Shown: positions 1 to 64,000 of the stretch, piece by piece | Layout of the letters: every line of letters starts with the position of its first letter | Numbering within the stretch: position 1 is the stretch's first letter | From: Candidatus Nomurabacteria bacterium | Lineage (GTDB): Bacteria; Patescibacteriota; Saccharimonadia; JAGOAT01 | DNA: 64,000 bases | Reading direction: 5' to 3' | NCBI GenBank assembly: GCA_020639315.1 | Contig: JACKGM010000001.1 | Location: 225,878 to 289,877 of the forward strand | Position numbers and translations under genes: made by a program | The notes under the pieces: generated by a model | What the model was told of the DNA's origin: nothing | The model's input: the letters and a program-made list of their open reading frames with translations, nothing else | Database searches by the model: none

Positions 1-3000
1 GGTGAGTCTTATGATCTGAAAAACTTATTACTTGTCAGGGAGGACCAAAATGCTTCATTGGTTGATAATCAAGACGGAACATATTCTTTTCGGGGTAGTG
101 ACGGGGTAGAGGTCGTAATCGATACTACTAGCAACTCGGGAGTTGTCACAGAGCTAAAATTATCTGGTAATACTTTGAGTTATACCAATCAGCTTGGGCA
201 GACAGTAGGATTTGATTTGACTGGTTTATCAACTGATAAAATTACTCATATCAATGTCAATAGTTCCAACCAACTAATTTCCTATACCAATGAGGCTGGC
301 ACTACCACCCAGATAGATATTCGTTCTCTTGAAACTACTACCAATCTTCAAGTCGATATTCCTGGTCAAAGTATTCGTTATATCAATGAAGAGGGGGCAG
401 TAGTGACCGCTGATATTACCTCCCTCGAGACCGTTTCAACCTTGGTCGATAACAATAATGGTACCTATACCTATACCAACGAAGATGGGGCTAGCCTGAC
501 TTTTGAAAATACTCTAAGTACTCTTAGCTGTACCAACGGTCAAAGTGTTGCTTGGAATACCGCTACACTTGGTTGGGAGTGTGTTAGCTCGGTGGGCCTG
601 GATGTTTTGACGATGATTAGCGCTAGTGGCTCAACTCTATCCTATCTTGATGAATTGGGTAATACAACAGATATTGATGTCAAAGATCTCGAATCCACCT
701 CCACCCTAGTCGACAACAATAATGGTACATATACATATACTGATGAAGATGGCACCACTACTACCATCACCGATACCCTAGCCACCCTCCTCTGTACTGA
801 TAACCAAGTAGCTTCCTGGGATAATACCAATTCAGTTTGGGTTTGTGCGGACGCTTCTGCCCTTGAAACCCTGACCTACCTCAGCCTCAGTGTTGATGGT
901 CATACTCTAGAGTATCAAGATGAAGATGGATCTACTACTCAAATCAATCTAGCAACAATCATTGATAATTTCGAAAGCCTGACCGCTCTTAGTGTCAACT
1001 CTCTAGCTGGTACTCTCAACTACACTGATGAAGACGGCACAGCCAACACTATCGATCTTAAGCCTCTAATCGCAGCCAACGAAACTCTGACCACCCTGAC
1101 TGTCTCTGGCTCTACTATCACCTATACTGATGAGGATGGGGGTACTACCAATATTGACATTAAGGATCTTGAGACCCTGACCACTGTAGCCCAATCAGGA
1201 CAAGGATCGTTTAGCTACACTGATGAAGCAGGCACAACTCACACTATTGATACAACTGATCTAATCAATTCATCAGGTGATATCACTATCACTGGCTCTG
1301 GTACTACTGCTGATCCTTACATAGTAAGTTTCACTGAAACCCATACTGTATTCACTGGTCTCAATGGAACTGGCAAGGTGATTGGTACATATACTAATGA
1401 AAATGGAGACACCTTTGACTTAAGAGAAACCGTCACCAACCTAGCAATCAATACTACCAATCAAACTATCACCTATACCGATGAACAGGGAAACACAGCC
1501 ACAGCCGACATCAAGCTCCTCGAATCCACCTCCACCCTAGTCGACAACAATAATGGTACATATACATATACTGATGAAGATGGCACCACTACTACCATCA
1601 CCGATACCCTAGCCACCCTCCTCTGTACTGATAACCAAGTAGCTTCCTGGGATAATACCAATTCAGTTTGGGTTTGTGCGGACGCTTCTGCCCTTGAAAC
1701 CCTGACCTACCTCAGCCTCAGTGTTGATGGTCATACTCTAGAGTATCAAGATGAAGATGGATCTACTACTCAAATCAATCTAGCAACAATCATTGATAAT
1801 TTCGAAAGCCTGACCGCTCTTAGTGTCAACTCTCTAGCTGGTACTCTCAACTACACTGATGAAGACGGCACAGCCAACACTATCGATCTTAAGCCTCTAA
1901 TCGCAGCCAACGAAACTCTGACCACCCTGACTGTCTCTGGCTCTACTATCACCTATACTGATGAGGATGGGGGTACTACCAATATTGACATTAAGGATCT
2001 TGAGACCCTGACCACTGTAGCCCAATCAGGACAAGGATCGTTTAGCTACACTGATGAAGCAGGCACAACTCACACTATTGATACAACTGATCTAATCAAT
2101 TCATCAGGTGATATCACTATCACTGGCTCTGGTACTACTGCTGATCCTTACATAGTAAGTTTCACTGAAACCCATACTGTATTCACTGGTCTCAATGGAA
2201 CTGGCAAGGTGATTGGTACATATACTAATGAAAATGGAGACACCTTTGACTTAAGAGAAACCGTCACCAACCTAGCAATCAATACTACCAATCAAACTAT
2301 CACCTATACCGATGAACAGGGAAACACAGCCACAGCCGACATCAAGCTCCTCGAATCCACCTCCACCCTAGTCGACAACAATAATGGTACATATACATAT
2401 ACTGATGAAGATGGCACCACTACTACCATCACCGATACCCTAGCCACCCTCCTCTGTACTGATAACCAAGTAGCTTCCTGGGATAATACCAATTCAGTTT
2501 GGGTTTGTGCGGACGCTTCTGCCCTTGAAACCCTGACCTACCTCAGCCTCAGTGTTGATGGTCATACTCTAGAGTATCAAGATGAAGATGGATCTACTAC
2601 TCAAATCAATCTAGCAACAATCATTGATAATTTCGAAAGCCTGACCGCTCTTAGTGTCAACTCTCTAGCTGGTACTCTCAACTACACTGATGAAGACGGC
2701 ACAGCCAACACTATCGATCTTAAGCCTCTAATCGCAGCCAACGAAACTCTGACCACCCTGACTGTCTCTGGCTCTACTATCACCTATACTGATGAGGATG
2801 GGGGTACTACCAATATTGACATTAAGGATCTTGAGACCCTGACCACTGTAGCCCAATCAGGACAAGGATCGTTTAGCTACACTGATGAAGCAGGCACAAC
2901 TCACACTATTGATACAACTGATCTAATCAATTCATCAGGTGATATCACTATCACTGGCTCTGGTACTACTGCTGATCCTTACATAGTAAGTTTCACTGAA

Positions 3001-6000
3001 ACCCATACTGTATTCACTGGTCTCAATGGAACTGGCAAGGTGATTGGTACATATACTAATGAAAATGGAGACACCTTTGACTTAAGAGAAACCGTCACCA
3101 ACCTAGCAATCAATACTACCAATCAAACTATCACCTATACCGATGAACAGGGAAACACAGCCACAGCCGACATCAAGCTCCTCGAATCCACCTCCACCCT
3201 AGTCGACAACAATAATGGTACATATACATATACTGATGAAGATGGCACCACTACTACCATCACCGATACCCTAGCCACCCTCCTCTGTACTGATAACCAA
3301 GTAGCTTCCTGGGATAATACCAATTCAGTTTGGGTTTGTGCGGACGCTTCTGCCCTTGAAACCCTGACCTACCTCAGCCTCAGTGTTGATGGTCATACTC
3401 TAGAGTATCAAGATGAAGATGGATCTACTACTCAAATCAATCTAGCAACAATCATTGATAATTTCGAAAGCCTGACCGCTCTTAGTGTCAACTCTCTAGC
3501 TGGTACTCTCAACTACACTGATGAAGACGGCACAGCCAACACTATCGATCTTAAGCCTCTAATCGCAGCCAACGAAACTCTGACCACCCTGACTGTCTCT
3601 GGCTCTACTATCACCTATACTGATGAGGATGGGGGTACTACCAATATTGACATTAAGGATCTTGAGACCCTGACCACTGTAGCCCAATCAGGACAAGGAT
3701 CGTTTAGCTACACTGATGAAGCAGGCACAACTCACACTATTGATACAACTGATCTAATCAATTCATCAGGTGATATCACTATCACTGGCTCTGGTACTAC
3801 TGCTGATCCTTACATAGTAAGTTTCACTGAAACCCATACTGTATTCACTGGTCTCAATGGAACTGGCAAGGTGATTGGTACATATACTAATGAAAATGGA
3901 GACACCTTTGACTTAAGAGAAACCGTCACCAACCTAGCAATCAATACTACCAATCAAACTATCACCTATACCGATGAACAGGGAAACACAGCCACAGCCG
4001 ACATCAAGCTCCTCGAATCCACCTCCACCCTAGTCGACAACAATAATGGTACATATACATATACTGATGAAGATGGCACCACTACTACCATCACCGATAC
4101 CCTAGCCACCCTCCTCTGTACTGATAACCAAGTAGCTTCCTGGGATAATACCAATTCAGTTTGGGTTTGTGCGGACGCTTCTGCCCTTGAAACCCTGACC
4201 TACCTCAGCCTCAGTGTTGATGGTCATACTCTAGAGTATCAAGATGAAGATGGATCTACTACTCAAATCAATCTAGCAACAATCATTGATAATTTCGAAA
4301 GCCTGACCGCTCTTAGTGTCAACTCTCTAGCTGGTACTCTCAACTACACTGATGAAGACGGCACAGCCAACACTATCGATCTTAAGCCTCTAATCGCAGC
4401 CAACGAAACTCTGACCACCCTGACTGTCTCTGGCTCTACTATCACCTATACTGATGAGGATGGGGGTACTACCAATATTGACATTAAGGATCTTGAGACC
4501 CTGACCACTGTAGCCCAATCAGGACAAGGATCGTTTAGCTACACTGATGAAGCAGGCACAACTCACACTATTGATACAACTGATCTAATCAATTCATCAG
4601 GTGATATCACTATCACTGGCTCTGGTACTACTGCTGATCCTTACATAGTAAGTTTCACTGAAACCCATACTGTATTCACTGGTCTCAATGGAACTGGCAA
4701 GGTGATTGGTACATATACTAATGAAAATGGAGACACCTTTGACTTAAGAGAAACCGTCACCAACCTAGCAATCAATACTACCAATCAAACTATCACCTAT
4801 ACCGATGAACAGGGAAACACAGCCACAGCCGACATCAAGCTCCTCGAATCCACCTCCACCCTAGTCGACAACAATAATGGTACATATACATATACTGATG
4901 AAGATGGCACCACTACTACCATCACCGATACCCTAGCCACCCTCCTCTGTACTGATAACCAAGTAGCTTCCTGGGATAATACCAATTCAGTTTGGGTTTG
5001 TGCGGACGCTTCAACGGCACCTAGTGTTAGTCAAGTTTATTTAGTTTCGGACCTCAGCCCAAATATTGGAGGAGTACCACAAGATGATCCAGATGATCCA
5101 GCAGAGGCTGCTATGGCCTATAGTGATGATGGTGAAATCTTTTTTAGTTGGAATGTTGCTACTCAGAGTTGGGATATAGTTGAGCAAATTTCTCCGACTG
5201 GCCTAGTCTGTTCGATTTATGATTTTATTTCTCAACCGACCTGGGGGAGTGGAGAGCCTTCTGCCAATAGGTTATTTCATGATTACTTATATAACCCTAC
5301 TACTCAGAGTTATTTACTCTGGAGTAATGATGATCAGCTATACAAGGAAGCACCTTTGCCTAGCTATGGGACATTTAATATCTCGGCAATCGATGACCCA
5401 AGTGCAGAATTTACCAACTATAGCTTGGTAGCAGGAGCAATGGAACCTGCTTGGTATTATACCCAGGCTACTACATCCTTTCAGCAGTCTCGACCTTCTT
5501 CGACTGATACCTTTGATATTGGGGAGAGTTTTATCTGGTCCGCTAGTGACCTAAGTCATATGGTCGGTGTCACCAGTAGCACTACTAACGATATTGCTTA
5601 TACAAATGCAGCGATGGATTTTGTATTTTATCCGTATTTAGCTGCTTGGTCTTCCATTTATACTCCAGCTGCTGGTACTACTGCCAATGGTAATAGTGGA
5701 ACCCTGACCCTTTCCGGTCAGACCAATACCGTGATGTCAAGAACAGACCAAAACGCTTTTACTGCCCCTACTGGTAGTGTCTGGGAGATCAGGAGGACAG
5801 GAAATTTGACCTATGAGATATACGAAGATGGGGCTAAGATAGTAGATGTAGTTACCACTACTGGTGGCACCAAATATATTACGCAAGGATCTGGAGCTAC
5901 TGTTGACTATTATGCAGTAGAACAGAATATGGAGGGTTACTATGGATATGGTAGTGATTCACATAAAGAGTTTTTGCCAAGTGCAAATACTGATACGCTT

Positions 6001-7305
6001 GAAGATGCCTTAGCCAATGGCTACTTTGTCTCAAACCACGAAGCAGATGAGAAGGCAGGATCTACCTGGGATATTACAGACAATTATATACAGGAGACTG
6101 GTGGGTCTGCCAATTATTCTACCTATCTGTCTCAGGTTTATTTGGATGTTGGAGACAAGTTTGTTTATACTCTTGAAGGAGATAATGATACATATGTCGG
6201 GCTTGGAAATACCCAGGTCCCAAATATAGCCTACACGGATGTCTATAATGTATACGGCTCGATACGCTACAACCCAGCCACACCATCGATTTCCTTCGAC
6301 AGTACAGTGGTCTTAAATCCAGCCAGCCAGGGGGGTAGCGGTTATATCTATGAAATAGAAAGAGTGGCAGACGATACAGCAGTGATGAGGATTTACGACA
6401 AGAATAACCCTTCAGTCGTACTAGTAGAATCACAAAATGTATCTAGTAAAGAAAAGTTGGATCGAGCTAGGATAGGTTTTTCAACCAATGTTGATAATGT
6501 CAAAATATTACCAGTCGAAATACCTGTCACTGCTAAGTTACAAGTGGACGGTACTTATTTAGGAGATAATGATCAGGTCTATACCGAGAGTGAGATTCTT
6601 AGTAGCAGTAATGTGAACTGTACACTAGCGGGAGTTGGTGGCGGATCTAACGGAGATTCTGACTGGCTTAAGACTAATGATTCTACGCCTACTGGTATTA
6701 GTGACGATATCTACACCCTTGGTAATGTTGGGATTGGAACCAATGCCCCAAGCGTTGCCTTAGAGATAGACTCGAATACAGTAGATCAGAGTGGACTTAA
6801 GTTGACCCAACTGACAAGAGATAGTGCGGTAGTAGACTGGTATTCACAACCGATCGGGGTAGATATAGCGGGTAATGTTGTCAGGGTACAGTCTGAAGTA
6901 TTACAGGTAGTAGATGCGGTTGGTGCGACCTATATTGCCCCGAGCAATGTGATATCTTTTGATAGTGTATTATCGGGCACCACCTGGATCACTGGTGGTT
7001 GGACTTCAAATCAAGTGGTGACAATCCCTGCCGGGATGAACGCTACCTTGGACGCAGAGGTAGTATTTGGCTTGACCCCAGCTCAGACTGGTACTATTCG
7101 CTACGCTTGGAGAGAAGTTGGCACTTCAAATTATTTTGGGACAGAAGGAGTGCAGACTGTGACCAATAAGACCAAAGGGGCTCGTTATGTTCATCTGGCA
7201 GAGACTACTAGCAAACAGTATGAGCTAGTGATCGTTGATTTTGGTGGAGCTTTGAGTGTCCAGTCAGTTCAGGGTAGCTCAGAGATCTTGGTGCAGGAGT
7301 TTTAA
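1..7305 (+). CDS. Giant repetitive surface/adhesin-like protein, 5'-partial. Frame 1 is open from base 1, so the gene starts upstream of the window. It contains 5.2 tandem copies of a 277-aa repeat built from ~27-aa TYTDEDG-type beta motifs, then a unique ~760-aa C-terminal region.
   Basis: Continuous ORF with no stop from nt 1 to the TAA at 7303-7305. The ORF-track start at 58 is a TTG inside an open frame. Internal 831-nt periodicity shows as antisense ORFs recurring at 642, 1473, 2304, 3135, 3966 and 4797. Protein is low-complexity and T/D/N-rich. Confidence 0.8.
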   Translation, partial: GESYDLKNLLLVREDQNASLVDNQDGTYSFRGSDGVEVVIDTTSNSGVVTELKLSGNTLSYTNQLGQTVGFDLTGLSTDKITHINVNSSNQLISYTNEAGTTTQIDIRSLETTTNLQVDIPGQSIRYINEEGAVVTADITSLETVSTLVDNNNGTYTYTNEDGASLTFENTLSTLSCTNGQSVAWNTATLGWECVSSVGLDVLTMISASGSTLSYLDELGNTTDIDVKDLESTSTLVDNNNGTYTYTDEDGTTTTITDTLATLLCTDNQVASWDNTNSVWVCADASALETLTYLSLSVDGHTLEYQDEDGSTTQINLATIIDNFESLTALSVNSLAGTLNYTDEDGTANTIDLKPLIAANETLTTLTVSGSTITYTDEDGGTTNIDIKDLETLTTVAQSGQGSFSYTDEAGTTHTIDTTDLINSSGDITITGSGTTADPYIVSFTETHTVFTGLNGTGKVIGTYTNENGDTFDLRETVTNLAINTTNQTITYTDEQGNTATADIKLLESTSTLVDNNNGTYTYTDEDGTTTTITDTLATLLCTDNQVASWDNTNSVWVCADASALETLTYLSLSVDGHTLEYQDEDGSTTQINLATIIDNFESLTALSVNSLAGTLNYTDEDGTANTIDLKPLIAANETLTTLTVSGSTITYTDEDGGTTNIDIKDLETLTTVAQSGQGSFSYTDEAGTTHTIDTTDLINSSGDITITGSGTTADPYIVSFTETHTVFTGLNGTGKVIGTYTNENGDTFDLRETVTNLAINTTNQTITYTDEQGNTATADIKLLESTSTLVDNNNGTYTYTDEDGTTTTITDTLATLLCTDNQVASWDNTNSVWVCADASALETLTYLSLSVDGHTLEYQDEDGSTTQINLATIIDNFESLTALSVNSLAGTLNYTDEDGTANTIDLKPLIAANETLTTLTVSGSTITYTDEDGGTTNIDIKDLETLTTVAQSGQGSFSYTDEAGTTHTIDTTDLINSSGDITITGSGTTADPYIVSFTETHTVFTGLNGTGKVIGTYTNENGDTFDLRETVTNLAINTTNQTITYTDEQGNTATADIKLLESTSTLVDNNNGTYTYTDEDGTTTTITDTLATLLCTDNQVASWDNTNSVWVCADASALETLTYLSLSVDGHTLEYQDEDGSTTQINLATIIDNFESLTALSVNSLAGTLNYTDEDGTANTIDLKPLIAANETLTTLTVSGSTITYTDEDGGTTNIDIKDLETLTTVAQSGQGSFSYTDEAGTTHTIDTTDLINSSGDITITGSGTTADPYIVSFTETHTVFTGLNGTGKVIGTYTNENGDTFDLRETVTNLAINTTNQTITYTDEQGNTATADIKLLESTSTLVDNNNGTYTYTDEDGTTTTITDTLATLLCTDNQVASWDNTNSVWVCADASALETLTYLSLSVDGHTLEYQDEDGSTTQINLATIIDNFESLTALSVNSLAGTLNYTDEDGTANTIDLKPLIAANETLTTLTVSGSTITYTDEDGGTTNIDIKDLETLTTVAQSGQGSFSYTDEAGTTHTIDTTDLINSSGDITITGSGTTADPYIVSFTETHTVFTGLNGTGKVIGTYTNENGDTFDLRETVTNLAINTTNQTITYTDEQGNTATADIKLLESTSTLVDNNNGTYTYTDEDGTTTTITDTLATLLCTDNQVASWDNTNSVWVCADASTAPSVSQVYLVSDLSPNIGGVPQDDPDDPAEAAMAYSDDGEIFFSWNVATQSWDIVEQISPTGLVCSIYDFISQPTWGSGEPSANRLFHDYLYNPTTQSYLLWSNDDQLYKEAPLPSYGTFNISAIDDPSAEFTNYSLVAGAMEPAWYYTQATTSFQQSRPSSTDTFDIGESFIWSASDLSHMVGVTSSTTNDIAYTNAAMDFVFYPYLAAWSSIYTPAAGTTANGNSGTLTLSGQTNTVMSRTDQNAFTAPTGSVWEIRRTGNLTYEIYEDGAKIVDVVTTTGGTKYITQGSGATVDYYAVEQNMEGYYGYGSDSHKEFLPSANTDTLEDALANGYFVSNHEADEKAGSTWDITDNYIQETGGSANYSTYLSQVYLDVGDKFVYTLEGDNDTYVGLGNTQVPNIAYTDVYNVYGSIRYNPATPSISFDSTVVLNPASQGGSGYIYEIERVADDTAVMRIYDKNNPSVVLVESQNVSSKEKLDRARIGFSTNVDNVKILPVEIPVTAKLQVDGTYLGDNDQVYTESEILSSSNVNCTLAGVGGGSNGDSDWLKTNDSTPTGISDDIYTLGNVGIGTNAPSVALEIDSNTVDQSGLKLTQLTRDSAVVDWYSQPIGVDIAGNVVRVQSEVLQVVDAVGATYIAPSNVISFDSVLSGTTWITGGWTSNQVVTIPAGMNATLDAEVVFGLTPAQTGTIRYAWREVGTSNYFGTEGVQTVTNKTKGARYVHLAETTSKQYELVIVDFGGALSVQSVQGSSEILVQEF
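690..5010. repeat. Tandem direct repeat, period 831 bp (277 codons), ~5.2 copies. Copies appear identical at nucleotide level. It lies inside the giant CDS.
   Basis: Identical strings (e.g. ctcgaatccacctccaccctagtcgacaacaataatggtacatatacatatactgatgaagatggc) recur at 690, 1521, 2352, 3183, 4014 and 4845. The last copy is truncated near 5010, where the sequence diverges (TAPSVSQVY). Confidence 0.9.
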
Positions 7306-7308
7306 GGC

Positions 7309-7944
7309 GTGAGACCCGACAACTCTCGTCGTCGCAATCTGGCTTGGGTGGGAGTGGCAATAGTGGTATTTATGGGGTATAGCTATGCTTATGATACGAT
7401 TATGGGTAGGTCTAGACAGAGTACAGGCTTAGATACAATTTACGACTTCCCATGGTATCTCAATGACAGTGGAGGTAAATCCCAAGATCTTAGTCCGGGA
7501 CAAGAAACAATTACATCAGAAAACTTGGATCAGATTAAGGATAGGCTGGACTCACAATTATTGGTCAAGGGAGATCAGGTGTTTGTCTTTACCAAGGCTA
7601 ATGTGGGGGTGGTTTATCGGCCTGAGGAAAATAAGATAGTGCATTTATTCACCCCTAGTGCAGTCAATGCTAGGAAAGTGGCATATCTCTATGGGGATGA
7701 TTTGGAATCATTAAAGGTGGCCAAGCAAAAGCTTACTCAAGCGTATGGTCTAGCTTTGATTATTAAGACCATAGACTCGTCAGGGCTGATAGATATGGGG
7801 GTAGCGAGAGTGGTTGATGTCAAGGGGGATGAGCCCGAGGCTACGAGGCAGATAGCTGGTAGTCTTGGATTGTCAGTGTCTGGTGAGACTCCTGGCAATC
7901 TGGATTTGCCTGAGGATGCTAGTTTTTTGGTGATCATTGATTAG
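7309..7944 (+). CDS. Hypothetical membrane-anchored protein (N-terminal TM/signal anchor), 211 aa. It starts 4 nt after the giant gene.
   Basis: ORF with GTG start at 7309. Hydrophobic segment LAWVGVAIVVFMGYSYA. No recognisable catalytic motif. Confidence 0.5.
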   Translation: MRPDNSRRRNLAWVGVAIVVFMGYSYAYDTIMGRSRQSTGLDTIYDFPWYLNDSGGKSQDLSPGQETITSENLDQIKDRLDSQLLVKGDQVFVFTKANVGVVYRPEENKIVHLFTPSAVNARKVAYLYGDDLESLKVAKQKLTQAYGLALIIKTIDSSGLIDMGVARVVDVKGDEPEATRQIAGSLGLSVSGETPGNLDLPEDASFLVIID

Positions 7945-8075
7945 AGAGAAATTTCGCTGGTGTTCATCCCAAGGTGTCACCGTACAAATTAAGTGATTTA
8001 TGTCATAATCCAGGTAGACGGTATCTTTTTGTATCAAAAATACCTGCAAGGTTTCACCTCAATAAACCTCAATAA

Positions 8076-8912
8076 AAATACTGGATCCCCCGTAAGTTCT
8101 CTGAACTTCGGAGGATGACAATGCTATGGATCCCCCGTAAACCCTTCGGGTTTCGGAGGATGACAAGACAAGGGACGGGTTTCGGAGGATGACAATGCCC
8201 TCTGTGTGTCATCTTCCAAATTTCCGTAGGAAATTATGGGAGATCCACCTCCCGTGTCATCTTCGGATTACCCGGAGGGTAATACCGGAGATCCAGTATT
8301 TGAATTGAATCCCAGTAATGCAAAATACTGGATCCCCCGTAAGTTCTCCGAACTTCGGAGGATGACAATGCTATGGATCCCCCGTAAACCCTTCGGGTTT
8401 CGGAGGATGACAAGACAAGGGACGGGTTTCGGAGGATGACAATGCCCTCTGTGTGTCATCTTCCAAATTTCCGTAGGAAATTATGGGAGATCCACCTCCC
8501 GTGTCATCTTCGGATTACCCGGAGGGTAATACCGGAGATCCAGTATTTGAATTGAATCCCAGTAATGCAAAATACTGGATCCCCCGTAAGTTCTCCGAAC
8601 TTCGGAGGATGACAATGCTATGGATCCCCCGTAAACCCTCTGGGTTTCGGAGGATGACAAGACAAGGGGCGGGTTTCGGAGGATGACAAGACAAGGGGCG
8701 GGTTTCGGAGGATGACAGGAGAAGGGTGGGTTTCGGAGGATGACAAGACAAGGGGCGGGTTTCGGAGGATGACAAGACAAGGGACGAGCTTCGGAGGATG
8801 ACAAGAGAGAGGCGGAGTTTCGGAGGATGACAAGAGAGAGGCGGAGTTTCGGAGGATGACAAGACAAGGGACGAGTTTCGGAGGATGACAAGAGAAAGGC
8901 GGGGTTTCGGAG
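8076..8912. mobile_element. Cluster of three abutting copies of the composite MITE/REP-like element (family 1). Approximate copy spans are 8076-8321, 8323-8568 and 8569-8912.
   Basis: Repeated AAATACTGGATCCCCCGTAAGTTCTCCGAACTTCGGAGGATGACA arm, inverted arm TGTCATCTTCGGATTACCCGGAGGGTAATACCGGAGATCCAGTATTT, and hairpins (tccgaa-c-ttcgga, attaccc-gga-gggtaat). No coding capacity. Confidence 0.75.
8644..8912. repeat. Tandem array of ~9 units of a 29-nt sub-repeat (GGAGGATGACAAGACAAGGGGCGGGTTTC and variants). It is a minisatellite embedded in the MITE-like element.
   Basis: Direct reading shows a 14-nt core TTCGGAGGATGACA alternating with a 15-nt semi-variable segment, nine times. Confidence 0.85.
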
Positions 8913-8918
8913 GTTATT

Positions 8919-8952
8919 TTGGACTAGTTTTGTTTGAAGATTGATATATAAT
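8919..8952 (+). promoter_or_regulatory. Putative sigma70-like promoter (TTGGAC-N17-TGATATATAAT) upstream of the giant gene at 8992. It is followed by a GGAGGG Shine-Dalgarno sequence.
   Basis: Hexamers read from the sequence. The SD ggaggg lies immediately upstream of ATG 8992. Confidence 0.3.
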
Positions 8953-8991
8953 ATTAGTTAAGCTTAAGGCAGATAGAATAGAGCTGGAGGG

Positions 8992-11900
8992 ATGGAAGAA
9001 AATAATAACAATCAAGTAGGAGCAAAAGCTAGAAAGCCAAGATTTACTCATTGGGTTCGTTCGGAGTGGCTGATTGCTGGGCTACTATTTGTGATTGGGT
9101 TGGGACTGTTCGCCTACCAAGGTAACAAACCAGAACAAATTACCGAGCAACCAGAACCAACTACTGTCCTGGAAGAAGGACAAGTCGCTATAGTCGGAGA
9201 CGAAATCCTGACCGAAGAAACCCTAGCAGGTTATGTTGAATACAATCAGATAGATCGAAATCAGGCAATCGATCAATGGGTGGATCTCAAGCGGATGCAA
9301 ATAGCAGCTGAACAGGTTGGGTTGGATCTAGTGACGGGATACACAACCCGAGTCGGGGATTACCCAGGAAGCTTTGATGATCGAGATATCGAGCTAGAAA
9401 ACCAGTTTTACAAAGAGGCATTGAGCGCAGAATTGGCAAGACAGCAAGCCGGTAAGCCAGTTGGTGGGGTAATGGTCTGGAATTTTATCAAATTGGGTAA
9501 TTCTGGTCAGTACGAGGTAGATCAAGAGACCAAAGACTATGCTTTTGCCCAAGCTAAAGACTATAAGTCAAGACTAGAATCGGGCGAAATCAAAATAGTG
9601 GATGCGGTTGCTGAGCAGTCACTTGATCCTAGAGTTAAGTTTCCGACTGTTGGTAGTATATCAGCAAGTTTTGGCTACTACCCAGATCAAGAGCTGGTAG
9701 ATACTCTAAGGTTTAATAGCAAAGAGGTATTTGATACAATTGGCTCTCAAGATATAGCTGGTATTAGTGAGATACTGACCTATTCAACCAGTCAATACCA
9801 AGAGAAGGATGGCAATATTGATGCTGGATATTACTTATACTATCTAGACAAAGCTAACCCAGCTAGACCCCAGATAGAGGAAGAATACAACAAGGCAGAT
9901 CAAGAGATTACAGTAACCATCAAGGATCGTGAGTCCCAAGAGACTGAAGCAGTGTCTTGGATCAGTGCCTTGGCACCAATAGCAGAAGCGGCAGATGCCA
10001 ATGGGATACCAACTCAGCAAGAACTCCATTGGCTTGTTCATTCCAACCCTACAGCTGCAGCTGCAGATTATGGAGTGGATCCAACAGTGTTAAACTTTGC
10101 CTTATATTTTGGGGTAGTGACTCTGGATGGTCAACTATATGATAGCGAGGTTCAATGGAAAATCGAAGGCTATCTTCCAGATCCGGAATATAAATATAAG
10201 GGTACTGATGTTTTAGAATGTCCGGACTGTGATGCTAGAATTTTCGGCGATGCTAGGAGTTTTGTCGCTCCCGACCCAAACAATATGTACCCGCCAGGGT
10301 ATGACCTGGGTCTACCTAGAATTGGTAATTCTGTCTCTACCACTACCTCGGATGGTAATTTTGACCTATTAAGAAATGACGGGTTAGTAATGGACTGCTT
10401 TGGGGCTGTCGCCCAGATCAAGGTGACGGCTACTATCCCAGCTATTGGTAAATCGATCACTACACCAGCTAGTGGTTTTAGAAATATTCTGAATACTACT
10501 ATTACTTATGATCGTTTTGACTTTACTTCTGATCCTGAGCCAGAAGAACCTGAACCAGCCGGGGACGCCGAGGTTGAGATCAAAAAATGGGTAATCAACG
10601 AGACAGAGACACCTGGTCAACCTCAAGATGCCAATACGGCTGATCGGGCAGTCAAGTTTGGTCCTGGTGAGTCTATTACCTATAAAATATCTGTTCAAAA
10701 TATCAGCCAGTATCAGGCAATCAATGTCCGTGTGACTGACAATGATTTGCCTACTCAGTATGCGGATTTTTCAGGCTGGAACGGGACTTGGTATGTCGGC
10801 AATTTGTCCCCAGGTACATATAAGAAGATTGAGATTAAGGGTACAATCAAGACTGAGTTTCAGGACTATGATTATTATACCAATACGGCTAGAGTGGATT
10901 ATCAATACAAGGTGCCTTGTACTGCTCAGGAAAAGTTGATACACGATATACCATATATATTAGCAAGCACATCGCCACCCCCTTGTCCCGATAAAATCCT
11001 ATCAGGTAGCGACGATGACCCAGCCAATATCAAGCCAAAATATGCTGATCTCAAGATCGTCAAGACCACCTATGACACTGACAATCAGACTGCCTATAAG
11101 GGCAAGCCAATCAAGTGGCGGATTAGTGTGACCAATAATGGCCCGGATTCAGCAGTTAGCCTAGTCAACGACCGTGGAGCAATTGTTCAAGACCGAGTAC
11201 CAGTCGAGAGTCTCCAGGGTGAAACAGCAAAATGGTATTGTAATCCCACAAACTATTGTCAACCCAATTCTGGTATAGTTACTAGAGCCAACCCAGTAAT
11301 TAAGACAGAAGTTTTTCTCAAGAATAGCTATGCCACGGTCGATATATTTATAGAGGGGGTAGTCGGTCCATATATCGATGGGGGTAGCAATGTCGAGACT
11401 ATTCCTACTCTTGAGATTTGTAACCCATCCAATGATTTGCTCGAAGTAGTCAGCGATACCTATGTACCATGGGACCCCAATGAAGAAGACAATACCTATG
11501 AACGCTCCTGTGTGCCGGTAGTGGTTTGTTATGACGAGGACGGTAATCAGCTGACCAATTATCCCGGTGTTCCCTTCCCTGATGAATATGTTCATATGGT
11601 CGGTGTGGACAATGAAGGAGATGACCTCTACAATCCAGATAATAGCAACCAAGTCTTTGATCTTAATGGCTATGATATTATCTGCCGATTGCCGGATCCA
11701 CCTCCCAAGGAACCGGGGACTAAGGTTTGTGATGTGATTGGATTTTATGAGGACGAAAAAGGCAACAAGACTGAGATCGAAGTCCATAGGGACTTATTCC
11801 AGGGGAGTGCCGCTGGTGCCGATACCACTGCGGTCGGCCACTATACTTTTGAGATTAGTTGCTATGAGACTACGGAGAGCCCGACTCATTCTAGTATCGA

Positions 11901-12921
11901 GTTTGAAGTCATCCGCCGTCTCTTCGGTCCCTACTTCGCGATCGAAGATGGTTCAGCCACAGTGCTCGGGGAAATAGTCAAAGGTGTCTATCCTGAAGAC
12001 AATGACCTAGACATCACTCGTCATACCCACATCCTGACCGCCACCAATGAAATCTCTTCAATCTTCTGCTCACTAACCGAGATCATGGCAGCCGGAGAGA
12101 GTGTAGACTGTACTAGTCCTAGTGACCTAGCTGGAGCCGGATACCCAATCCGTCTAGACGGAGGTAGCAAGGACAACTTTGTCAATGTACTTGACTCAAT
12201 AGAGAGTCTAATCGCAGAACCAGACTCCTCCCCCTATGAAGTAGTTACTATTAACAACCTAAACCAAATCCCCCTTGACCTCAGTGATGGTAAGAGCCCA
12301 GACTTCGAACCTGATCCCAACTCCACCACTACCCCAGTCCCTTACCCCACCCTCTATGTCTATGATGGAGATCTAGAGATCTCAGCTAGTCAAGCTATGC
12401 ACTACAATGCAGGTCTAGCTACTATCTACGTCAGGGGTAATGTCTACATCAATGGAGACATCATCAGAGATGACAATACAGTGATAGAAGACATAGATGA
12501 GTATCCCAACCTAGGTATTATCTCTACTGGCAATATCTACATCAGACCAGACACCTCCAAATCAGTAGAGACTCCCCAAGTAATTGACGCCAGTCTCTTC
12601 GCCCAAGGTATGATCGAAACAGCCTACCGTCAAACCACTCAAACCCCAATCCCCGAATACTATACCAACCAACCCCTAATCTTCCATGGTACAGTAGCCT
12701 CCAAGGGAGATGAGAGTGTCCCAGGAGTCAAAGACCCAATCACCAATCAAGTCTATGCCTTCAAACTAAACAGGACCAATGTCTCAGTCACCCTAGGACA
12801 AGACTGTAACAATACTCAAGTCTCTGAATGCTTTGCACCAGACAACTCAATCTTTATTGCTACTCCTCCGGGGTTTGAGGATCGGTTGGGGGAACTAAAT
12901 AGTGATGAGATAGTATATTAG
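8992..12921 (+). CDS. Giant modular surface protein paralog 1 (1309 aa). It has an N-terminal TM anchor, DUF11-like 'conserved repeat domain' modules, and the shared ~330-aa C-terminal beta-helix-like domain.
   Basis: ATG with GGAGGG RBS. TM helix WLIAGLLFVIGLGLFAY. DUF11-like motifs VKFGPGESITYKISVQNISQYQAINVRVTDNDLP and GKPIKWRISVTNNGPDSAVSLVND. The 3' ~1 kb is near-identical to three downstream genes. Confidence 0.85.
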   Translation: MEENNNNQVGAKARKPRFTHWVRSEWLIAGLLFVIGLGLFAYQGNKPEQITEQPEPTTVLEEGQVAIVGDEILTEETLAGYVEYNQIDRNQAIDQWVDLKRMQIAAEQVGLDLVTGYTTRVGDYPGSFDDRDIELENQFYKEALSAELARQQAGKPVGGVMVWNFIKLGNSGQYEVDQETKDYAFAQAKDYKSRLESGEIKIVDAVAEQSLDPRVKFPTVGSISASFGYYPDQELVDTLRFNSKEVFDTIGSQDIAGISEILTYSTSQYQEKDGNIDAGYYLYYLDKANPARPQIEEEYNKADQEITVTIKDRESQETEAVSWISALAPIAEAADANGIPTQQELHWLVHSNPTAAAADYGVDPTVLNFALYFGVVTLDGQLYDSEVQWKIEGYLPDPEYKYKGTDVLECPDCDARIFGDARSFVAPDPNNMYPPGYDLGLPRIGNSVSTTTSDGNFDLLRNDGLVMDCFGAVAQIKVTATIPAIGKSITTPASGFRNILNTTITYDRFDFTSDPEPEEPEPAGDAEVEIKKWVINETETPGQPQDANTADRAVKFGPGESITYKISVQNISQYQAINVRVTDNDLPTQYADFSGWNGTWYVGNLSPGTYKKIEIKGTIKTEFQDYDYYTNTARVDYQYKVPCTAQEKLIHDIPYILASTSPPPCPDKILSGSDDDPANIKPKYADLKIVKTTYDTDNQTAYKGKPIKWRISVTNNGPDSAVSLVNDRGAIVQDRVPVESLQGETAKWYCNPTNYCQPNSGIVTRANPVIKTEVFLKNSYATVDIFIEGVVGPYIDGGSNVETIPTLEICNPSNDLLEVVSDTYVPWDPNEEDNTYERSCVPVVVCYDEDGNQLTNYPGVPFPDEYVHMVGVDNEGDDLYNPDNSNQVFDLNGYDIICRLPDPPPKEPGTKVCDVIGFYEDEKGNKTEIEVHRDLFQGSAAGADTTAVGHYTFEISCYETTESPTHSSIEFEVIRRLFGPYFAIEDGSATVLGEIVKGVYPEDNDLDITRHTHILTATNEISSIFCSLTEIMAAGESVDCTSPSDLAGAGYPIRLDGGSKDNFVNVLDSIESLIAEPDSSPYEVVTINNLNQIPLDLSDGKSPDFEPDPNSTTTPVPYPTLYVYDGDLEISASQAMHYNAGLATIYVRGNVYINGDIIRDDNTVIEDIDEYPNLGIISTGNIYIRPDTSKSVETPQVIDASLFAQGMIETAYRQTTQTPIPEYYTNQPLIFHGTVASKGDESVPGVKDPITNQVYAFKLNRTNVSVTLGQDCNNTQVSECFAPDNSIFIATPPGFEDRLGELNSDEIVY
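11896..12892. repeat. Copy 1 of the ~1-kb near-identical 3' coding tract (EVIRRLFGPYFAIEDG...ATPPGFEDR) shared by four giant genes.
   Basis: Nucleotide strings are identical to 17118-18107, 24165-25152 and 32325-33315, apart from a handful of SNPs. Confidence 0.9.
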
Positions 12922-12982
12922 TATTGCTTATGGTAATATAAGGATATACTATATAGAAATGAATAGTTAAGGATGGAGGGAA

Positions 12983-15900
12983 ATGGACAAAGGTAATCGA
13001 CACGGTCATCATCGCAGTTTACTTGGATTGTTTGCTGGCAGTATGATGCTATTGCTACTTGCAGGAGTCTTCTTGATTGGCATTAGAATGCAACAAAACC
13101 AGTTGCCAGGAGGGATTGTCGCTCAGGTCGGTGACCAGAAGCTAGGTGAAGAGCAGTACAATGATTTGGTCAATGCTGGTCAAAATTATGGTAATGATGC
13201 CGAGACAGTCAAACAATCCTGGGAGGAGCTGAAGCGAATCGAGATTGCCAATAAGGAGATTGGTCTAGAAATACCAGACGAAAGTCTCAATCGACTGAGA
13301 GACGGGTTTGACCAGACCAACCTTGATACCAATATTGTTCTTCAAAAAAATCTTTACAAGGAGGCAACCGAGCTAGAGCTCAAACGCAAGTCGGAAGGAG
13401 AGTTTACGGGGGGAGTATTAGTCTTTGATGCTTTAGCTTTCACTGGAGACAGGATGGTGAGTGATCCAGATAAGTTAGCGGAGGCCAAGGCTTATGCCGA
13501 GGAAGTTCACCAGAAATTGGTCGATGGTACTTGGGATTTCGATCAGGCATATAGTGATCTAGTCGATGGGATTAAATTCAATTTCCCATCCTCACCGAAT
13601 AATAGTATTAAATTTTCCAAGGATAGTAGCTATACAGATTTAGAACAGGTTTATTATTATCAAGATCAAATTGTTGATTATCTCAAGCAGGGAAAAGAAG
13701 GGCTATCGGGTGTAATGGAGTATAAGTCTAATAATATCAACTCTGATGATACGGGAGAAGATACAACAGTAGGTTATTTTATAGCAGTAGTTGACAGTCA
13801 TACTTCCGCTCAATCAGATATTCAATCAAAGTACAATCAGCAGATTAGTTCTTTGACCCCTAATAATTACCTTGCCAAAATATTAAATTGGCTAGGTCAG
13901 TCAGCTGATGCCAATGTGATAACATATAATAACAGTTTATCTGGGGATAAACATAATATTAAAGGTGCCAACGACTTATTCGGTAATCTGGCAGGCAAAT
14001 ATAGAAACTTAAACGGGACTACATATAGCGGTCCAGTATTATGGACTGTTTCTTTGACTAAACAATCATCTCAGTTTTGGGATGCTAATACATCAAATGG
14101 TTTGAGGGGAAGTTTTAATCATAATGGCAAGGTCAACATGTTTAACTACAACAATGGATTGGTCAAAAGTGTCTTTGTTGATGTAAACAAATATAATTAC
14201 AAAGGTCTTACAATACCAACTACAAGTAATATATTTGATGAAGCAAGTGGATTTAACAATCCGGATTATTGTCAAGGAGTTTGCCCTTACTTGCCACCAG
14301 TAAATGCTGATAGTGCTGGGGCACCAAATAGCCTGGTCCTATTAACAAAGACTGGTGATATGAATATGTATCGTGATTTTGGTATTCGTTACCATTGTAA
14401 TGGGGGACAGACTAAGTTTATTGTGACTGCTAGGCCTGCTACTCCACAGAATATAGTTGCCAGTACGGTTGATGGAGGGAAAGTATTGGGTTTAACCGAT
14501 CATCTAATATCAAGGGTTTATGCAGAGGAAGCTGGATCTGGTGCAAGTGTAGGTGCCACTACTGACGCTGGAGTAGATGTAGTGTCAGGAGCAAACCAAC
14601 CTGGGCATCAGGGTGGTGGTAATCCCCCTACAGGTGAAGTAGCAGAGCCAAAACCTGGGCAAGAACCTCCCGAAGTTCCAGAGCCTGAAAACCCACTTCC
14701 ACCAGTTGAGCCACCAGTAATCAAGATGATCAAAGAAGTCAGAAACGCTAGTATTGAGGGCAGTGAATTCGTCGATGCCAATTTCGAGACATTGGAAGAA
14801 GCTAAGGCCAATGCTGAATCGGTCAGATTCCATCCCGGGGATACTATAGAGTACAAAATCACTGTCAACAATGAAGGTCCTGGTTTTGCTAGAGAAGTCA
14901 CAGTGACCGATGATGATTTGGCAGATTTTGCCGATTGGAATGAATTTGACGGGTATTTAGGGGATTTAGCAGAAGGGGAATCGAAAGAACTATTAATTAC
15001 TGGTAGGATTAAGTCAGATTATGATTTTAGTCAGGCTGCTGATTTGTACCAAAAGAATATCGCTAATACTACTTGCAAATATGATGGGCTAGCTGACAGC
15101 GTCAAGATTTTAGCCAATAGTGATTTAATATCCCAACTAACTAGTCAATTTGGAGTTGCACAAAATCAGATCGATGATTATTTAAATGAGAACGGATTAA
15201 CTGATAAGGTTAGTGGTGACCAGGACTGTCAGCCAGTCTCCGACCCAGCTCATATTTCACCAAAAGTAGTCGACCTCACCATACTCAAACAAGTAGCAAA
15301 CCTCACCGAAACCCCATTCCTCTCCCCAGGCACAAGTCCCTACTACCTCAGTGATGGTCCTATCTACTATGATGCAGATAGTATAGACAATGCAGTCTCC
15401 TTCGGTCCTAGTGAAGAGATAGAGTACCGTATAGAGATAATAAACAACGGTCCAGACGAAGCCACCTCTATCAGCTTCACTGATCCTGATCTCCCAGATG
15501 AGCTAGTAGACTGGGAGTCAGACGGCTGGATCAACGCTGAGACTGGTGAAACCGTATCCTCAGGAGATACCATCTTCCCAATCCCAGCCGAAGGAGCTCC
15601 GACTGAATTCCTCTGGCCTGAAGAGTCCAAGACGATTGATCCTGAGACCAAAGCAGAAACCACAGTCAACAATATCACTGAAGGTAAGAGAGTCAGAATA
15701 GTCCTAACCAAGAAAGGTAGAATCAAGAACGACCTAGCTAATACCGATTGGTTCCAGTCTAATACTGCTCACCAAAACACTGCAGAAGTCTCTACTATCA
15801 ATCCAGAAACCAACTATGACAACAATACCAACGATGCCTACATCGACCCCAAGGTCACAGACATCATCATCGGTAAAGTCGGTCAGACTGGTAATGACAC

Positions 15901-18136
15901 TGGTCTAGCAGGTAAAGAACTAACTTGGACGATTAGAGTAGTCAACAATGGCAAAGACTCAGCTATCTCTCTCGTAGACAATGGAGGAATCAAGCTAATC
16001 GACTACCTCAACCTCAAAGACACCTACAATGAAACAGTTACCTATCAATGTGTCCCTGCCTATGCCTGCAGTGTCCCAACCGGAGAAATCAACTCCACTG
16101 ACAATCCCGAAGGTATCCTAGACCTAGAACTCTACCTCGGCCCTGGCTTTGGAGACACCGAGCAAGTAGACTTCATCGATATCCTCTCAGATGAGGAGCT
16201 GTCAGCCAACCAAACCGACACTACCACCAACAACACCACCACCAACACTGACACCACCCAAACCACCAATACTGATCTAACCACCCTCCCCGTCTGTGAG
16301 ACTGGTAGATTCATCGGTATTAACAAGGCTACTGACACTACTACAGGCTTCAACCCCGATATCAACGAGGATGGCAATGGAGACCTCTATGTTCTCTTCA
16401 ATACCAATTGCTTTAGCTCCTACCCTGACCTCAGCCACTTCGAGCTAACAGACCTCTCCCTTAGCAGTGATGAAGTAGTCAACTACCTCACCCAGTATCA
16501 AGGTGGTAAAATTGCTTACTATCAAACCCCTACTCACCTAAACACCACCAATCAAGTAGACATCCAAATCACCGCTAGACTAGCTGACCATGTCACCTAT
16601 GGTGATGATGTCACTACTCAAGCAGTAGATGAGATCTGTAATCCTAGTGACAAGAACAACCCTGATCAAAAAGTCCATGTCGAAAAGACCGAAACCGTAG
16701 CCTGGGAATTGTCACTAGACAATAACACCGCTCCCCTAAGATGTATCCCAGTAATGCTCTGTTACAACGAAGATGGTCAAGCCTTAGCTAGCTATCCCGG
16801 TAAAGAAGGAGAAGACTTCTATCTCTCATTCGTCGGAGTAGACAATGAAGGTAACAAACTCTATGATCAATCTCTAGATGAACTAATCGCTAGAGATGAC
16901 TTAGCAGGACTAGATGTGATCTGTCGTAAGCCTACTACCTGTGAGCTTAAAGTAACGCGGACGATAGTACTAGCCAATGGTACAGAAGAAACCACTGATG
17001 TCGAAGTCACCGAACTATTTGATGGCTCAGCTGCTGGTGCTGATACCACTGACCTCGGATACTACAACTTTAGCCTAGAGTGTCAAAACCTCGAAGACGG
17101 ACAATCCCCCAACCTCACGATTGAAGTCATCCGCCGTCTCTTCGGTCCCTACTTCGCGATCGAAGATGGTTCAGCCACAGTGCTCGGGGAAATAGTCAAA
17201 GGTGTCTATCCTGAAGACAATGACCTAGACATCACTCGTCATACCCACATCCTGACCGCTACCAATGAAATCTCTTCAATCTTCTGCTCACTAACCGAGA
17301 TCATGGCAGCCGGAGAGAGTGTAGACTGTACTAGTCCTAGTGACCTAGCTGGAGCCGGATACCCAATCCGTCTAGACGGAGGTAGCAAGGACAACTTTGT
17401 CAATGTACTTGACTCAATAGAGAGTCTAATCGCAGAACCAGACTCCTCCCCCTATGAAGTAGTTACTATTAACAACCTAAACCAAATCCCCCTTGACCTC
17501 AGTGATGGTAAGAGCCCAGACTTCGAACCTGATCCCAACTCCACCACTACCCCAGTCCCTTACCCCACCCTCTATGTCTATGATGGAGATCTAGAGATCT
17601 CAGCTAGTCAAGCTATGCACTACAATGCAGGTCTAGCTACTATCTACGTCAGGGGTAATGTCTACATCAATGGAGACATCATCAGAGATGACAATACAGT
17701 GATAGAAGACATAGATGAGTATCCCAACCTAGGTATTATCTCTACTGGCAATATCTACATCAGACCAGACACCTCCAAATCAGTAGAGACTCCCCAAGTA
17801 ATTGACGCCAGTCTCTTCGCCCAAGGTATGATCGAAACAGCCTACCGTCAAACCACTCAAACCCCAATCCCCGAATACTATACCAACCAACCCCTAATCT
17901 TCCATGGTACAGTAGCCTCCAAGGGAGATGAGAGTGTCCCAGGAGTCAAAGACCCAATCACCAATCAAGTCTATGCCTTCAAACTAAACAGGACCAATGT
18001 CTCAGTCACCCTAGGACAAGACTGTAACAATACTCAAGTCTCTGAATGCTTTGCACCAGACAACTCAATCTTTATTGCTACTCCTCCGGGGTTTGAGGAT
18101 CGGTTGGGGGAGACTAATGGAGGGCTTAGCTACTAA
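12983..18136 (+). CDS. Giant modular surface protein paralog 2 (1717 aa). It has an N-terminal TM anchor, DUF11-like modules, a Thr/Asn-rich linker and the shared C-terminal domain.
   Basis: ATG with GGAGGG RBS. TM LLGLFAGSMMLLLLAGVFLIGI. DUF11-like motifs VRFHPGDTIEYKITVNNEGPGFAREVTVTDDDL and VSFGPSEEIEYRIEIINNGPDEATSISFTDPDLP. The last 2.9 kb is identical to tracts in the genes ending at 25163 and 33326. Confidence 0.85.
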   Translation: MDKGNRHGHHRSLLGLFAGSMMLLLLAGVFLIGIRMQQNQLPGGIVAQVGDQKLGEEQYNDLVNAGQNYGNDAETVKQSWEELKRIEIANKEIGLEIPDESLNRLRDGFDQTNLDTNIVLQKNLYKEATELELKRKSEGEFTGGVLVFDALAFTGDRMVSDPDKLAEAKAYAEEVHQKLVDGTWDFDQAYSDLVDGIKFNFPSSPNNSIKFSKDSSYTDLEQVYYYQDQIVDYLKQGKEGLSGVMEYKSNNINSDDTGEDTTVGYFIAVVDSHTSAQSDIQSKYNQQISSLTPNNYLAKILNWLGQSADANVITYNNSLSGDKHNIKGANDLFGNLAGKYRNLNGTTYSGPVLWTVSLTKQSSQFWDANTSNGLRGSFNHNGKVNMFNYNNGLVKSVFVDVNKYNYKGLTIPTTSNIFDEASGFNNPDYCQGVCPYLPPVNADSAGAPNSLVLLTKTGDMNMYRDFGIRYHCNGGQTKFIVTARPATPQNIVASTVDGGKVLGLTDHLISRVYAEEAGSGASVGATTDAGVDVVSGANQPGHQGGGNPPTGEVAEPKPGQEPPEVPEPENPLPPVEPPVIKMIKEVRNASIEGSEFVDANFETLEEAKANAESVRFHPGDTIEYKITVNNEGPGFAREVTVTDDDLADFADWNEFDGYLGDLAEGESKELLITGRIKSDYDFSQAADLYQKNIANTTCKYDGLADSVKILANSDLISQLTSQFGVAQNQIDDYLNENGLTDKVSGDQDCQPVSDPAHISPKVVDLTILKQVANLTETPFLSPGTSPYYLSDGPIYYDADSIDNAVSFGPSEEIEYRIEIINNGPDEATSISFTDPDLPDELVDWESDGWINAETGETVSSGDTIFPIPAEGAPTEFLWPEESKTIDPETKAETTVNNITEGKRVRIVLTKKGRIKNDLANTDWFQSNTAHQNTAEVSTINPETNYDNNTNDAYIDPKVTDIIIGKVGQTGNDTGLAGKELTWTIRVVNNGKDSAISLVDNGGIKLIDYLNLKDTYNETVTYQCVPAYACSVPTGEINSTDNPEGILDLELYLGPGFGDTEQVDFIDILSDEELSANQTDTTTNNTTTNTDTTQTTNTDLTTLPVCETGRFIGINKATDTTTGFNPDINEDGNGDLYVLFNTNCFSSYPDLSHFELTDLSLSSDEVVNYLTQYQGGKIAYYQTPTHLNTTNQVDIQITARLADHVTYGDDVTTQAVDEICNPSDKNNPDQKVHVEKTETVAWELSLDNNTAPLRCIPVMLCYNEDGQALASYPGKEGEDFYLSFVGVDNEGNKLYDQSLDELIARDDLAGLDVICRKPTTCELKVTRTIVLANGTEETTDVEVTELFDGSAAGADTTDLGYYNFSLECQNLEDGQSPNLTIEVIRRLFGPYFAIEDGSATVLGEIVKGVYPEDNDLDITRHTHILTATNEISSIFCSLTEIMAAGESVDCTSPSDLAGAGYPIRLDGGSKDNFVNVLDSIESLIAEPDSSPYEVVTINNLNQIPLDLSDGKSPDFEPDPNSTTTPVPYPTLYVYDGDLEISASQAMHYNAGLATIYVRGNVYINGDIIRDDNTVIEDIDEYPNLGIISTGNIYIRPDTSKSVETPQVIDASLFAQGMIETAYRQTTQTPIPEYYTNQPLIFHGTVASKGDESVPGVKDPITNQVYAFKLNRTNVSVTLGQDCNNTQVSECFAPDNSIFIATPPGFEDRLGETNGGLSY
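15265..18107. repeat. Copy 1 of the ~2.9-kb near-identical coding module (two DUF11-like domains, TN-rich linker, beta-rich domain and C-terminal domain).
   Basis: Matches 22215-25152 and 30385-33315 base for base, except for an in-frame ~81-nt shorter (ACC/AAC)-rich linker at about 16200-16265. Confidence 0.9.
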
Positions 18137-18150
18137 TATCTAGGTAAATA

Positions 18151-19980
18151 ATGTCAATCAAAACAAAAATATTAGCAGGAGGTTTGGTTGCTAGCCTGAT
18201 CTTAGTAGTGATTGGCTTTGGTTACTATAGCCAGTTGAGCCAAGGATTGATCAAGCTAGGGGCTAGCTATCTAGATCAAGCTTACCTTGCCAGTCGAGTA
18301 GAGCTAGCTGAAGATTACGGGGTTGATGCTAGGACTGCTCTAAGAGCCAGTGCAGATTTTGATCAGTATTATCAGATTTCTAGAGAATTAGGGCTCGAGA
18401 TTACAGAGCAAGATTTAAGGGACACCGGGTATTATCTAGAGCAAGAATATAGAGAAAACATTTTATTTAGGGCCAATACATTTAAAAGAGCCTTGGATAT
18501 TAAGGTAGAGGGTAGATCTAGGGGGCAGTACCAAGGAGCTCTTTTTACATTTCCAATCGTTAGCTATGACAACCAAGAAGGGGTGATTAGGAGCGCTACT
18601 GCTGCGTCCAAACAATATGCCCTAGACCAAGCAAACCAATACCGTGAAGCGATTGCTTCAGGAAAAGACCCCGAGGTCTTGATCGAGCAAATCAAGTCAG
18701 ATCCTAGGCTAGATTTGCCGATGGCGGATAATAGCTCAAGATTAGTAGGCTACAAAGAAAATGAAAGCTGGCAAAATATCCTTGGCGCTTATCATGAGGA
18801 TGTTATTGCTGAGCTGGAGAGAGGGGTAGATCCTGGACTAGGTGAAGTAAAGTTGGCCTATAGTTACCGGGAGGATCCAGCAGATCAAGAGGAGTTTATG
18901 TATTACTTTATCGATATCGCTGAGCACGAGCCAAAGGATTCGGAGATAGATCAACTCTACCAGAGCAAGCTAGCAGATAAGAGCTTGTTACTAAGCCTGC
19001 TAAATAAGCTTGATCATAGTGACCTAGAAATAGTACCAGAAGTCTATGCGGATGAGAGTAGTAACCATCAGGCCACAGAGTCGATACGCAATCAAATGAT
19101 TGCTGCTAATCCTAGAGCAAGATTGTTTGGTGATGTCCAGGGTCAGGTACTTGGTAGTGATAACAAAGGAGTATTTGGGGCTATTGTCAAAGTGACTTTT
19201 GAGATACAAGTATCAAATTGTCTAGAGTGTGACTGGGCTTTTGTTCGGGCTAAGGATATCTTGACACCGGCAGAAGTGGCAGCAGTCAAGCAGGGTACTC
19301 TCCAGTCTATCGGTAGTTCTGCCAATGAATTTGCCCCAAGGTACAAAGAGACAAGTATTGAACTAGTCACAGATGAGGAAGGCTGGTGGTCACTCAGTAG
19401 TATTGGGCTACTAGTCGACTGTAATACATCTGGAGGACACCCTCCGACTAAGATTAAGTACAAGGTATATGATATTTTTGATGGAGATATTTCGGATTTG
19501 CCTAGTAGTATCGGTGAGGCTGATCTCAACTATGTAGGGGTCAATTCGGTTACTAGTATAGTTGGCGGCTCTGCTCCTACCCAAAGTATCGGGACTAGCC
19601 AGGCGGGGATAGTCAATGTCGGTGGAATCAATGTAGCACAGTCGATTGCCGGTAATCTAGCTAAAATGCTTGATGCCGCCAAGGCCGACGGGGTCAATTT
19701 ATCAGGAGGTGGATATCGATCAAATGCGACCCAAGTACAGCTGAGGATAAGCCACTGTGGATCTTCAAACTATGCAATTTACCAGATGCCATCCAGCCAG
19801 TGTAGTCCACCGACTGCTAGGCCAGGTAAATCGAACCATGAGAAGGGCTTAGCAATCGATTTTAATAATTGTAGTAGTCGGAGTACTGCTTGCTATAGAT
19901 GGCTCAACGCTAACGCAAATCAGTATGGATTTTATAATTTGCCGAGTGAATCTTGGCACTGGTCGGTCAATGGCAAATAG
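18151..19980 (+). CDS. Membrane-anchored secreted protein (609 aa) with a C-terminal peptidase M15 (VanY / D-Ala-D-Ala carboxypeptidase-like, LAS superfamily) domain. Its N-terminal ~450 aa are homologous to the N-terminal module of the giant protein at 25278.
   Basis: TM LAGGLVASLILVVIGFGYY. Zinc-peptidase motifs SNHEKGLAIDF (SxHxxGxAxD) and ESWHWS in the last 90 aa. Protein-level similarity to ORF 25278 residues ~140-520 (NCLECDWAFV vs NCAECDSAFV; GWWSLSSIGLLVDCN vs GYFSLSAIDIVFDCN). Confidence 0.65.
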   Translation: MSIKTKILAGGLVASLILVVIGFGYYSQLSQGLIKLGASYLDQAYLASRVELAEDYGVDARTALRASADFDQYYQISRELGLEITEQDLRDTGYYLEQEYRENILFRANTFKRALDIKVEGRSRGQYQGALFTFPIVSYDNQEGVIRSATAASKQYALDQANQYREAIASGKDPEVLIEQIKSDPRLDLPMADNSSRLVGYKENESWQNILGAYHEDVIAELERGVDPGLGEVKLAYSYREDPADQEEFMYYFIDIAEHEPKDSEIDQLYQSKLADKSLLLSLLNKLDHSDLEIVPEVYADESSNHQATESIRNQMIAANPRARLFGDVQGQVLGSDNKGVFGAIVKVTFEIQVSNCLECDWAFVRAKDILTPAEVAAVKQGTLQSIGSSANEFAPRYKETSIELVTDEEGWWSLSSIGLLVDCNTSGGHPPTKIKYKVYDIFDGDISDLPSSIGEADLNYVGVNSVTSIVGGSAPTQSIGTSQAGIVNVGGINVAQSIAGNLAKMLDAAKADGVNLSGGGYRSNATQVQLRISHCGSSNYAIYQMPSSQCSPPTARPGKSNHEKGLAIDFNNCSSRSTACYRWLNANANQYGFYNLPSESWHWSVNGK

Positions 19981-20857
19981 AGGAGTGCAGGTCATCGCTA
20001 GCATTGTCCTGGTAGGCTTAACTATCCTAGGAGGATACCACTACTGGCGATCAAATCAATCAGTCAGTGCAAAATTGATCCTGGAGGAGTATCAGGACTT
20101 TTATCATTTAGAAGAAAATCGGTACCTTGGTGACAAAGGAGAGGGAAGGTTGGATTTGATCCAGTTGGACGGAGACAGGCCTAGGGTCGATCAGTCGATT
20201 GATTATATCAGCTATTTTGTAATCCCTAGTCAGGTGATTATTTTTGACCAGGCTGGAGTCAGTGCATACTCTACTAGAGACTTTTCTAAGCAGAACCAAG
20301 ACGGTCAGTATATTCTGGGCAATCTTGACGGGGATAATATTTACCTTGATCAAGCTGGGAGCAATGACGATGATACTCTGGTCAGACTAGATTATAGGCT
20401 CAGGGGTGAACTTGTCGGTGAAGAGTTGGTGACCAGCTTGGAGGTAGCACCGATTTTTGCTAATATCGGTACCAATCATTATAGGCTGGTCTTTGATCAG
20501 TTGACCGCTACACTTGCAGTCACCCCGATCGACAAAGACTTTGAAGCGTCTGGTCAGACTGTCAGCTACAACAATGTCAAGACTTGGCGAATCGAGCAAG
20601 ATTATCTCGCGATTGACTTGTTGGATGATAGTGGTCAGAGATTTGTGGCTGAAGATTTGCTTGAGCTAAACACTACACCCTTGATCGGGCTTTGTGTTGA
20701 TTATCAATTGGGCAAGGATTACCTTTATCTAGATTATAAGACTAGACTTGATTTGCCAGCTGAGATCGATAATCAGTCCAAAGTTTATTGTCATCAAGAT
20801 AATATTTATATTTGGCTTGGACAAAAGCTATATGAGGCAAAAAGAGATGAAGTCTAG
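19970..20857 (+). CDS. Hypothetical N-terminally anchored protein (295 aa). The start overlaps the upstream stop by 11 nt (ATGGCAAATAG).
   Basis: ORF in the track begins at 19925. The internal ATG at 19970 (MANRGVQVIASIVLVGLTILGG) gives a signal anchor and an 11-nt overlap, as seen at other junctions here. No recognisable domain. Confidence 0.5.
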   Translation: MANRGVQVIASIVLVGLTILGGYHYWRSNQSVSAKLILEEYQDFYHLEENRYLGDKGEGRLDLIQLDGDRPRVDQSIDYISYFVIPSQVIIFDQAGVSAYSTRDFSKQNQDGQYILGNLDGDNIYLDQAGSNDDDTLVRLDYRLRGELVGEELVTSLEVAPIFANIGTNHYRLVFDQLTATLAVTPIDKDFEASGQTVSYNNVKTWRIEQDYLAIDLLDDSGQRFVAEDLLELNTTPLIGLCVDYQLGKDYLYLDYKTRLDLPAEIDNQSKVYCHQDNIYIWLGQKLYEAKRDEV

Positions 20858-23800
20858 ACTGTTGATATTCGGTATCCTGATAGTCGGAGTTTTTGGTCTG
20901 ATGCAGATGGTTCGACCTAGCTTGGCTGGGACTGAGCCTCCAACCCCTGAGCTTAGCCAAGAGGCATTTGACAAGGCTTTTAATCTTGAGCCCGACCAGT
21001 TTGAAGACTTTAAGACAGTCTATGGCAAGAGTGAGTATAGCCCCTTTTATGCCAAGGTTAGCCCAGCGACTCCCGAAGTCGGAAATCTTTGCTGGAAAAC
21101 AGCGGAGGAGACTGATACTGAGGCAGAGCCAACCCAATCCCAGCTAGAAGATCCTGAGTATCAGCAGTCCTTGGAGGATTGTCAGGATTGGTTGATTTCT
21201 CTCAATCCGTATTTAGCTAGAGAGATTTACCGGGATTATCTCAAGACTACCGATTGGTTCAAGGGCAGCGAATCACTGTCGGACAATGATCTGATCTATG
21301 GCAAGATGGGGGTAATGGTTTACTGCCAGGTATTGGGTCAAGATTATCAATTGAGCTTTGACGATGATAAGCAGAAGTGTTTAGAATCGATTACTGACTA
21401 TGATCAGACTGACGAAGCAGGGGTTTGTAAGGATCTAGAAGAGTTTGGGTACAATTGGGAAGATCAAGCTTGTAAGTATAGTCTGGAGTCATCAGATAAT
21501 TCTGAGCTAGATCAAGCTATAGATCAGCTTGACTTAGACCAGAACTCTAGTGCCGACGCTGGTGGTGGCCCTCCTGCAGGTAAAGTTTTAGGCAGAATAA
21601 ACGCTAGTGGGGAGTGTGAAGTAGACAATCCAATCTTGCAGTGGTGTCCACCGGTAGTGCTTGATGCGGCTGCTCCGACTGGCACTAGTGTCAGTGGCCT
21701 AGGGACTGAACCGAGAAAGGGCATACCTGATCCGCCCCGTAGCTCTGAGATTAGTAACAAGCCTGACGATTTGGGTGAGCGAGAACGCCCCGTCATCTCG
21801 ATCAAAAAATACGTCGGTCACACAGTAGATGATCTCAGTGATGCCCAAGACTCAGCTACAGCTGTCAAGTTCTATCCTGGTCAATCGATAGTCTATCAAG
21901 TAGTAATTACTCATCAGTCTGGAGCAGATGCGACCAAAGTAGTCTGGTCTGATGAAAACCTTGATGGATTTGTCTCAGGTGGACTGATGGAACTAGGAGA
22001 TTGGACTAGTGATACTCAAGTAGATGACATCTTCTCCTTCCCTCTCAAACAAGGAGAAGAGATTACCTTCTTAAGAGAAGGCACAATCTCCCTAGATGCT
22101 GGTCTCTTCGGTCTAGATCAAGAATCAGTTCTTAACTCAACTGCTGCCCTTGAAAACATCGCCAGTGTCGATGAACTCAATGATGCTGATCCTGGGATTG
22201 CTAGTAGTGATCCCGCTAATATCTTACCAATGCTTTCAGACCTCACCCTCCGTAAGCAAGTCTCCAACCTCACCGAAACCCCATTCCTCTCCCCAGGCAC
22301 AAGTCCCTACTACCTCAGTGATGGTCCTATCTACTATGATGCAGATAGTATAGACAATGCAGTCTCCTTCGGTCCTAGTGAAGAGATAGAGTACCGTATA
22401 GAGATAATAAACAACGGTCCAGACGAAGCCACCTCTATCAGCTTCACTGATCCTGATCTCCCAGATGAGCTAGTAGACTGGGAGTCAGACGGCTGGATCA
22501 ACGCTGAGACTGGTGAAACCGTATCCTCAGGAGATACCATCTTCCCAATCCCAGCCGAAGGAGCTCCGACTGAATTCCTCTGGCCTGAAGAGTCCAAGAC
22601 GATTGATCCTGAGACCAAAGCAGAAACCACAGTCAACAATATCACTGAAGGTAAGAGAGTCAGAATAGTCCTAACCAAGAAAGGTAGAATCAAGAACGAC
22701 CTAGCTAATACCGATTGGTTCCAGTCTAATACTGCTCACCAAAACACTGCAGAAGTCTCTACTATCAATCCAGAAACCAACTATGACAACAATACCAACG
22801 ATGCCTACATCGACCCCAAGGTCACAGACATCATCATCGGTAAAGTCGGTCAGACTGGTAATGACACTGGTCTAGCAGGTAAAGAACTAACTTGGACGAT
22901 TAGAGTAGTCAACAATGGTAAAGACTCAGCTATCTCTCTCGTAGACAATGGAGGAATCAAGCTAACCGACTACCTCAACCTCAAAGACACCTACAATGAA
23001 ACAGTTACCTATCAATGTGTCCCTGCCTATGCCTGCAGTGTCCCAACCGGAGAAATCAACTCCACTGACAATCCCGAAGGTATCCTAGACCTAGAACTCT
23101 ACCTCGGCCCTGGCTTTGGAGACATGGAGCAAGTAGACTTCATCGATATCCTCTCAGATGAGGAGCTGTCAGCCAACCAAACCGACACTACCAACAACAA
23201 CACCACCACCAACAACAACACTAACACCACTAACACCAATAACACCAACACCACCACCAACACTAACACTACCAACAACACTACCAACAACACTGACACC
23301 ACCCAAACCACCAATACTGATCTAACCACCCTCCCCGTCTGTGAGACTGGTAGATTCATCGGTATTAACAAGGCTACTGACACTACTACAGGCTTCAACC
23401 CCGATATCAACGAGGATGGCAATGGAGACCTCTATGTTCTCTTCAATACCAATTGCTTTAGCTCCTACCCTGACCTCAGCCACTTCGAGCTAACAGACCT
23501 CTCCCTTAGCAGTGATGAAGTAGTCAACTACCTCACCCAGTATCAAGGTGGTAAAATTGCTTACTATCAAACCCCTACTCACCTAAACACCACCAATCAA
23601 GTAGACATCCAAATCACCGCTAGACTAGCTGACCATGTCACCTATGGTGATGATGTCACTACTCAAGCAGTAGATGAGATCTGTAATCCTAGTGACAAGA
23701 ACAACCCTGATCAAAAAGTCCATGTCGAAAAGACCGAAACCGTAGCCTGGGAATTGTCACTAGACAATAACACCGCTCCCCTAAGATGTATCCCAGTAAT

Positions 23801-25163
23801 GCTCTGTTACAACGAAGATGGTCAAGCCTTAGCTAGCTATCCCGGTAAAGAAGGAGAAGACTTCTATCTCTCATTCGTCGGAGTAGACAATGAAGGTAAC
23901 AAACTCTATGATCAATCTCTAGATGAACTAATCGCTAGAGATGACTTAGCAGGACTAGATGTGATCTGTCGTAAGCCTACTACCTGTGAGCTTAAAGTAA
24001 CGCGGACGATAGTACTAGCCAATGGTACAGAAGAAACCACTGATGTCGAAGTCACCGAACTATTTGATGGCTCAGCTGCTGGTGCTGATACCACTGACCT
24101 CGGATACTACAACTTTAGCCTAGAGTGTCAAAACCTCGAAGACGGACAATCCCCCAACCTCACGATTGAAGTCATCCGCCGTCTCTTCGGTCCCTACTTC
24201 GCGATCGAAGATGGTTCAGCCACAGTGCTCGGAGAAATAGTCAAAGGTGTCTATCCTGAAGACAATGACCTAGACATCACTCGTCATACCCACATCCTGA
24301 CCGCTACCAATGAAATCTCTTCAATCTTCTGCTCACTAACCGAGATCATGGCAGCCGGAGAGAGTGTAGACTGTACTAGTCCTAGTGACCTAGCTGGAGC
24401 CGGATACCCAATCCGTCTAGACGGAGGTAGCAAGGACAACTTTGTCAATGTACTTGACTCAATAGAGAGTCTAATCGCAGAACCAGACTCCTCCCCCTAT
24501 GAAGTAGTTACTATTAACAACCTAAACCAAATCCCCCTTGACCTCAGTGATGGTAAGAGCCCAGACTTCGAACCTGATCCCAACTCCACCACTACCCCAG
24601 TCCCTTACCCCACCCTCTATGTCTATGATGGAGATCTAGAGATCTCAGCTAGTCAAGCTATGCACTACAATGCAGGTCTAGCTACTATCTACGTCAGGGG
24701 TAATGTCTACATCAATGGAGACATCATCAGAGATGACAATACAGTGATAGAAGACATAGATGAGTATCCCAACCTAGGTATTATCTCTACTGGCAATATC
24801 TACATCAGACCAGACACCTCCAAATCAGTAGAGACTCCCCAAGTAATTGACGCCAGTCTCTTCGCCCAAGGTATGATCGAAACAGCCTACCGTCAAACCA
24901 CTCAAACCCCAATCCCCGAATACTATACCAACCAACCCCTAATCTTCCATGGTACAGTAGCCTCCAAGGGAGATGAGAGTGTCCCAGGAGTCAAAGACCC
25001 AATCACCAATCAAGTCTATGCCTTCAAACTAAACAGGACCAATGTCTCAGTCACCCTAGGACAAGACTGTAACAATACTCAAGTCTCTGAATGCTTTGCA
25101 CCAGACAACTCAATCTTTATTGCTACTCCTCCGGGGTTTGAGGATCGGCTTAGCTCAGAGTGA
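20847..25163 (+). CDS. Giant modular surface protein paralog 3 (~1438 aa). It has an N-terminal signal anchor, an acidic Cys-containing unique region, shared module A, the 2.9-kb shared module and the shared C-terminal domain.
   Basis: Start moved from 20748 to the ATG at 20847 (MKSRLLIFGILIVGVFGLMQMV), which overlaps the upstream stop by 11 nt. The sequence from 22215 onward is identical to 15265-18107 and 30385-33315. Confidence 0.8.
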   Translation: MKSRLLIFGILIVGVFGLMQMVRPSLAGTEPPTPELSQEAFDKAFNLEPDQFEDFKTVYGKSEYSPFYAKVSPATPEVGNLCWKTAEETDTEAEPTQSQLEDPEYQQSLEDCQDWLISLNPYLAREIYRDYLKTTDWFKGSESLSDNDLIYGKMGVMVYCQVLGQDYQLSFDDDKQKCLESITDYDQTDEAGVCKDLEEFGYNWEDQACKYSLESSDNSELDQAIDQLDLDQNSSADAGGGPPAGKVLGRINASGECEVDNPILQWCPPVVLDAAAPTGTSVSGLGTEPRKGIPDPPRSSEISNKPDDLGERERPVISIKKYVGHTVDDLSDAQDSATAVKFYPGQSIVYQVVITHQSGADATKVVWSDENLDGFVSGGLMELGDWTSDTQVDDIFSFPLKQGEEITFLREGTISLDAGLFGLDQESVLNSTAALENIASVDELNDADPGIASSDPANILPMLSDLTLRKQVSNLTETPFLSPGTSPYYLSDGPIYYDADSIDNAVSFGPSEEIEYRIEIINNGPDEATSISFTDPDLPDELVDWESDGWINAETGETVSSGDTIFPIPAEGAPTEFLWPEESKTIDPETKAETTVNNITEGKRVRIVLTKKGRIKNDLANTDWFQSNTAHQNTAEVSTINPETNYDNNTNDAYIDPKVTDIIIGKVGQTGNDTGLAGKELTWTIRVVNNGKDSAISLVDNGGIKLTDYLNLKDTYNETVTYQCVPAYACSVPTGEINSTDNPEGILDLELYLGPGFGDMEQVDFIDILSDEELSANQTDTTNNNTTTNNNTNTTNTNNTNTTTNTNTTNNTTNNTDTTQTTNTDLTTLPVCETGRFIGINKATDTTTGFNPDINEDGNGDLYVLFNTNCFSSYPDLSHFELTDLSLSSDEVVNYLTQYQGGKIAYYQTPTHLNTTNQVDIQITARLADHVTYGDDVTTQAVDEICNPSDKNNPDQKVHVEKTETVAWELSLDNNTAPLRCIPVMLCYNEDGQALASYPGKEGEDFYLSFVGVDNEGNKLYDQSLDELIARDDLAGLDVICRKPTTCELKVTRTIVLANGTEETTDVEVTELFDGSAAGADTTDLGYYNFSLECQNLEDGQSPNLTIEVIRRLFGPYFAIEDGSATVLGEIVKGVYPEDNDLDITRHTHILTATNEISSIFCSLTEIMAAGESVDCTSPSDLAGAGYPIRLDGGSKDNFVNVLDSIESLIAEPDSSPYEVVTINNLNQIPLDLSDGKSPDFEPDPNSTTTPVPYPTLYVYDGDLEISASQAMHYNAGLATIYVRGNVYINGDIIRDDNTVIEDIDEYPNLGIISTGNIYIRPDTSKSVETPQVIDASLFAQGMIETAYRQTTQTPIPEYYTNQPLIFHGTVASKGDESVPGVKDPITNQVYAFKLNRTNVSVTLGQDCNNTQVSECFAPDNSIFIATPPGFEDRLSSE
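22215..25152. repeat. Copy 2 of the ~2.9-kb near-identical coding module. It carries the expanded TN linker at about 23170-23300.
   Basis: Direct comparison with 15265-18107 and 30385-33315. Confidence 0.9.
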
Positions 25164-25185
25164 TTTTCTGGAATCAGGCTAATGA

Positions 25186-25250
25186 GGGGGGGCATTGTCA
25201 CCCTCCGAATTCTCCTTGTCCTGTCATTCTCCAAAATCCCCTATTCCCCT
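25186..25250. repeat. Degenerate remnant of the MITE-like family 1 element in the short spacer between two giant genes.
   Basis: gggcattgtcaccctccgaattctccttgtcctgtcattctcc matches the gggcattgtcatcctccgaattctccttgtcctgtcatcctccgaag unit seen at 33590 and 34880. Confidence 0.6.
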
Positions 25251-25277
25251 TGCCAAGACTATGGCGGTTGTGGTTAA

Positions 25278-28200
25278 ATGAAAAAGAGAAGTTTATATAA
25301 ACCAAATAAAAGTGAGGGAAAGTTGAGTAATACAAAGTTTAATTTGAGGCATTTACTACTAAGTCTAAGTGGTGTCTTGGTAGTCGTGGCTATCAGCATT
25401 GGGATAGTCAAATTCATCGACTATAGCAATCCCGTGGTCGTCAGTATTGACGGAGTCGAGATCCGAGAAAACACCTTTGACAAAAATATCGAGCTAGGTA
25501 AAGACTACGACAATGGTAGAGAAGACATAGTCAATGCCACAATCGACCTCGAAGCTTGGAAGAAAATCAACCAAAACCTCGGAGTTGTCCCTCCCGACTC
25601 CTTTATCATGGAGTATGCTAGTCGATATACCGAGCAGGCAGTCAAAGAAAACGTAATCCTCCAAAAGAACCTCTACAAATACGCCACCGAGCAAATGATG
25701 CTCAATCAATACTACGGGCTCTATGATGGCGCAGTATTTGTCTTCCCATATGCCAATTTTGATCAGGGAGCTACAACGGAAGAGCAAGCCTACGCCAAGC
25801 AAAAAGCTGAGGAGTACCTAGCGAGATTTTCTAGTGGCGAAGATCCCAGATCACTAATCGACGAGATCTATGCAGATAGGAGCCTAGAGCCAGCCGTCGA
25901 TGCCCAAAATCCATCGACAATCCTCGGATTTTACGAAGATCAGAGCCCCTATGATCAATACAGGATGGGCTACTCAGAGCTACTCAATGATATTTGGTCG
26001 ATCGAGAATCGTGGTACTAGTCAGATAGTCGATATCCCTGAAGATAGAGAAAATCGTTCTGGTGGATACTACTATTTCTACAATATCAATGATTATCAGT
26101 CTCCGAGGCTAGATATCCAAGAGAGCTATGATACAGAAGTCGAGAGAATAGCTACAGACTTGACTACCCAAGCAGACAAGATCAATCGAGTCGGTCAGAG
26201 TACGGTATCCTTCCTCGGTAATAAACTCAAGGATTTAGCAATCCAGCCAGCTTACGCCAAGGATACTGTCGAGGCTCATCAGTCTGGGCCAAGTGTGCTA
26301 TTAAAGCTGATGAACGATAAGAGCTATGAGGGTAGGACACTGATCGAGCGGTTCGCTGATGTCTCTGGTAGGGTATTGGGTAGCAATGGAGATCCTTACC
26401 CCAATGCTATCGTCAGGATTAAATACAAAGATGTGCTTAAGCAAAATTGTGCAGAGTGTGATAGTGCCTTTGTCGATGTCGGTAAGATTGGTTTGGGTTC
26501 ATCTACCAATGAAAACGCTCCTCGAGTAGACTACCGCAAGGCAGGTATAGGTAAGCTCCATGATACTCCTGAGATGCAGGGTTATCACGACTATGTCGAG
26601 GTGATTTCAGGGGAGAGTGGGTATTTCTCTCTATCTGCTATTGACATAGTGTTTGACTGTAATCGCGTCAAGACAGAGTACGGAGATGGTCATCCAATAG
26701 ATGTCAATATGGAAGCCTTGGATGTCTATAAAGATGCAGAGATATCACTGGGAGGGCTAGATAGTATCAACGATCAGATAGCGATAGTCGATACTGAGCA
26801 AGTAGGGGGTAATATCGACCTTGCTTTCGCCAAGCCAGAGCATGATAGTGGATACTTGGATCGACTAGCCAGCACAGTCGGAAGTATCTTCCAGCTCGCC
26901 CGGATACCTTTAGTCCAAGGGGCGCAAGGGGGTTATGGGGAGTTAAAACCCGATGAGAATAATCAACTTGTGGACCTAGAGGATAAGAGATTCGGCCATT
27001 ATAGGGATAAGATTCAATATTTTAGAGAGAAAAGTGAGATGAATCTTGACTCTAATTTCGCAGCTGAACAATATAATTCCTATGATCCAGCTGGAAACAT
27101 AGATAAAGAGACAATGGCTTCAATTTTACTTGATACAGTAAACGGATATCTTACAGACCCGGATTTCCAGATTAATAAAGATCAGGCGCAGGGTTTAGTA
27201 GGTCTTTTATTTGCATGTGATGTTATTTATCAGGAGGGGGATAATGAAAACTATTGGTACTATGCCAATCTTATAGACAGTGATGGTAATCATCCACTGG
27301 ACTGCATGTCGCATTTTGTAGTCGAGGATGTCTTGATGGCAATTGGGATGGACCTAAGGGTAGATAATGTCTATACCAACCCTACCTTCCCCCATGCTTT
27401 CCAGGTTGATTTTCGGGAACCCCCTGAGAATTGGCCTAATGATCGGGAAGGAACAGGATCAGCAAAGGATGGGTTTGTAGTATTTTGCGAGGCAACAGGT
27501 TACAAAACAAACGATGCTAGGGATAGGTGTATACTGGATAAGTCTGATACAGAGCAAGCAACCGACGAATCAGACGACGATAACTTTGCTGAACCTAACA
27601 AACTTGCAAGGCAATGTAGCTATTTTCTTTGGGAGTTAGACCAAGCAAGGTACGAAGCGCTAGAAGGTAGAGATTGTACGAGCCTTGTGGATAAGGGAGA
27701 AGTAGGTTCTCTTAATGGAATATCAAGACGGACATTATGTGTTGATCGTTGGGGGTATACGTTTGGTAGCAACCAATGTGTCCCACCTGATGGTGTAACA
27801 TACCCTTCTAGGCGGGAAAGTTTTTGTAAAAATATAACAAATTTCATATTTAGTAATAATAGATGCAATATGTCAGGATACGAGCAAGGCGCAAGTCTGG
27901 AGCTAGCAGAAGAGTATAAAAATGCAGTATTTGGAGATGCAGTTAATGCTTCTCCGGCTCAACTTTGCTCCGACTTTTACGTAGCATTAGAGATTATGCC
28001 ACCTGGGACATATAATAGTTATGAAATGCTTAGTCAATATGGGCTGACGAATGGGAAGTATGTCTGTGATCCTAACAATTATGAGTTTAACTCTGAGACA
28101 GAGAAATATCAACTTAAAGAGAGAGGCTCTTCCTCTGACAATGAGTCTCCTAACGACGGTGTTAGCCCTGAGGTAGGCTCTACTACAGAAGACCGCCGTT

Positions 28201-31200
28201 CTTCTCTTTGTTCACAGTATTTTATCGATAAGTTGGCAGGGAAGGACTTAGATGGGTACAATGACCTAGAGTGTAACTTGAAGGAGGCTTACGATAGCTC
28301 AGATGGTGGTGACGGTCTTTCGGTAAAAGAAACATGTGTATTAATCAATCTAACTTTAAATTCTACAATAAATGATGACGGTACAACCTGTAGTAATATT
28401 GGTACAACTGGAGCTAAGATATGTACTGGCTTGGGGGCTACCACATCAGACGATACTTGCGATATGGAAAAAATAAAGAGTATTAGTGACATCGAGAGAG
28501 GAAAGCTGTTTTTTTCAGCCTATTACGCTACGCTAGAAGACGATGAACGTAAGGAAGATTATATATGTATCGGTAAATATCGTCAGCTATATACTATGCC
28601 TCACGATAACTTAGAAGCAAGCGACTTTAATGCAATAGATTGTGTAGTCCCAGAGGACGGTGGTAATTCACAAGATAGTAATATTGAAACCCCACTGGTC
28701 TCCCCAAATGATAGTTTTACCGAGACAGAGGGAGATGACGGAGTCAAGTCAATTAAGTTGGCTGAAGGATTAGATGATTACCAATCTTATTGTGAACAGG
28801 GTCTGGAGGGAACCTATCTAGATACAGATACTGACGATGACAAGCCTGGGGTTTGTAATGGTATAGATTCTACAAAAATCGATCAGCAATTCTGTACTGC
28901 AGCCGGGGGGACAGTACTCACAGACGAAACCAACACCGAGACTGATAGTGAAGATGAGGATAGTAATGCAGAAGGCACCAATACTACTTGGATCGATAGG
29001 GTGATCGATAGGGTGTTTGCCGCTTCTGATGAAGAAGATGACGATAACTCTACAGGTAGTGGTGATACTACGGCTGAGACCTACGGCTGTGACTTTAGTG
29101 AGGCGGGAGATTTTGACAAAGATAAGATCGAGGCGGCTTTGACCGAGCTGGCTAATACCCCTACAACCCCCGCCAACCCAAACAGCTCCGCAGGTGGTAG
29201 CAATAGCTCCGCCAATGCCGGCGGTGCCCCCAACGGTGTTGCTATTAGTACTGCTACAGGTAAGCCATGTAACCAAAATGAAATAAGACTCAAGAGCAAT
29301 GGCTGTGGACAGAGACAAACACTGGCGACGAGACAACCCAACCAAATAAGGACAAACGGCAATTCCCCTACTCCCCAAACTCCACCACCAGGAGGAGGTA
29401 CTACTACAGGTGAGCCTCCTCAGGCTCCTGATGATGGCCTAGATCCCCCCGAGGGGCCCGATGTCCCTGATCAGCCCGATGACCTTCCAGAGAGACCTGT
29501 AGTCTCGATCAAAAAATACGTCGGTCACACAGTAGATGATCTCAGTGATGCCCAAGACTCAGCTACAGCTGTCAAGTTCTATCCTGGTCAATCGATAGTC
29601 TATCAAGTAGTAATTACTCATCAGTCTGGAGCAGATGCGACCAAAGTAGTCTGGTCTGACGAAAACCTTGATGGATTTGTCTCAGGTGGACTGATGGAAC
29701 TAGGAGATTGGACTAGTGATACTCAAGTAGATGACATCTTCTCATTCCCTCTCAAACAAGGAGAAGAGATCACCTTCTTAAGAGAAGGCACAATCTCCCT
29801 AGATGCTGGTCTCTTCGGTCTAGACCAAGAATCAGTTCTTAACTCAACTGCTGCCCTTGAAAACATCGCCAGTGTCGATGAACTCAATGATGCTGATCCT
29901 GGGATTGCTAGTGGTGATCCTGCTAATATCTTGCCGACGATAGCCGAAGTCAAGCTCGATAAGCTAGTCAGCAATATTAGTGACAATATCTTGGATCAGC
30001 CAGCCGATGACTTAGAACATACTGTCTTTTTCGGTCCTGGAGAAGAAATCGAATACAAAATGGTCATCACCAACGAGGGTCCAGACGGAGCAGTCGGTCT
30101 GATTTGGGCTGATGATAGTCTGCCGACTTTTGCTACCTTTGAAGGCTGGAAGCTTGAGGATGGCTCAGATGCTCCCGAGATGCTATTTGACCCTTCAGTA
30201 TCAGAAGATACACTAGAGTCAGGAGAATCAATTACCCTGATCAACCGTGGTCGGATCAATCCTGATGCTGGAGACTTCGGAGTCGGTACTAGCCTAGACC
30301 CCCGGGGTGGCTATGAGAATATAGCCTCAGTCGATCCTCTGACCCACGATAGCAACCTAGAAAACAATACCAACCCAGCCTGGATCTCCCCCAAGCTAGT
30401 CGACCTCACCATCAAAAAACAAGTCTCCAACCTCACCGAAACCCCATTCCTCTCCCCAGGCACAAGTCCCTACTACCTCAGTGATGGTCCTATCTACTAT
30501 GATGCAGATAGTATAGACAATGCAGTCTCCTTCGGTCCTAGTGAAGAGATAGAGTACCGTATAGAGATAATAAACAACGGTCCAGACGAAGCCACCTCTA
30601 TCAGCTTCACTGATCCTGATCTCCCAGATGAGCTAGTAGACTGGGAGTCAGACGGCTGGATCAACGCTGAGACTGGTGAAACCGTATCCTCAGGAGATAC
30701 CATCTTCCCAATCCCAGCCGAAGGAGCTCCGACTGAATTCCTCTGGCCTGAAGAGTCCAAGACGATTGATCCTGAGACCAAAGCAGAAACCACAGTCAAC
30801 AATATCACTGAAGGTAAGAGAGTCAGAATAGTCCTAACCAAGAAAGGTAGAATCAAGAACGACCTAGCTAATACCGATTGGTTCCAGTCTAATACTGCTC
30901 ACCAAAACACTGCAGAAGTCTCTACTATCAATCCAGAAACCAACTATGACAACAATACCAACGATGCCTACATCGACCCCAAGGTCACAGACATCATCAT
31001 CGGTAAAGTCGGTCAGACTGGTAATGACACTGGTCTAGCAGGTAAAGAACTAACTTGGACGATTAGAGTAGTCAACAATGGTAAAGACTCAGCTATCTCT
31101 CTCGTAGACAATGGAGGAATCAAGCTAACCGACTACCTCAACCTCAAAGACACCTACAATGAAACAGTTACCTATCAATGTGTCCCTGCCTATGCCTGCA

Positions 31201-33326
31201 GTGTCCCAACCGGAGAAATCAACTCCACTGACAATCCCGAAGGTATCCTAGACCTAGAACTCTACCTCGGCCCTGGCTTTGGAGACATGGAGCAAGTAGA
31301 CTTCATCGATATCCTCTCAGATGAGGAGCTGTCAGCCAACCAAACCGACACTACCAACAACAACACCACCACCAACAACAACACTAACACCACTAACACC
31401 AATAACACCAACACCACCACCAACACTAACACTACCAACAACACTACCAACAACACTGACACCACCCAAACCACCAATACTGATCTAACCACCCTCCCCG
31501 TCTGTGAGACTGGTAGATTCATCGGTATTAACAAGGCTACTGACACTACTACAGGCTTCAACCCCGATATCAACGAGGATGGCAATGGAGACCTCTATGT
31601 TCTCTTCAATACCAATTGCTTTAGCTCCTACCCTGACCTCAGCCACTTCGAGCTAACAGACCTCTCCCTTAGCAGTGATGAAGTAGTCAACTACCTCACC
31701 CAGTATCAAGGTGGTAAAATTGCTTACTATCAAACCCCTACTCACCTAAACACCACCAATCAAGTAGACATCCAAATCACCGCTAGACTAGCTGACCATG
31801 TCACCTATGGTGATGATGTCACTACTCAAGCAGTAGATGAGATCTGTAATCCTAGTGACAAGAACAACCCTGATCAAAAAGTCCATGTCGAAAAGACCGA
31901 AACCGTAGCCTGGGAATTGTCACTAGACAATAACACCGCTCCCCTAAGATGTATCCCAGTAATGCTCTGTTACAACGAAGATGGTCAAGCCTTAGCTAGC
32001 TATCCCGGTAAAGAAGGAGAAGACTTCTATCTCTCATTCGTCGGAGTAGACAATGAAGGTAACAAACTCTATGATCAATCTCTAGATGAACTAATCGCTA
32101 GAGATGACTTAGCAGGACTAGATGTGATCTGTCGTAAGCCTACTACCTGTGAGCTTAAAGTAACGCGGACGATAGTACTAGCCAATGGTACAGAAGAAAC
32201 CACTGATGTCGAAGTCACCGAACTATTTGATGGCTCAGCTGCTGGTGCTGATACCACTGACCTCGGATACTACAACTTTAGCCTAGAGTGTCAAAACCTC
32301 GAAGACGGACAATCCCCCAACCTCACGATTGAAGTCATCCGCCGTCTCTTCGGTCCCTACTTCGCGATCGAAGATGGTTCAGCCACAGTGCTCGGAGAAA
32401 TAGTCAAAGGTGTCTATCCTGAAGACAATGACCTAGACATCACTCGTCATACCCACATCCTGACCGCTACCAATGAAATCTCTTCAATCTTCTGCTCACT
32501 AACCGAGATCATGGCAGCCGGAGAGAGTGTAGACTGTACTAGTCCTAGTGACCTAGCTGGAGCCGGATACCCAATCCGTCTAGACGGAGGTAGCAAGGAC
32601 AACTTTGTCAATGTACTTGACTCAATAGAGAGTCTAATCGCAGAACCAGACTCCTCCCCCTATGAAGTAGTTACTATTAACAACCTAAACCAAATCCCCC
32701 TTGACCTCAGTGATGGTAAGAGCCCAGACTTCGAACCTGATCCCAACTCCACCACTACCCCAGTCCCTTACCCCACCCTCTATGTCTATGATGGAGATCT
32801 AGAGATCTCAGCTAGTCAAGCTATGCACTACAATGCAGGTCTAGCTACTATCTACGTCAGGGGTAATGTCTACATCAATGGAGACATCATCAGAGATGAC
32901 AATACAGTGATAGAAGACATAGATGAGTATCCCAACCTAGGTATTATCTCTACTGGCAATATCTACATCAGACCAGACACCTCCAAATCAGTAGAGACTC
33001 CCCAAGTAATTGACGCCAGTCTCTTCGCCCAAGGTATGATCGAAACAGCCTACCGTCAAACCACTCAAACCCCAATCCCCGAATACTATACCAACCAACC
33101 CCTAATCTTCCATGGTACAGTAGCCTCCAAGGGAGATGAGAGTGTCCCAGGAGTCAAAGACCCAATCACCAATCAAGTCTATGCCTTCAAACTAAACAGG
33201 ACCAATGTCTCAGTCACCCTAGGACAAGACTGTAACAATACCCAAGTCTCTGAATGTTTTGCACCGGACAACTCAATCTTTATCGCTACTCCTCCGGGGT
33301 TTGAGGATCGGCTTAGCTCGGAGTGA
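25278..33326 (+). CDS. Giant modular surface protein paralog 4 (2682 aa). Its N-terminal anchor and ~500-aa module are homologous to the M15-peptidase protein. It also has a long acidic Cys-rich region, module A, an extra DUF11-like module, the 2.9-kb shared module and the shared C-terminal domain.
   Basis: ATG at 25278. TM LLLSLSGVLVVVAISIGIV. DUF11-like motifs VKFYPGQSIVYQVVITHQSGADATKVVWSDENL and VFFGPGEEIEYKMVITNEGPDGAVGLIWADDSLP. Identical tracts as described above. Confidence 0.85.
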   Translation: MKKRSLYKPNKSEGKLSNTKFNLRHLLLSLSGVLVVVAISIGIVKFIDYSNPVVVSIDGVEIRENTFDKNIELGKDYDNGREDIVNATIDLEAWKKINQNLGVVPPDSFIMEYASRYTEQAVKENVILQKNLYKYATEQMMLNQYYGLYDGAVFVFPYANFDQGATTEEQAYAKQKAEEYLARFSSGEDPRSLIDEIYADRSLEPAVDAQNPSTILGFYEDQSPYDQYRMGYSELLNDIWSIENRGTSQIVDIPEDRENRSGGYYYFYNINDYQSPRLDIQESYDTEVERIATDLTTQADKINRVGQSTVSFLGNKLKDLAIQPAYAKDTVEAHQSGPSVLLKLMNDKSYEGRTLIERFADVSGRVLGSNGDPYPNAIVRIKYKDVLKQNCAECDSAFVDVGKIGLGSSTNENAPRVDYRKAGIGKLHDTPEMQGYHDYVEVISGESGYFSLSAIDIVFDCNRVKTEYGDGHPIDVNMEALDVYKDAEISLGGLDSINDQIAIVDTEQVGGNIDLAFAKPEHDSGYLDRLASTVGSIFQLARIPLVQGAQGGYGELKPDENNQLVDLEDKRFGHYRDKIQYFREKSEMNLDSNFAAEQYNSYDPAGNIDKETMASILLDTVNGYLTDPDFQINKDQAQGLVGLLFACDVIYQEGDNENYWYYANLIDSDGNHPLDCMSHFVVEDVLMAIGMDLRVDNVYTNPTFPHAFQVDFREPPENWPNDREGTGSAKDGFVVFCEATGYKTNDARDRCILDKSDTEQATDESDDDNFAEPNKLARQCSYFLWELDQARYEALEGRDCTSLVDKGEVGSLNGISRRTLCVDRWGYTFGSNQCVPPDGVTYPSRRESFCKNITNFIFSNNRCNMSGYEQGASLELAEEYKNAVFGDAVNASPAQLCSDFYVALEIMPPGTYNSYEMLSQYGLTNGKYVCDPNNYEFNSETEKYQLKERGSSSDNESPNDGVSPEVGSTTEDRRSSLCSQYFIDKLAGKDLDGYNDLECNLKEAYDSSDGGDGLSVKETCVLINLTLNSTINDDGTTCSNIGTTGAKICTGLGATTSDDTCDMEKIKSISDIERGKLFFSAYYATLEDDERKEDYICIGKYRQLYTMPHDNLEASDFNAIDCVVPEDGGNSQDSNIETPLVSPNDSFTETEGDDGVKSIKLAEGLDDYQSYCEQGLEGTYLDTDTDDDKPGVCNGIDSTKIDQQFCTAAGGTVLTDETNTETDSEDEDSNAEGTNTTWIDRVIDRVFAASDEEDDDNSTGSGDTTAETYGCDFSEAGDFDKDKIEAALTELANTPTTPANPNSSAGGSNSSANAGGAPNGVAISTATGKPCNQNEIRLKSNGCGQRQTLATRQPNQIRTNGNSPTPQTPPPGGGTTTGEPPQAPDDGLDPPEGPDVPDQPDDLPERPVVSIKKYVGHTVDDLSDAQDSATAVKFYPGQSIVYQVVITHQSGADATKVVWSDENLDGFVSGGLMELGDWTSDTQVDDIFSFPLKQGEEITFLREGTISLDAGLFGLDQESVLNSTAALENIASVDELNDADPGIASGDPANILPTIAEVKLDKLVSNISDNILDQPADDLEHTVFFGPGEEIEYKMVITNEGPDGAVGLIWADDSLPTFATFEGWKLEDGSDAPEMLFDPSVSEDTLESGESITLINRGRINPDAGDFGVGTSLDPRGGYENIASVDPLTHDSNLENNTNPAWISPKLVDLTIKKQVSNLTETPFLSPGTSPYYLSDGPIYYDADSIDNAVSFGPSEEIEYRIEIINNGPDEATSISFTDPDLPDELVDWESDGWINAETGETVSSGDTIFPIPAEGAPTEFLWPEESKTIDPETKAETTVNNITEGKRVRIVLTKKGRIKNDLANTDWFQSNTAHQNTAEVSTINPETNYDNNTNDAYIDPKVTDIIIGKVGQTGNDTGLAGKELTWTIRVVNNGKDSAISLVDNGGIKLTDYLNLKDTYNETVTYQCVPAYACSVPTGEINSTDNPEGILDLELYLGPGFGDMEQVDFIDILSDEELSANQTDTTNNNTTTNNNTNTTNTNNTNTTTNTNTTNNTTNNTDTTQTTNTDLTTLPVCETGRFIGINKATDTTTGFNPDINEDGNGDLYVLFNTNCFSSYPDLSHFELTDLSLSSDEVVNYLTQYQGGKIAYYQTPTHLNTTNQVDIQITARLADHVTYGDDVTTQAVDEICNPSDKNNPDQKVHVEKTETVAWELSLDNNTAPLRCIPVMLCYNEDGQALASYPGKEGEDFYLSFVGVDNEGNKLYDQSLDELIARDDLAGLDVICRKPTTCELKVTRTIVLANGTEETTDVEVTELFDGSAAGADTTDLGYYNFSLECQNLEDGQSPNLTIEVIRRLFGPYFAIEDGSATVLGEIVKGVYPEDNDLDITRHTHILTATNEISSIFCSLTEIMAAGESVDCTSPSDLAGAGYPIRLDGGSKDNFVNVLDSIESLIAEPDSSPYEVVTINNLNQIPLDLSDGKSPDFEPDPNSTTTPVPYPTLYVYDGDLEISASQAMHYNAGLATIYVRGNVYINGDIIRDDNTVIEDIDEYPNLGIISTGNIYIRPDTSKSVETPQVIDASLFAQGMIETAYRQTTQTPIPEYYTNQPLIFHGTVASKGDESVPGVKDPITNQVYAFKLNRTNVSVTLGQDCNNTQVSECFAPDNSIFIATPPGFEDRLSSE
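30385..33315. repeat. Copy 3 of the ~2.9-kb near-identical coding module. It carries the expanded TN linker at about 31340-31470.
   Basis: Direct comparison. A few SNPs near the end (e.g. aatacccaagtctctgaatgttttgcaccggac vs aatactcaagtctctgaatgctttgcaccagac). Confidence 0.9.
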
Positions 33327-33510
33327 TTTTCTGGAATCAGGCTATAAGGATTTAGACTCAGAATTGTTAGTTTACAAGGAGTCATAATAGCATTATGGCG
33401 AAGAAGTGAATTAGCAATTCTGGGCTAAATAATAGAGCGTGAGCCTGAAGGGTTACTTCGAGTTAGGCCGTTAGGTTGGGGGAGACTAACCAGGCTAACT
33501 AGGGGGGTAC

Positions 33511-33996
33511 TGTCATCCTCCAGTTAAATACTGGATCTCCGGTATTACCCTAAAGGGTAATCCGAAGATGACACGGGAAGGGCATTGTCATCCTCCGAAT
33601 TCTCCTTGTCCTGTCATCCTCCGAAGTTCGGAGAACTTACGGGGGATCCAGTATTTTACATCGTGCATTGTCATCCTCCGAAGATCCGAAGGAGCTTACG
33701 GGGGATCCAGTATTTTGCATTTCTGGGATTCAATTCAAATACTGGATCTCCGGTATTTCTCTCTGGGTAATCCGAAGATGACGCGGGAAGGGCATTGTCA
33801 TCCTCCGAAGTTCGGAGAACTTACAGGGGATCCAGTATCTTGCATTGCCTTGAGATTCAATTCAAATACTGGATCTCCGGTATTTCTCTAAAGAGAAATC
33901 CGAAGATGACAGGAGGAGGGCATTGTCATCCTCCGAAACTCCGAAGGAGTTTACGGGGGAACCAGTATTTTGCATCGTGCATTGTCATCCTCCGAA
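33511..33996. mobile_element. Cluster of MITE/REP-like family 1 elements in mixed orientations (at least 4 arm pairs). It ends about 30 nt upstream of miaA.
   Basis: Multiple AAATACTGGATCTCCGGTATT...CCGAAGATGAC arms and reversed TGTCATCCTCCGAAGTTCGGAGAACTTACGGGGGATCCAGTATTT arms. Confidence 0.75.
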
Positions 33997-34026
33997 TCTC
34001 TCTCCCTTTGTGCTACACTAGAGACA

Positions 34027-34764
34027 ATGAACCCCCTAAGGCTAATCGGCATTGTCGGACAGACTGGATCGGGCAAGACAAGCCTGAGTTACCAAATTGC
34101 TGATCATATTATCAAACAAGGTCTAAAGCCGGTAATTATACTAGCAGACTCAAGAACTCTTTTTAAGGAGCTAGATATTGCTAGCGCCAAGCCTAGCAAG
34201 TCTCAGCTATCAACTTATAAACACCAGATGGTAGATATCCTAAATCCTGGTCAAAAATATACAGTCTACCAGTATCAGCAAGCGGTCAAGACCATCTTTG
34301 GAAATCTAGCAGACAACGAGATTCCTATCTTGGTCGGCGGTAGTGGGCTGTATTTTGATGCTACTATTTACGACTACCAATTCCCTCAAGACAAGTCTGA
34401 TCGAGATAGAAATACTACCAAGTATCAGACTAAGATTTTTGGCTTTCATTACCCAAGGCAGGAATTGAGAGCAAGGCTTGCTGAGAGGCTAGATTTGATG
34501 ATTGAAGAGGGCTTGATCAAGGAAGTCGAGGAAATCATGGTAGCTTATGGGTCTAACTGTATTGCCCTGAGGTCTACTACAGCCAATCGAGCTCGGGATT
34601 ATTTGCTCGGCCTAGAGACTATGGAGGAGACTAGGAGACTGATTGTCCGTGACAATCTTAGCCTTGCCAAACGACAATTCACTTGGTTTAAAAGAAACCG
34701 GGAGATCAGTTGGAACCTACCTTTAGCTCAGATACTTGGTGAGGTTGATAGCTTGGTACAGTAA
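34027..34764 (+). CDS. miaA: tRNA dimethylallyltransferase (MiaA).
   Basis: N-terminal P-loop IGIVGQTGSGKTS. Overall MiaA-like length and motifs. Start placed at the ATG at 34027 (MNPLRL) rather than the track's 33970, which lies inside repeat sequence. Confidence 0.75.
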   Translation: MNPLRLIGIVGQTGSGKTSLSYQIADHIIKQGLKPVIILADSRTLFKELDIASAKPSKSQLSTYKHQMVDILNPGQKYTVYQYQQAVKTIFGNLADNEIPILVGGSGLYFDATIYDYQFPQDKSDRDRNTTKYQTKIFGFHYPRQELRARLAERLDLMIEEGLIKEVEEIMVAYGSNCIALRSTTANRARDYLLGLETMEETRRLIVRDNLSLAKRQFTWFKRNREISWNLPLAQILGEVDSLVQ

Positions 34765-34767
34765 TCA

Positions 34768-35079
34768 AGATTCAAATACTGGATCTCCGGTATTTCTCTA
34801 AAGAGAAATCCGAAGATGACAGGAGGAGGTGGATCTCCGGTATTACCCTCCGGGTAATCCGAAGATGACAGGAGGAGGGCATTGTCATCCTCCGAATTCT
34901 CCTTGTCCTGTCATCCTCCGAAGTTCGGAGAACTTACGGGGGATCCAGTATCCCTGTATTTACAGGTATTCAATTCAAATACTGGATCTCCGGTATTTCT
35001 CTTTTAGAGAAATCCGAAGATGACAAGAAGGGCATTGTCATCCTCCGAAGTTCGGAGAACTTACGGGGGATCCAGTATC
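34768..35079. mobile_element. MITE/REP-like family 1 cluster downstream of miaA.
   Basis: Same arm, hairpin and sub-repeat signatures in both orientations. Confidence 0.75.
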
Positions 35080-35230
35080 TCGAGGTTACTTATAGCAAGT
35101 TAAAAACAAAATCAGACATTTTTATCGATCACAATCCCTGACCTGGCACTAGAGTCCATTAGGCTGAGTTTCATCTTTCACCATATCATGAATATGATTC
35201 AGTAGAAGAACTCAACTACTGGTTCTCTAT

Positions 35231-35395
35231 TAGACTTGTTCCTTAAGTAAGGTTTCTGGCACCAGATCATCTATTTTGGACTATAATAATCTTTTCACTT
35301 TATCACCTTAACTCTGTTAGGGCTCTTTACGAAAAGACTATTCTAGTCTTAAACTAGGCAATTTTGGTCTCAAAAATTATTAAGGAACAAGTCTA
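35231..35395. mobile_element. 165-bp element bounded by perfect 16-bp terminal inverted repeats TAGACTTGTTCCTTAA...TTAAGGAACAAGTCTA (MITE-like family 3).
   Basis: TIRs read directly. A degenerate second copy lies at about 59810-59980. Confidence 0.55.
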
Positions 35396-35412
35396 TTATC
35401 TTAGTCAGGGAA

Positions 35413-35440
35413 TTGGATTTTGTTTTGAGCTTGCTATAAT
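35413..35440 (+). promoter_or_regulatory. Promoter TTGGAT-N16-TATAAT, with the ATG of murT exactly 6 nt downstream of the -10 hexamer. This predicts a leaderless mRNA.
   Basis: Hexamers at 35413-35418 and 35435-35440. ATG at 35447. No SD sequence. Confidence 0.45.
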
Positions 35441-35446
35441 AACCCT

Positions 35447-36754
35447 ATGAACCCAAGCATCATCCTGACTGTCTGGTTTGTAAAAATTTTTACAGTCTTG
35501 ACCAAACTCTTCGGCTATCAAGCCAGCACCCTCCCTGGCCTAATCGGATTCAGGCTAGACTCTCAGCTTCTAGACAAGTTGATCAAAAGCTACCAGGGCA
35601 AGTTGATCCTAATCTCCGGCACCAATGGCAAAACCACTACTACCAAGCTAATAGCAGACTTCCTAAGCTCAAGTGGCAAAACTCTGGTCACTAATAGTAG
35701 TGGATCCAATCTAGAAAGAGGGATTCTAGCGAGCTTGATCAAAGGGAGTAGCTGGAGAGCTAAGCTCGAGCAGGATTACCTGGTAATTGAGATCGATGAA
35801 GCAGAGCTTGCAAGGATTGTCTCTAGGTTAGACCCAAACTACCTCCTAGTAACCAACCTTAGCCGTGACCAGCTAGATCGTTATGGTGAAATCGATAGTC
35901 TAGCTACTAAGATTGGAGGGGCAATCCGTAGCCTAGATTGTCAGCTGATAATCAATGGGGATGACCCCTTGCTAGCTAGTCTCAAGACCACAAAACCAGC
36001 TATTTATTATGGGTTTAGCTTCGATAGTCAGCAGTTACCGACTAGCGGGTCAGAGCTTTCAGATATCCCCTATGACATCAAGACCAAGCAAAAAATCAAG
36101 TACCATAATCGCTATCTGGGACATCTTGGAGACTACTATACAGATAGCCATAGCTTGACTCGACCAAAGCTAGATTACCACTTGGACAAGCTAGATCTAG
36201 AGACTGGTAAGCTCCAAATCAATCATCAGCCACTTGATACCAAGCTTAGTGGAGTCTACAACTACTATAATATCCTAGCTAGTTATAGCTTGATTTGTAG
36301 TCTGGGATACAATGATAGCCAGTTTCAGTCTTTCTTGCCAAGCTTTGAACCAGCTCCAGGTCGCAGTCAATCTTTGAGGCTTGATGGTCGAGAGCTGACG
36401 ATTGCTCTAGCCAAAAATCCAGTCGGAATGAACCAGGTCATAAGCTATGTGATCAACTCAAAGCAGTATCAAAAAGTAATCATCTTGATCAATGACCAAA
36501 TAGCCGATGGCAGAGATGTCTCTTGGCTCTATGATTGTGACTTTCAAACAGTGTTACCTACTACAAAACTGTTTGCTGGAGGACTGAGGGCAAAAGACTT
36601 AAGGCTAAGACTGACGGTGGCAGGGCTTGAGTCAAGCCTGCTTGAGAAGCTTGATAAATCTAGCCTCCTAGCCAAAACTGACCCCGATGATCGGATCCTA
36701 ATAGTGCCAAACTATACTGCTATGCAAGATGTTTTTGAGGTAATTGGCCAATAG
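35447..36754 (+). CDS. murT: Lipid II isoglutaminyl synthase subunit MurT (Mur-ligase-family protein).
   Basis: Mur ligase ATP-binding motif ISGTNGKTTTTKLIADFL. Length ~435 aa. Immediately followed by a GatD homolog. Confidence 0.75.
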   Translation: MNPSIILTVWFVKIFTVLTKLFGYQASTLPGLIGFRLDSQLLDKLIKSYQGKLILISGTNGKTTTTKLIADFLSSSGKTLVTNSSGSNLERGILASLIKGSSWRAKLEQDYLVIEIDEAELARIVSRLDPNYLLVTNLSRDQLDRYGEIDSLATKIGGAIRSLDCQLIINGDDPLLASLKTTKPAIYYGFSFDSQQLPTSGSELSDIPYDIKTKQKIKYHNRYLGHLGDYYTDSHSLTRPKLDYHLDKLDLETGKLQINHQPLDTKLSGVYNYYNILASYSLICSLGYNDSQFQSFLPSFEPAPGRSQSLRLDGRELTIALAKNPVGMNQVISYVINSKQYQKVIILINDQIADGRDVSWLYDCDFQTVLPTTKLFAGGLRAKDLRLRLTVAGLESSLLEKLDKSSLLAKTDPDDRILIVPNYTAMQDVFEVIGQ

Positions 36755-36755
36755 T

Positions 36756-37466
36756 ATGAAGCTAAAACTGATTTATCTTTACCCAGAAATAATGAATACC
36801 TATGGTGATAGGGGCAATGTGATGCTGCTCGAAGCAAGGGCCAAAGATTATGGGATTGAAATATCGACTGACTATTATACCCTTGGTGACCAGCTTGACC
36901 TCACCCAGTATCAACTCTTATTTTTTGGAGGTGGACAGGATAAGGGGCAAAATCTGATTGCCAGAGATCTCATGTATCACAAAGCTCAATTGTCAGATGC
37001 GGTAAAGAGAGGGATTGCCGGCTTGCTGGTATGTGGTGGCTATCAGATGCTGGGGAGTGAGGTCGGGCTGGCAGATGGTGGGGTGCTGGAGGGTCTATCA
37101 ATCTTACCGGTTAAGACTCTAGTCGGCAAAAATCGCAAGATTGGTAATCTATTGGTGCAGTCTGAGCAGTTTGGGTCACTGGTTGGTTTTGAAAACCATA
37201 GTGGCAACACGATTCTTGATCAGTCAGGTAAGGCTCTTGCTCAAACTATCAAGGGTTATGGCAATAATGACTCTGCCATTGATGAGGGAATTATCTATCG
37301 CAATCTGATTGGCACCTATATGCATGGACCATTTTTACCTAAAAATATTCAAGTAGCGGACTGGCTACTTTCTAGAGCAGTCGGTAAAGACCTATTGACT
37401 AATACTCAGTCTAGCCTCTACAAGGTCTCTATCTCCGCTCGTGAGTCTGTGCTTGGTGCTTTATAG
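36756..37466 (+). CDS. gatD: Glutamine amidotransferase GatD (CobB/CobQ-like GATase1), partner of MurT for peptidoglycan D-Glu amidation.
   Basis: Conserved blocks LYPEIMNTYGDRGN, FFGGGQD, CGGYQMLG, GFENHSG, GYGNNDS and GTYMHGPFLPKN match the GatD family. Start set at ATG 36756, directly after the murT stop. Confidence 0.75.
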   Translation: MKLKLIYLYPEIMNTYGDRGNVMLLEARAKDYGIEISTDYYTLGDQLDLTQYQLLFFGGGQDKGQNLIARDLMYHKAQLSDAVKRGIAGLLVCGGYQMLGSEVGLADGGVLEGLSILPVKTLVGKNRKIGNLLVQSEQFGSLVGFENHSGNTILDQSGKALAQTIKGYGNNDSAIDEGIIYRNLIGTYMHGPFLPKNIQVADWLLSRAVGKDLLTNTQSSLYKVSISARESVLGAL

Positions 37467-37509
37467 GATTTTTGGGCAACTCCGAGATACTAGACTTCTA
37501 AGTAGTACG

Positions 37510-38050
37510 AAATACTGGATCCCCCGTAAGTTCTCCGAACTTCGGAGGATGACTAATGCGCGAAATACTGGTTCCCCCGTAAACTCCTTCGGAGTTTCGG
37601 AGGATGACAAGACAAGAGAGAGTGTCGGAGGATGACAATGCCCTTCCCGTGTCATCTTCGGATTTCTCTAAAAGAGAAATACTGGAGATCCACCCTCTCC
37701 TGTCATCTTCGGATTACCCGGAGGGGAATACCGGAGATCCACCTCCTCGTGTCATCTTCGGATTACCCGGAGGGTAATACCGGAGATCCAGTATTTGAAT
37801 TTGGTATTAAAGTAATGCGAAATACTGGATCCCCCGTAAGTTCTCCGAACTTCGGAGGATGACTAATGCGCGAAATACTGGTTCCCCCGTAAACTCCTTC
37901 GGAGTTTCGGAGGATGACAAGACAAGAGAGAGTTTCGGAGGATGACAAGACAAGAGAGAGTTTCGGAGGATGACAAAAGAAGGGTGGACTTCGGAGGATG
38001 ACAGGACGAGGGGTTTCGGAGGATGACAATGCAAAGCCTGGATTCGGAGG
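37510..38050. mobile_element. MITE/REP-like family 1 cluster. It includes a ~5-unit 29-nt sub-repeat array at about 37895-38040.
   Basis: Same signatures. The array reads ggaggatgacaagacaagagagagtttc repeated with variants. Confidence 0.75.
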
Positions 38051-38065
38051 GTGGTGAGGTCTTAT

Positions 38066-38228
38066 TAACCCTGTTGCCATATAACCTCACGGCTTCAAAA
38101 CTGCCATTTTTGCCCCAGACTAGCAAAACACTTCGCAGCGTAACTCCTGTTATGCTTTGTCGTGTTTTGGTATTCTGGAATAAAAATCATCAGCTTTGAC
38201 CTCGCAAGTTTATATGGCAACAGGGTTA
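38066..38228. mobile_element. 163-bp MITE-like element (family 2) bounded by perfect 17-bp TIRs AACCCTGTTGCCATATA...TATATGGCAACAGGGTT, flanked by TA.
   Basis: Read directly. A second copy at 45234-45396 is in opposite orientation, and a related uninterrupted (empty) site is at about 59590. Confidence 0.6.
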
Positions 38229-38244
38229 CTGAGCTAAAAATGTA

Positions 38245-38273
38245 TTCGCAAACAAGAAAATCACTGGTATAAT
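38245..38273 (+). promoter_or_regulatory. Promoter TTCGCA-N17-TATAAT, with the ATG 6 nt downstream (leaderless).
   Basis: Hexamers at 38245-38250 and 38268-38273. ATG at 38280. Confidence 0.4.
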
Positions 38274-38279
38274 AGAGTA

Positions 38280-38930
38280 ATGTTAGATCAATTGTTTGGC
38301 TCCAAAACCAGAGTGAAGTTATTAACCCTATTTTATAATAATGTCGATCGTCCATATTATGTCAGAGAGATCACAAGAAAAATCGATGAGCAAATCAATT
38401 CAGTCAGACGGGAGCTGCAAAACCTGCTTTCAATCGGTATTCTCAAGTCAGTTTCTCGTTCCAACCGACTATATTATGAGGTTGACCCCGGGTTCAAGTT
38501 CTTTAAGCAATTCGAGCAAATATTCCAAAATCTAGATCAGACAGATGCCACTGATGATAAGCTAAACAAAGAAGAAGAGAAAATCACTCGAATGATCCGG
38601 AGGACTGGCAATGTCAAATTGCTCTTCCTCAGCGGCTCGTTTGTCCGAGGTTCGAGGCAGATGATCGATATCTTTGTGGTCGGAGATGTCAATAAGACCC
38701 AGCTAGCAAACTCGGTCGAGATGCTAGAGCAAGACATGAATCGGGAACTCAACTATACCGCGATGAGAATCGAGGACTTTGACTACCGCCGCAACCTCAA
38801 TGATCGGTTTTTGACAGATATTTTAGATTCCAAAAAGATTGTTTTGATTGATGAGCTTGGTCTGTATCACAAATCAGTCGGGATCAAGGATCAATCAGAG
38901 GAAGATTCTAGTGAAAGAGATCAAGGTTAG
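38280..38930 (+). CDS. Winged-HTH DNA-binding protein fused to a nucleotidyltransferase-fold domain (putative regulator).
   Basis: N-terminal wHTH-like YYVREITRKIDEQINSVRRELQNLLSIGIL. Minimal NTase motif LFLSGSFVRGSRQMIDIFVVGD. Confidence 0.45.
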   Translation: MLDQLFGSKTRVKLLTLFYNNVDRPYYVREITRKIDEQINSVRRELQNLLSIGILKSVSRSNRLYYEVDPGFKFFKQFEQIFQNLDQTDATDDKLNKEEEKITRMIRRTGNVKLLFLSGSFVRGSRQMIDIFVVGDVNKTQLANSVEMLEQDMNRELNYTAMRIEDFDYRRNLNDRFLTDILDSKKIVLIDELGLYHKSVGIKDQSEEDSSERDQG

Positions 38931-39927
38931 TTTTTCGATCCCCTCGATCCTTCAGGTGATTGGCGTGCTGGTTGGGGTTGTGGTAGTCTGGAATCTTAGA
39001 TCAGTTTTAATTCCTTTGCTTATCAGTATCATCATAGCAGCAGCGCTTAATCCGATTGTCCAGATGATGACCAGGCGAAAGATTCCCAGACCCTTAGCTG
39101 TCTTGATCGTTTTCGCTATATTGATGGCTTTACTAATCACCTTGATTGGGCTAGTGATCCCCATCCTTGCCAGCCAAATTGGTGAGATTGTCAACCAGGG
39201 TCCAACAATTGCAACTCAGTTCAAGGATTTGCTGATCGAGATAGGGTTGCCGAATAGTGTAATCCAGGAAATTAATATCGAAAGGGTTGGGCACTATGCT
39301 AGCCAACTTGAAGGACAAATCAGTGGATCAGTCGGAGCTTTGGTCAATGGTTTAGCTCAGTTTGTTACAATCATTGTTTTTACCGTTTACTTACTGCTAG
39401 GTAGTAGTACGATTGGGGCTAGCTATGATCGAGTAGTCAAGGATTGGCCAATCCGTGAACGATTAGTCAGGATTGGTGATAAAATTAGCCAAAAACTAAG
39501 CTATTGGCTCAGGGGTCAGATTGTTTTATCATTTGTAATCTTTGGGTTCAGCTACATTGGGCTAAGGATTATCGGGGTTGAGAGCGCCTTTACTTTGGCA
39601 GTGATTGCTGGCATGACCGAGGCAATTCCAATCATTGGTCCTGTTATTGCCGGGGTTATTGCTGGACTTGTGGCTTTGGTGACCTCTCCGGTTCAGGCAC
39701 TCTTGGTAGTGCTATACTATATTGTCTTGCAACAGCTGGAGAATAATCTAATCGTACCCCTAGTCATGAGAAAAGCCTTGGGTTTGCCTCCACTCACTGT
39801 ATTATTTGCTCTGCTAGTCGGAGCAAAACTTCTGGGATTTGTTGGTGTAATCTTTGCAGTACCTTTGGCTTCTATTATTACAATTACTGTGGAGGAATTT
39901 TTGAGCAATGGCGAAGAAGCGGAATAG
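38911..39927 (+). CDS. AI-2E family transporter (PerM/UPF0118-like permease).
   Basis: Polytopic membrane protein with the conserved C-terminal block GLRIIGVESAFTLAVIAGMTEAIPIIGPVIAGVIAGLVAL. Start set at GTG 38911, preceded by a GAGGA RBS. The track ATG at 38848 would overlap the upstream gene by 83 nt. Confidence 0.6.
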   Translation: MKEIKVSFSIPSILQVIGVLVGVVVVWNLRSVLIPLLISIIIAAALNPIVQMMTRRKIPRPLAVLIVFAILMALLITLIGLVIPILASQIGEIVNQGPTIATQFKDLLIEIGLPNSVIQEINIERVGHYASQLEGQISGSVGALVNGLAQFVTIIVFTVYLLLGSSTIGASYDRVVKDWPIRERLVRIGDKISQKLSYWLRGQIVLSFVIFGFSYIGLRIIGVESAFTLAVIAGMTEAIPIIGPVIAGVIAGLVALVTSPVQALLVVLYYIVLQQLENNLIVPLVMRKALGLPPLTVLFALLVGAKLLGFVGVIFAVPLASIITITVEEFLSNGEEAE

Positions 39928-42064
39928 TACTAAGAAAGTATCAAAGCAGGCTAAAACCAAAGAGCTTACTTTTAACCCAATCAAGTACGAGATAATCGCT
40001 GTCTTGATTGGATTTTTGGCAATTATGCTGCTGGCTGCCAGTTTTAATTTGGCCGGAGGTTTGGGAGAAGCAATTCTTTCAGGGTTTAAGGTGATTTTTG
40101 GTTCAGCTGTCTATGCCTTTATTTTGATTTTGCTAGTCTATGCTTATCAGCTATTTCGACTGGAAGATTTTCCGAAAAAGTTTCGGTTTGTTGCGTTGTT
40201 TATTGTGCTAGTGAGCTTGTCGGGTATATTTGGAATTTTATCAGAAGATAAGGCCTTTAGTCTTAATGCAATTAGATCCCATGGTGGACTGGTTGGTTGG
40301 ACCCTTGATAGTATTTTGGTTGGGCTGATTGGTAAACCCTTGAGTATTCTACTAATGGTGATTACGGGGTTAATCGGACTAATCTTGGCAGCCAACAAAA
40401 GTATTAAAGATTTGTTTAGTAAGGAAAAAGCAACTAGTGACAAGAAGCAGGCTGATAGCATCGATAAGGATCCAAAGTCCCAAGACCTCAATCGTTTGGC
40501 GATTCGAGGGACGATTGACGCTAGTGGAGATAAAAAGTCTTCAAGTAGCAAGGAGCAAGAGCCAATCAAACCAAGCAAAACCCTTTCGGCGCTAGTACTT
40601 GAAAGCGATCCAGATTGGCAAGCACCGAAGCCAGAATTTCTCGAAGCTACCACTACCAAACCGGACGCAGGAGATGTCAAAGAAAATGCCAAGACTATCA
40701 AGAATACCTTTGCTGACTTCAATATAGCGGTCGAAATGCACGGAGTCAATATCGGTCCGACTGTCAGTCAATATAGCTTGAAACCGCCTCCTGGAGTCCG
40801 TTTGACCAAGCTAACCACTCTTGACCACAATTTGGCACTAGCTTTGGCGGCCCATCCGATCAGGATAGAAGCACCAATCCCAGGCAAGAGTTTGGTGGGA
40901 GTAGAGATGCCCAATAAGCGTCCGGCAGTAGTCAGAATGAGGGATAGTTTATTTGCTAAATCAATGCAATCCAACCCAGATCCTCTAAGCTTTGTGATTG
41001 GCCGAGATGTCAATGGGGAAGTAGTGACAGCCAATCTTGCCAAGATGCCCCATCTACTAATTGCTGGAGCGACTGGCTCGGGTAAGTCTGTCACAGTCAA
41101 TTCCTTGATAGTCAGTATGCTTTATCGCAACTCACCCAATCAACTCAAGCTGATCTTGGTCGATCCAAAACGAGTCGAGATGACACTTTATAATGATATC
41201 CCCCATTTGTTGACCCCAGTGATTGTAGAACCAGAAAAAACCGTTTCTGCTTTGCGTTGGGCAGTGGCTGAAATGGATAGACGCTATCGTACATTGTCTA
41301 GTCACAGAAAGCGTAATATTGATGAATACAATGAGATAGAAGATCAGGACAATATGCCTTATATCGTGATCGTAATTGATGAGTTGGCAGATTTGATGGC
41401 GGTGGCTGCCAATGAAGTCGAAGGCTTAATCGTTAGATTAGCCCAGATGGCGAGGGCAGTAGGGATTCACTTGGTGCTTGCTACCCAGAGGCCGAGTGTC
41501 GATGTGATTACTGGCCTAATCAAGGCAAACTTCCCGGCTCGGATTGCTCTATCTACTACTTCTCAGATTGATTCTAGGACAATTATCGATCAGGCTGGGG
41601 CTGAGAAATTGCTCGGCAAGGGGGATCTACTCTTGGTTACCCCAGATTTCCTGAAGCCAAGACGGGTGCAGGGGGTATTTCTCAGCGAGAAGGAGGTCAG
41701 TAGCGTAACCAACTTCTTAAGAGAACAAAGACCACCTAGCTATGACCAAGAAATCCTTGCTCAAGCGGCAAAATTGGGCAACAAAGGCTCGGCTAGCTTT
41801 GGCGGAGGAGAAGATCAAGATGATTTATACCAAGACGCACTTGAGGTAGTAATTAGCTCGGGCAATGCTTCGGCATCTATGCTCCAGAGAAGGTTAAGGG
41901 TTGGTTTTCAGAGAGCTTCGAGATTACTAGATATGATGGAAGAAAATGGCATCATCTCTCCGCAGGATGGACAAAGATCGAGAGAAGTTTTGGTGGATTC
42001 GATCGAGCAAGCCAATCAGCTCTCAGAGCTAGGGGATCAAGATTCAGAGCTGGATGAATACTAA
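39908..42064 (+). CDS. ftsK: DNA translocase FtsK/SpoIIIE.
   Basis: N-terminal TM segments. Walker A AGATGSGKSVTVNS, Walker B IVIVIDELADLM, and a C-terminal gamma-domain-like winged helix. Confidence 0.85.
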   Translation: MAKKRNSTKKVSKQAKTKELTFNPIKYEIIAVLIGFLAIMLLAASFNLAGGLGEAILSGFKVIFGSAVYAFILILLVYAYQLFRLEDFPKKFRFVALFIVLVSLSGIFGILSEDKAFSLNAIRSHGGLVGWTLDSILVGLIGKPLSILLMVITGLIGLILAANKSIKDLFSKEKATSDKKQADSIDKDPKSQDLNRLAIRGTIDASGDKKSSSSKEQEPIKPSKTLSALVLESDPDWQAPKPEFLEATTTKPDAGDVKENAKTIKNTFADFNIAVEMHGVNIGPTVSQYSLKPPPGVRLTKLTTLDHNLALALAAHPIRIEAPIPGKSLVGVEMPNKRPAVVRMRDSLFAKSMQSNPDPLSFVIGRDVNGEVVTANLAKMPHLLIAGATGSGKSVTVNSLIVSMLYRNSPNQLKLILVDPKRVEMTLYNDIPHLLTPVIVEPEKTVSALRWAVAEMDRRYRTLSSHRKRNIDEYNEIEDQDNMPYIVIVIDELADLMAVAANEVEGLIVRLAQMARAVGIHLVLATQRPSVDVITGLIKANFPARIALSTTSQIDSRTIIDQAGAEKLLGKGDLLLVTPDFLKPRRVQGVFLSEKEVSSVTNFLREQRPPSYDQEILAQAAKLGNKGSASFGGGEDQDDLYQDALEVVISSGNASASMLQRRLRVGFQRASRLLDMMEENGIISPQDGQRSREVLVDSIEQANQLSELGDQDSELDEY

Positions 42065-43025
42065 GACTGATCCAGTTGATTTGGTAGCGTTGGGAGCCAG
42101 ACTTGAGTCTGCTCGCAAAGCCAAGAAGCTTAGCTTGGCTCAGGCTGAAAAATCTACTAAGATTCGGGTGTCAATTCTTGAGAAGATAGAGTCTGGGCAG
42201 TACCAACTTGATGTTTATTGGTCAGGTTTGGTCAATAATTATGCCAAGTTTTTAAACCTTGATCCTGAGATTGATAATAGCCAAGGTGCAAGCTCGATTG
42301 AAACCTCAAAGATTTTTTCAGTAAGACCGATCAATGATCGACGTTTAATATTTACACCAAAGACATTCTTGTTTTTGGTGCTAAGCTTTATATTTGGGAC
42401 TATATCAGTATTCATCGCTATCCAGCTCAGGGCTCTATTGTCGAGTCCAAAGATTGAGCTAGATAATATTGATCAAGTGATTACAATCAATCAGAGAATA
42501 TTTGAGCTCAGTGGTAAGACGGATAATGATAGTGATGTTTTTATCAATGACTCACCGGTGCTGAGCAATCAGGACGGGAGCTTTAGTGAAATGATTACTT
42601 TGAGTCAAGGGTATAATAATCTGGTAGTTTCAGCAAGAAATAGACTGGGTAAGCAAACTGACAAGGGGATAACAATCATCGTCGATGCACCTGAAGTCGC
42701 CCAGAATACCCAAGAAGAACAAGAGGATAGTTTAGGAGACCCGGGAACAGGAGAGGTAATACTAAAACTCAAAGTAGGGGATAGTGCTACTTGGCTGGTA
42801 GTTACGGTAGACGGGGTAGAGGTGTTTAGAGGGACTTTACTGGCAGGAGTCGAACAGGAGTTTGTAGCACAGGAGCAGATTGGTATCACTACTGGTAATG
42901 CTAAGAGTACCCAGCTCACTCTGACCAATGATAAGGTGACAGATTATCAGATAGGTGAGCTGGGGGGAGAAGGGGAGGTCAAGCGCGATTTGATTTTTGG
43001 GCGGGATACTGAGTTTATTGAATAG
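42054..43025 (+). CDS. rodZ: RodZ-like protein with an XRE-type HTH, a single TM helix and a DUF4115-like C-terminal domain.
   Basis: N-terminal LGARLESARKAKKLSLAQAEKSTKIRVSILEKIESGQ. TM LFLVLSFIFGTISVFIAIQL. C-terminal KLKVGDSATWLVVTVDGVEVFRGTLLAGV pattern. The 11-nt overlap with the ftsK stop is ATGAATACTAA. Confidence 0.55.
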   Translation: MNTKTDPVDLVALGARLESARKAKKLSLAQAEKSTKIRVSILEKIESGQYQLDVYWSGLVNNYAKFLNLDPEIDNSQGASSIETSKIFSVRPINDRRLIFTPKTFLFLVLSFIFGTISVFIAIQLRALLSSPKIELDNIDQVITINQRIFELSGKTDNDSDVFINDSPVLSNQDGSFSEMITLSQGYNNLVVSARNRLGKQTDKGITIIVDAPEVAQNTQEEQEDSLGDPGTGEVILKLKVGDSATWLVVTVDGVEVFRGTLLAGVEQEFVAQEQIGITTGNAKSTQLTLTNDKVTDYQIGELGGEGEVKRDLIFGRDTEFIE

Positions 43026-43029
43026 AGGT

Positions 43030-43161
43030 AGTCATCCTCCGAAACCCGCCTCTCTTCTGTCATCCTCCGAAGTTCGGAGAACTTACGGGGGATCCAGTAT
43101 CCGGCATTGTGCATTGTCATCCTCCGAATCCTCATAGAGGATTACAGGGGATCCAGTATTT
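43030..43161. mobile_element. MITE/REP-like family 1 element (two reversed arms) between rodZ-like and recA.
   Basis: tgtcatcctccgaagttcggagaacttacgggggatccagtat and gtcatcctccgaatcctcatagaggattacaggggatccagtatttt. Confidence 0.7.
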
Positions 43162-43240
43162 TGCATTAGAGTTATGTTTGCTATATATTCGTATTTGTAT
43201 TACAATATAAATCAACAGTATATTTTAATCAGGAGGAGTT

Positions 43241-44239
43241 ATGAGTAATACAAAAGATCCAGCCAAGAGTAAGGCAATCGACATGGCTTTAGAGCAGATA
43301 GAGCGACAGTTTGGTTCTGGCGCAATCATGCGTTTTGGTCAAGGCCAGAAGGTACAAGTAGAAACCTTTTCTTCTGGTAGTCTCAACCTAGACGAAGCAC
43401 TTGGTGGTGGTTTGCCAAAAGGTAGAATTATCGAGATTTATGGTCCAGAGTCTAGTGGTAAGACTACCTTATCATTGCACGCAGTGGCTGAGGTTCAAAA
43501 ATCTGGTGGTACTGCTGCATTCATCGATGCAGAGCATGCTCTGGATCCAGAATACGCAAGCAAGATTGGGGTCAAACTCGATGAGCTACTGATCTCTCAG
43601 CCAGACAATGGTGAGCAGGCACTGGAGATCTGCGAGACTCTAGTCCGCTCAGCTGCCGTCGATTTGGTAGTAGTTGATTCAGTAGCAGCTTTGGTGCCAA
43701 AAGCTGAGATCGACGGCCTGATGGGGGATAGTCATGTCGGTCTGCAGGCTAGGCTAATGTCTCAGGCTTTGCGTAAGTTGACAGGCATTGTCTCCAAGTC
43801 TAATACAACAGTAATCTTTATCAATCAGTTGAGACTCAAGATAGGAGTGATGTTTGGTAACCCTGAGACCACACCTGGTGGTCAGGCCTTGAAGTTTTAT
43901 GCATCAGTCAGGCTAGACATCCGGAGAACCGAAAGACTTACTAAGGAGCAAGAACAGATAGGCAATCGGGTCAAGGTCAAGGTGATCAAGAATAAGATTG
44001 CTCCACCCTTCAAGATTGCTGAGTTTGATATCATGTACAATCAAGGGATTTCCAGGAGTGGCGAAGCTCTAGATATTGGTCTAAACTTAGGCTTAATCAA
44101 GAAATCAGGCTCTTGGTACAGCTATGGTGAAGACAAGATTGGCCAAGGAGCTCAGGCAGCCAAGGAATTTTTGGAAGCCAACCCAAAGGTGCTTAATAAA
44201 ATAGTAAATGAAGCGAAAGCCAAGTCCAAGTCTAAATAA
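43241..44239 (+). CDS. recA: Recombinase RecA.
   Basis: [39 protein letters not shown] and the remainder are canonical RecA. An AGGAGG RBS lies 7 nt upstream. Confidence 0.95.
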
Positions 44240-44705
44240 AAAATTACCTCATTATTTCTTGCATGAAGATGAGGTAGGTCTAGCCTTGTATCGACATTAT
44301 CCATTGAGGCTAAGGTGGCCTTTTTATGGGTTTTTTTTTAGTATCATTATTGCTATCTTGATTCAGACTTATACAGGATATACTTGGGAGTATTTAGCCT
44401 TGATCCCTGCTGGGATTATTTTTTTGAGAGGTCTGGTCGGTTGGTATTATAGCTACGTCTTGGTAACCAATTACCAGGTATTAAGTATTGAACAAAACGG
44501 CTTATTTGATCGAGAGATTCGTCAAATCCAGCTAAAAAATATTCAAAATGTCAATTTTGCCCAGAGGGGTCTGGTGGCTAGTATCCTAGGGTATGGTAAT
44601 ATTGAAGTGGTAGCGACATTTAGTAATGAGATATTTTATTTTAAGGCTATCATGAAGCCACAGGAGTTACAGAATACTCTGATGAGACTGATTAGTCAGA
44701 TTTAG
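44208..44705 (+). CDS. Membrane protein with a bacterial PH (bPH_2/DUF304, YdbS/YdbT-like) domain.
   Basis: Two TM helices followed by [47 protein letters not shown]. The start is uncertain, because the ORF overlaps the recA 3' end by 32 nt. Confidence 0.45.
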
Positions 44706-44720
44706 GAGAGTATAAATGCG

Positions 44721-45175
44721 AAATACTGGATCCCCCGTAAGTTCTCCGAACTTCGGAGGATGACAAGACAAGGGGCGGGTTTCGGAGGATGACAATCCTC
44801 TCCCTGTCATATTCCAAAATCCTGTAAGGATTTATGGGATATCCAGTATTTGAGTTGAATCCCCGGAAATGCAAAATACTGGATCCCCCGTAAGTTCTCC
44901 GAACTTCGGAGGATGACAAGACAAGGGGCGGGTTTCGGAGGATGACAATCCTCTCCCGTCATATTCCAAAATCCTGTAAGGATTTATGGGATATCCAGTA
45001 TTTGAGTTGAATCCCCGGAAATGCAAAATACTGGATCCCCCGTAAACCCTCTGGGTTTCGGAGGATGACAAGACTCTTCCTGTGTCATCTTCGGATTTCT
45101 CTAAAAGAGAAATACCGGAGATCCAGTATTTGAATTTGGTATTAAAGTAATGCGGAGATACTGGGTCCCCCGTAA
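44721..45175. mobile_element. MITE/REP-like family 1 cluster. A duplicated ~155-bp unit spans 44721-44875 and 44876-45030.
   Basis: Same signatures. The two units are near-identical. Confidence 0.75.
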
Positions 45176-45233
45176 TGACCCTCGTTATATAGCAAGTTAA
45201 AAACTAAACCAGACTTTTGACCCAACTCTAGAT

Positions 45234-45396
45234 TAACCCTGTTGCCATATAAACTTGCGAGGTCAAAGCTGATGATTTTTATTCTAGACTAGCAAAACAC
45301 GACAAAGCATAACAGGAGTTACGCTGCGAAGTGTTTTGCTAGTCTGGGGCAAAAATGGCAGTTTTGAAGCCGTGAGGTTATATGGCAACAGGGTTA
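45234..45396. mobile_element. Second copy of the 163-bp family-2 MITE-like element (TIR AACCCTGTTGCCATATA), in opposite orientation to the copy at 38066.
   Basis: The internal 129 bp is the reverse complement of the copy at 38066-38228. It also carries the perfect inner inverted repeat TAGACTAGCAAAACAC/GTGTTTTGCTAGTCTA. Confidence 0.6.
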
Positions 45397-45558
45397 GTTT
45401 ATAAAGCTAGTTTTCTTACTCACCATATCTATGGATATGGCTCTTAAGAAGAACTAGCTTTCTAGTTCTCTATAGTACAGCTCAAATTGTCCGGTTTTGT
45501 TTTGAGCTTGCTATAGGTTGAGTAAATTGAAACACTGGCAGTAAGTGCGAAAGTCCAG

Positions 45559-45564
45559 TATAAT
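45559..45564 (+). promoter_or_regulatory. TATAAT -10 hexamer 6 nt upstream of ATG 45571 (leaderless mRNA).
   Basis: Read directly. No SD sequence. Confidence 0.4.
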
Positions 45565-45570
45565 AAGCAC

Positions 45571-46773
45571 ATGAAGAATACTAAGTCAGATACCCCAAAA
45601 ACAAAGACCTCAACCAAAGCAAAAACTAAAGAGACTAAAAAAACCAAAGATACCGGTGATATCAAAACCGCGCCAAAGAAAATCAATTCGATTTCGATCA
45701 AAGAAAAAAGATTGTCATCAGTAGGCAGTAAAATCAACTTCCAAGACAAGCTCAGTAAAGTAAAAGCTAGGTCTAGGGTCAGTTTTCTCAAAAAACATAT
45801 GATTGTAATGGTTTCAGGTGTGATTGGGATCGCTATTGTGATAGTAGTTGGTATTGGTATAGCTATCTATGGCTTTAAGTCAGAAAGTAAATTGGTCTAT
45901 AGGATCAGCAGGATCATTAATTATCCAGTAGTGACAATTGATTCTAAGATTTTCCCTTGGTTTAGCACTAAGTCTGCTGGCTATGATCAATATTTGTATT
46001 ATCTTGAATCGACCAGACAAGGAGAGAAAACAGTTAGGGAAAAACAAGGCAATACCAATGAGATTAGTGAGGAAGATTACCTGACTCTTAAAACAGAGAT
46101 TCTAGATAATCTAGGTGATCGTTTGATTCTCGATGCCGAGGCTAAGAAGCGGGGGATTGAGATCAGTGATGAGGAAGTCCAGACTAGGTATACGCAATTG
46201 GTAGAGAGTTCTGGGGGTGAAGAGAAAGCAAGTGAATTTATTCGCGATTATTATGGCTGGTCGGTAGCTGAGTGGCAGGAAAATATCTTAAGAAAAGGTC
46301 TTTTGGAAGAGAAGCTAGCCGAAGCACTTTCAAACGACCAAGAGCTAGCAGATCAAGCAAGGGTCAAGGCCGAGGAAGTACTAGCCAAAGTGGAGGCAGG
46401 AGAAGATTTTGCTCAGCTAGCTCAAGAGTATTCAGAAGATGGTAGTGCTCAAAATGGTGGAGACCTTGGAGTGATTGAAAAAGGAGCGACAGTACAAAGC
46501 TTTGAGGATGCGGCTTTCGCCCTTGACAAGGGAGAGACTAGTGGGATAGTCGAGACAGAGTTTGGCTTCCATATCATCAAAGTGATGGATAAAAGCGATG
46601 ATGGCAAAATCAGAGTATCTCATATCTTGATCAAGAGAGTGGATTTTGATAGCTGGATGGAGCAGGCCAGAATTGATTATGACTTGAAGTTTATGATTAA
46701 TTTTGATCATAGTACAGATTCTTCAGACAATCCAGAGTCCAACGAAGCTCAAGCTTCGGAAGCCACGGAGTAG
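45571..46773 (+). CDS. Membrane-anchored PpiC/parvulin-type peptidyl-prolyl cis-trans isomerase (PrsA/PpiD/SurA-like chaperone).
   Basis: Lys-rich N-terminus, TM VMVSGVIGIAIVIVVGIGIAIYGF. Parvulin domain EDFAQLAQEYSEDGSAQNGGDLGVIEKGATVQSFEDAAFALDKGETSGIVETEFGFHIIKV. Confidence 0.75.
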   Translation: MKNTKSDTPKTKTSTKAKTKETKKTKDTGDIKTAPKKINSISIKEKRLSSVGSKINFQDKLSKVKARSRVSFLKKHMIVMVSGVIGIAIVIVVGIGIAIYGFKSESKLVYRISRIINYPVVTIDSKIFPWFSTKSAGYDQYLYYLESTRQGEKTVREKQGNTNEISEEDYLTLKTEILDNLGDRLILDAEAKKRGIEISDEEVQTRYTQLVESSGGEEKASEFIRDYYGWSVAEWQENILRKGLLEEKLAEALSNDQELADQARVKAEEVLAKVEAGEDFAQLAQEYSEDGSAQNGGDLGVIEKGATVQSFEDAAFALDKGETSGIVETEFGFHIIKVMDKSDDGKIRVSHILIKRVDFDSWMEQARIDYDLKFMINFDHSTDSSDNPESNEAQASEATE

Positions 46774-46777
46774 ATCA

Positions 46778-47155
46778 TTGCTTGGTGTAGTCAGCAGTAT
46801 TCGAGCTGCTTTCGCTAAGCTATTTTTGGATAAGGCAATATTTGGGCTTGCTATTACTGGATTTAGTATACTCACTTTGATCCTTGGGCTGGCATTTTTT
46901 AGAGTTCGACCAAGTGCGATTGAGATTCCACTTGGGTTTAACTCCTATCTCAAGGTAGATAATCTTGGGTCTTGGTATCAGATATTTTACTTGCCAGCAT
47001 TTGGTCTAGTATGTATCATGGCCAATCTAGCGCTGGTGATTAACCCAGATACGAGTAGGAGGTTGGCTCAGTATTTACTCTTGGCGACAAATTTGATTTT
47101 GATCCTGATTTTGGTCATTGTGATCAATCTAACTAGTCTAACCTTCATCCGATGA
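46778..47155 (+). CDS. Small polytopic membrane protein (hypothetical).
   Basis: Three predicted TM helices. Start placed at TTG 46778, 7 nt after a GGAG motif and directly after the upstream stop. The track ATG at 46703 would overlap the upstream gene by 70 nt. Confidence 0.35.
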   Translation: MLGVVSSIRAAFAKLFLDKAIFGLAITGFSILTLILGLAFFRVRPSAIEIPLGFNSYLKVDNLGSWYQIFYLPAFGLVCIMANLALVINPDTSRRLAQYLLLATNLILILILVIVINLTSLTFIR

Positions 47156-48063
47156 GAAAATATTTGGCTGGTATTATCTGGTCCCTGATGGTGGGGTTGG
47201 TAGTGGCAACAATTGCTAGTATATATTATATTTATATTCAAAATACCGATAAGTTGACCAAGGAAATATCTAGTGATTGGCAGAGTCTAATCGAGGGTTC
47301 AGACAAACTAATCCAAGATGTAGATCAGTCACTAGCTAGTTTTGATTATCAGGCGATTGGTCAGTATTTTACTCAGTACTATAAGCTGGTCGAGGCCCAG
47401 AAGAGTAGCTTGGCTGAGGATAGAGGTAGACTGGTTGATCAAAACCTGCTGATTAATTACCGAGATTTTTTGGATTATTATTGGAAGTATACTAGGCAGA
47501 TTGAGGCAATGGCTACCAACCTTGCTTTGCTCAAGAGTCAAGATTTTTCTGAGCTAAATATCGTCCGTGAGGATGCCAAAAATCGTAGTCTGGAGTTGGT
47601 GGGGGATTTTGAGATTATTAGTCCTGAATTACCAGAGAAAGTTTGGGATTTTGACTTGATATTTGATCAGGGCAAGGAGGCCTTGGATAAGCAAGTAGAT
47701 CAAGGTGAGATAACCCAAGAGCTGCAAGATAGCAATCTGGATACAATACGGGAGACCACCACTACTATTCTAGAAGCCTGGATTGATTCTGAGCTTTCGG
47801 TAGTCAAGGCTTACTATGCTGATGATCTGGCCAAAAAGATTGATTTTGACCAGATGATCAAGGGGTCTAGAAAGTATCAAATTCCTGAAAAGTTTAGTAT
47901 AGACTATATCGAGAGAGTAGACGACCAGTATCTGGTAGGGTTCAAGATGTTTTATGCTTTTCCGGGTGAGAATGGTCAGTACAGTGCGATTCAGTCTAGT
48001 GTATTTTATTTTGCGTATGATCAAGAGCTAGAGCTTTGGTTGATAGTTGATCAAAAAGTCTAA
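47152..48063 (+). CDS. Hypothetical N-terminally anchored protein (303 aa).
   Basis: ORF with TM IIWSLMVGLVVATIASIYYIYI. No recognisable domain. A 4-nt overlap with the upstream gene suggests coupling. Confidence 0.5.
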   Translation: MRKYLAGIIWSLMVGLVVATIASIYYIYIQNTDKLTKEISSDWQSLIEGSDKLIQDVDQSLASFDYQAIGQYFTQYYKLVEAQKSSLAEDRGRLVDQNLLINYRDFLDYYWKYTRQIEAMATNLALLKSQDFSELNIVREDAKNRSLELVGDFEIISPELPEKVWDFDLIFDQGKEALDKQVDQGEITQELQDSNLDTIRETTTTILEAWIDSELSVVKAYYADDLAKKIDFDQMIKGSRKYQIPEKFSIDYIERVDDQYLVGFKMFYAFPGENGQYSAIQSSVFYFAYDQELELWLIVDQKV

Positions 48064-48089
48064 GACTAGATTGAAAATTTAGAAATGCA

Positions 48090-48346
48090 AAATACTGGAT
48101 CCCCCGTAAGTTCTCCGAACTTCGGAGGATGACAAGACAAGGGGCGGGTTTCGGAGGATGACGATGCCTCCTCCCCGTGTCATCTTCGGATTTCTCTAAA
48201 AGAGAAATACCGGAGATCCAGTATTTGGATTGAATAATGAGGAATGCAAAATACTGGATCCCCCGTAAGTTCTCCGAACTTCGGAGGATGACAAGAGATG
48301 AGTCATATTCCAAAATCTCGCAGGGATTTATGGGATATCTAGTACT
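48090..48346. mobile_element. MITE/REP-like family 1 cluster.
   Basis: Same signatures, with forward arms at 48090 and 48252 and a reverse arm at about 48213. Confidence 0.75.
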
Positions 48347-48377
48347 ACAGTAATAAATAAGAGTTGTCAGTTTATAT

Positions 48378-48452
48378 TGGAGCGGGTGACGGGAATCGAA
48401 CCCGTATCCTCAGCTTGGAAGGCTGATATAATAGCCGTTATACAACACCCGC
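48378..48452 (-). tRNA. tRNA-Gly (anticodon UCC), 75 nt with encoded CCA. The alternative register would give Trp(CCA).
   Basis: Reverse complement GCGGGTGTTGTATAACGGCTATTATATCAGCCTTCCAAGCTGAGGATACGGGTTCGATTCCCGTCACCCGCTCCA. The 7-bp acceptor stem is GCGGGTG/CACCCGC. The anticodon stem TCAGC/GCTGA has loop CTTCCAA (U33, anticodon UCC, A37). The T-arm is ACGGG-TTCGATT-CCCGT. Discriminator U73 is typical of tRNA-Gly. Confidence 0.7.
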
Positions 48453-48512
48453 ATAGGTAATTTGTCCGTTAACAAGCCTGATTCTATAATACCTTATTTT
48501 GATAATATTTGC

Positions 48513-48518
48513 TATACT
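48513..48518 (+). promoter_or_regulatory. TATACT -10-like hexamer 6 nt upstream of valS ATG 48525 (leaderless).
   Basis: Read directly. This supports the downstream start for valS. Confidence 0.35.
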
Positions 48519-48524
48519 AATCTT

Positions 48525-51119
48525 ATGCTAGATAAAGTATACAAGCCCCAAGACTACGAAGATCAGATTTATCAGAAGTGGCAAGACTCAAGTGCTTTTG
48601 TCCCAAGTGACGATCAGAGCAAAGGAGTTTTTTCTATCCCGATGCCTCCTCCCAATGCTACTGGAGTATTGCATATTGGACACTGTCTAATGCTGGCAAT
48701 CCAGGATTCTTTAGTCAGATACAATCGGATGCAAGGCAAATCCACACTCTGGATACCGGGGACTGATCATGCTGGCTTGGCTACCAATGCAGTGATTGAA
48801 AAGCAATTAGCCGAGCAGGGGACAAACAAATATGAGTTGGGGCGTGAAGCCTTTGTCAAACGGACCAAAGAATTCGTCGAGAATAGTCGAGGGACCATTA
48901 ACGAGCAGATCAAGCTAATGGGGGCAAGCTGTGATTGGTCTAGAGAGCGTTATACTTTTGATCCCGCCATGAATCAGATTGTCAGCCGAGTCTTTGTCAA
49001 GATGTATCATGATGGTTTAATTTACAGAGGACATCGGATAGTCAATTGGGATCCCAATTTGATGACCAATGTTTCAGATGATGAGGTAGAGCACATCTTG
49101 GAAAAAGCTAATCTTTATTATTTCAAATTTGGCCCATTTGTGATCTCGACTGCTCGACCTGAGACAAAGTTTGGGGATAAGTATATAGTAGTTCACCCAG
49201 ATGATCCTAGATATCAAGATTACCAACATCGTCAGGAACTGGAGGTGGAGTGGATCTTCGGTAAGACCAAGATCACAGTGATCAAGGATTCAGCGATAGA
49301 TATGGAATTTGGAACTGGTGCGATGACTATTACTCCCTGGCATGATGCTCTAGACTTTGAGATAGCTGTTCGGCATGATTTGGATAAGGAGCAGGTGATT
49401 GACTTTGATGGCAAAATGCTTGGGATTGCGGGTGAATGCCAAGGGATGACTATCTTGGAGGCAAGAGAGCGGGTGGTGGAAATTCTGGATCATAAAGGGT
49501 TACTAGTCAAAGTCGATCCAAATTATCAACATAGTATTGCCATCAATTCTCGCAACAAAGGCATAATCGAGCCGCAAATTCGCTTGCAATGGTTTGTAGA
49601 TGTCAACCGTAAAGCTATTGACTGGAAAGGTCAAAAGCAAAGCTTGAAGGAAGTAATGCAAGTAGTGATCAGGGATCACTCGATTGAGATTATCCCGGAA
49701 TATTTTGATAAGACATATTTTGCCTGGATTGATAACCTTAAAGACTGGTGTATATCAAGGCAAATTTGGTGGGGACATCAGATACCAGTCTGGTATCGTG
49801 AGGGTCAAATCTATGTGGATACAGTACCGCCTAAGGATGACGATAAAGGTCAGTGGGAGCAAGATCCAGATACCCTAGATACATGGTTTAGCTCTGGTCT
49901 TTGGAGCTGGAGTACTTTGATTGATCAGGAGCTTGGGGCAGATTCAAATTTATCTCTTGACCAATTACTTGAGATGAGCAGTGATTACCAAAAATATCAT
50001 CCAGTTTCTTTGCTTGAGACTGGTTATGATATCATATTTTTCTGGGTCGCTAGGATGATACTTATGACCACCTATTCTACTGGTCAAATCCCCTTCAAAA
50101 AAGTCTATTTGCATGGTCTGGTTCGGACTAAATCAGGCAAGAAGATGAGTAAATCAGACCCATCAACAATTATTGACCCTCTGGAGGTAGTGCCAGAATA
50201 TGGTGCAGATGCTCTGAGGTTAGCGATGTTGGTCGGGCTAAGTCCAGGTAGTGATAGCAAGATCTATCTTGAAAAGATTGCCAAGCATCGTAATTTTTGT
50301 AATAAGCTTTGGAATGTAGCTAGATACTTGGAGTCACTGCCAGCTGACAAAAAGCAAGACGCTAGCATTCGTAGCTCTCATGACTACTATATCGTTCAGA
50401 GGTTAAATCAACTGATGGTTGAGGTCAATGCTGGTTTTGAGTCATATAACCTATCGGTAGTCGGCCAAAGCCTGGAAAGCTTTTTGTGGGATGATTTTGC
50501 AGATTGGTATATCGAGGCTTCTAAAGTCGAAGCCAATCCAACCTTGGCTAGAGCTATTTTGCTCGAATATTTGAAGCTCCTTCATCCTCTTGCACCATTT
50601 ATCACAGAGGTAATTTGGCTAGAGCTTGGTGGTCAAGGGCTACTTATCAGTGCAAATTGGCCAAAGACTTGGCCTAGTCATGCTAGTAGCCAGGTTGTCG
50701 ACTTTGGGCGAATTAGAGCTTTGGTCGAGGAAGTTCGTTCAATCAATGCTGAGCTGGAGAACTCAGAAGTATATATTGACTTTGGAGATTCTGATTTGGC
50801 TAGCGTTGGGTTACTGGTCAGATCTCTAGCTGGAGTTAGCGATCAGCGTCCAGATCAACCAGTCGTGCTGAAGTCTGTTACTAGTAATCTTGATTTGCTG
50901 CTTGGGTTAAACCAAGCTAAGTATCTTGATCAAAAACTGAAAGCAAAGCTTGCCCGCGAAGAAAAGGCGAAAAAAAGTTTGGAGACTAGACTGGAAAATG
51001 AGTCTTATCTAGATAAAGCTCCAGCTGAAAAAATAGTCGAGACCAAGCAAGATTTGGCCAAGACAAAACTAAATATTGATAGGCTAACAGCTCAGATTGG
51101 TCAGCTAGCTGAGCTCTGA
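48525..51119 (+). CDS. valS: Valine--tRNA ligase.
   Basis: HIGH motif PNATGVLHIGH and KMSKS motif KMSKS, with an editing domain and a C-terminal coiled coil. Start moved to ATG 48525 (MLDKVYKPQDYED). Confidence 0.9.
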   Translation: MLDKVYKPQDYEDQIYQKWQDSSAFVPSDDQSKGVFSIPMPPPNATGVLHIGHCLMLAIQDSLVRYNRMQGKSTLWIPGTDHAGLATNAVIEKQLAEQGTNKYELGREAFVKRTKEFVENSRGTINEQIKLMGASCDWSRERYTFDPAMNQIVSRVFVKMYHDGLIYRGHRIVNWDPNLMTNVSDDEVEHILEKANLYYFKFGPFVISTARPETKFGDKYIVVHPDDPRYQDYQHRQELEVEWIFGKTKITVIKDSAIDMEFGTGAMTITPWHDALDFEIAVRHDLDKEQVIDFDGKMLGIAGECQGMTILEARERVVEILDHKGLLVKVDPNYQHSIAINSRNKGIIEPQIRLQWFVDVNRKAIDWKGQKQSLKEVMQVVIRDHSIEIIPEYFDKTYFAWIDNLKDWCISRQIWWGHQIPVWYREGQIYVDTVPPKDDDKGQWEQDPDTLDTWFSSGLWSWSTLIDQELGADSNLSLDQLLEMSSDYQKYHPVSLLETGYDIIFFWVARMILMTTYSTGQIPFKKVYLHGLVRTKSGKKMSKSDPSTIIDPLEVVPEYGADALRLAMLVGLSPGSDSKIYLEKIAKHRNFCNKLWNVARYLESLPADKKQDASIRSSHDYYIVQRLNQLMVEVNAGFESYNLSVVGQSLESFLWDDFADWYIEASKVEANPTLARAILLEYLKLLHPLAPFITEVIWLELGGQGLLISANWPKTWPSHASSQVVDFGRIRALVEEVRSINAELENSEVYIDFGDSDLASVGLLVRSLAGVSDQRPDQPVVLKSVTSNLDLLLGLNQAKYLDQKLKAKLAREEKAKKSLETRLENESYLDKAPAEKIVETKQDLAKTKLNIDRLTAQIGQLAEL

Positions 51120-51149
51120 GCTGTAGGCACAAACGACTTAAAATGCGGG

Positions 51150-51343
51150 GATACTGGATCCCCCGTAAGTTCTCCGAACTTCGGAGGATGACAATCCTCT
51201 TCCCGTGTCATCTTCGGATTACCCGGAGGGTAATACCGGAGATCCAGTATTTGAATTGAATCCCATAAATGCAGAGATACTGGTTCCCCCGTAAACTCCT
51301 TCGGAGTTTCGGAGAATGGCAGGAGAGAAACGGGGGTTTCGGA
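51150..51343. mobile_element. MITE/REP-like family 1 element downstream of valS.
   Basis: gatactggatcccccgtaagttctccgaacttcggaggatgaca...tgtcatcttcggattacccggagggtaataccggagatccagtattt. Confidence 0.75.
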
Positions 51344-51389
51344 GAATAGCAAAAAAGAAATAGACTTAGAGGACTACAGTTGCCTCAGA

Positions 51390-52439
51390 TTAGCTATGCT
51401 GACGAAGCTTGTAGACAGATAGGATAATAGCAGTAGCTAAAATACTAAAAATTGCTACAGGAATACCAGCCTTGGGTAAGGTAGTGAGTGGGGTAACATC
51501 TTTGGTTTCTACCACAGTGTCAGATACACCTAAAACATTGACTGTCATAGTAGAAGTAGCTTGTCCACCATTACCATCATCGATGGTGTAACTGATCATA
51601 GTTGTGCCAGTGAAGCCATCAGTTGGTTGGTAGGTAAGGGTTCCGTCACTATTGATTGTAACAGTTCCTGACATATCACCAGAGGTGATTACTGCTGAAG
51701 TAACAGTAAAGCTATCATTATCAGGATCTGTATCATTAGCTAGTACATTAAAGGTCACTGCTTGATTTGCAGATACTTGAGTATTGTCTGGATTGGCTAC
51801 AGGTACTTGATTGGTGCAGTTATCGGTGACATTGAACACAATATTATTGATAGAGTATTCTACATCTATCACACCATCAGAGTCTTCCACCGCTAGTAAG
51901 AATAGGGTATCATTGGTCACCATGATGGGGGTAGCAAAAGTCTCAATACCGATAGCGGGATCAAGCTCAGGGTCGATTTCTCCAGTGCCGAAACCAGCTA
52001 AACCATAGGGTAGGCTAGCAGAAAAGGTTCCGTCGGTATTGAGTGTAGCACCGCTGTCTTCACTAAGACCGATGCCAAACCCCTGAATCATGCCGTCGTT
52101 TTGAATGATTTCAATTTCTATAGTTGCTTGGTTGAGATAGCGAGTACAATTACTAGCTGGTTGAGGGACTACAAAAGCAGTATCAAATCCGTCACCATTA
52201 CCCGTAGATGCACCTAGCAATCCCGAGCTGACAGGAAATGTTCCATCAAAGCTCAGCAAGAAATCATCAAATGTATCGTCAGGACCAGACCCATAAGGAT
52301 CACCCACGATTGTTTGATTTTGGGACGGTGATACATCCAGGGTGGTAGTAGCAGCTTGGGTACTAATGATCGGCACAAAACTCAATAGAGCAATGGCTGA
52401 GTAGCTCAAGGCTGTTATTTTTTTACTAATTTTTGACAT
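51390..52439 (-). CDS. Secreted surface protein with an Ig-like/VCBS-cadherin-like domain and a C-terminal LPXTG-like (LPKAG) sortase sorting signal.
   Basis: Signal peptide MSKISKKITALSYSAIALLSFVPIISTQA. Block VPVANPDNTQVSANQAVTFNVLANDTDPDNDSFTVTSAV...TYQPTDGFTGTTMISYTIDDGNGG. C-terminus TLPKAGIPVAIFSILATAIILSVYKLRQHS (motif, hydrophobic span, basic tail). AAGGAG RBS. Confidence 0.6.
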   Translation of the reverse strand: MSKISKKITALSYSAIALLSFVPIISTQAATTTLDVSPSQNQTIVGDPYGSGPDDTFDDFLLSFDGTFPVSSGLLGASTGNGDGFDTAFVVPQPASNCTRYLNQATIEIEIIQNDGMIQGFGIGLSEDSGATLNTDGTFSASLPYGLAGFGTGEIDPELDPAIGIETFATPIMVTNDTLFLLAVEDSDGVIDVEYSINNIVFNVTDNCTNQVPVANPDNTQVSANQAVTFNVLANDTDPDNDSFTVTSAVITSGDMSGTVTINSDGTLTYQPTDGFTGTTMISYTIDDGNGGQATSTMTVNVLGVSDTVVETKDVTPLTTLPKAGIPVAIFSILATAIILSVYKLRQHS

Positions 52440-52500
52440 TTTTGTTTCTCCTTTTGTAATTTAATGTCAGTTTACTCTTTGATTATAATGCTTAAGCCTA

Positions 52501-53712
52501 TTAATGTAAACTAAAAAATATCAGGATAGCATTAGCAATCAAAGCAAGGATTGGAATCCAGATTGATTTGCCCAAAGGCAATTTCTTGTCTAGGCTGAGC
52601 TTGATCAGACTTAAGTTGACCAGGCCAAAAATCGCTAAAAGAATTGTACTGGTAATACTTGCTAGGGTGGACAAGTCGAACAGGTTGGTCAGAATAAAGA
52701 TTATGATCGCTGAAGCCAAGGTGATCCTGGCTGGCACATTATTGCGATTGAGTTTTTGGAGTAGACTAAACCCCATCCAGGGATGGTCGCGATTAACCCC
52801 GTAGATTAGACGAGAGACCATAATGATTTGAATCAATACACCGTTGGTGATAGCAGCTAAACCAATCAACCCAAGGATATTAAAGTCTACCCCGGTAGCA
52901 AGCTTGAAGACATCACTCAGTGGGGCATTAGTTTTTGCCAGAGCTTCCGTGCCCAGGGTAGTCTGGGCGATTATGCCTACGAGGAGGTAAACAATCCCGG
53001 CAATAATTAATGAAATATAGATCCCTCTAGGCATGTTTTTTTCGGGGGACTTGACCTCTTCGGCGACATTGGACATATCTTCAAATCCCAAGTAGGCGTA
53101 AAAGGCAATAAAACTCCCCGAGATTATAATCCCAAGGTTACCAATAATATCATTTGGGTTCAGGTTGATATCCAAAGGTTTTTGGTTGCTCTTGATATAG
53201 AGGGTACCAAAGATAATTACCCCAATTAGGCCAATGATTTCAAGCCAGGTCATCGCCCCAGCTATCTTAATAGCGCGATCCACTTGATTGGTTGCAAATA
53301 TCGCCATCAGCCCAATCAGTCCGAATAGAATTACTACGGGGCTAAGGTCTGGAATAAACTGATGAAAATAGCCAATAAAACCCTTGGATAAGGTAGCAGA
53401 AGAGATGATGCCAGAAAGGGCAATCCCCAGACCTGTTACTAGGGGTAAGAGCTTATTTTTGAAAGCCGCCTGGACATAGGCCGCTTCACCTCCGCTAGTA
53501 GGATAGGCACTAGATAGTTTGGCAAAACTATAAGCACTAAGTGCTGCTACTAGATTGGCCAGGACAAATGATACTGGCAAAAAGCTTCCTGCCCGATTAG
53601 CAACCTCTCCAACCAACACATAAATACCTGCTCCTAGAATATTCCCTAGTCCGTATAAGACTAATAGATTTAGGCTCAGGCGTCTTCGCAATTTTTGTTT
53701 TGATTTAACCAT
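52501..53712 (-). CDS. Amino acid permease (APC superfamily).
   Basis: 12-TM protein with LVLYGLGNILGAGIYVLVGEVA. Start moved to the ATG at 53712 (MVKSKQK), which is preceded by TATACT-N6 (leaderless). Confidence 0.7.
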   Translation of the reverse strand: MVKSKQKLRRRLSLNLLVLYGLGNILGAGIYVLVGEVANRAGSFLPVSFVLANLVAALSAYSFAKLSSAYPTSGGEAAYVQAAFKNKLLPLVTGLGIALSGIISSATLSKGFIGYFHQFIPDLSPVVILFGLIGLMAIFATNQVDRAIKIAGAMTWLEIIGLIGVIIFGTLYIKSNQKPLDINLNPNDIIGNLGIIISGSFIAFYAYLGFEDMSNVAEEVKSPEKNMPRGIYISLIIAGIVYLLVGIIAQTTLGTEALAKTNAPLSDVFKLATGVDFNILGLIGLAAITNGVLIQIIMVSRLIYGVNRDHPWMGFSLLQKLNRNNVPARITLASAIIIFILTNLFDLSTLASITSTILLAIFGLVNLSLIKLSLDKKLPLGKSIWIPILALIANAILIFFSLH

Positions 53713-53718
53713 AACCAG

Positions 53719-53724
53719 AGTATA
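53719..53724 (-). promoter_or_regulatory. TATACT -10-like hexamer 6 nt upstream of the permease ATG (leaderless).
   Basis: The minus-strand reading is ...gctatactctggttATG. Confidence 0.35.
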
Positions 53725-53879
53725 GCATAACAATCCTGCAAGGTGTCACCGTACAAAACGAAGCATTCATGGTGTGGTTGAGGTAAGAGTAAGGTTTTCG
53801 GTCACAAAATGTCTGCAAGGTGTCACCTTATAGGGTGGGCCGGGGGAGGGTTGGTTTTTGTTTTGGGGGTGGCGTGGTG

Positions 53880-53885
53880 TATGAT
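53880..53885 (+). promoter_or_regulatory. TATGAT -10-like hexamer 6 nt upstream of ruvA ATG 53892 (leaderless).
   Basis: Read directly. Confidence 0.35.
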
Positions 53886-53891
53886 AGTTTT

Positions 53892-54458
53892 ATGTTCGCA
53901 TTTATTACTGGGAAAATTAGAGAGGTGTCGGCTGAAGGTAAGCTAATAGTGATGGTCGGGGGCTTAGGGTTCGAGGTTCAGCTCAACCAAAGAGATCAGC
54001 TTGGTCTGGAAATTGGTCAGATCGTAGAGCTATATATTTATGAGCATATTCGAGAGGATCAATTTGGACTTTATGGATTTGTCGATAGTGCAAGTAAAGA
54101 GATATTTGTTAGGTTGATTGGTGTAAGTGGAGTCGGACCCAAGGTCGCATTGGCGATCGTTTCAAGTAATCAGACTGATCAATTGGTAAGGGCGATTGAA
54201 GATGGAGACCCTAGGTTGTTTGAGCAGGTATCTGGGGTGGGTAAGCGTACAGCCCAGAAAATTATTCTGGACTTGCGAGGCAAGCTGGTGATTGCTGATC
54301 AGAAACAAGCCAGTAATAGTTTGACTCAACCCCTAGCCCAGGCTCTTGAGCAGCTTGGGTATAAGCCCGCTCAAATCAAACAGGTTACCGGGATAATTGA
54401 CCCAGAACTTAGTCTATCGGATCAGGTCAAGCAAGCTTTGAAGGAGCTCAGGCAATGA
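53892..54458 (+). CDS. ruvA: Holliday junction branch migration protein RuvA.
   Basis: MFAFITGKI... start typical of RuvA. HhH motifs [16 protein letters not shown]. Overlaps ruvB by 4 nt. The track's upstream TTG extension was rejected. Confidence 0.8.
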
Positions 54459-55450
54459 TTGACCATAGTAGTCCAAAGCTGGTAAATACTGAAGAGATTG
54501 AGTTTGAACTCAGTCTGAGGCCTCAAAGGTTCAATGAATACATTGGTCAAGAAAGAGTCAAGTCAAGTCTTGACTTGGCGATTCGAGCCGCCAAAAAGAG
54601 AAATCAGCCGATAGACCATGTGTTGCTCTATGGGCCTCCCGGTCTGGGTAAAACTACTCTAGCTCAGGTGATAGCCAATGAACTAGGGACTAGCATCAAG
54701 ATTACTAGTGGGCCAGCTATTGAGAAGGCGGGTGATTTAGCCGCAATTTTGACCAATCTCGAGCAGGGGGATGTCTTGTTTATCGATGAGATTCATCGAA
54801 TGCCTCGTCAAGTAGAGGAGATACTATATTCTGGCATGGAAGATTTTGTCTTGGATATTATGCTAGGTAAGGGGCCTTCAGCTCAAAGTGTTCGGGTCGA
54901 TCTGGCACCCTTCACAGTCGTAGCAGCTACTACCAAGTATGGAGGATTGTCGGCGCCTCTGAGGGATCGGTTTGGCTTGATTCATCATTTGGATTTTTAT
55001 TCTGAGTCAGAGATTGCTAGTATTTTGGAGCGTTCGAGTAAGATTCTTCAGGTAGATAGTGAACGCTCAGTCTTGGAAGTCCTTGCGGGTCGATCTAGAT
55101 TAACGCCACGGATTGCTAATAGACTTCTAAAGCGAATTAGAGATTATGCCGATGTTCATGGTCAGGGGAGGGCTACCCCAGATATCGTTAGGGACTGCCT
55201 GGATCTACTTGAGATTGATAGTCTGGGGTTAGACAAGAGAGACAGGAGACTAATGAAGGTCATAAGTGAATATTATGGAGGAGGCCCAGTCGGACTAAGT
55301 GCATTAGCAGCGACCATGCATGAGGAAACTCAAACTATTGAAGATGTTTATGAGCCTTATTTGATGCAGATTGGATTTATCAAGCGGACACCTCGAGGTA
55401 GGAGCTTAACCTCAAAAGGGGAAGATTATATTAAACTTGTTCTCCCCTAA
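54455..55450 (+). CDS. ruvB: Holliday junction ATPase RuvB.
   Basis: Walker [15 protein letters not shown], Walker [10 protein letters not shown] and the RuvB C-terminal winged helix. Confidence 0.9.
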
Positions 55451-56004
55451 GTTCTCCGAACTTTTGGGGTGATAATGCCTGAGATACTGGATCCCCCGTA
55501 AAATCCTTTGGATTTTCGGAGGATGACAAGACAAGGGGCGGGTTTCGGAGGATGACAATACCCCCTCCCGTGTCATCTTCGGATTACCCGAAGGGTAATA
55601 CCGGAGATCCAGTATTTGAATTGAATACCAGAAATGCAAGATACTGGATCCCCCGTAAGTTCTCCGAACTTCGGAGGATGACAATGCACGATGCAAGATA
55701 CTGGATCCCCCGTAATCCTCTATGAGGATTCGGAGGATGACAGGAGAGGGGCGGATTTTCGGAGGATGACAGGAGTTGGGTCACCAAACCAAATTTCCAG
55801 CTCCTCCTTGGGTCACCAAACCAAATTTCCAGCTCCTCCTTGTGTCATCTTCCAAAATCCCGCCCCCTCCTTCCCGTGTCATCTTCCAAAATCCCGCCCC
55901 CTCCTTCCCGTGTCATCTTCCAAAATCCCGTAGGGATTTATGGGAGATCCACCCCGCTGTCATCTTCGGATTACCCGAAGGGTAATACCGGAGATTCAGT
56001 ATTT
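55449..56004. mobile_element. MITE/REP-like family 1 cluster with a distinct sub-repeat set (31-nt gtcaccaaaccaaatttccagctcctccttg x2; 33-nt tgtcatcttccaaaatcccgccccctccttccc x3).
   Basis: Read directly. Confidence 0.75.
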
Positions 56005-56175
56005 ATAGACCCAACACCCTGGCTTACCACTAAATTCCTGACCTATACTAGTACTAGCCACCTTTACTCCTTCTTCATATCAAAGGATATGACTCAGTCT
56101 TAAAGAAGACTATTACTTAGTCCAGGACCAAGAATTTATTGGTGGCAAGACAAAGTGTTGGGTCTATAAGTATGC

Positions 56176-56181
56176 TATAAT
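56176..56181 (+). promoter_or_regulatory. TATAAT 6 nt upstream of ATG 56188 (leaderless).
   Basis: tgctataatttttttATG. Confidence 0.4.
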
Positions 56182-56187
56182 TTTTTT

Positions 56188-56736
56188 ATGGAAGCTGACA
56201 GACGGTATCACTACCCTGGGCAAAATGAGGATGAGATTGTCAAAAGAATTACCTATAGACATTGGGCATTTCTTTTGCCAGCTTTTGGCTTGTCGGTCAC
56301 TATTGTAGCAGTAGTAGCTTTTATTTTTGTCTACGCTTGGACATCATCACTTGGCAATGAGATGAAGCTAAATCTGGGCTTGCTAGCAGTATTTTTATTA
56401 TTATTCGTCGTAGGTTTTATGCTAGCTAGTATCTGGATCTGGCACAATAATAAGATCATTATTACCAATCAAAATTTGGTAGAAGTAGAGCAAAAGAGCC
56501 TGTTTAATAAATCAATTTCAACTTTGAGACTAGTCAATATCCAGGATGTCAGTGCAGATATTGAAGGTCCCGTCCAGTCTGCCCTGGGCTATGGCACAGT
56601 CACTGTCCAGTCGGCGGGTGAAAAACGGAATTTTGTCTTTCAATATATTCCTCAGGCCTATGAACTCAAGGATTATATAAGTGATTTGCATCTTTATGCG
56701 GCAACTGAGCAGGAAGATAAATTGCTAGATCGCTAG
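56188..56736 (+). CDS. Membrane protein with a bacterial PH (bPH_2/DUF304) domain. It is a paralog of the 44208 product.
   Basis: Two TM helices then IIITNQNLVEVEQKSLFNKSISTLRLVNIQDVSADIEGPVQSALGYGTVTVQSAG. Confidence 0.5.
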   Translation: MEADRRYHYPGQNEDEIVKRITYRHWAFLLPAFGLSVTIVAVVAFIFVYAWTSSLGNEMKLNLGLLAVFLLLFVVGFMLASIWIWHNNKIIITNQNLVEVEQKSLFNKSISTLRLVNIQDVSADIEGPVQSALGYGTVTVQSAGEKRNFVFQYIPQAYELKDYISDLHLYAATEQEDKLLDR

Positions 56737-57113
56737 CGGGCTGATTTAATAAGGTATTTGTTGCTACTGGAGTTTGATTGGTCTGGTTTTTCTAGTACTG
56801 CATATAGAGTGTATTTTGTGTAAGGTCCACCTGTAGGACTAGGTTGGTATATATAGTCGTTCCCTTGGGGGTCAACAGGTAGGTTTGCAATATAAGGTTG
56901 GTTTTGATCGGATAGTATCGCTAAAGATTCTGGGTATTCTCCCTTGTCTTCATAATAGTATTCTAGTGCTTGGCCAATTTTCGTAATATCCTCTATTCTC
57001 GCAGAGTCTCGACCATTGACTGGGATAGAAGAGATTTTTGGCACTACAAAGCTCAGTACCGTAATCACGGCAATTACAGTCAGGCTAAGCTTAAGAATCT
57101 TTTTGTGGTTCAT
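56733..57113 (-). CDS. Small secreted/anchored protein with a pseudopilin/ComGC-like motif (RDSARIEDITKIGQALEYYYEDKGEYP).
   Basis: N-terminal hydrophobic helix. The motif resembles the conserved RDxxRxxDLxxIxxALExYYxDNGxYP block of type IV pilin-like proteins. No canonical GFTLIE prepilin cleavage site is present. Confidence 0.35.
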   Translation of the reverse strand: MNHKKILKLSLTVIAVITVLSFVVPKISSIPVNGRDSARIEDITKIGQALEYYYEDKGEYPESLAILSDQNQPYIANLPVDPQGNDYIYQPSPTGGPYTKYTLYAVLEKPDQSNSSSNKYLIKSAR

Positions 57114-57513
57114 GGCGTTTACTCACTGTAATATTTGGTGCAGTTTGGTACTCTGGCTCCAAATATCCTTTTTCTAGTTTAACATTGTCTAGCTGGGTTA
57201 TGCCAGCTTCAATCCAATCGGGACCATTCGCGGAGATGACTGGCTGCTTGGAATAGTAGTGCCAGGTATTGGTTAGCACTCCAGCTATTCTGATACCAGT
57301 AAATGATCCAATTTTGTCCCTCAGAACTATCCCATCGATCTGATCTAAGTCTACAATGCTTTTGATTTTTGAAATCAGCTGATCCGTTAACTGCTTGCCA
57401 GTATGTGAGAGCAGGCTTTTTATCAGGATTGGATCTGGATGTTTGGACGAAGTTTGATAAACGGATAATTTTAGGTTTGGGCTAGTAGCATCGATAGCTA
57501 AGTAAGTTTTCAT
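57091..57513 (-). CDS. tsaB: tRNA threonylcarbamoyladenosine biosynthesis protein TsaB (YeaZ-like, short form).
   Basis: N-terminal MKTYLAIDATSPNLKLSV, typical of the YeaZ/Kae1 fold N-domain. Adjacent to tsaE. Confidence 0.55.
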   Translation of the reverse strand: MKTYLAIDATSPNLKLSVYQTSSKHPDPILIKSLLSHTGKQLTDQLISKIKSIVDLDQIDGIVLRDKIGSFTGIRIAGVLTNTWHYYSKQPVISANGPDWIEAGITQLDNVKLEKGYLEPEYQTAPNITVSKRHEPQKDS

Positions 57514-58011
57514 CTAGGAATATACTAGCTCAATATTACGAAATTGGTAATCCTGGCTCTCGGTTTTGTCAGGATAATCAAAGTGAATGGTAATCTGTTT
57601 CTCAAACGGCCAGTCAAATTTATCAAGCCACTCGATTGCCACTATCGTGTAAGCCGTCTCGACTTGCTCGGTAATAGTGTGGTAGAGATTAGGGTCTAGC
57701 CTAGATAGGCGATACAAATCCCAGTGCTCGAGAGTGAATCGATCTGCCTGATAACTTCGATTGAGATTGAAGCTAGGGCTAATCAAGGTCTTTGTGATAC
57801 CCAAGGCTTTGGCAAAGGCCTTCAAGAAGCTGGTCTTTCCAGCCCCTAGCGGGCCAACCAGCTTAATCACTAGGCCAGTTTCTTGAACCGATAAGGTTGA
57901 CTTTGGGGACTCTAAGGTTTGAGTTTGGATTGTCTGAGCTAGGGTTTGGGCTAAAGCTTGCATCTGACTTAGACCCAGGGAGTAACTTTCTGATTTCTTC
58001 TCGATATTCAT
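57514..58011 (-). CDS. tsaE: tRNA threonylcarbamoyladenosine biosynthesis ATPase TsaE (YjeE).
   Basis: P-loop LVGPLGAGKTSFLKAFAKALGI and the downstream WDLYRL motif typical of TsaE. Confidence 0.7.
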   Translation of the reverse strand: MNIEKKSESYSLGLSQMQALAQTLAQTIQTQTLESPKSTLSVQETGLVIKLVGPLGAGKTSFLKAFAKALGITKTLISPSFNLNRSYQADRFTLEHWDLYRLSRLDPNLYHTITEQVETAYTIVAIEWLDKFDWPFEKQITIHFDYPDKTESQDYQFRNIELVYS

Positions 58012-58810
58012 ATATTATATAACCTACTATAGCACCGATCAGACCAATAATTAAATAGTTTGGTTGGTTGGATTTGTTGGACTGGCTAGTCTTGGTGGGT
58101 TGGCTACCAGACTGATTAGTACCTATTTGGTTAGTATCTTGGCTATAGTTGAGCGGCTGATTGAATGGTTGGCTGGTAGAATTGAGGTTGCTAGCTAAGG
58201 AGCCATCTTCCCCAGTAGGGCTACTAGTCTTGTATTCATTAAGGCCGATCGATTGGTCAGAGCTAGATTGATCGGATTGACTGCCTGAACTATTAGACCC
58301 ACTACTGGATTTGGCACTATTATCGGAAGTCTGAGTAGCCTCAATCGATACTGGTAGGGCATTGGGCTGACTAGGAGTAGGGGTCTCCAGCCATTGCCAA
58401 CCAGTCTCGGACCAGCCCCAGCTAGCATCTGTCTGGGCATTTTGATAGCTAGTCTGATCGACTATTGTCCCAGTGGGATCGAGCAGGCTAATAGTCTCTT
58501 GGTCATTGTTGAGAGACAACTTGCTGGTGTCCTTGCCGATTGCCAGGTATTGACCGGGGTCAATTACAACTTTGTCAAAGGTGTAGGCCTTCTCGGATTG
58601 GTCTACAATCTGCCAACCCTCCAGGAACACTGGATGATCAAACAAGTTTTTGATTTCCACAAATTCCTGATTGCCATCGCTCGGTTTGCCGACTATTTCT
58701 GACAATACTATGGGCGGGTAGATGATGGATTGGGCATAGACCTGAGCTACTGATATAAATTTTATATTTGTAAAAATAATAAAAATTAGAGTACAAATCA
58801 ATCTCTGCAT
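57863..58810 (-). CDS. Lamin-tail-domain (LTD) containing secreted protein with a Ser/Gln-rich low-complexity region and a C-terminal TM anchor.
   Basis: Signal peptide. LTD signature LSEIVGKPSDGNQEFVEIKNLFDHPVFLEGWQIVD. AAGGAGG RBS. The 3' end overlaps the tsaE start by 149 nt, so a possible frameshift or mis-extension is flagged. Confidence 0.55.
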   Translation of the reverse strand: MQRLICTLIFIIFTNIKFISVAQVYAQSIIYPPIVLSEIVGKPSDGNQEFVEIKNLFDHPVFLEGWQIVDQSEKAYTFDKVVIDPGQYLAIGKDTSKLSLNNDQETISLLDPTGTIVDQTSYQNAQTDASWGWSETGWQWLETPTPSQPNALPVSIEATQTSDNSAKSSSGSNSSGSQSDQSSSDQSIGLNEYKTSSPTGEDGSLASNLNSTSQPFNQPLNYSQDTNQIGTNQSGSQPTKTSQSNKSNQPNYLIIGLIGAIVGYIIYEYREEIRKLLPGSKSDASFSPNPSSDNPNSNLRVPKVNLIGSRNWPSD

Positions 58811-58871
58811 AGCTACCTCCTTTGGTGTAATACACCTATTAATAAATCAAGCACAGGATTTTCACTTTTAC

Positions 58872-59452
58872 CGTCATTCCCCTTGTCCTGTCATCCTCCG
58901 AAACTCCTCCTCGCATCGTCATCCTCCGAAACTCGCCCCTTGTCTTGTCATCCTCCGAAACTCGCCCCTCTCCTGTCATCCTCCGAAACTCCGAAGGAGT
59001 TTACGGGGGATCCAGTATTTCGCGCATTTACAGGTATCCAACTCAAATACTGGATCTCCGGTATTACCCTCCGGGTAATCCGAAGATGACACGATAAGGG
59101 TCCTGTCATCCTCCGAAACCCACCCCTTGTCTTGTCATCCTCCGAAACTCCGAAGGAGTTTACGGGGGATCCAGTATTTCTGCATTAGTCATCCTCCGAA
59201 GTTCGGAGAACTTACGGGGGATCCAGTATTTTGCATTTGCTAATGTCCCAATCCCGGGATTCAATTCAAATACTGGATTTCCGGTATTTCTCTTTTAGAG
59301 AAATCCGAAGATGACAGGAGGGGGTGGGTCTCCCATAATTTCCTAAAGGAAATTATGGGAGATGACGTGAAGAGGGGGGCGGAATTTTGGAACATGACGA
59401 GAGAAGGCTAGGCCTCGTATAAATCCCTAAAGGAAACTTAAACTATGACAAT
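58872..59452. mobile_element. MITE/REP-like family 1 cluster. It includes a reversed array of GTCATCCTCCGAAAC cores separated by ~14-nt variable segments, and a perfect 15-bp palindrome TCTCCCATAATTTCC-taa-AGGAAATTATGGGAGA.
   Basis: Read directly. Confidence 0.75.
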
Positions 59453-59809
59453 GCAAGCCCGATTTTATTTTGAAATTGTATATATAGAATTGTAACAAAA
59501 TAGTATTTGCCTTAGCAAGCATGAGCAGTAATTATAGACCTAACACCCTGACTTATAGCAAGCTAAAAAAAACCAGACTTTTGACCCAACTCTAGAGTCT
59601 ATAAAGCTAGTTTTCTATAGTACAGCTCAAATTGTCCAGTTTTGGGTTGAGCTTGCTATATCTAAGGATAAGCCTCTCTTTAGAAAGAGAACTATTACTT
59701 AGTCTAGGGTCTAGGAATTTATTGTGGCAAGACAAAGTGTTAGGTCTATAAAGATTTGGTTTTATTGGTAGTCTAATATATAATCATTGGAGTAGCCTAG
59801 GCTACTGGT

Positions 59810-59980
59810 TAGACTTGTTCCTTAAGTAAGGTTTTCGGTCCCAAACCGTCTATCTTGGACTATAATAATCTTTTCGTTTTATCACCTTAACCATGTTAGG
59901 ACTCTTTATAGGAAAGATGATTCTAGTCCCAAACTAGACAATTTTGGTCTCAAAAATTACTAGGAGTAACTCTATTAGAC
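59810..59980. repeat. Degenerate copy of the family-3 element / conserved ~170-bp intergenic module (about 80% similar to 35231-35395).
   Basis: Shared strings tagacttgttccttaagtaaggttt...ttggactataataatctttt...attttggtctcaaaaatta. Confidence 0.5.
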
Positions 59981-60103
59981 TATTTTATTTTTATTTAACT
60001 TTTCTTAGAGCAATCAAACTTAAGAGGCAACTATTTTATAATCACACTAGTGAGGCTTTGAAATATTAAGCTAAAGCTTGGTCTAGGATAGAAGGGAATT
60101 ATT

Positions 60104-61609
60104 ATGTTTATCATATCGTTTATCATCGGTCTCTTGATAGGAGGGACCAGCTTATTTCTCTATGAAAAAAAGAATAGAGTCAAAGTCGATCATAAAGCTA
60201 ACAATCTACTAGATAAGGCTAAAGATCGAGCCAAAGATATCTTGCTCGAGGCCAAACAGCAATCTATCAAGGTGATTGACGATGCCAAAGAGGACGAGAA
60301 GTCTAGAAGAAAAGTCTTAGAGGAGCAGGAAACTTTGCTCAACCAGCGACAAACCAAGCTAGATGATCGGTCTGAACATCTGGAAAGTAAGCTAGCTGAT
60401 CTATCTGATAAAGAAAAAGCAGTAGTAATCCTCGAAGATAAGCTCAACCAGCTGATTGGTCAGGAGTCAGAAAAGCTGAGTAATATTGCAAAATTGAGTA
60501 AAGATCAGGCTAAGCAGGAGCTTTTGGAGCTGACCGAACAAGAAATCAAGCCAGAGCTGATGGGTCTAATCGCCAAGCTCAAGTCAGACGCCACTGATCA
60601 GGCAGAAGAATATGCCAAAGAGATAGTATCTGCTGCTATGCAAAGAATTGCATCCGAGCAAACTGCTGAGAGGACTGTGACTTCAATCTCTATTCCCTCA
60701 GATGATATCAAAGGTAAGATTATTGGCAAGGAAGGACGAAATATCCAGTCCCTTGAAGCTTTGAGTGGGGTAGATATTTTGATCGATGAGACACCGGGTA
60801 TGATTACTATATCAGGGTTTAACCCGATCAGACGGCAGATTGCCAAGGTAGCACTAGAGGATTTGATTAAAGATGGCCGGATTCATCCAGGTAAAATTGA
60901 AGAAGTTTATCGTAAAGCTGAGAAGAAACTTGACAAGATCATTATGGCGGCCGCTGAAGATGCTTGCAGGGAAGTCGGCGTGGTCGGTCTTCCAAAAGAG
61001 ATTATGAATTATCTTGGACAGTTGAAATTTCGTACTTCATATGGTCAAAATGTATTGAAGCACTCTGTAGAGATGAGTCTAATGGCTGTGGTGATAGCTA
61101 ATGAGATTGGTGCCGATGTCCAGGTAGCAAGGACGGCTGCTCTATTACACGACCTTGGCAAGGCGGTCACTCATGAATTTGAGGGTAAGCACCATCATCT
61201 CAGTAAAATGCTCTGTGACAAATATGGGATTGACCCAGCGATCGGTCACGCCGTAGAAGCTCATCATGATGATATCGAAGCCAATACGCCTGAGGCAATG
61301 ATTATTCGAGCAGTTGATGCGATTAGTGCTAGTAGACCGGGTGCTCGCAATGATAGTATTGAAGATTTTGGCAAAAGGATGGCTGATCTCGAAAATGTTG
61401 CTAAGAAATTCAGTGGGATTGATCGAGTCTATGCGATCTCGGCTGGTCGTGAGATTAGGGTCTTTGTCAGACCTGAGGAGGTGGATGATTTTTCTGCTAT
61501 TCGGATGGCTAGAGATATCGCCAACAAGATCGAGAGTACCCTAAAGTTTCCCGGTACGATCAAAGTCAATGTGATTCGCGAGACTCGGGCTGAAGAATAC
61601 GCTAAATAG
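60104..61609 (+). CDS. rny: Ribonuclease Y.
   Basis: N-terminal TM, coiled coil, KH domain (GKIIGKEGRNIQSLEALSGVDILID) and HD domain (LLHDLGKA...HHDD). GAAGGG RBS. Confidence 0.85.
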   Translation: MFIISFIIGLLIGGTSLFLYEKKNRVKVDHKANNLLDKAKDRAKDILLEAKQQSIKVIDDAKEDEKSRRKVLEEQETLLNQRQTKLDDRSEHLESKLADLSDKEKAVVILEDKLNQLIGQESEKLSNIAKLSKDQAKQELLELTEQEIKPELMGLIAKLKSDATDQAEEYAKEIVSAAMQRIASEQTAERTVTSISIPSDDIKGKIIGKEGRNIQSLEALSGVDILIDETPGMITISGFNPIRRQIAKVALEDLIKDGRIHPGKIEEVYRKAEKKLDKIIMAAAEDACREVGVVGLPKEIMNYLGQLKFRTSYGQNVLKHSVEMSLMAVVIANEIGADVQVARTAALLHDLGKAVTHEFEGKHHHLSKMLCDKYGIDPAIGHAVEAHHDDIEANTPEAMIIRAVDAISASRPGARNDSIEDFGKRMADLENVAKKFSGIDRVYAISAGREIRVFVRPEEVDDFSAIRMARDIANKIESTLKFPGTIKVNVIRETRAEEYAK

Positions 61610-61644
61610 TAGGTGATAGCCTCAGATTAGGCATAGACAATACA

Positions 61645-62096
61645 AGGTCCCCCGTAAACTCCATGGGTTTCGGAGGATGACTGGACCCTTATCGTGTCAT
61701 CTTCGGATTACCCGGAGGGTAATACCGGAGATCCACCCTCTCCTGTCATCTTCGGATTACCCGGAGGGTAATACCGGAGATCCAGTATTTGAGTTGGATA
61801 CCTGTAGATGCGGGATACTGGATCCCTCGTAAACCCTCCGGGTTTCGGAGGATGACAGGACAAGGGACGAGTTTCGGAGGATGACAGTACCCTTTTTGTG
61901 TCATATTCCAAAATCCAAGAGGGATTTATGGGATATCCAGTATTTGAATTGAATCCCAGAAATACAAAATGCTGGATCCCCCGTAAGTTCTCCGAACTTC
62001 GGAGGATGACAATGCGAGGACGAGTTTCGGAGGATGACGATGCGAGGAGGATTTTCGGAGGATGACGATGCCAAGGCTGATTTCAGAGGATGATTA
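61645..62096. mobile_element. MITE/REP-like family 1 cluster with ~4-5 29-nt sub-repeat units.
   Basis: Same signatures. Confidence 0.75.
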
Positions 62097-62173
62097 ATGT
62101 GAGAGATACAAGTCTATTGATTTTCTGATTTTAATAGTCTACTATAAAGCTAGTGCTAAAACAAAAATAAACT

Positions 62174-63292
62174 ATGATCAAGCTTAAATCACTATTTATC
62201 CCTCATCACGGGAACCTACACAAACCCCATTTGACTAGGTGGTCTATGCTATCCGTTTTTGGGCTAGTGATTATCGGTATGCAGTTGGCCTTCAATATAG
62301 CTGTGTCAGGTCATCCTGGGGTATTGGGTTATGCTACCAATATTGATACCAGTACTTTAAATTCACTAAGCAATGCTCAGCGAACTGCCAATGGCCTACC
62401 AGCCCTAGCCTACAATCAAACCTTGGCTAATAGTGCCTATCAAAAAGCTTTAGATATGATCAACAACAACTATTGGGCGCATGTTTCGCCGAGTGGTGTT
62501 AGCCCTTGGTATTGGTTTGGGGCTGCTGGATACAGCTATACAAGTGCTGGAGAAAATTTGGCAAAAGACTTCAATACTAGTAGTGGAGTAGTCAATGCCT
62601 GGATGGCAAGCCCTACTCATAGGGCAAATGTCTTGGGTAGCAATTTTACAGAAGTTGGTTACGCGGTGGTTAATGGGACTTTGCAAGGCCAACAGACTAC
62701 TCTAGTAGTAGCACATTATGCCACACCGGTCGCTATAACCACTCCGGCGGCTAGTCCAGTTCCAGCCCAGCCTGTGCCTGCTCCTGTGGTAACACCTCAG
62801 GTAGTACAGACCCCAGTCGTTACCCAGACCCCTATACCACAACCAGCTAATGAAACTCCAGTCGAAGAGACTCCAACACCAGTAGTAGAGCAGAAAGCTA
62901 GTGTACTTGAAGAGCCAGAGCTCAAGTATGATTTGTTGCAATATCTAAAGAATCCGACTAGTAGCTATGGGGTTTATAAAGATCAGCCTGCTTTGAGCTG
63001 GGATACTGACTCGGTGAGCCTGGATCCTGTCGATCTGAGTCAGAATAGTAGCTGGATGGATCAGACTGTTTCTAGACTAGAGGCTAACTTGGCTAGCTAT
63101 AATTGGGCAATCCGACTAAGTCTACTCTTGCTTTTGCCACTGCTTCTGATAATCTCTGTAGAGTTTGCTGTAGTCTATAGCAGAAGACATATCCATCGCT
63201 CAAATCATCATCACCACGCTTTTTTGAAGGCGACCTTGGTGATAGCACTGATTGTAACCTTGCTCCATAGTGGTAGCGGGGTGATCGGATAA
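62174..63292 (+). CDS. CAP/SCP/PR-1-like domain protein. It has an N-terminal TM, a Pro/Val/Thr-rich linker and a C-terminal TM anchor.
   Basis: CAP domain block YQKALDMINNNYWAHVSPSG...NAWMASPTHRANVLGSNFTEVGYAV. Confidence 0.65.
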   Translation: MIKLKSLFIPHHGNLHKPHLTRWSMLSVFGLVIIGMQLAFNIAVSGHPGVLGYATNIDTSTLNSLSNAQRTANGLPALAYNQTLANSAYQKALDMINNNYWAHVSPSGVSPWYWFGAAGYSYTSAGENLAKDFNTSSGVVNAWMASPTHRANVLGSNFTEVGYAVVNGTLQGQQTTLVVAHYATPVAITTPAASPVPAQPVPAPVVTPQVVQTPVVTQTPIPQPANETPVEETPTPVVEQKASVLEEPELKYDLLQYLKNPTSSYGVYKDQPALSWDTDSVSLDPVDLSQNSSWMDQTVSRLEANLASYNWAIRLSLLLLLPLLLIISVEFAVVYSRRHIHRSNHHHHAFLKATLVIALIVTLLHSGSGVIG

Positions 63293-63310
63293 TTCGGTTA
63301 CTGTATAAGG

Positions 63311-63362
63311 AATCCAGTATTTCAGGTATTAATCATCCTCCGAAACCCAAAGGGTTTAAGGG
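63311..63362. repeat. Solo fragment of the MITE-like family 1 element.
   Basis: ggaatccagtatttcaggtattaatcatcctccgaaacccaaagggttt. Confidence 0.5.
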
Positions 63363-63437
63363 GTCTTGCATTTTAAATCAAAAGGTTAATATGAAAAATC
63401 TATCAGGAAGTGCAAAAGTCTTATATAATGTGTACTG

Positions 63438-64000
63438 ATGTCAGCAATCTTGGAATACTTATTGTTTGTACTAGCCACATACCTAGTATTTTACCCTGTA
63501 GAAAGATTTGCTAGAAATTTGGGGGTACTTGATTATCCCAATCATCCCAGAAAGAGACATAAGACCCCAGTAACCTCATGGGGTGGTTTAGCTATCATGA
63601 TCAGTCTGAATGTTGCAGTATTGCTTACTGGCTTAATTGACCCAACCCAGCTGATGATTGTCAATGGGTTTGGTCTAGTCGGCTTAGTCGATGATTGGAA
63701 GGGGATTGATGGCAGAGTAAAGTTGGTATTATTGGTCTTACTTTCTGCTATGCTGGTCACTACTGGGATTAGGATCGATAGTGTTAGCAATCCTTTTAGC
63801 CCAGGGTTGTTGGCTTTTGGTGGAGTTACCGCTATCATAATAAGTATTGCCTGGCTGGTATCAATACCAGTTATTTTCAATTTCTTAGATGGGGTTGATG
63901 GTCTAGTCTCTGGAATGAGCGTGCTTAGTGGGATATTTATTGCAGCAATTTCCTCTATGACCTTAGTCAATCAACCGGATTTGGCTAGGTTTGGATTGAT
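63438..64000 (+). CDS. Glycosyltransferase family 4 phospho-sugar transferase (WecA/TagO/MraY family), 3'-partial at the window edge. It is not in the supplied ORF track.
   Basis: Frame is open from ATG 63438 to the window end. Motifs PNHPRKRHKTPVTSWGG (HxRKxHxxPxPxxGG), LVDDWKG (DDxxG) and FNFLDGVDGL (NxxDGxDGL). The antisense ORF 63542..63970 is therefore considered spurious. Confidence 0.7.
   Translation, partial: MSAILEYLLFVLATYLVFYPVERFARNLGVLDYPNHPRKRHKTPVTSWGGLAIMISLNVAVLLTGLIDPTQLMIVNGFGLVGLVDDWKGIDGRVKLVLLVLLSAMLVTTGIRIDSVSNPFSPGLLAFGGVTAIIISIAWLVSIPVIFNFLDGVDGLVSGMSVLSGIFIAAISSMTLVNQPDLARFGL

Follow-up and report, generated by a model that had tools for sequence, protein, structure and literature searches.

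Exact 831-nt tandem array in a giant gene of a Saccharibacteria-type bacterium, a candidate for a variable-length surface fibre

What kind of protein is encoded by a gene that consists for the most part of identical tandem units, and what keeps these units identical? Both questions are raised by the first 7.3 kb of a 64,000-nt stretch of bacterial DNA (hereafter the window). RecA encoded in the window (43241-44239) shares 96% identity with a Ca. Saccharibacteria protein, and its remaining matches with named source belong to Saccharibacteria or Patescibacteria; one record with identical RecA is labelled 'Candidatus Nomurabacteria'. Patescibacteria represent a large share of bacterial diversity and their cultivated members live attached to other microbes. 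Apart from type IV pili and a small number of essential envelope proteins that carry glycan-binding domains, to our knowledge little is known of the proteins by which they choose and hold their hosts. The giant gene described here is a concrete candidate for such a host-contact protein, predicted to form an anchored fibre of very large size, with a tip of tail-fibre type and a frame-safe way of changing its length.

The giant gene and its repeat array

The giant gene occupies positions 1-7305 of the plus strand, is truncated at its 5' end and comprises 2,434 visible codons (frame 1 is open throughout, stop codon at 7303-7305). An earlier reading made from the letters alone (hereafter the sequence-only reading) recognized correctly that the frame is open from nt 1, while its length of 2415 aa was counted from the first TTG (nt 58). 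Its expectation that the true gene is longer proved right, though the gene exceeds the visible part by only about 7%. Contig JAGQMQ010000087.1, 100% identical to window positions 1-637, extends the gene in 5' direction by 552 nt and thereby supplies the 184 missing residues, beginning with MKKQKASYTK, so that the full protein has approximately 2,618 aa. Its N-terminus contains a single hydrophobic helix, at aa 9-27 (KD19 = 1.84); no further hydrophobic stretch was found in the visible ORF, where KD19 nowhere exceeds 1.26.

Most of the gene is formed by an array at 688-5012 (plus strand) with period of 831 nt and 0 mismatches, amounting to 5.2 copies, where both the copy number and the absolute identity of copies are values from a single assembly. 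Five exact 831-nt units lie at 688-1518, 1519-2349, 2350-3180, 3181-4011 and 4012-4842, followed by a partial sixth one at 4843-5012 (plus strand) that contains the first 170 nt of the unit, i.e. one module and a Cys-loop. In self-comparison, s[i]==s[i+831] holds for every i from 688 to 4181, and these 3,494 consecutive matches at lag 831 exclude chance origin of the periodicity. The array is thus confirmed as a real feature of the window sequence. It had been described before as an exact head-to-tail array of 831 nt (277 aa) within limits 690-5010; the array stands as described and each of its ends is to be moved by 2 nt. TRF did not call it because the longest TRF period is 500. Since 831 equals 3 x 277, all units are in frame.

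The pre-array region (1-687, plus strand) contains five older, diverged modules of the same YTDEDG type, as judged from motif positions. The Cys-loop module, too, is represented among them by a diverged copy (nt 424-591), and segment 424-488 shares 78% identity with the unit start. Partial, diverged copies 5' of the array were likewise retrieved from the ortholog (P0003) by phmmer with the unit as query.

Evolution and architecture of the repeat unit

We wondered how the array looks in related genomes. An ortholog was found in MAG GCA_017983775.1, where the array has the same 831-nt period and ends at the same point, 170 nt into the unit. The ortholog copies are mutually identical over the 170 nt common to the first and the terminal copy. 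Between the window and the ortholog, 25/170 sites differ in this shared segment and 123/831 (14.8%) in the whole unit, with dS of ~0.73 and dN/dS of 0.062. The unit is the most constrained part of the gene, followed by the C-terminal region (dN/dS 0.079) and the pre-array region (0.165). The 87 synonymous codon differences in the unit against 22 non-synonymous ones (dN/dS ~0.06) indicate that the ORF is a real gene. Arrays in the same phase, with copies identical within a genome and diverged between genomes, demonstrate concerted evolution at sequence level, and the dN/dS values in the same way demonstrate purifying selection on the giant gene. Recent expansion or continual homogenization had been suggested from the window itself, together with a comparison of relatives; the relative's own identical copies of a 14.8% diverged unit at the same period and end point bear the suggestion out. 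A paralog with a near-perfect 633-nt array resides elsewhere in these genomes. Searches of genome contigs with the C-terminal region returned no further relatives of the giant gene, and those with the unit returned only two distant MAG matches (Acidimicrobiales and Pacebacteria), none of this lineage. No further relatives were found in metagenome contigs, either with the C-terminal region or with a 50-nt conserved DNA pattern.

Each unit contains seven Y-x-[DN]-[EQ]-x-G motifs, spaced by 59, 36, 34, 31, 58, 28 and 31 aa, and two insertions of ~27 aa, one of which is a Cys-x16-Cys hairpin. A small motif repeated within the unit had thus been noticed rightly, its length having been put at ~27 aa; motif spacing gives modules of 28-36 aa. 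The whole shaft consists of at least 41 such β-modules with YTDEDG motif. Structure prediction for the 277-aa unit, proposed as a check by the sequence-only reading, was performed with AF2 and yielded successive three-stranded β-meanders (mean pLDDT 74.9, pTM 0.28). Low pTM and strings of β-meanders are consistent with a unit that would be elongated rather than globular. Nothing meaningful was found when PDB was searched for similar folds with the AF2 unit model (TM ~0.1), and sequence searches of PDB with the unit and with its family profile gave no match.

Protein family libraries offered several names for the giant ORF: DUF903, Chitin_bind_4, HSDR_N and eRF1_3 in Pfam and YgdI/YgdR in NCBIfam. 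No stretch passes individually for any of them, the matches span just 20-50 aa of each profile, and the homologs display the same spurious pattern. The whole-protein scores arise by summation over many weak β-hairpin matches, and the names were consequently rejected. The same applies to PHROG names, including a weak match to tail fibres, where again no stretch passes singly. The repeat module itself is common to proteins of Flavobacteriia with the NCBI name 'beta strand repeat-containing protein', and in Cellulophaga phage phi4:1 it occurs both in a tail fibre and in a virion structural protein.

The C-terminal region and the gene neighbourhood

The array is followed by a non-repeated C-terminal region of ~763 aa (5013-7302, plus strand), taken here as a distal 'head'. 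Its first ~500 aa match solely the ortholog (P0001/P0002, 82-83% identity) in searches covering 5.8 billion proteins and 1.84 billion representatives; judged by these matches, this part is lineage-specific, and the lineage-specific stretch as a whole comprises ~570 aa (ORF residues 1671-2239). No Pfam domain is detected in the head even at E<=10, and its sequence has no match in PDB. LamG/ConA-like domains, guessed from motifs of 'EIYEDGAKIV' type, were dropped for want of Pfam support at that threshold.

The remainder of the head is different. Remote homologs, a profile and BLASTP support a module of tail-fibre/MAT type at 6661-6900 (plus strand), DWLKT...IYTLGNVGIGTNAPSVALEI...SGLKLTQL...IGVDIAGNVVRV, which harbours the capping-loop motif (GNVGIGTxxPxxxLEI) at nt 6718-6768, aa 2240-2256, leaving 178 aa from motif to C-terminus. 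The core of the motif, V-G-(x)-G/N-small-x-x-P-x-x-x-L, is present in one copy, VGIGTNAPSVAL (aa 2243-2254). In all, 75 remote homologs match the giant protein in this module only; several of them match PHROG tail-fibre families and one possesses a Peptidase_S74 chaperone. Among structures of Bdellovibrio MAT fibres, the family profile of the module matches 8OND (E 3e-15), 8OML and 8OJN, and direct BLASTP against Bd2133 aligns 51 aa at 37% identity (E 6e-4). The window sequence by itself has no match in PDB, and the link to MAT and tail fibres concerns one motif-bearing stretch of ~50-100 aa. The AF2 monomer model of the 764-aa head is poor (pLDDT 48), the tip module being its sole confident part (pLDDT 81-91). 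A poor monomer model is compatible with a trimer but is no proof of one. At the level of sequence, these data identify the tip motif as the one present in trimeric tail fibres of phages and in the prey-recognizing MAT fibres of Bdellovibrio. PF13884 (Peptidase_S74) was not detected in head segments even at E<=10, so the non-S74 subgroup of MAT/tail fibres is the only possibility that remains.

According to our best reading, the protein would thus have four parts: an N-terminal anchor with a small Cys-containing domain, the YTDEDG shaft, lineage-specific ~570 aa, and a C-terminal end with the capping loop.

Only 4 nt past the giant-gene stop, translation reveals a 211-aa ORF whose product starts with a hydrophobic helix (7309-7944, plus strand). 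Its ortholog occupies the same place in the relative (12337-12972 of its scaffold; 72.5% aa identity, dN/dS 0.12), and the protein was found without any change on three independent metagenome contigs; Pfam, PHROG and NCBIfam searches gave no family match. N-terminal helices are also present in four adjoining giant DUF11 proteins and in a VanY-domain protein. Since these neighbours likewise start with hydrophobic helices, the locus appears to be a cluster of surface-protein genes. Repeats of 29 nt at 8642-8913 are not a CRISPR, their units being contiguous, without spacers.

A candidate host-contact fibre and its alternatives

We propose that the giant gene probably encodes a variable-length, Periscope-type host-contact surface fibre of ~2,618 aa in an ultrasmall, Saccharibacteria-type member of Patescibacteria (CPR). 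The single N-terminal hydrophobic helix would serve for membrane retention or export of the fibre, and a long β-rich shaft, presumably rod-like, would hold the ~760-aa non-repeated C-terminal region out from the cell. The far end of this region resembles the tip, likewise capped, of tail fibres of phages and of Bdellovibrio MAT fibres. Seven YTDEDG modules of 28-36 aa and two insertions build a 277-aa super-unit, present in 5.2 DNA-identical copies, whose identity would be kept by homologous recombination, i.e. by unequal crossing-over or gene conversion (recA is at 43241-44239). As the unit length of 831 nt is divisible by 3, the addition or removal of units would alter shaft length only and leave the frame intact; copy-number variation of the array is to be expected. 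Such a fibre, displayed on the surface and possibly trimeric, would most likely serve to contact or recognize another cell, and shaft length would determine the reach of a head that presumably binds. An epibiotic lifestyle of this organism is assumed from its phylum.

In surface proteins with tandem domains highly identical at DNA level, intragenic recombination is known to cause variation of length (Whelan et al. 2021, PMC8201768). Like these Periscope proteins (SasG/Aap, Rib, Sgo_0707, Esp, CdrA), the giant protein has in-frame tandem stalk units of near-100% DNA identity and a distinct non-repeated region at the end distant from the predicted anchor. Several differences are nevertheless apparent. 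Periscope units are formed by one globular domain, whereas the window unit is a 277-aa composite of seven β-modules and two insertions, from a repeat family for which the Pfam library used contains no model. The LPXTG topology of Gram-positive Periscope proteins is reversed here (N-terminal helix anchor, C-terminal head), and the organism is a CPR bacterium. Finally, the Periscope class is defined by length variation between strains, while the window array is known at one length from one assembly.

MAT fibres consist of an anchor-proximal N-domain, a fibre and a variable adhesive tip, and possess the capping-loop motif (Caulton et al. 2024, PMC10769870). The fibres are intertwined homotrimers with a conserved β-rich domain of ~130 aa adjoining the signal peptide, and their chains in PDB comprise C-terminal parts only. 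The order of parts in Bd2133 (PDB 8OND), i.e. export signal, N-domain, fibre, capping loop (VGIGTNAPSVAL in the giant protein) and tip, is like that proposed here, and the setting is similar as well, one bacterium recognizing the surface of another. The likeness is limited to a single capping-loop motif and ~50-100 aa; the giant protein has no S74 chaperone domain, is ~2.5 x as long as Bd2133, and its shaft is built of YTDEDG modules, whose profile does not match MAT structures. Proteins of Flavobacteriia (Nonlabens, Winogradskyella, Myroides and others) and of phage phi4:1, in contrast, share the YTDEDG-type module at 30-45% identity, and the unit as modelled by AF2 is similar to the phi4:1 tail fibre in its BFVD model. 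The Flavobacteriia proteins possess also a 'QVGIGxxxPxxxxxL' motif, N-terminal in their case, while the GIG motif of the giant protein lies near its C-terminus. No 277-aa super-unit was seen in these Flavobacteriia and phage proteins (the repeat of P0006 has ~135 aa). We know of no characterized member of either group. Giant adhesins with repeats identical in DNA, such as the Marinomonas ice-binding adhesin MpIBP, SiiE and Bap/Esp, likewise project a ligand-binding end on long extenders of near-identical, β-rich repeats; they rely on BIg or cadherin-like domains, on type I secretion and on rigidification by Ca2+. None of these hallmarks was detected for the giant protein.

It may tentatively be imagined that the protein is a CPR counterpart of tail and MAT fibres: giant, membrane-anchored and probably trimeric, with shaft length reset by recombination and host decided by the tip. 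YTDEDG module and GIG motif would then belong to a toolkit exchanged among Flavobacteriia, their phages and Patescibacteria. This wider picture is speculative.

Could the number and identity of copies have been produced by the assembler or by consensus polishing, the repeat as such being present? Multi-mapped reads can homogenize copies, and copy number is sometimes guessed from coverage. The sequence-only reading had cautioned that short reads could mis-estimate copy number, and in general terms this holds: 0/6 short-read contigs or scaffolds recovered cross the giant-gene array or that of the paralog. The relative's scaffold has a 100-N gap inside the array, after 1 unit + 126 nt, one short-read contig starts 30 nt inside the array 3' end (k-1 for a k=31 graph), two begin within the head, and JAGQMQ010000087.1 ends at 637, 51 nt upstream of the array. 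The last end is not attributable to the array, as there is no exact repeat at position 637 within the window. We consider an artefact unlikely, however. The same assembly separates 1-2.9-kb repeats of the DUF11 genes (98.7-99.8% identity) and retains their few differences, i.e. it neither collapses nor blindly homogenizes repeats. Identical RecA lies on a contig of 445,775 nt, compared with 2.7-3.1 kb for short-read contigs of the same organism, and this far greater contiguity suggests long reads that reached across the 4.3-kb array. Moreover, the array keeps the frame, its end coincides with a structural module boundary and it has a counterpart with the same period and end point in the relative; five independent contigs match its two flanks at 99.9-100% identity. 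A recent expansion in a fixed-length structural protein associated with wall, sheath or S-layer, with no periscope-like use, would agree with the one array length on record (from one assembly), and a unit dN/dS of 0.06 suits a purely structural role equally. A single expansion leaves the array phase of the relative and its own identical copies (dS ~0.73) unexplained, however; ongoing recombination is needed for the ortholog pattern and makes length variants inevitable. The ~763-aa non-repeated end with its tip motif of tail-fibre type also speaks for a functional end held away from the cell and against a lattice subunit, and we regard fixed length as quite improbable.

Two further possibilities concern the role of the protein. 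If the repeats themselves bound ligands, by multivalent adhesion or by Ca2+ coordination in acidic YTDEDG turns, copy number would tune avidity and not reach. The acidic turn D/N-E-x-G, the best-conserved feature of every module, resembles what we take to be the second half of DxDxDG calcium-binding loops. Binding by repeats has a possible parallel, as some arrayed Periscope domains may bind ligands too (Whelan et al. 2021, PMC8201768). We nevertheless hold this explanation to be very unlikely: no lectin or Ca-binding family gives an individually passing match in Pfam or NCBIfam, and the module is found in virion and tail-fibre proteins of a phage, where such repeats usually form shafts. Weak PHROG tail-fibre matches, a tip motif common to tail fibres and a nearby VanY peptidase domain that matches a tape-measure PHROG might even suggest a prophage or a phage-derived tail-fibre gene instead of a cellular surface protein. 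Capsid, portal, terminase, baseplate and integrase genes are missing, however. The giant gene is preceded by YchF, RuvC, YebC and ComEC (as seen in the relative's genome) and followed in the window by MurT, FtsK, RodZ, RecA, ValRS and RNase Y; synteny of the locus is kept between two diverged genomes, and an N-terminal membrane helix is atypical of virion fibres. With housekeeping and surface-protein genes on its sides, prophage origin was rejected as extremely improbable.

A host-contact fibre in such an organism has precedents in function: in the cultivated Saccharibacterium Southlakia epibionticum, which can be manipulated by way of natural competence, several envelope-associated proteins with glycan-binding domains, termed adhesins by the authors, are essential for epibiotic growth according to Tn-seq (PMC10633639). 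The principle of a stalk made of identical repeats is already known; what is new is the organism and the repeat family, not the mechanism. The family is undescribed and the organism little studied, and concerted evolution is seen here in clean form in a reduced genome. Behaviour of the array accounts for the absence or fragmentation of such genes in MAGs built from short reads, and their diversity in CPR is therefore probably underestimated.

The array, its modules and the complete gene

The giant repeat gene contains an exact tandem array at 688-5012 (+), in which five full 831-nt units are followed by 170 nt from the start of a sixth, with 0 mismatches. Position-by-position comparison at lag 831 gave identity without exception for i = 688-4181, confirming the perfect head-to-tail array noticed from the sequence alone. 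With 0 differences in 3,494 paired positions, divergence of adjacent copies would lie below ~0.09% (a rough inference by the rule of three). TRF missed the array solely because its maximum period was 500. As 831 equals 3 x 277, each unit is in frame.

Each unit carries seven Y-x-[DN]-[EQ]-x-G motifs spaced by 59, 36, 34, 31, 58, 28 and 31 residues. This spacing indicates a basic module of 28-36 aa, replacing the ~27-aa motif repeat proposed in the sequence-only reading. Two insertions of ~27 aa each are present in the unit, one of them a Cys-x16-Cys hairpin. Strict motif matches number 41 in the visible ORF. The 229 residues N-terminal to the array comprise five older, diverged modules, among them a Cys-loop module that has likewise diverged.

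Frame 1 runs without interruption from nt 1 as far as the stop codon at 7303-7305. The earlier description of it as open from the first nucleotide stands; its length of 2,415 aa does not, since this takes nt 58, the first TTG, as the start, whereas the frame has 2,434 codons. The missing 5' end is supplied by contig L002 (JAGQMQ010000087.1 of GCA_020428505.1; 2,888 nt), 100% identical to window 1-637. There the gene starts 552 nt upstream of the window, with a YchF GTPase gene and a 124-aa ORF in front of it, so the expectation of a longer gene proved correct. The 184 additional N-terminal residues begin with MKKQKASYTKILLAALSVILIYGFVTSLW. Hydropathy in a 19-residue scan reaches 1.84 at residues 9-27 and nowhere exceeds 1.26 in the visible ORF. 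Extension and scan together describe a protein of ~2,618 aa with one N-terminal signal/anchor helix and without C-terminal anchor.

Homogenisation of the repeat units

An ortholog with the same gene order as in the window was found on contig L001 (JAGOAT010000012.1, GCA_017983775.1). Its array is represented by one full unit, 126 nt of a second copy, a 100-N gap and 44 nt in exact continuation of the unit; the unique C-terminal part follows directly. Period (831 nt) and truncation point (170 nt into the unit) equal those of the window. The 170-nt segment is identical between copies inside L001, while 25 of its sites differ from the window; over the whole unit, 123/831 sites (14.8%) differ. Shared period and end point combined with these differences imply that the duplication is older than the lineage split and that copies are identical within each lineage. 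This pattern is characteristic of copies homogenised by gene conversion or unequal crossing-over. Independent duplications in both lineages would have had to arrive at identical end points, which is unlikely. Of recent expansion and continual homogenisation, the two possibilities raised initially, homogenisation is thus borne out; the initial interpretation was largely right, if incomplete.

Codon differences between the units of window and ortholog are 87 synonymous and 22 non-synonymous. Nei-Gojobori estimates for the same pair gave dN/dS of 0.062 for the unit (dS 0.73), 0.165 for the pre-array region, 0.079 for the head (dS 1.21), i.e. the non-repeated C-terminal region, and 0.123 for a 211-aa ORF located downstream. 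Judged by these estimates, the giant gene is under purifying selection. Within the protein, conservation is strongest in the repeated shaft, an argument that it folds into a functional structure.

Could the perfect array be a product of assembly? We consider it rather improbable that copy number or absolute identity in the window is wrong, and far less probable still that the array itself does not exist. Several contigs do indicate that the region is difficult to assemble. The gap of L001 lies inside the array and L002 stops 51 nt upstream of it, although no exact repeat within the window accounts for that end point (window 637). Logan contig L007, 100% identical to window 4983-8104, begins exactly 30 nt inside the 3' end of the array and ends 30 nt into the next tandem repeat, both being positions that a k=31 graph would predict. 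Two more contigs, L008 and L009, begin inside the head, and the array of a paralog is gapped in L006 and truncated in L003. On the other hand, five independent contigs agree on the array flanks at 99.9-100% identity, and the assembly of the window itself keeps apart other 1-2.9-kb repeats that differ at just 0.2-1.3% of sites. An identical RecA sits on a 445-kb contig, suggesting long reads. Furthermore, the end of the array coincides with a structural module boundary, and both period and end point are shared with its relative on L001.

The paralog (L006 3211-7252 in GCA_017983775.1; L003 1082-2721 in GCA_020428505.1) adjoins an ion-channel gene and is built in the same way, with an N-terminal helix, a Cys-containing N-domain, YTDEDG modules and a Cys-loop module. 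Its near-perfect array has a 633-nt (211-aa) period and runs into a 100-N gap in one assembly and a contig end in the other. Perfect super-repeats thus recur in this protein family.

The 211-aa ORF (7309-7944) begins 4 nt past the stop of the giant gene and encodes an N-terminal hydrophobic helix. Its position is kept in the relative (72.5% identity), and the identical protein occurs on three independent metagenome contigs. Family searches gave no match; its product may serve the fibre as an accessory or as a partner.

Shaft, distal end and possible function of the proposed fibre

AF2 modelling of one unit (41 aligned sequences; mean pLDDT 74.9, pTM 0.28) yielded serial three-stranded β-meanders, one per module, with the Cys loop as a hairpin and residues 195-230 at low confidence. 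Foldseek search of this model against PDB returned nothing real. No model in the Pfam version searched is dedicated to the YTDEDG module; hits to DUF903, Chitin_bind_4, YgdI/YgdR and others in Pfam/NCBIfam were rejected as spurious, since no stretch passes alone, either here or in homologs. The module is common to many Flavobacteriia proteins (30-45% identity), named by NCBI just "beta strand repeat-containing protein", and its sequence also occurs in a virion structural protein of Cellulophaga phages phi4:1 and phi17:2. Among viral models, the phi4:1 tail fibre and structural protein were among the top Foldseek matches (21-23% identity), and a PHROG tail-fibre family matched weakly. These similarities of sequence and predicted fold point to a fibre-building repeat.

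Compared with the proteins sharing the module (P0006-P0122), region 688-5012 has counterparts mainly in marine Flavobacteriia and the Cellulophaga phage virion protein, in addition to this CPR lineage; distant matches are one Acidimicrobiales MAG and one Pacebacteria MAG. The patchy distribution suggests horizontal spread of the fibre module.

For the head, a 764-aa query was used (5011-7302, starting two nt inside the 3' end of the array). Its residues 1-500 matched solely the ortholog among 5.8 billion proteins and 1.84 billion representatives, had no Pfam match at E<=10, and AF2 failed on them. Residues 540-730 are common to 75 other proteins, several of which match PHROG tail-fibre families; in one of them, a Peptidase_S74 chaperone occurs together with a T9SS sorting domain. 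Used as a profile, the family retrieved crystal structures of Bdellovibrio bacteriovorus MATs (mosaic adhesive trimers): Bd2133 (8OND, E 3e-15), 8OML and 8OJN. In pairwise comparison, window segment IYTLGNVGIGTNAPSVALEIDSNTVDQSGLKL and the last capping loop of Bd2133 are 37% identical over 51 aa (E 6e-4). The capping-loop consensus was defined on intertwined trimeric β-helices and is also present in S74 phage fibres; MATs have variable adhesive tips and a conserved fibre N-terminal domain predicted next to the predator surface (Caulton et al., PMC10769870). As in Bd2133, the motif (aa 2240-2256, nt 6718-6768) precedes a C-terminal stretch, here of 178 residues. The window protein has a single motif copy and no S74 domain (domain searches of the giant protein; head at Pfam E<=10). 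Because, in addition, the window sequence alone had no match in PDB, we do not file it as a MAT and describe just its distal end as being of that type.

The giant protein is anchored or exported, with a constrained repeat shaft and a distinct distal end, and recombination keeps the super-units of the shaft identical. We propose that the shaft is extended and that recombination between identical 831-nt units would add or remove units with the frame unbroken, giving the variable copy number predicted in the sequence-only reading. The projection distance of the head would change with each gain or loss, and the head would touch the surface of another cell. If a module contributed 1.5-2 nm, a unit would add ~10-16 nm, an order-of-magnitude guess. 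By this reading the protein would be of a known kind, the surface proteins in which a stalk of identical repeats varies in length. Periscope proteins (PMC8201768) follow the same principle; the giant protein differs by reversed polarity, composite unit and new repeat family. The fibre may be either a monomeric bead string or a trimer resembling tail fibres; that the head is modelled poorly as a monomer is compatible with the trimer, without being proof of it. The importance would be greater if CPR epibionts used the fibre, as a MAT-like trimer, to recognise their hosts. Our limited full-text literature search retrieved no paper joining Patescibacteria with tail-fibre-like or fibrillar adhesins, a weak sign of novelty.

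Organism and gene neighbourhood

The window represents a bacterial chromosome (MurT, FtsK, RodZ, RecA, ValRS and RNase Y genes, one tRNA-Gly, GC 43-47%). Its RecA (43241-44236) is 100% identical to an NCBI protein labelled Candidatus Nomurabacteria, on a 445,775-nt contig, and 96% identical to one labelled Candidatus Saccharibacteria; other matches show 71-75% identity and, where named, are Saccharibacteria or Patescibacteria. Both closest assemblies of the repeat gene are labelled Candidatus Saccharibacteria. Taxonomic labels thus conflict, the identical RecA being assigned to Nomurabacteria, and the 96% RecA and the contigs carrying the locus to Saccharibacteria. Based on RecA matches and labels of the closest assemblies, we treat the organism as CPR/Patescibacteria of Saccharibacteria type; its presumed epibiotic lifestyle is assumed from the phylum. 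In a cultivated Saccharibacterium, several envelope-associated proteins with glycan-binding domains, called adhesins by the authors, are needed for epibiotic growth (PMC10633639).

The repeat gene is the first in a 33-kb cluster for N-terminally anchored giant proteins, which also includes four DUF11 proteins (1,309-2,682 aa) and a VanY-domain protein. The DUF11 genes (8992-33326; 1,309, 1,717, ~1,471 and 2,682 aa) encode N-terminal TM helices. They have 3' segments of 1-2.9 kb in common (98.7-99.8% identity), as well as the near-identical C-terminal tail ...QDCNNTQVSECFAPDNSIFIATPPGFEDRL..., and unlike 5' parts. This suggests gene conversion among paralogs, with a constant C-terminal module carrying N-terminal parts that vary. 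Tandem codon repeats of 9-15 nt (23152-23343, 31315-31506) lie inside two DUF11 genes at equivalent positions of the duplicated segment. The mid-cluster 609-aa protein (18151-19980) combines an N-terminal TM helix with a VanY-type D-Ala-D-Ala carboxypeptidase domain at its C-terminus; it could be an enzyme that acts on the cell wall, either of the host or of the cell itself.

A 14-nt motif, TTCGGAGGATGACA, occurs 65 times (<=1 mismatch) versus 0.03 expected. Copies are clustered with ~28-29 nt spacing in at least 11 mostly intergenic regions (8075-8913, 33586-33996, 34883-35049, 37541-38028, 43030-43128, 44752-45070, 48121-48293, 51180, 55515-55771, 58889-59200 and 61669-62067). The largest cluster (8075-8913), directly downstream of the repeat gene, contains 2.5 copies of a 247-nt unit and 9.4 copies of a 29-nt unit. 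Rfam search gave no match to these repeats, and CRISPR was ruled out as there are no spacers. Related copies are present in the relative MAG (L001), and the repeats resemble a REP/MITE-like family of elements belonging to this lineage.

Follow-up and report, generated by a model that had tools for sequence, protein, structure and literature searches.

A dense family of composite hairpin repeats between the genes of a Patescibacteria genome

What occupies the gaps between the genes of this 64-kb stretch of a Patescibacteria (CPR, Saccharibacteria-like) MAG, hereafter the window, and how did it come to be there? The gaps are filled almost wholly by one repeat family, family A, together with four smaller ones. 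The best reading is that family A constitutes a new family of an already known type of element; the kind is known in other bacteria, and its density in this CPR genome is unusual. The original prediction of a composite MITE/REP-like, non-autonomous repeat in a reduced genome is supported in its core by the host, by the gaps of a sister lineage and by independent contigs. It is also supported by searches of Rfam, rRNA and tRNA, from which no match to family A emerged, including to the rRNA or tRNA ancestry that the prediction had named as its refutation. Collections of reference genomes, plasmids, phages and viruses likewise contain no match to family A.

Family A comprises 63 arms of about 45 nt (counted with covariance model R1 at E <= 5e-5) and 38 half-arm sub-repeats, spread over 13 loci (Table 1); all 63 arms fall within the listed intergenic loci and none within coding DNA. 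In motif searches of the window allowing at most one mismatch, AAATACTGGATC is matched 46 times versus 0.43 expected, and TTCGGAGGATGACA 65 times versus 0.03 expected. Family A totals 4,962 nt (7.8% of the whole window, or 61% if intergenic DNA alone is counted), which bears out the earlier estimates of more than 50 arms and about 5 kb (~8%). All thirteen loci of the prediction carry family A, although two of them (25186-25250 and 63311-63362) hold degenerate fragments only. The intergenic remainder is not unique sequence: most of it is occupied by four further MITE-like families (B-E), absent from the prediction, which have clean inverted termini, are TA-flanked and are nested in one another. 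They look like DDE-type MITEs, and their TA flanks and nesting indicate that cut-and-paste (DDE) transposases were once active in the lineage.

Table 1. Family A loci in the window, with strand, surroundings and module order
Position	Strand	Feature	Surroundings	Modules
8076..8912	+	Family A cluster	Gap between 211-aa ORF and 1309-aa DUF11 surface-protein gene	A> a> s> <g <B / A> a> s> <g <B / A> a> s x8
25186..25250	-	Degenerate fragment	Downstream of giant gene 20748-25163	Two reversed sub-repeats
33511..33996	-	Family A cluster	3' of giant gene 25278-33326	<s B> <s <A <A B> <A B> <A <s; 127-nt period x 2.4
34768..35079	-	Family A cluster	Begins 4 nt past miaA stop	B> b> <s <A B> <A
37510..38050	+	Family A cluster	3' of gatD	A> A> s> <b <b <B A> A> s x4
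43030..43168	-	Family A cluster	Gap between rodZ stop and recA promoter	<s <A <A
44714..45175	+	Family A cluster	3' of 165-aa bPH-domain gene	A> s> <G / A> s> <G / A> <B, then truncated alpha arm
48084..48346	+	Family A cluster	Gap between 303-aa gene and tRNA-Gly(UCC)	A> s> <B A>, then degenerate gamma arm
51141..51343	+	Family A cluster	Convergent valS/cadherin-like gap	
55436..56004	+	Family A cluster	Inserted into final ruvB codons	A> s> <B / A> A> s> ... <s <s <g <B; 32-nt and 34-nt tandem sub-repeats
58872..59452	-	Family A cluster	Divergent gap, LTD-domain gene (-) / RNase Y (+)	<s <s <s <A B> <s <A <A B> g>
61645..62096	+	Family A cluster	3' of RNase Y	s> <b <B A> s> <G A> s> s>
63311..63362	-	Degenerate lone alpha-type arm	3' of CAP-domain gene	

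The arms share the layout [AAATACT]GGATC-NCCNR-TA-[perfect 5-7 bp hairpin]-T(Y)CGRAG(G)ATGACA. Beside the alpha and beta arms, a third class, gamma (TCCCATA...TTGGAAKATGACA), is present that the prediction did not contain; its statement that every alpha arm has GGATCC/GATC fails for four arms, which read GGTTCC and lack GATC. Doublets of about 104-135 nt consist of one alpha arm plus one beta or gamma arm in inverted orientation, and AAATACT and AGTATTT(T) lie on either side of the doublet stem. The partner of an alpha-type module is always a beta or gamma arm, alpha never faces alpha, and the units within each locus are co-oriented (15/15 adjacent comparisons). The 12-nt termini are perfect and represent the best-conserved part of the element, extending to ~19 nt when one indel is permitted. 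As the tail-to-tail linker GAATTGAATCCCAGTAATGCA is conserved across loci too, it is ambiguous where exactly the mobile unit begins and ends.

The predicted hairpins are real and covary. In a stem covariation test, 93% of the cells in stem columns are paired, and 41 double-sided changes are observed versus 12.4 in shuffles; one-sided (G-U) changes amount to zero, so the covariation is Watson-Crick only, and sliding the partner column as a control destroys the signal. At least 10 distinct perfect stem sequences occur. Both strands fold equally well, which is consistent with a palindrome at the DNA level.

Doublets are arranged in tandem with periods of 247, 152, 127, 49 and 28-29 nt. TRF reports 247 nt x 2.5 copies (8075-8689), 29 nt x 9.4 copies (8642-8913) and 152 nt x 2.4 copies (44714-45074), as well as further arrays with periods of 127, 49, 34, 32 and 28 nt. 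The tandem structure that had been proposed thus stands, although the unit at 44721-45030 measures 152 nt and not 155. At 8076-8912, two 226-nt units are followed by a third that ends in the 9.4-copy array.

A sister lineage is syntenic with the window and carries family A at only two orthologous sites, those of valS and RNase Y. Nine of the 11 shared intergenic regions are empty there (0-90 bp), a presence/absence polymorphism of the kind that the prediction proposed to look for in related genomes, and shared intergenic DNA totals 1,450 nt versus 5,984 nt in the window. As a single outgroup lineage was compared, the empty sites could in principle reflect loss and not gain. The sister lineage has one 135-nt doublet (L007 7341-7473) at exactly the site of the 61645-62096 cluster, and this insertion is therefore older than the split. 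The 51141-51343 cluster, orthologous to a sister-lineage element (L001 16810-16901), begins with a minimal doublet, A> <B, at 51149-51252 (104 nt), followed by a linker, a decaying alpha arm and sub-repeats. In the sister lineage the rodZ/recA site is empty, and miaA and murT overlap by 8 nt where the window has the 34768-35079 cluster.

Some copies affect gene ends. The cluster 3' of gatD sits within an inserted block of ~775 nt that alters the GatD C-terminus, and an ancestral stop-codon remnant, CTGAGCTAA, still lies downstream of the block at 38229-38237. The ruvB stop codon is now inside a degenerate alpha arm, with an ancestral stop-codon remnant, ATGCTATAA, at 56172-56180, downstream of the inserted block. 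The last codons of both genes are rewritten by insertions. The overlap of the 33511-33996 cluster with miaA involves a spurious TTG extension only, the likely start being ATG 34027. The fragment at 25186-25250 is paralogous to 33581-33625 through a 2.9-kb duplication of the giant gene's 3' end.

Family A is probably a selfish, non-coding and non-autonomous repeat with a REPIN/BIME-like build and a BOX-like internal minisatellite, moved in trans and amplified locally. The 12-nt inverted termini would close the doublet into one long hairpin, and the doublet is presumably the dispersing unit, since doublets occur singly in the sister lineage. A transposase with its gene beyond the window would act on it in trans; as the prediction had noted, no ORF of the 64 kb contains a transposase domain. 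The mobilizing enzyme may tentatively be placed among hairpin-recognizing single-strand types (HUH/Y1, RAYT- or IS200/IS605-like), with a TIR-binding DDE type ranked only slightly below. Against this reading, RAYTs are not known to have been described in Patescibacteria. After landing, the element expands on the spot through tandem duplication or slippage between constant cores, as shown by tandem copies that are co-oriented and nearly identical and by arrays whose periods range from 28 to 247 nt. It would survive where it is harmless, between a stop codon and the next promoter, now and then replacing the last codons of a gene. Family A would already have been present in the common ancestor of both lineages, with massive expansion only in that of the window.

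It is rather unlikely that family A is a classical MITE, namely an internally deleted DDE-type insertion sequence, with the hairpins as a by-product of its palindromic build and the AAATACTGGATC terminal inverted repeats as binding sites for a transposase whose gene lies elsewhere in the genome. The perfect and highly conserved termini would fit such an origin, as would the presence in the same gaps of families B-E with their traces of cut-and-paste activity, and a candidate 5-bp duplication, TAGAG, is found around 43028-43166 (at 43023-43027 and 43167-43171). However, the other insertion junctions show no regular target duplication, and a DDE transposase would not need the perfect pairing kept over at least 10 stem sequences. 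Singlets and half-arms are frequent, with 30 terminal alpha arms versus 19 terminal beta or gamma arms, and copies kept at orthologous sites since the lineages split are more typical of REPINs. Improbable to a greater degree is a host-serving role of elements of any origin, as bidirectional terminators or insulators, or as mRNA-stabilizing 3'-end hairpins between packed genes. Such side-effects are known for REP and BOX elements (PMC3049150; PMC3337134), most clusters start 4-45 nt past a stop codon and upstream of the next gene's conserved promoter, the runs around the stem correspond to the A-tract/hairpin/U-tract layout of a two-way terminator, and alpha arms are 97% identical between lineages whereas the nucleotide identity of their genes is just 65-79%. 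Nevertheless, the sister lineage, with its genes in the same order, manages without the elements at nine of 11 sites, the U-tract is interrupted, and a consensus terminator scan finds 16 terminator-like sites versus 14.0 +/- 3.7, i.e., no enrichment. Despite mostly plus-strand genes, element polarity is mixed (7 plus, 6 minus) and independent of transcription direction, and the 58872-59452 cluster occupies a divergent promoter region. Copies at valS are decaying in both lineages, strains of the sister lineage differ by hairpin-breaking SNPs, and the complete lack of G-U pairs speaks against RNA-level selection.

Spread of a few ancestral copies solely by ectopic recombination, gene conversion and replication slippage has little probability. 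Local tandem amplification is clearly the chief source of family A bulk and two loci are ancestral, but at least nine separate, formerly compact intergenic sites are newly occupied, including the last codons of gatD and ruvB, and the copies that adjoin unrelated genes on two independent short-read metagenome contigs (L005 and L006) would be left unexplained. Interpretation of the 28-29-nt arrays as CRISPR-like or type III toxin-antitoxin-like functional RNA repeats is effectively refuted: they do have a regular periodicity and a constant 14-15-nt core with a semi-variable part, but the "spacers" are just 14-15 nt, purine-rich and present in few near-identical variants, the window has no cas or toxin genes, Rfam matches are absent, and the arrays occur at about 10 loci, invariably joined to alpha arms.

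The selfish repeat proposed here is best compared with the REP/REPIN/BIME elements of Proteobacteria, which are mobilized by RAYT transposases and whose REPIN and tandem REPIN definitions fit the anatomy of family A (PMC3337134). In both, a short palindrome between conserved 5' and 3' flanks makes up the unit, a hairpin doublet bracketed by A and T runs arises from two inverted units, and doublets occur in tandem with alternating orientation and characteristic linkers; both are strictly extragenic, very abundant and kept at orthologous sites, with singlets and partial units being common (PMC3337134). In contrast to REP, family A shows no sequence similarity to those elements, resides in a CPR/Patescibacteria host and has longer arms (about 45 nt) of three classes with a fixed alpha-versus-beta/gamma polarity, as well as half-arm sub-repeat arrays of up to 9 copies, and the window contains no RAYT gene.

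The definition of the pneumococcal BOX elements, boxA - boxB(n) - boxC, fits this anatomy as well (PMC3049150). They are also modular composites, with partly complementary end modules around variable tandem internal modules, the number of which differs between loci, and they too cluster with and insert into other small repeats and alter gene ends (PMC3049150). Their sequences are unrelated, though, and in family A a truncated end module of 29 nt serves as the internal module (boxB has 45 nt), end modules are also multiplied, and whole composites are repeated head to tail. In the Correia elements the inverted repeats measure 26 bp and TA is duplicated, whereas family A has termini of 12-19 nt, no regular duplication was found around it, and its internal hairpin stems covary. 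With the Correia elements/NIMEs of Neisseria and other bacterial MITEs, family A nevertheless shares a length of about 100-150 bp, terminal inverted repeats, intergenic location, high base pairing and many copies, and internal tandem repeats have a parallel in some bacterial MITEs, such as the P. gingivalis MITE with a minisatellite (PMC4596501).

Family A, the main intergenic repeat of the window, is a real and strikingly dense repeat family. With at most one mismatch, AAATACTGGATC occurs 46 times in the window (0.43 expected) and TTCGGAGGATGACA occurs 65 times (0.03 expected). A regular-expression catalogue of the window contains 60 arms, and a covariance model (R1), built from an alignment of 21 distinct arms (A1) and used with a cut-off of E <= 5e-5, finds 63, every one of them inside the 13 known intergenic loci; no credible arm was detected by the model in the coding DNA of the window. 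The repeats occupy 4,962 nt, or 7.8% of the 64-kb window, and account for 61% of the intergenic DNA, so that both the count of more than 50 arms and the extent of about 5 kb (about 8% of the window) given in the original prediction were borne out. The assignment of all 13 loci to one kit holds as far as the modules are concerned, which recur at every locus when read directly, but two of the loci are degenerate fragments. The composite structure with tandem units, also described earlier, is reflected by tandem periods of 247, 152, 127, 49, 34, 32, and 28-29 nt (TRF). Together with four further MITE-like families (B-E), family A constitutes 78% of the intergenic DNA of the window; short non-coding repeats make up approximately 10% of the 64-kb window and 18% of the part with ordinary genes.

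Family A is built from arms of ~45 nt with the structure [AAATACT]GGATC-NCCNR-TA-[hairpin]-T(Y)CGRAG(G)ATGACA. Besides the alpha and beta classes distinguished at the outset, both of which are present, a third class (gamma) exists. Alpha arms comprise 30 terminal and three internal copies, beta arms 16 and four, and gamma arms three and four, and there are 38 half-arm sub-repeats of 28-29 nt each. The statement that every alpha arm contains GGATCC/GATC proved incorrect: four alpha arms read GGTTCC and lack GATC. Alpha-type modules always face a beta or gamma module, never another alpha-type module, and the minimal complete unit is a doublet of ~104 nt. The A> ... <B grammar (an alpha-type module facing an inverted beta) is repeated two to three times per locus; units in one locus are co-oriented (15 of 15 adjacent comparisons) and joined by a conserved tail-to-tail linker, GAATTGAATCCCAGTAATGCA. 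AAATACTGGATC is located at unit ends in both orientations, and these termini form the closing stem of the folded units. Across the 13 loci the polarity is mixed (seven plus, six minus), while nearly all genes are on the plus strand.

The hairpin stems represent at least ten different sequences, all perfectly Watson-Crick. Alignment A1 contains invariant flanks and a covarying stem of 6-7 bp with 93% of the cells paired; double-sided stem changes affect 41 cells (12.4 in shuffles), one-sided (G-U) changes affect zero cells, and sliding the partner column by one position reduces the pairing to 54-57%. Doublets of 104-137 nt fold with approximately -0.42 to -0.48 kcal/mol per nt, and the folding energies of the sense and antisense strands of units are equal. 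Covariation limited to Watson-Crick pairs, combined with equal strand energies, indicates that the constraint acts on the DNA, or on both strands, and not on a single RNA; a strand-specific RNA structure was rejected due to the equal energies, the zero G-U pairs, and the mixed polarity relative to genes. Directly before every hairpin stands a conserved (G/A)TA, followed by A or T. In REP/RAYT systems, a conserved tetranucleotide of the GTAG type located 5' of the palindrome serves as the cleavage or recognition site; the family A sequence is similar in position but not in sequence.

About half of the GGAGG pentamers of the window (62 of 123) and most of its GGATCC sites (29 of 38) lie inside family A, and the opposite strand of the arms reads CCTCC. 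GATC is over-represented outside the repeats (381 vs 223 expected), and no avoidance of GGATCC or GATC was found there within the window. At internal beta-beta junctions the sequence is GATCCACCTCC, similar by eye to the 3' end of 16S rRNA (GGATCACCTCC).

Exact and gapped scans of 185,579 reference genomes gave no matches to the alpha arm, and family A had no match in viral contigs or, in a distant blastn search, in plasmids and phages. The metagenome scan for family A yielded only two short contigs (L005 and L006), which carry the same families beside genes absent from the window. Family A is thus dispersed, and an assembly artefact is rejected, as the same arrays occur on independent short-read contigs. 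Rfam 15 matched only tRNA-Gly in the window, both at gathering thresholds and at E <= 1, and the literature search on such repeats in Saccharibacteria or CPR bacteria returned nothing relevant.

Proteins encoded in the window include RecA, FtsK, RodZ, MurT/GatD, RuvAB, RNase Y, ValS, TsaE, and several giant surface proteins of the DUF11 type. The RecA sequence and NCBI MCB9834616.1 are identical, and the latter bears the organism label 'Candidatus Nomurabacteria bacterium'; judging from the closest relatives of RecA and RNase Y, which are Saccharibacteria sequences, this label is probably a misclassification within Patescibacteria. The same relatives point to a reduced CPR/Patescibacteria genome, in agreement with the earlier impression of a reduced genome. 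Between co-directional genes, the family A cluster begins 4-45 nt after the stop codon, and the inserted material is followed by the conserved promoter that serves the next gene (e.g., TTCGCA-17-TATAAT). Four co-directional gaps have a constant order of stop codon, family A, TA-flanked MITE, and promoter. Other clusters are located between convergent genes (two), beside a tRNA (one), and in a divergent promoter gap (one). ORFs overlapping the repeats have no Pfam match, and the two listed in the table were rejected as genes on this ground and because the 29-nt period is not a multiple of three.

Coordinates and sequences of the arm classes, the co-resident elements, and other features
Feature	Coordinates	Description
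Alpha arm class		CCCCGTA ... TTCGGAGGATGACA
Beta arm class		TCCGGTA ... TCCGAAGATGACA
Gamma arm class		TCCCATA ... TTGGAAKATGACA
Minimal doublets, examples	51149-51252, 34977-35080, 45026-45131	
Family B	38064-38231, 45232-45398	opposite orientations; 163-nt MITE, 19-bp inverted termini TTAACCCTGTTGCCATATA, TA/TTA flanks
Family C	35229-35396, 59808-59975, L005 1003-1167	~166-nt MITE, termini TAGACTTGTTCC...GGAACAAGTCTA
Family D	35089-35441, 45186-45517, 59552-59662	termini TATAGCAAGYTAAAAA...TTTTGAGCTTGCTATA, TA flanks
Family E	56003-56171, 59525-59760	~167-nt palindromic element, TATAGACCCAACACCCTG...GGGTCTATA
New gatD end	37450-37466	in inserted repeat DNA
Ancestral gatD end	38229-38237	CTGAGCTAA
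New ruvB end	55436-55450	in inserted repeat DNA
Ancestral ruvB end	56172-56180	ATGCTATAA
Promoter of next gene, example	38245-38273	TTCGCA-17-TATAAT
ORFs on repeats	8481-8891, 33568-33891	rejected as genes
recA	43241-44239	
Giant DUF11 genes	20748-25163, 25278-33326	
Motif (CT)GCAAGGTGTCACC(GTACAAA)	7969-7988, 8046-8058, 53738-53757, 53815-53827	four copies, two intergenic regions

Two further observations concern the surroundings of the repeats. The two giant DUF11 genes have 2.9 kb in common at 99.7% identity and another 430 nt at 98.6%; the common part covers the 3' end of each gene plus 18 nt directly behind it (25164-25181 = 33327-33344) and stems from a very recent duplication, or possibly from sequence collapsed or expanded in the assembly. 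The (CT)GCAAGGTGTCACC(GTACAAA) motif has five matches at up to two mismatches (0.99 expected) and could act as a regulatory site or form a small structured element. The segment 7965-8010 of the window resembles the sister-lineage region upstream of ruvA (ACACCGTACAGA...TATGTCATAATC; contig L007, 1146-1346).

The sister lineage, represented by GCA_017983775.1 and three Logan assemblies, is syntenic with the window over 33.9-63.3 kb (RecA 96% and RNase Y 92% identical; genes 65-79% identical at the DNA level). The comparison for presence or absence proposed earlier revealed polymorphism: 9 of the 11 shared intergenic regions are empty in the sister lineage, with gaps of 0-90 bp at sites where the window has 215-1,293 bp. 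In total, the 11 shared gaps amount to 5,984 nt in the window vs 1,450 nt in the sister lineage. Model R1 detected only three arms in ~36 kb of the sister lineage, whose copies (a doublet after valS, and a doublet with a sub-repeat after RNase Y) both stand where the window has clusters, between conserved flanks. These orthologous copies indicate that family A predates the split and expanded only in the lineage of the window.

In two genes, an insertion block landed within the final codons. The GatD C-terminus, now derived from inserted repeat DNA, reads ...LGAL* in place of ...LLS*, and the ancestral gatD end remains downstream of the inserted block. Inserted repeat DNA likewise encodes the RuvB end, ...KLVLP*, and a degenerate alpha arm contains the stop codon; the ancestral ruvB end stands directly before the next gene. 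miaA and murT overlap in the sister lineage and are ~700 bp apart in the window; the distance between ruvB and bPH is 7 bp in the former and ~700 bp in the latter. Among the sister strains L001, L003, and L008, all four SNPs of the valS-cadherin gap (268 nt; L001 16729-16996) are located in the family A doublet of 92 nt, where two disrupt hairpin stems, and the flanking DNA has none; small as these numbers are, they suggest hairpin-associated mutation or relaxed constraint.

The co-resident elements are partly nested. The family B copies in the window are 98% identical (a third copy, on L006, is 97.6% identical), and the one at 45232 lies within a family D element, as does the family C copy at 35229; family C copies are 84-89% identical. 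The 107-nt family D copy at 59552 is uninterrupted, the other two holding the nested C and B elements, while the second copy of family E has a family D element inside. The right end of family D at 35430-35441 makes TATAAT directly upstream of the murT ATG and could constitute an outward promoter.

Locally, family A grows by tandem duplication, as reflected by near-identical co-oriented repeats and fractional copy numbers (TRF); moreover, previously compact intergenic sites are newly occupied in the lineage of the window. Dispersal of the doublet would occur in trans, through an enzyme whose gene lies outside the window. A domain search of the window ORFs found no transposase, as had been stated originally, and no Y1_Tnp domain. 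The mover might be a hairpin-recognizing single-strand HUH transposase (the REPIN/RAYT or IS200/IS605 model). This model is favored because of the conserved flanks with a covarying perfect hairpin, the BIME-like alternation of orientation, the abundant singlets and half-arms, the lack of regular target duplications, and the persistence of copies at orthologous sites. Two points would instead favor a DDE transposase (the MITE model), namely the crisp 12-19-nt inverted termini of family A and one candidate 5-bp target-site duplication (TAGAG, between rodZ and recA); the duplication at the gatD junction is limited to 2 bp (CT), the ruvB junction has none, and the composite clusters blur the ends.

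Co-option of family A by the host as a terminator or insulator is possible. An intrinsic terminator consists of a G+C-rich hairpin with a U-run directly after it, and the doublet stem is followed by AGUAUUU(U/G), an interrupted U-run. A consensus scan of the window found no enrichment of terminators or promoters (16 terminator sites vs 14.0 +/- 3.7 in shuffles), and neither the mixed polarity relative to genes nor the decay of the valS copies lends support to such a role. Returning to the HUH model, its most far-reaching form would describe a REPIN-like population in a CPR/Patescibacteria episymbiont, copied through ssDNA hairpins by a domesticated RAYT- or IS200-like transposase, vertically inherited since before the split, and possibly acting as two-way terminators; taken as a whole, this is rather unlikely. 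If true, it would be without precedent outside the classical phyla and would imply that even ultra-small genomes can bear intergenic DNA expanded fourfold together with rewritten gene 3' ends.

CPR/Patescibacteria genomes are seen as streamlined, yet the window is dense in repeats, and the sister lineage with the same gene order is almost devoid of them. For comparison, the highest MITE content in a RefSeq census was ~1.2% of a genome, obtained with a different detection method (bioRxiv 10.1101/2024.01.18.576219). The interest of family A is moderate and lies mainly in the lineage pair, a natural before/after experiment on small mobile DNA invading a minimal genome, in which operon splitting (miaA-murT, ruvB-bPH), stop-codon replacement, and a possible supply of terminators or promoters can be addressed. 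A practical consequence is that short-read assemblies of MAGs of this type will break at the repeats.

Among known repeat systems, a CRISPR array typically has repeats of 23-55 nt, unique spacers of similar length, and cas genes nearby; it was excluded on account of the 28-29-nt period, the semi-constant 'spacer' of 14-15 nt, and the absence of cas domains in the window. A type III antitoxin array was excluded as well. Family A is MITE-like in being short, non-coding, and dispersed (63 arms at 13 intergenic loci, none in genes), in its terminal inverted repeats, and in its presence/absence polymorphism between related genomes. A short palindrome with conserved flanks, inverted doublets, and tandem mosaic clusters are REP/REPIN-like features, and the published anatomy of REPINs and tandem REPIN clusters matches that of family A (PMC3337134), the likeness being one of anatomy alone. 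The order of alpha, sub-repeat (0-9 copies), and inverted beta or gamma corresponds to the A-B(n)-C build of BOX elements (PMC3049150); the likeness to pneumococcal BOX is only architectural. The two hosts belong to unrelated phyla, and no homology is to be expected. Family A represents a known kind of element but is new as a family, in a phylum without a described example, and since this kind of element is well known, it adds a new family rather than a new principle.

Follow-up and report, generated by a model that had tools for sequence, protein, structure and literature searches.

Putatively gene-converted C-terminal domain on four giant adhesin-like proteins of a Saccharibacteria genome, one half of it related to a family encoded upstream of pilM

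We found that four giant genes (g1-g4) in a window of 64 kb, that is, the whole stretch of DNA analysed here, encode proteins ending in the same C-terminal domain (hereafter the tail), and the identity of these tails at synonymous sites indicates recent gene conversion together with purifying selection. The C-terminal half of the tail is, judging from profile alignments, homologous to an unnamed protein family almost restricted to Saccharibacteria. We lean somewhat towards the reading that the locus is a real gene-converted cluster of fibrillar-adhesin-like proteins, in which the tail is a common distal head that cooperates with pili during host contact. Attachment to host bacteria is the way of life of Saccharibacteria and other CPR bacteria; type IV pili are indispensable to it in the few strains in culture and, to our knowledge, the molecules by which the cells recognise their hosts are largely unknown. 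A gene-converted cluster of paralogs is a known kind of phenomenon; the tail domain and its link to pili are the new leads.

When the window was probed for the giant genes, all four ORFs were present on the + strand as claimed in the preliminary description. That description had also called them consecutive, which proved incorrect, because a VanY-like gene and a further ORF intervene between g2 and g3.
8992-12921, + strand: g1, 1309-aa surface protein
12983-18136, + strand: g2, 1717-aa paralog
18151-19980, + strand: VanY-like D-Ala-D-Ala carboxypeptidase gene, between g2 and g3
19925-20857, + strand: 310-aa ORF between the VanY-like gene and g3, one hydrophobic segment
20847-25163, + strand: g3, 1438-aa paralog, ATG start
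25278-33326, + strand: g4, 2682-aa paralog
The mechanical ORF of g3 begins earlier, with a TTG at 20748, and the ATG at 20847 was used here. The cluster is probably co-transcribed. A family match was sought for the 310-aa ORF and none was found. Known RNA families in the window amounted to just one tRNA.

Each of the four proteins has one N-terminal hydrophobic segment, no other and none at the C-terminus. In g1 this segment (aa 22-45) is followed by an N-domain, DUF11/CLIPPER domains, a diverged pre-tail and the identical tail. An N-terminal transmembrane anchor had been proposed for all four: it stands for g1, g2 and g4, which carry a signal-anchor and a common N-domain, and fails for g3, whose N-terminus resembles a signal peptide (MKSRLLIFGILIVGVFGLMQMVRPSLAG) and which is without that N-domain. 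Homology to this N-domain of g1, g2 and g4 extends to the VanY-like gene, over its N-terminal hydrophobic segment and the next 270-450 aa, and the N-terminal 1400 aa of g4 are unique to g4. A SurA/PpiD-like chaperone identity of this N-domain in the four proteins that carry it was considered and found no support in Pfam (E up to 10) or in a PDB profile search.

DUF11 was the sole domain recognised in g1-g4 by Pfam and NCBIfam. PF01345 scored 49.4, 46.7, 26.9 and 41.5 bits in the four genes (cut-off 24.6), and TIGR01451 matched their stalk domains likewise.
10657-10899, + strand: best-scoring DUF11/CLIPPER domain of g1 (aa 556-636, 49.4 bits), with equivalents in the other three genes
As a stalk domain of fibrillar adhesins, DUF11/CLIPPER has been described before (PMC12617251). 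The matches above the Pfam cut-off and the single N-terminal hydrophobic segments bear out the earlier view of g1-g4 as surface proteins; by their predicted features they look like exported, surface-protein-like products with the build of fibrillar adhesins, in which the N-terminal export signal precedes variable domains, Ig-like DUF11/CLIPPER stalk units, a conserved pre-tail and the tail, in this order. Also in line with the preliminary description, which had suggested a CPR-like cell, a syntenic contig of ~80% identity carries the annotation Candidatus Saccharibacteria.

The 3' ends of g1-g4 have a tract of 983 nt in common, with pairwise identities of 99.4-99.8%.
11903-12885, + strand: tail tract, g1 copy, 327 aa from EVIRRLFGPYF to FEDRL
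17121-18103, + strand: tail tract, g2 copy, identical tail
24166-25148, + strand: tail tract, g3 copy, identical tail
32329-33311, + strand: tail tract, g4 copy, with a cluster (33242-33284) of four synonymous SNPs seen in no other copy
11325-11902, + strand: g1 pre-tail, homologous to the g2-g4 pre-tails, synonymous sites near saturation, of old divergence
The near-identical tract of ~1 kb reported before was therefore recovered, with ends at most 7 nt off the coordinates then given. Six columns vary (offsets 67, 139, 913, 928, 937 and 955), all of them synonymous third positions, so that the 327 aa are identical in g1-g4. The pattern of these SNPs is a mosaic, since offset 67 sets g1 and g2 apart from g3 and g4, offset 139 isolates g1, and a cluster within 43 nt is private to g4. 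Beyond the tract the genes differ again, as had been claimed, in their last 3-10 codons (GELNSDEIVY, GETNGGLSY, SSE and SSE).

The 5' boundary of the tract in g1 was abrupt: 30-nt windows were ~30-77% identical up to 11897 and 100% identical from 11927. In the 181 aa ahead of the tail, g1 and its paralogs had 40% amino acid identity and ~51% identity at four-fold sites, and the nucleotide identity of the g1 and g2 pre-tails was 47.7%. In the tail, 99.4% of the four-fold sites were identical, where 28% would be expected at random. These values agree with the earlier claim of a sharp boundary with protein homology continuing upstream. The identity tract coincides with a protein domain. A reading of the tract as a mobile element was rejected, as its ends are free of terminal inverted repeats and the opposite strand of the tail holds no ORF.

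The change at four-fold sites, from ~51% identity in the pre-tail to 99.4% in the tail, indicates recent gene conversion plus purifying selection. Gene conversion had been preferred over old duplication from the beginning, and the homogenised synonymous sites and sharp boundaries uphold this choice. Homologous recombination between the paralogs, recent and probably recurrent (gene conversion, concerted evolution), would have produced the identity of the tails, and purifying selection on top of it would keep the tail protein unchanged. A contig of a related MAG, syntenic with positions 1-12029 of the window, ends 127 nt into the tail; it was 92.1% identical to the window over these 127 nt of tail and 78.3% identical in the 570 nt upstream. 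With 99.4-99.9% identity among the tails within the window and 92.1% to the relative, the comparison is, over the 127 nt in which the relative's tail is seen, apparently the pattern of concerted evolution. Moreover, the relative's contig ends at the point at which assembly from short reads would be expected to fail if the tail is a genuine multi-copy repeat. No paper mentioning the assembly accession of this relative was found.

The regions upstream of the tail had been described as unrelated, which is wrong for g2, g3 and g4. These three are near-identical over ~2.9-3.4 kb (>98.6% identity): g2 is 98.7-99.6% identical to g3 and g4 from 15264 on (~2.9 kb), g3 and g4 have 2925 + 430 nt in common, and g4 is near-identical to g3 from 29503, save one extra DUF11 unit of ~470 nt.
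g2 15264-17120, g3 22239-24165, g4 30393-32328, + strand: extended near-identical block, starting at a DUF11 domain boundary
The block holds a Thr/Asn-rich tract of 9-nt repeats, with a length difference of 78 nt in g2. Since the exchanged blocks start and end at domain boundaries, g1-g4 are mosaics of modules. Such nested blocks (g3/g4 3.4 kb, g2 2.9 kb, g1 1.0 kb) are also what successive duplications would give, and the copies are separated by only 10-26 differences, so that a few very recent one-off events, namely segmental duplications giving g2, g3 and g4 and one domain swap into g1, might account for the identity. We consider this improbable. The old pre-tail of g1 (40% amino acid identity, 51% at four-fold sites) stands beside a tail at 99.4%, and thus the tail of g1 was replaced, which is itself a conversion event. 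The mosaic sharing of SNPs among the four tails argues against one-off events as well, and the assembly break in the relative suggests a multi-copy tail there too, 8% diverged from the window copies, which differ from each other by at most 0.6%.

Repeats of 1-3 kb at 99.4-99.9% identity are beyond short-read resolution, short-read contigs from the same population were fragmentary or hybrid (L001; L062, of 903 nt), and short-read polishing can homogenise repeats. The tails could accordingly have been collapsed, chimeric or homogenised during assembly or polishing, the true copies being fewer or more divergent, yet there is very little to make this probable: every copy is in frame, has unique flanks on both sides and carries private or shared SNPs of its own; the same contig resolves five perfect tandem repeats of 831 nt, pointing to long reads; the assembly of a different genome is interrupted right at the tail, which a real repeat would be expected to cause; and polishing cannot make the drop to ~40% identity outside the tract. 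If a long-read assembly was polished, the tails could look more alike than they are.

The hybrid metagenome contig L001 joins the upstream flank of g1 to a g4-type tail and the downstream flank of g4. It may be an assembly chimera, and it is the sole sign of exchange within a combinatorial repertoire; metagenome scans with the tail protein and with a 23-nt DNA word of the tail gave no matches. If L001 were a real g1/g4 recombinant, it would fit programmed antigenic or phase variation of the pilE/pilS or vlsE type, with the constant 3' tract as recombination handle, and so would the long direct repeats in one orientation within a surface-protein cluster and the presence of recA, ruvA and ruvB in the window. 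Such a system is highly unlikely here. Each of the four genes is a full ORF equipped with a start codon and an export signal of its own, so that neither a truncated silent cassette nor a single expression site with truncated promoterless donor cassettes was found among g1-g4; Pfam scans of the neighbouring ORFs revealed no site-specific recombinase or invertible element; and the ends of the tract are free of inverted repeats. In addition, homology flanks the variable part on one side only, so that simple cassette replacement would delete the intervening genes. Recent gene conversion among the paralogs remains our preferred origin of the identity.

The tail sequence itself had no match in Pfam, NCBIfam or PDB, even at E up to 10, and a word-indexed search with the tail alone returned one fragment, from the same organism. 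An exhaustive HMMER (phmmer) search gave five hits, among which P0004 (E 3.2e-6, library-wide over 1.84 billion proteins) and P0006 opened the pilM-upstream family. DUF7305 (PF23981, gathering score 27 bits) did not match the window tail at E up to 10; weak matches to it occurred in 7 of 18 tail relatives (best E 8.3e-5; P0006 14.7 bits), and no paper mentioning DUF7305 was found in the literature. AF2 predictions of the tail had a pLDDT of 33.5 from the single sequence and 43.7 from an 18-sequence alignment; neither gave a confident fold, so that the tail could be assigned neither a binding site nor an enzyme site, and the parallel beta-helix read from its motifs in the preliminary description is a conjectural fold.

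The similarity to the family lies in the second half of the tail.
12415-12873, + strand: C-terminal half of the tail, g1 copy, with motifs ATIYVRGNVYINGDI, YPNLGIISTGNIYIRPD, PLIFHGTV, LNRTN and SECFAPDNSIF
When the family alignment (A4) was compared with the tail by hhalign, tail residues 178-330 aligned with a probability of 89.7% (E 1.8e-6), and an HMM of the family built without window sequences matched a 58-aa core of the tail with E ~1e-10 (34-36 bits). It is the family core to which this half corresponds, from the putative beta-rung motifs TIYVxGDVYIxGNI and IPSFRLIVxGNIYI through LTVNGS and LLRT to AExFNY(xPExW). The first ~175 residues of the tail did not align with the family by hhalign or HMM and have only the PYF start in common with it; the motifs of the family N-half (GGDVxAG, WN, GAGxQYAAxAL, LTFAN and GGxFG..CxxDY) are absent from the window tail, and at the two columns where the family has Cys almost without exception the window has other residues. 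Family proteins end in LPPVL/F, whereas the window tails end in ATPPGFEDRL plus 3-10 variable residues. Like the tails of g1-g4, family members are exported and have a domain of ~300-330 aa with PYF soon after the domain boundary, and in g1-g4 and every complete family member this domain is at the extreme C-terminus. The window tails differ in being fused to giant stalk proteins, in having four copies and in not adjoining pilus genes.

The family comprises P0011 and P0018-P0029, and neither Pfam nor NCBIfam has a model for it. Its minimal members (P0011, P0019, P0028 and P0029) consist of a signal peptide and the domain alone, from which it follows that the domain functions on its own. The C-terminal half was also found behind a LamG-type lectin domain (PF13385) in the fragment P0010 and in a 1589-aa protein of another MAG (L057). 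Genome scanning with canonical members only (A4), which is able to find only canonical-type copies, yielded 53 family loci, essentially one per genome, with two in one genome. At 49 of the 51 informative loci, the family gene was directly upstream of pilM, on the same strand, in a type IV pilus operon with the downstream order pilM-pilN-pilO-pilB-pilT-pilC; in 43 of the 53 loci pilM started 52-573 nt downstream, and in another 6 it was no more than 5.9 kb away. On this profile evidence, the C-terminal half of the tail is probably a divergent version of a domain present a single time in the genomes of most environmental Saccharibacteria. In the 64-kb window, PilM, PilN, PilB, PilT and PilC had no match by tblastn, and the link of the tail to pili therefore runs solely through the homology of the half-domain. 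In Southlakia epibionticum, an oral species in culture, the interval from ychF to pilM holds no family gene; this absence may explain why the family was not described in the pilus literature, and the Saccharibacteria pilus papers examined contain no description of a gene upstream of pilM.

Because g1, g2 and g4 carry signal-anchors at their N-termini, the tail would be located distally, at the far end of stalks that differ in length and composition, and the adhesin-like architecture together with the pilus linkage points to a role in host contact. The tail would then be a self-sufficient extracellular interaction head acting in the same process as pili, contact with the host cell envelope, and the four proteins would need an identical head because all of them address the same partner. 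Cultured Saccharibacteria depend on their pili to bind the host (PMC11623550, PMC10633639). The membrane-distal tip proposed in the preliminary description is deduced from topology, and it applies differently to g3, whose signal peptide seems cleavable. In fact, g3 without an anchor seems to fit better with a tail that holds g3 on the cell. Most fibrillar adhesins, and likewise the bab/hom proteins of H. pylori, have the anchor and not the adhesive end at the C-terminus. Also against a distal head acting with pili, the window tails conserve neither the N-terminal half of the family domain nor its terminal LPPVL motif.

We rate a role in self-docking or anchoring nearly as probable as that of a distal head. 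As a specific alternative, tentatively held and with a real though minor claim, the tail would dock onto the cell's own wall, S-layer, pilus exit site or pilus tip, following a PilY1-like logic in which the variable N-terminal parts bind and the tail must stay identical since it has one self partner. The constant extreme C-terminal position of the domain and the conserved terminal motif LPPVL/F of the family favour this, as do the recurrence of the C-terminal half in different architectures (LamG in P0010, 1589 aa in L057), the signal-peptide-like N-terminus of g3 with no other retention device, the position of the family gene next to the machinery genes pilM-pilN-pilO, and the concerted evolution of H. 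pylori babA/babB and homA/homB, which also affects the 3' segment (PMC3960876). On the other hand, the signal-anchors of g1, g2 and g4 make a second anchor at the opposite end of a 1300-2700-aa protein awkward, and the window tails lack the LPPVL ending, their last 3-10 residues varying between paralogs. The family is essentially single-copy (53 loci, two copies in one genome), which argues against a general sorting signal with many cargos, and its domain-only minimal members would be docks without cargo. We retain, with modest confidence, the distal head in host contact. A bolder version has a low probability in our estimation: the half-domain would be a new Saccharibacteria-specific type IV pilus accessory module, the functional equivalent of PilY1, or of a collar that crosses the wall, in a cell that has no outer membrane, copied onto four stalk proteins as interchangeable pilus-coupled host adhesins that are reshuffled through their tails. 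If this were true, recombination through the tails, as in L001, would add, delete and reshuffle adhesins and so change the host range of an obligate epibiont.

These results provide a candidate pilus component, as an unannotated exported family heads a pilus operon in most environmental Saccharibacteria, and a candidate host-contact repertoire, as a domain related to it sits on four giant adhesin-like proteins. Keeping four tail copies identical marks the domain as functionally important, and the locus is a natural experiment on the partner of the tail, be it host or self. It also offers a clear-cut case of gene conversion bounded by domains, in a genome that, though reduced, has kept recA, ruvA and ruvB, and it gives practical warning that short-read MAGs break or form chimeras exactly at these genes.

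Among known systems, the tapirins of Caldicellulosiruptor (10.1101/359786) had no sequence similarity to the tail in a PDB profile search (E up to 10). Their resemblance to it is one of working logic, carrying no evidence of common ancestry. PilY1/PilC proteins are Sec-exported non-pilins encoded in pilus gene clusters, with a conserved C-terminal domain, which is a beta-propeller, and a variable N-terminal part; their genes adjoin minor pilins and are not upstream of pilM. Neither the tail nor the family has a Pfam match to the PilC/PilY1 family. The PilY1 priming complex is cited in PMC11623550.

Like g1-g4, the fibrillar adhesins described so far (PMC12617251) are exported proteins of great length, in which a central series of tandem Ig-like DUF11/CLIPPER domains separates two ends that differ in their domains. 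Their adhesive domain is usually N-terminal and their C-terminus carries the sorting or anchor element (LPXTG, OmpA-like or archaeosortase signals), whereas g1-g4 have the hydrophobic anchor at the N-terminus and a domain of an unannotated family at the C-terminus. A recognisable adhesive domain at one terminus, paired with a known sorting or anchor domain at the opposite one, was not found in g1-g4 by Pfam or NCBIfam.

A close parallel in recombination is found in H. pylori, where the 3' segments of babA/babB and homA/homB are under concerted evolution by RecA-dependent gene conversion (PMC3960876). There, as in g1-g4, adhesin paralogs diverge in their 5' and middle parts while a 3' segment is homogenised within the genome. 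The H. pylori bab genes differ in that chimera formation and expression switching have been demonstrated for them; g1-g4 are in tandem and in one orientation, and the bab/hom loci are dispersed. The homogenised part of bab/hom is an outer-membrane beta-barrel anchor, while that of g1-g4 is a soluble-type domain opposite the N-terminal anchor, in an organism without an outer membrane.

The four giant surface-protein genes, g1 to g4, end in a common 983-nt tract encoding the same C-terminal domain (the tail).

8992-12921, +, g1, long ORF of 1309 aa
12983-18136, +, g2, long ORF of 1717 aa
18151-19980, +, VanY-like D-Ala-D-Ala carboxypeptidase gene, within the cluster
between g2 and g3, a 310-aa ORF
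20847-25163, +, g3, 1438 aa, length from the ATG
25278-33326, +, g4, long ORF of 2682 aa
11903-12885 (g1), 17121-18103 (g2), 24166-25148 (g3) and 32329-33311 (g4), +, copies of the tract (pairwise blastn)

The preliminary description had reported a nearly identical 3' stretch of about 1 kb, and pairwise blastn bore this out (983 nt, 99.4–99.8% identical). The genes are not consecutive as supposed there, since the VanY-like gene and the 310-aa ORF separate g2 from g3. When the four copies were aligned in register, only six columns varied, and all six were synonymous third positions, while the 327 residues of the tail did not differ among the four proteins. If roughly one random substitution in four is synonymous, six of six would arise by chance about 2 times in 10,000; therefore, the tail protein sequence is under purifying selection in all copies. 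One SNP (offset 67) separates g1 and g2 from g3 and g4, and at offset 139 g1 alone differs. Only g4 carries a cluster of four synonymous SNPs, within 43 nt close to the 3' end of the tail (33242-33284); this short patch looks as if it had escaped conversion or been converted separately. Beyond the tract the endings differ, as had been noted, but the stop is reached within 3–10 codons rather than 5–15.

Against g1, the 5' edge of the tract is as sharp as first described. In 30-nt windows, identity of g1 to its paralogs was about 30–77% up to 11897 and 100% from 11927. Homology continues upstream at the protein level, also as anticipated, with 40% amino acid identity over the 181 residues before the edge (the pre-tail). 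Four-fold degenerate sites were 51% identical in these 181 residues and 99.4% identical in the tail, against 28% expected from composition alone. Recent DNA exchange can explain such synonymous-site identity, whereas selection on the protein cannot, and the earlier suggestion of recent recombinational homogenisation thus stands. The paralogs exchange DNA, and the exchanged tract is one domain; we hold this evolutionary part of the explanation, as distinct from the functional part, to be very probable. The upstream regions are not all unrelated or distantly related, as had been thought: beginning at 15264 in g2, 22239 in g3 and 30393 in g4, far 5' of the tail, these three genes are 98.7–99.6% identical. 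Another 430 nt are common to g3 (21796-22225) and g4 (29503-29932), and g4 has one additional unit the size of a DUF11 domain. The edges of the near-identical blocks in g2, g3 and g4 are the first residues of DUF11 domains, and the tail edge lies seven residues ahead of the PYF motif that begins the tail domain in relatives. Block edges at domain starts indicate that the units exchanged are domains. A Thr/Asn-rich low-complexity tract with a 9-nt (ACCACCAAC-like) period lies at 23155-23360 in g3, 31318-31523 in g4 and about 16206-16345 in g2, where it falls 78 nt short of the other two. It is likely a slippage hotspot altering stalk length in frame. That gene conversion can homogenise a portion of the genes in a surface-protein family is well established. 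The novelty lies partly in the setting: the four giant genes stand in tandem in a reduced CPR genome, and their tracts match domains exactly.

Several points argue that the four-copy repeat is genuine. Every copy is in frame and has unique flanks, and the SNPs among the copies are mosaic. The same contig also resolves a giant ORF (58-7305, +, extending past the 5' end of the window) with five 100%-identical tandem repeats of 831 nt (277 aa) and a sixth copy of 68% identity (repeats at 688-4842), which suggests long reads. Pfam matches in this ORF (DUF903, Chitin_bind_4) were repeat noise, and no matched stretch passed alone. In the related MAG discussed below, its ortholog is split into genes of 731 and 777 aa, probably by repeat collapse in assembly. 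The metagenome contig L001 (JGI 3300009772, Ga0116162_10111745, 1234 nt) matches two separate parts of the window exactly, 11733-11902 and 32329-33392: its first 170 nt are the g1 pre-tail, and the remainder is a g4-type tail with g4-private SNPs and the g4 downstream flank. Such a hybrid is a de Bruijn-graph chimera or else a true recombinant between g1 and g4 that deletes about 21 kb. As independent short assemblies, L001 and a Logan contig that is a 903-nt fragment behave as a true repeat would lead one to expect. A contig from the related MAG GCA_017983775.1, annotated Candidatus Saccharibacteria (protein MBP6005667.1), keeps synteny with positions 1-12029 of the window and ends 127 nt into the tail; its identity to the window is 92% over those 127 nt and 78% in the 570 nt before them. 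Among the tail copies within the window, differences amount to at most 0.6%; compared with the 92% between genomes, and as read from this short stretch of 127 nt, this is the pattern of concerted evolution.

Each of the four proteins has a single N-terminal hydrophobic segment and no other, and all four contain DUF11 domains scoring above the Pfam threshold. In g1, g2 and g4 the segment is followed by a common N-domain of about 270 aa, in place of which g3 has a signal-peptide-like start. The VanY-like protein shares this arrangement: over the N-terminal hydrophobic segment and the next 270–450 residues it shows homology to the N-domains, most strongly to that of g4 (E down to 1.5e-30), and this membrane-proximal module, common to an enzyme and adhesin-like proteins, matched no family. 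The neighbourhood is ordinary chromosome (miaA, murT/gatD, ftsK, recA, valS, ruvAB, rny and pseudopilin-like genes), with other predicted surface or secreted proteins and a family of intergenic repeats.

51390-52439, -, predicted surface/secreted protein, cadherin-like/Big_9 domain
57863-58810, -, predicted surface/secreted protein, lamin-tail domain
62174-63292, +, predicted surface/secreted protein, CAP domain
8075-8913, 33665-33975, 34780-34878, 37650-38050, 44714-45074, 48012-48297, 51149-51322, 55514-55930, 58879-58991 and 61687-62093, intergenic repeat family

These repeats have a hairpin-forming core (GGATCCCCCGTAAG...CTTCGGAGGATGACA, complement TGTCATCCTCCGAA) in both orientations and partly form tandem arrays of 28–29, 49, 127, 152 and 247 nt. 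Arrays immediately precede g1 and follow g4, one at each place. Rfam gave no match; a REP/MITE-like element and a terminator are both possible identities.

Sequence searches of Pfam, NCBIfam and the PDB gave no match to the tail; the domain, for which neither Pfam nor NCBIfam has a model, is itself new. When 1.84 billion proteins were searched exhaustively with HMMER, only five matched, two of them fragments or orthologs from the same lineage. Two others, P0004 (E 3.2e-6) and P0006, share with the tail the motif block ATIYVxGDVYIxG ... IPxLxIIxTGxIYI, and iteration from them yielded a family of exported proteins of 350–720 aa. The family domain occupies the last 300 or so residues, from PYFxVxGGDV to a terminal LPPVL, and is always C-terminal. 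An HMM built without window sequences matched the window tails at E about 1e-10 over a 58-residue core only, and hhalign aligned the family with tail residues 178-330 (probability 89.7%, E 1.8e-6). With these two controls, homology to the family is established for the C-terminal half of the tail; for the N-terminal half, HMM and hhalign detected none, and the window tails lack the family cysteines and the LPPVL ending. DUF7305 gave sub-threshold matches in 7 of 18 family members and none in the window tail. AlphaFold2 (AF2) models of the tail reached pLDDT 33.5 when no alignment was supplied and 43.7 when 18 sequences were aligned, with moderately confident beta strands only around residues 150-225.

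In most environmental Saccharibacteria the family gene stands right before pilM in the type IV pilus operon. Three members were located by exact sequence, and each is shortly followed by pilM-pilN-pilO-x-pilB-pilT-pilC-pilin-pilD. When GTDB species were scanned, with one genome for each, 53 loci came back, nearly all labelled Saccharibacteria or Saccharimonadales. In tblastn searches with pilus proteins, 43 of them had pilM starting 52–573 nt downstream on the same strand (median distance 135 nt), and in 6 more it started 0.7–5.9 kb downstream; two were too short to tell, and two were elsewhere, one of which (L014) has uvrA next in place of pilM. The family is essentially single-copy per genome. 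The domain also occurs away from the pilus locus: one MAG has, besides its canonical copy, the domain ending a 1589-aa protein with no Pfam domains (L057, 3720-8489, +), and the fragment P0010 has a LamG-type lectin domain (PF13385) ahead of the family C-terminal half. In the cultured oral Southlakia epibionticum, pilM directly follows ychF and the family gene is absent there (Table S1, PMC10633639). The Saccharibacteria pilus papers examined say nothing of a gene of this kind. This widespread first gene of the pilus operon is apparently undescribed, and the relation of the tail domain to it is new. Within the 64 kb of the window, tblastn found none of pilM, pilB, pilT and pilC. Two small adjoining ORFs lie at 56733-57513 (-), one with a T2SS-G/pseudopilin match (PF08334, E 9.5e-7); pilin-type genes are thus present in the genome, though the window lacks the assembly genes.

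Certain family members are no more than a signal peptide and the domain, so the domain probably has a function of its own; g1, g2 and g4 are anchored at the N-terminus, which should put their tail at the distal end of the stalk. The tail would then be a common extracellular head on stalks differing in length and composition, which would act in host contact alongside pili. Pili are needed for host binding by cultured Saccharibacteria (PMC11623550, PMC10633639). We prefer this functional step tentatively, as a possibility rather than a probability. In its main rival, the tail docks the proteins onto a component of the cell itself, such as the wall, the S-layer, the pilus exit site or the pilus tip; the strictly C-terminal position of the domain, the conserved terminus of the family, the occurrence of the C-terminal half behind differing N-terminal domains and the lack of an anchor in g3 all favour such self-docking. 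In the bab/hom genes of H. pylori, too, concerted evolution affects the 3' segment (PMC3960876). The nearest working analogies for the head and docking readings are tapirins (10.1101/359786) and PilY1, neither of which is related to the tail by sequence.
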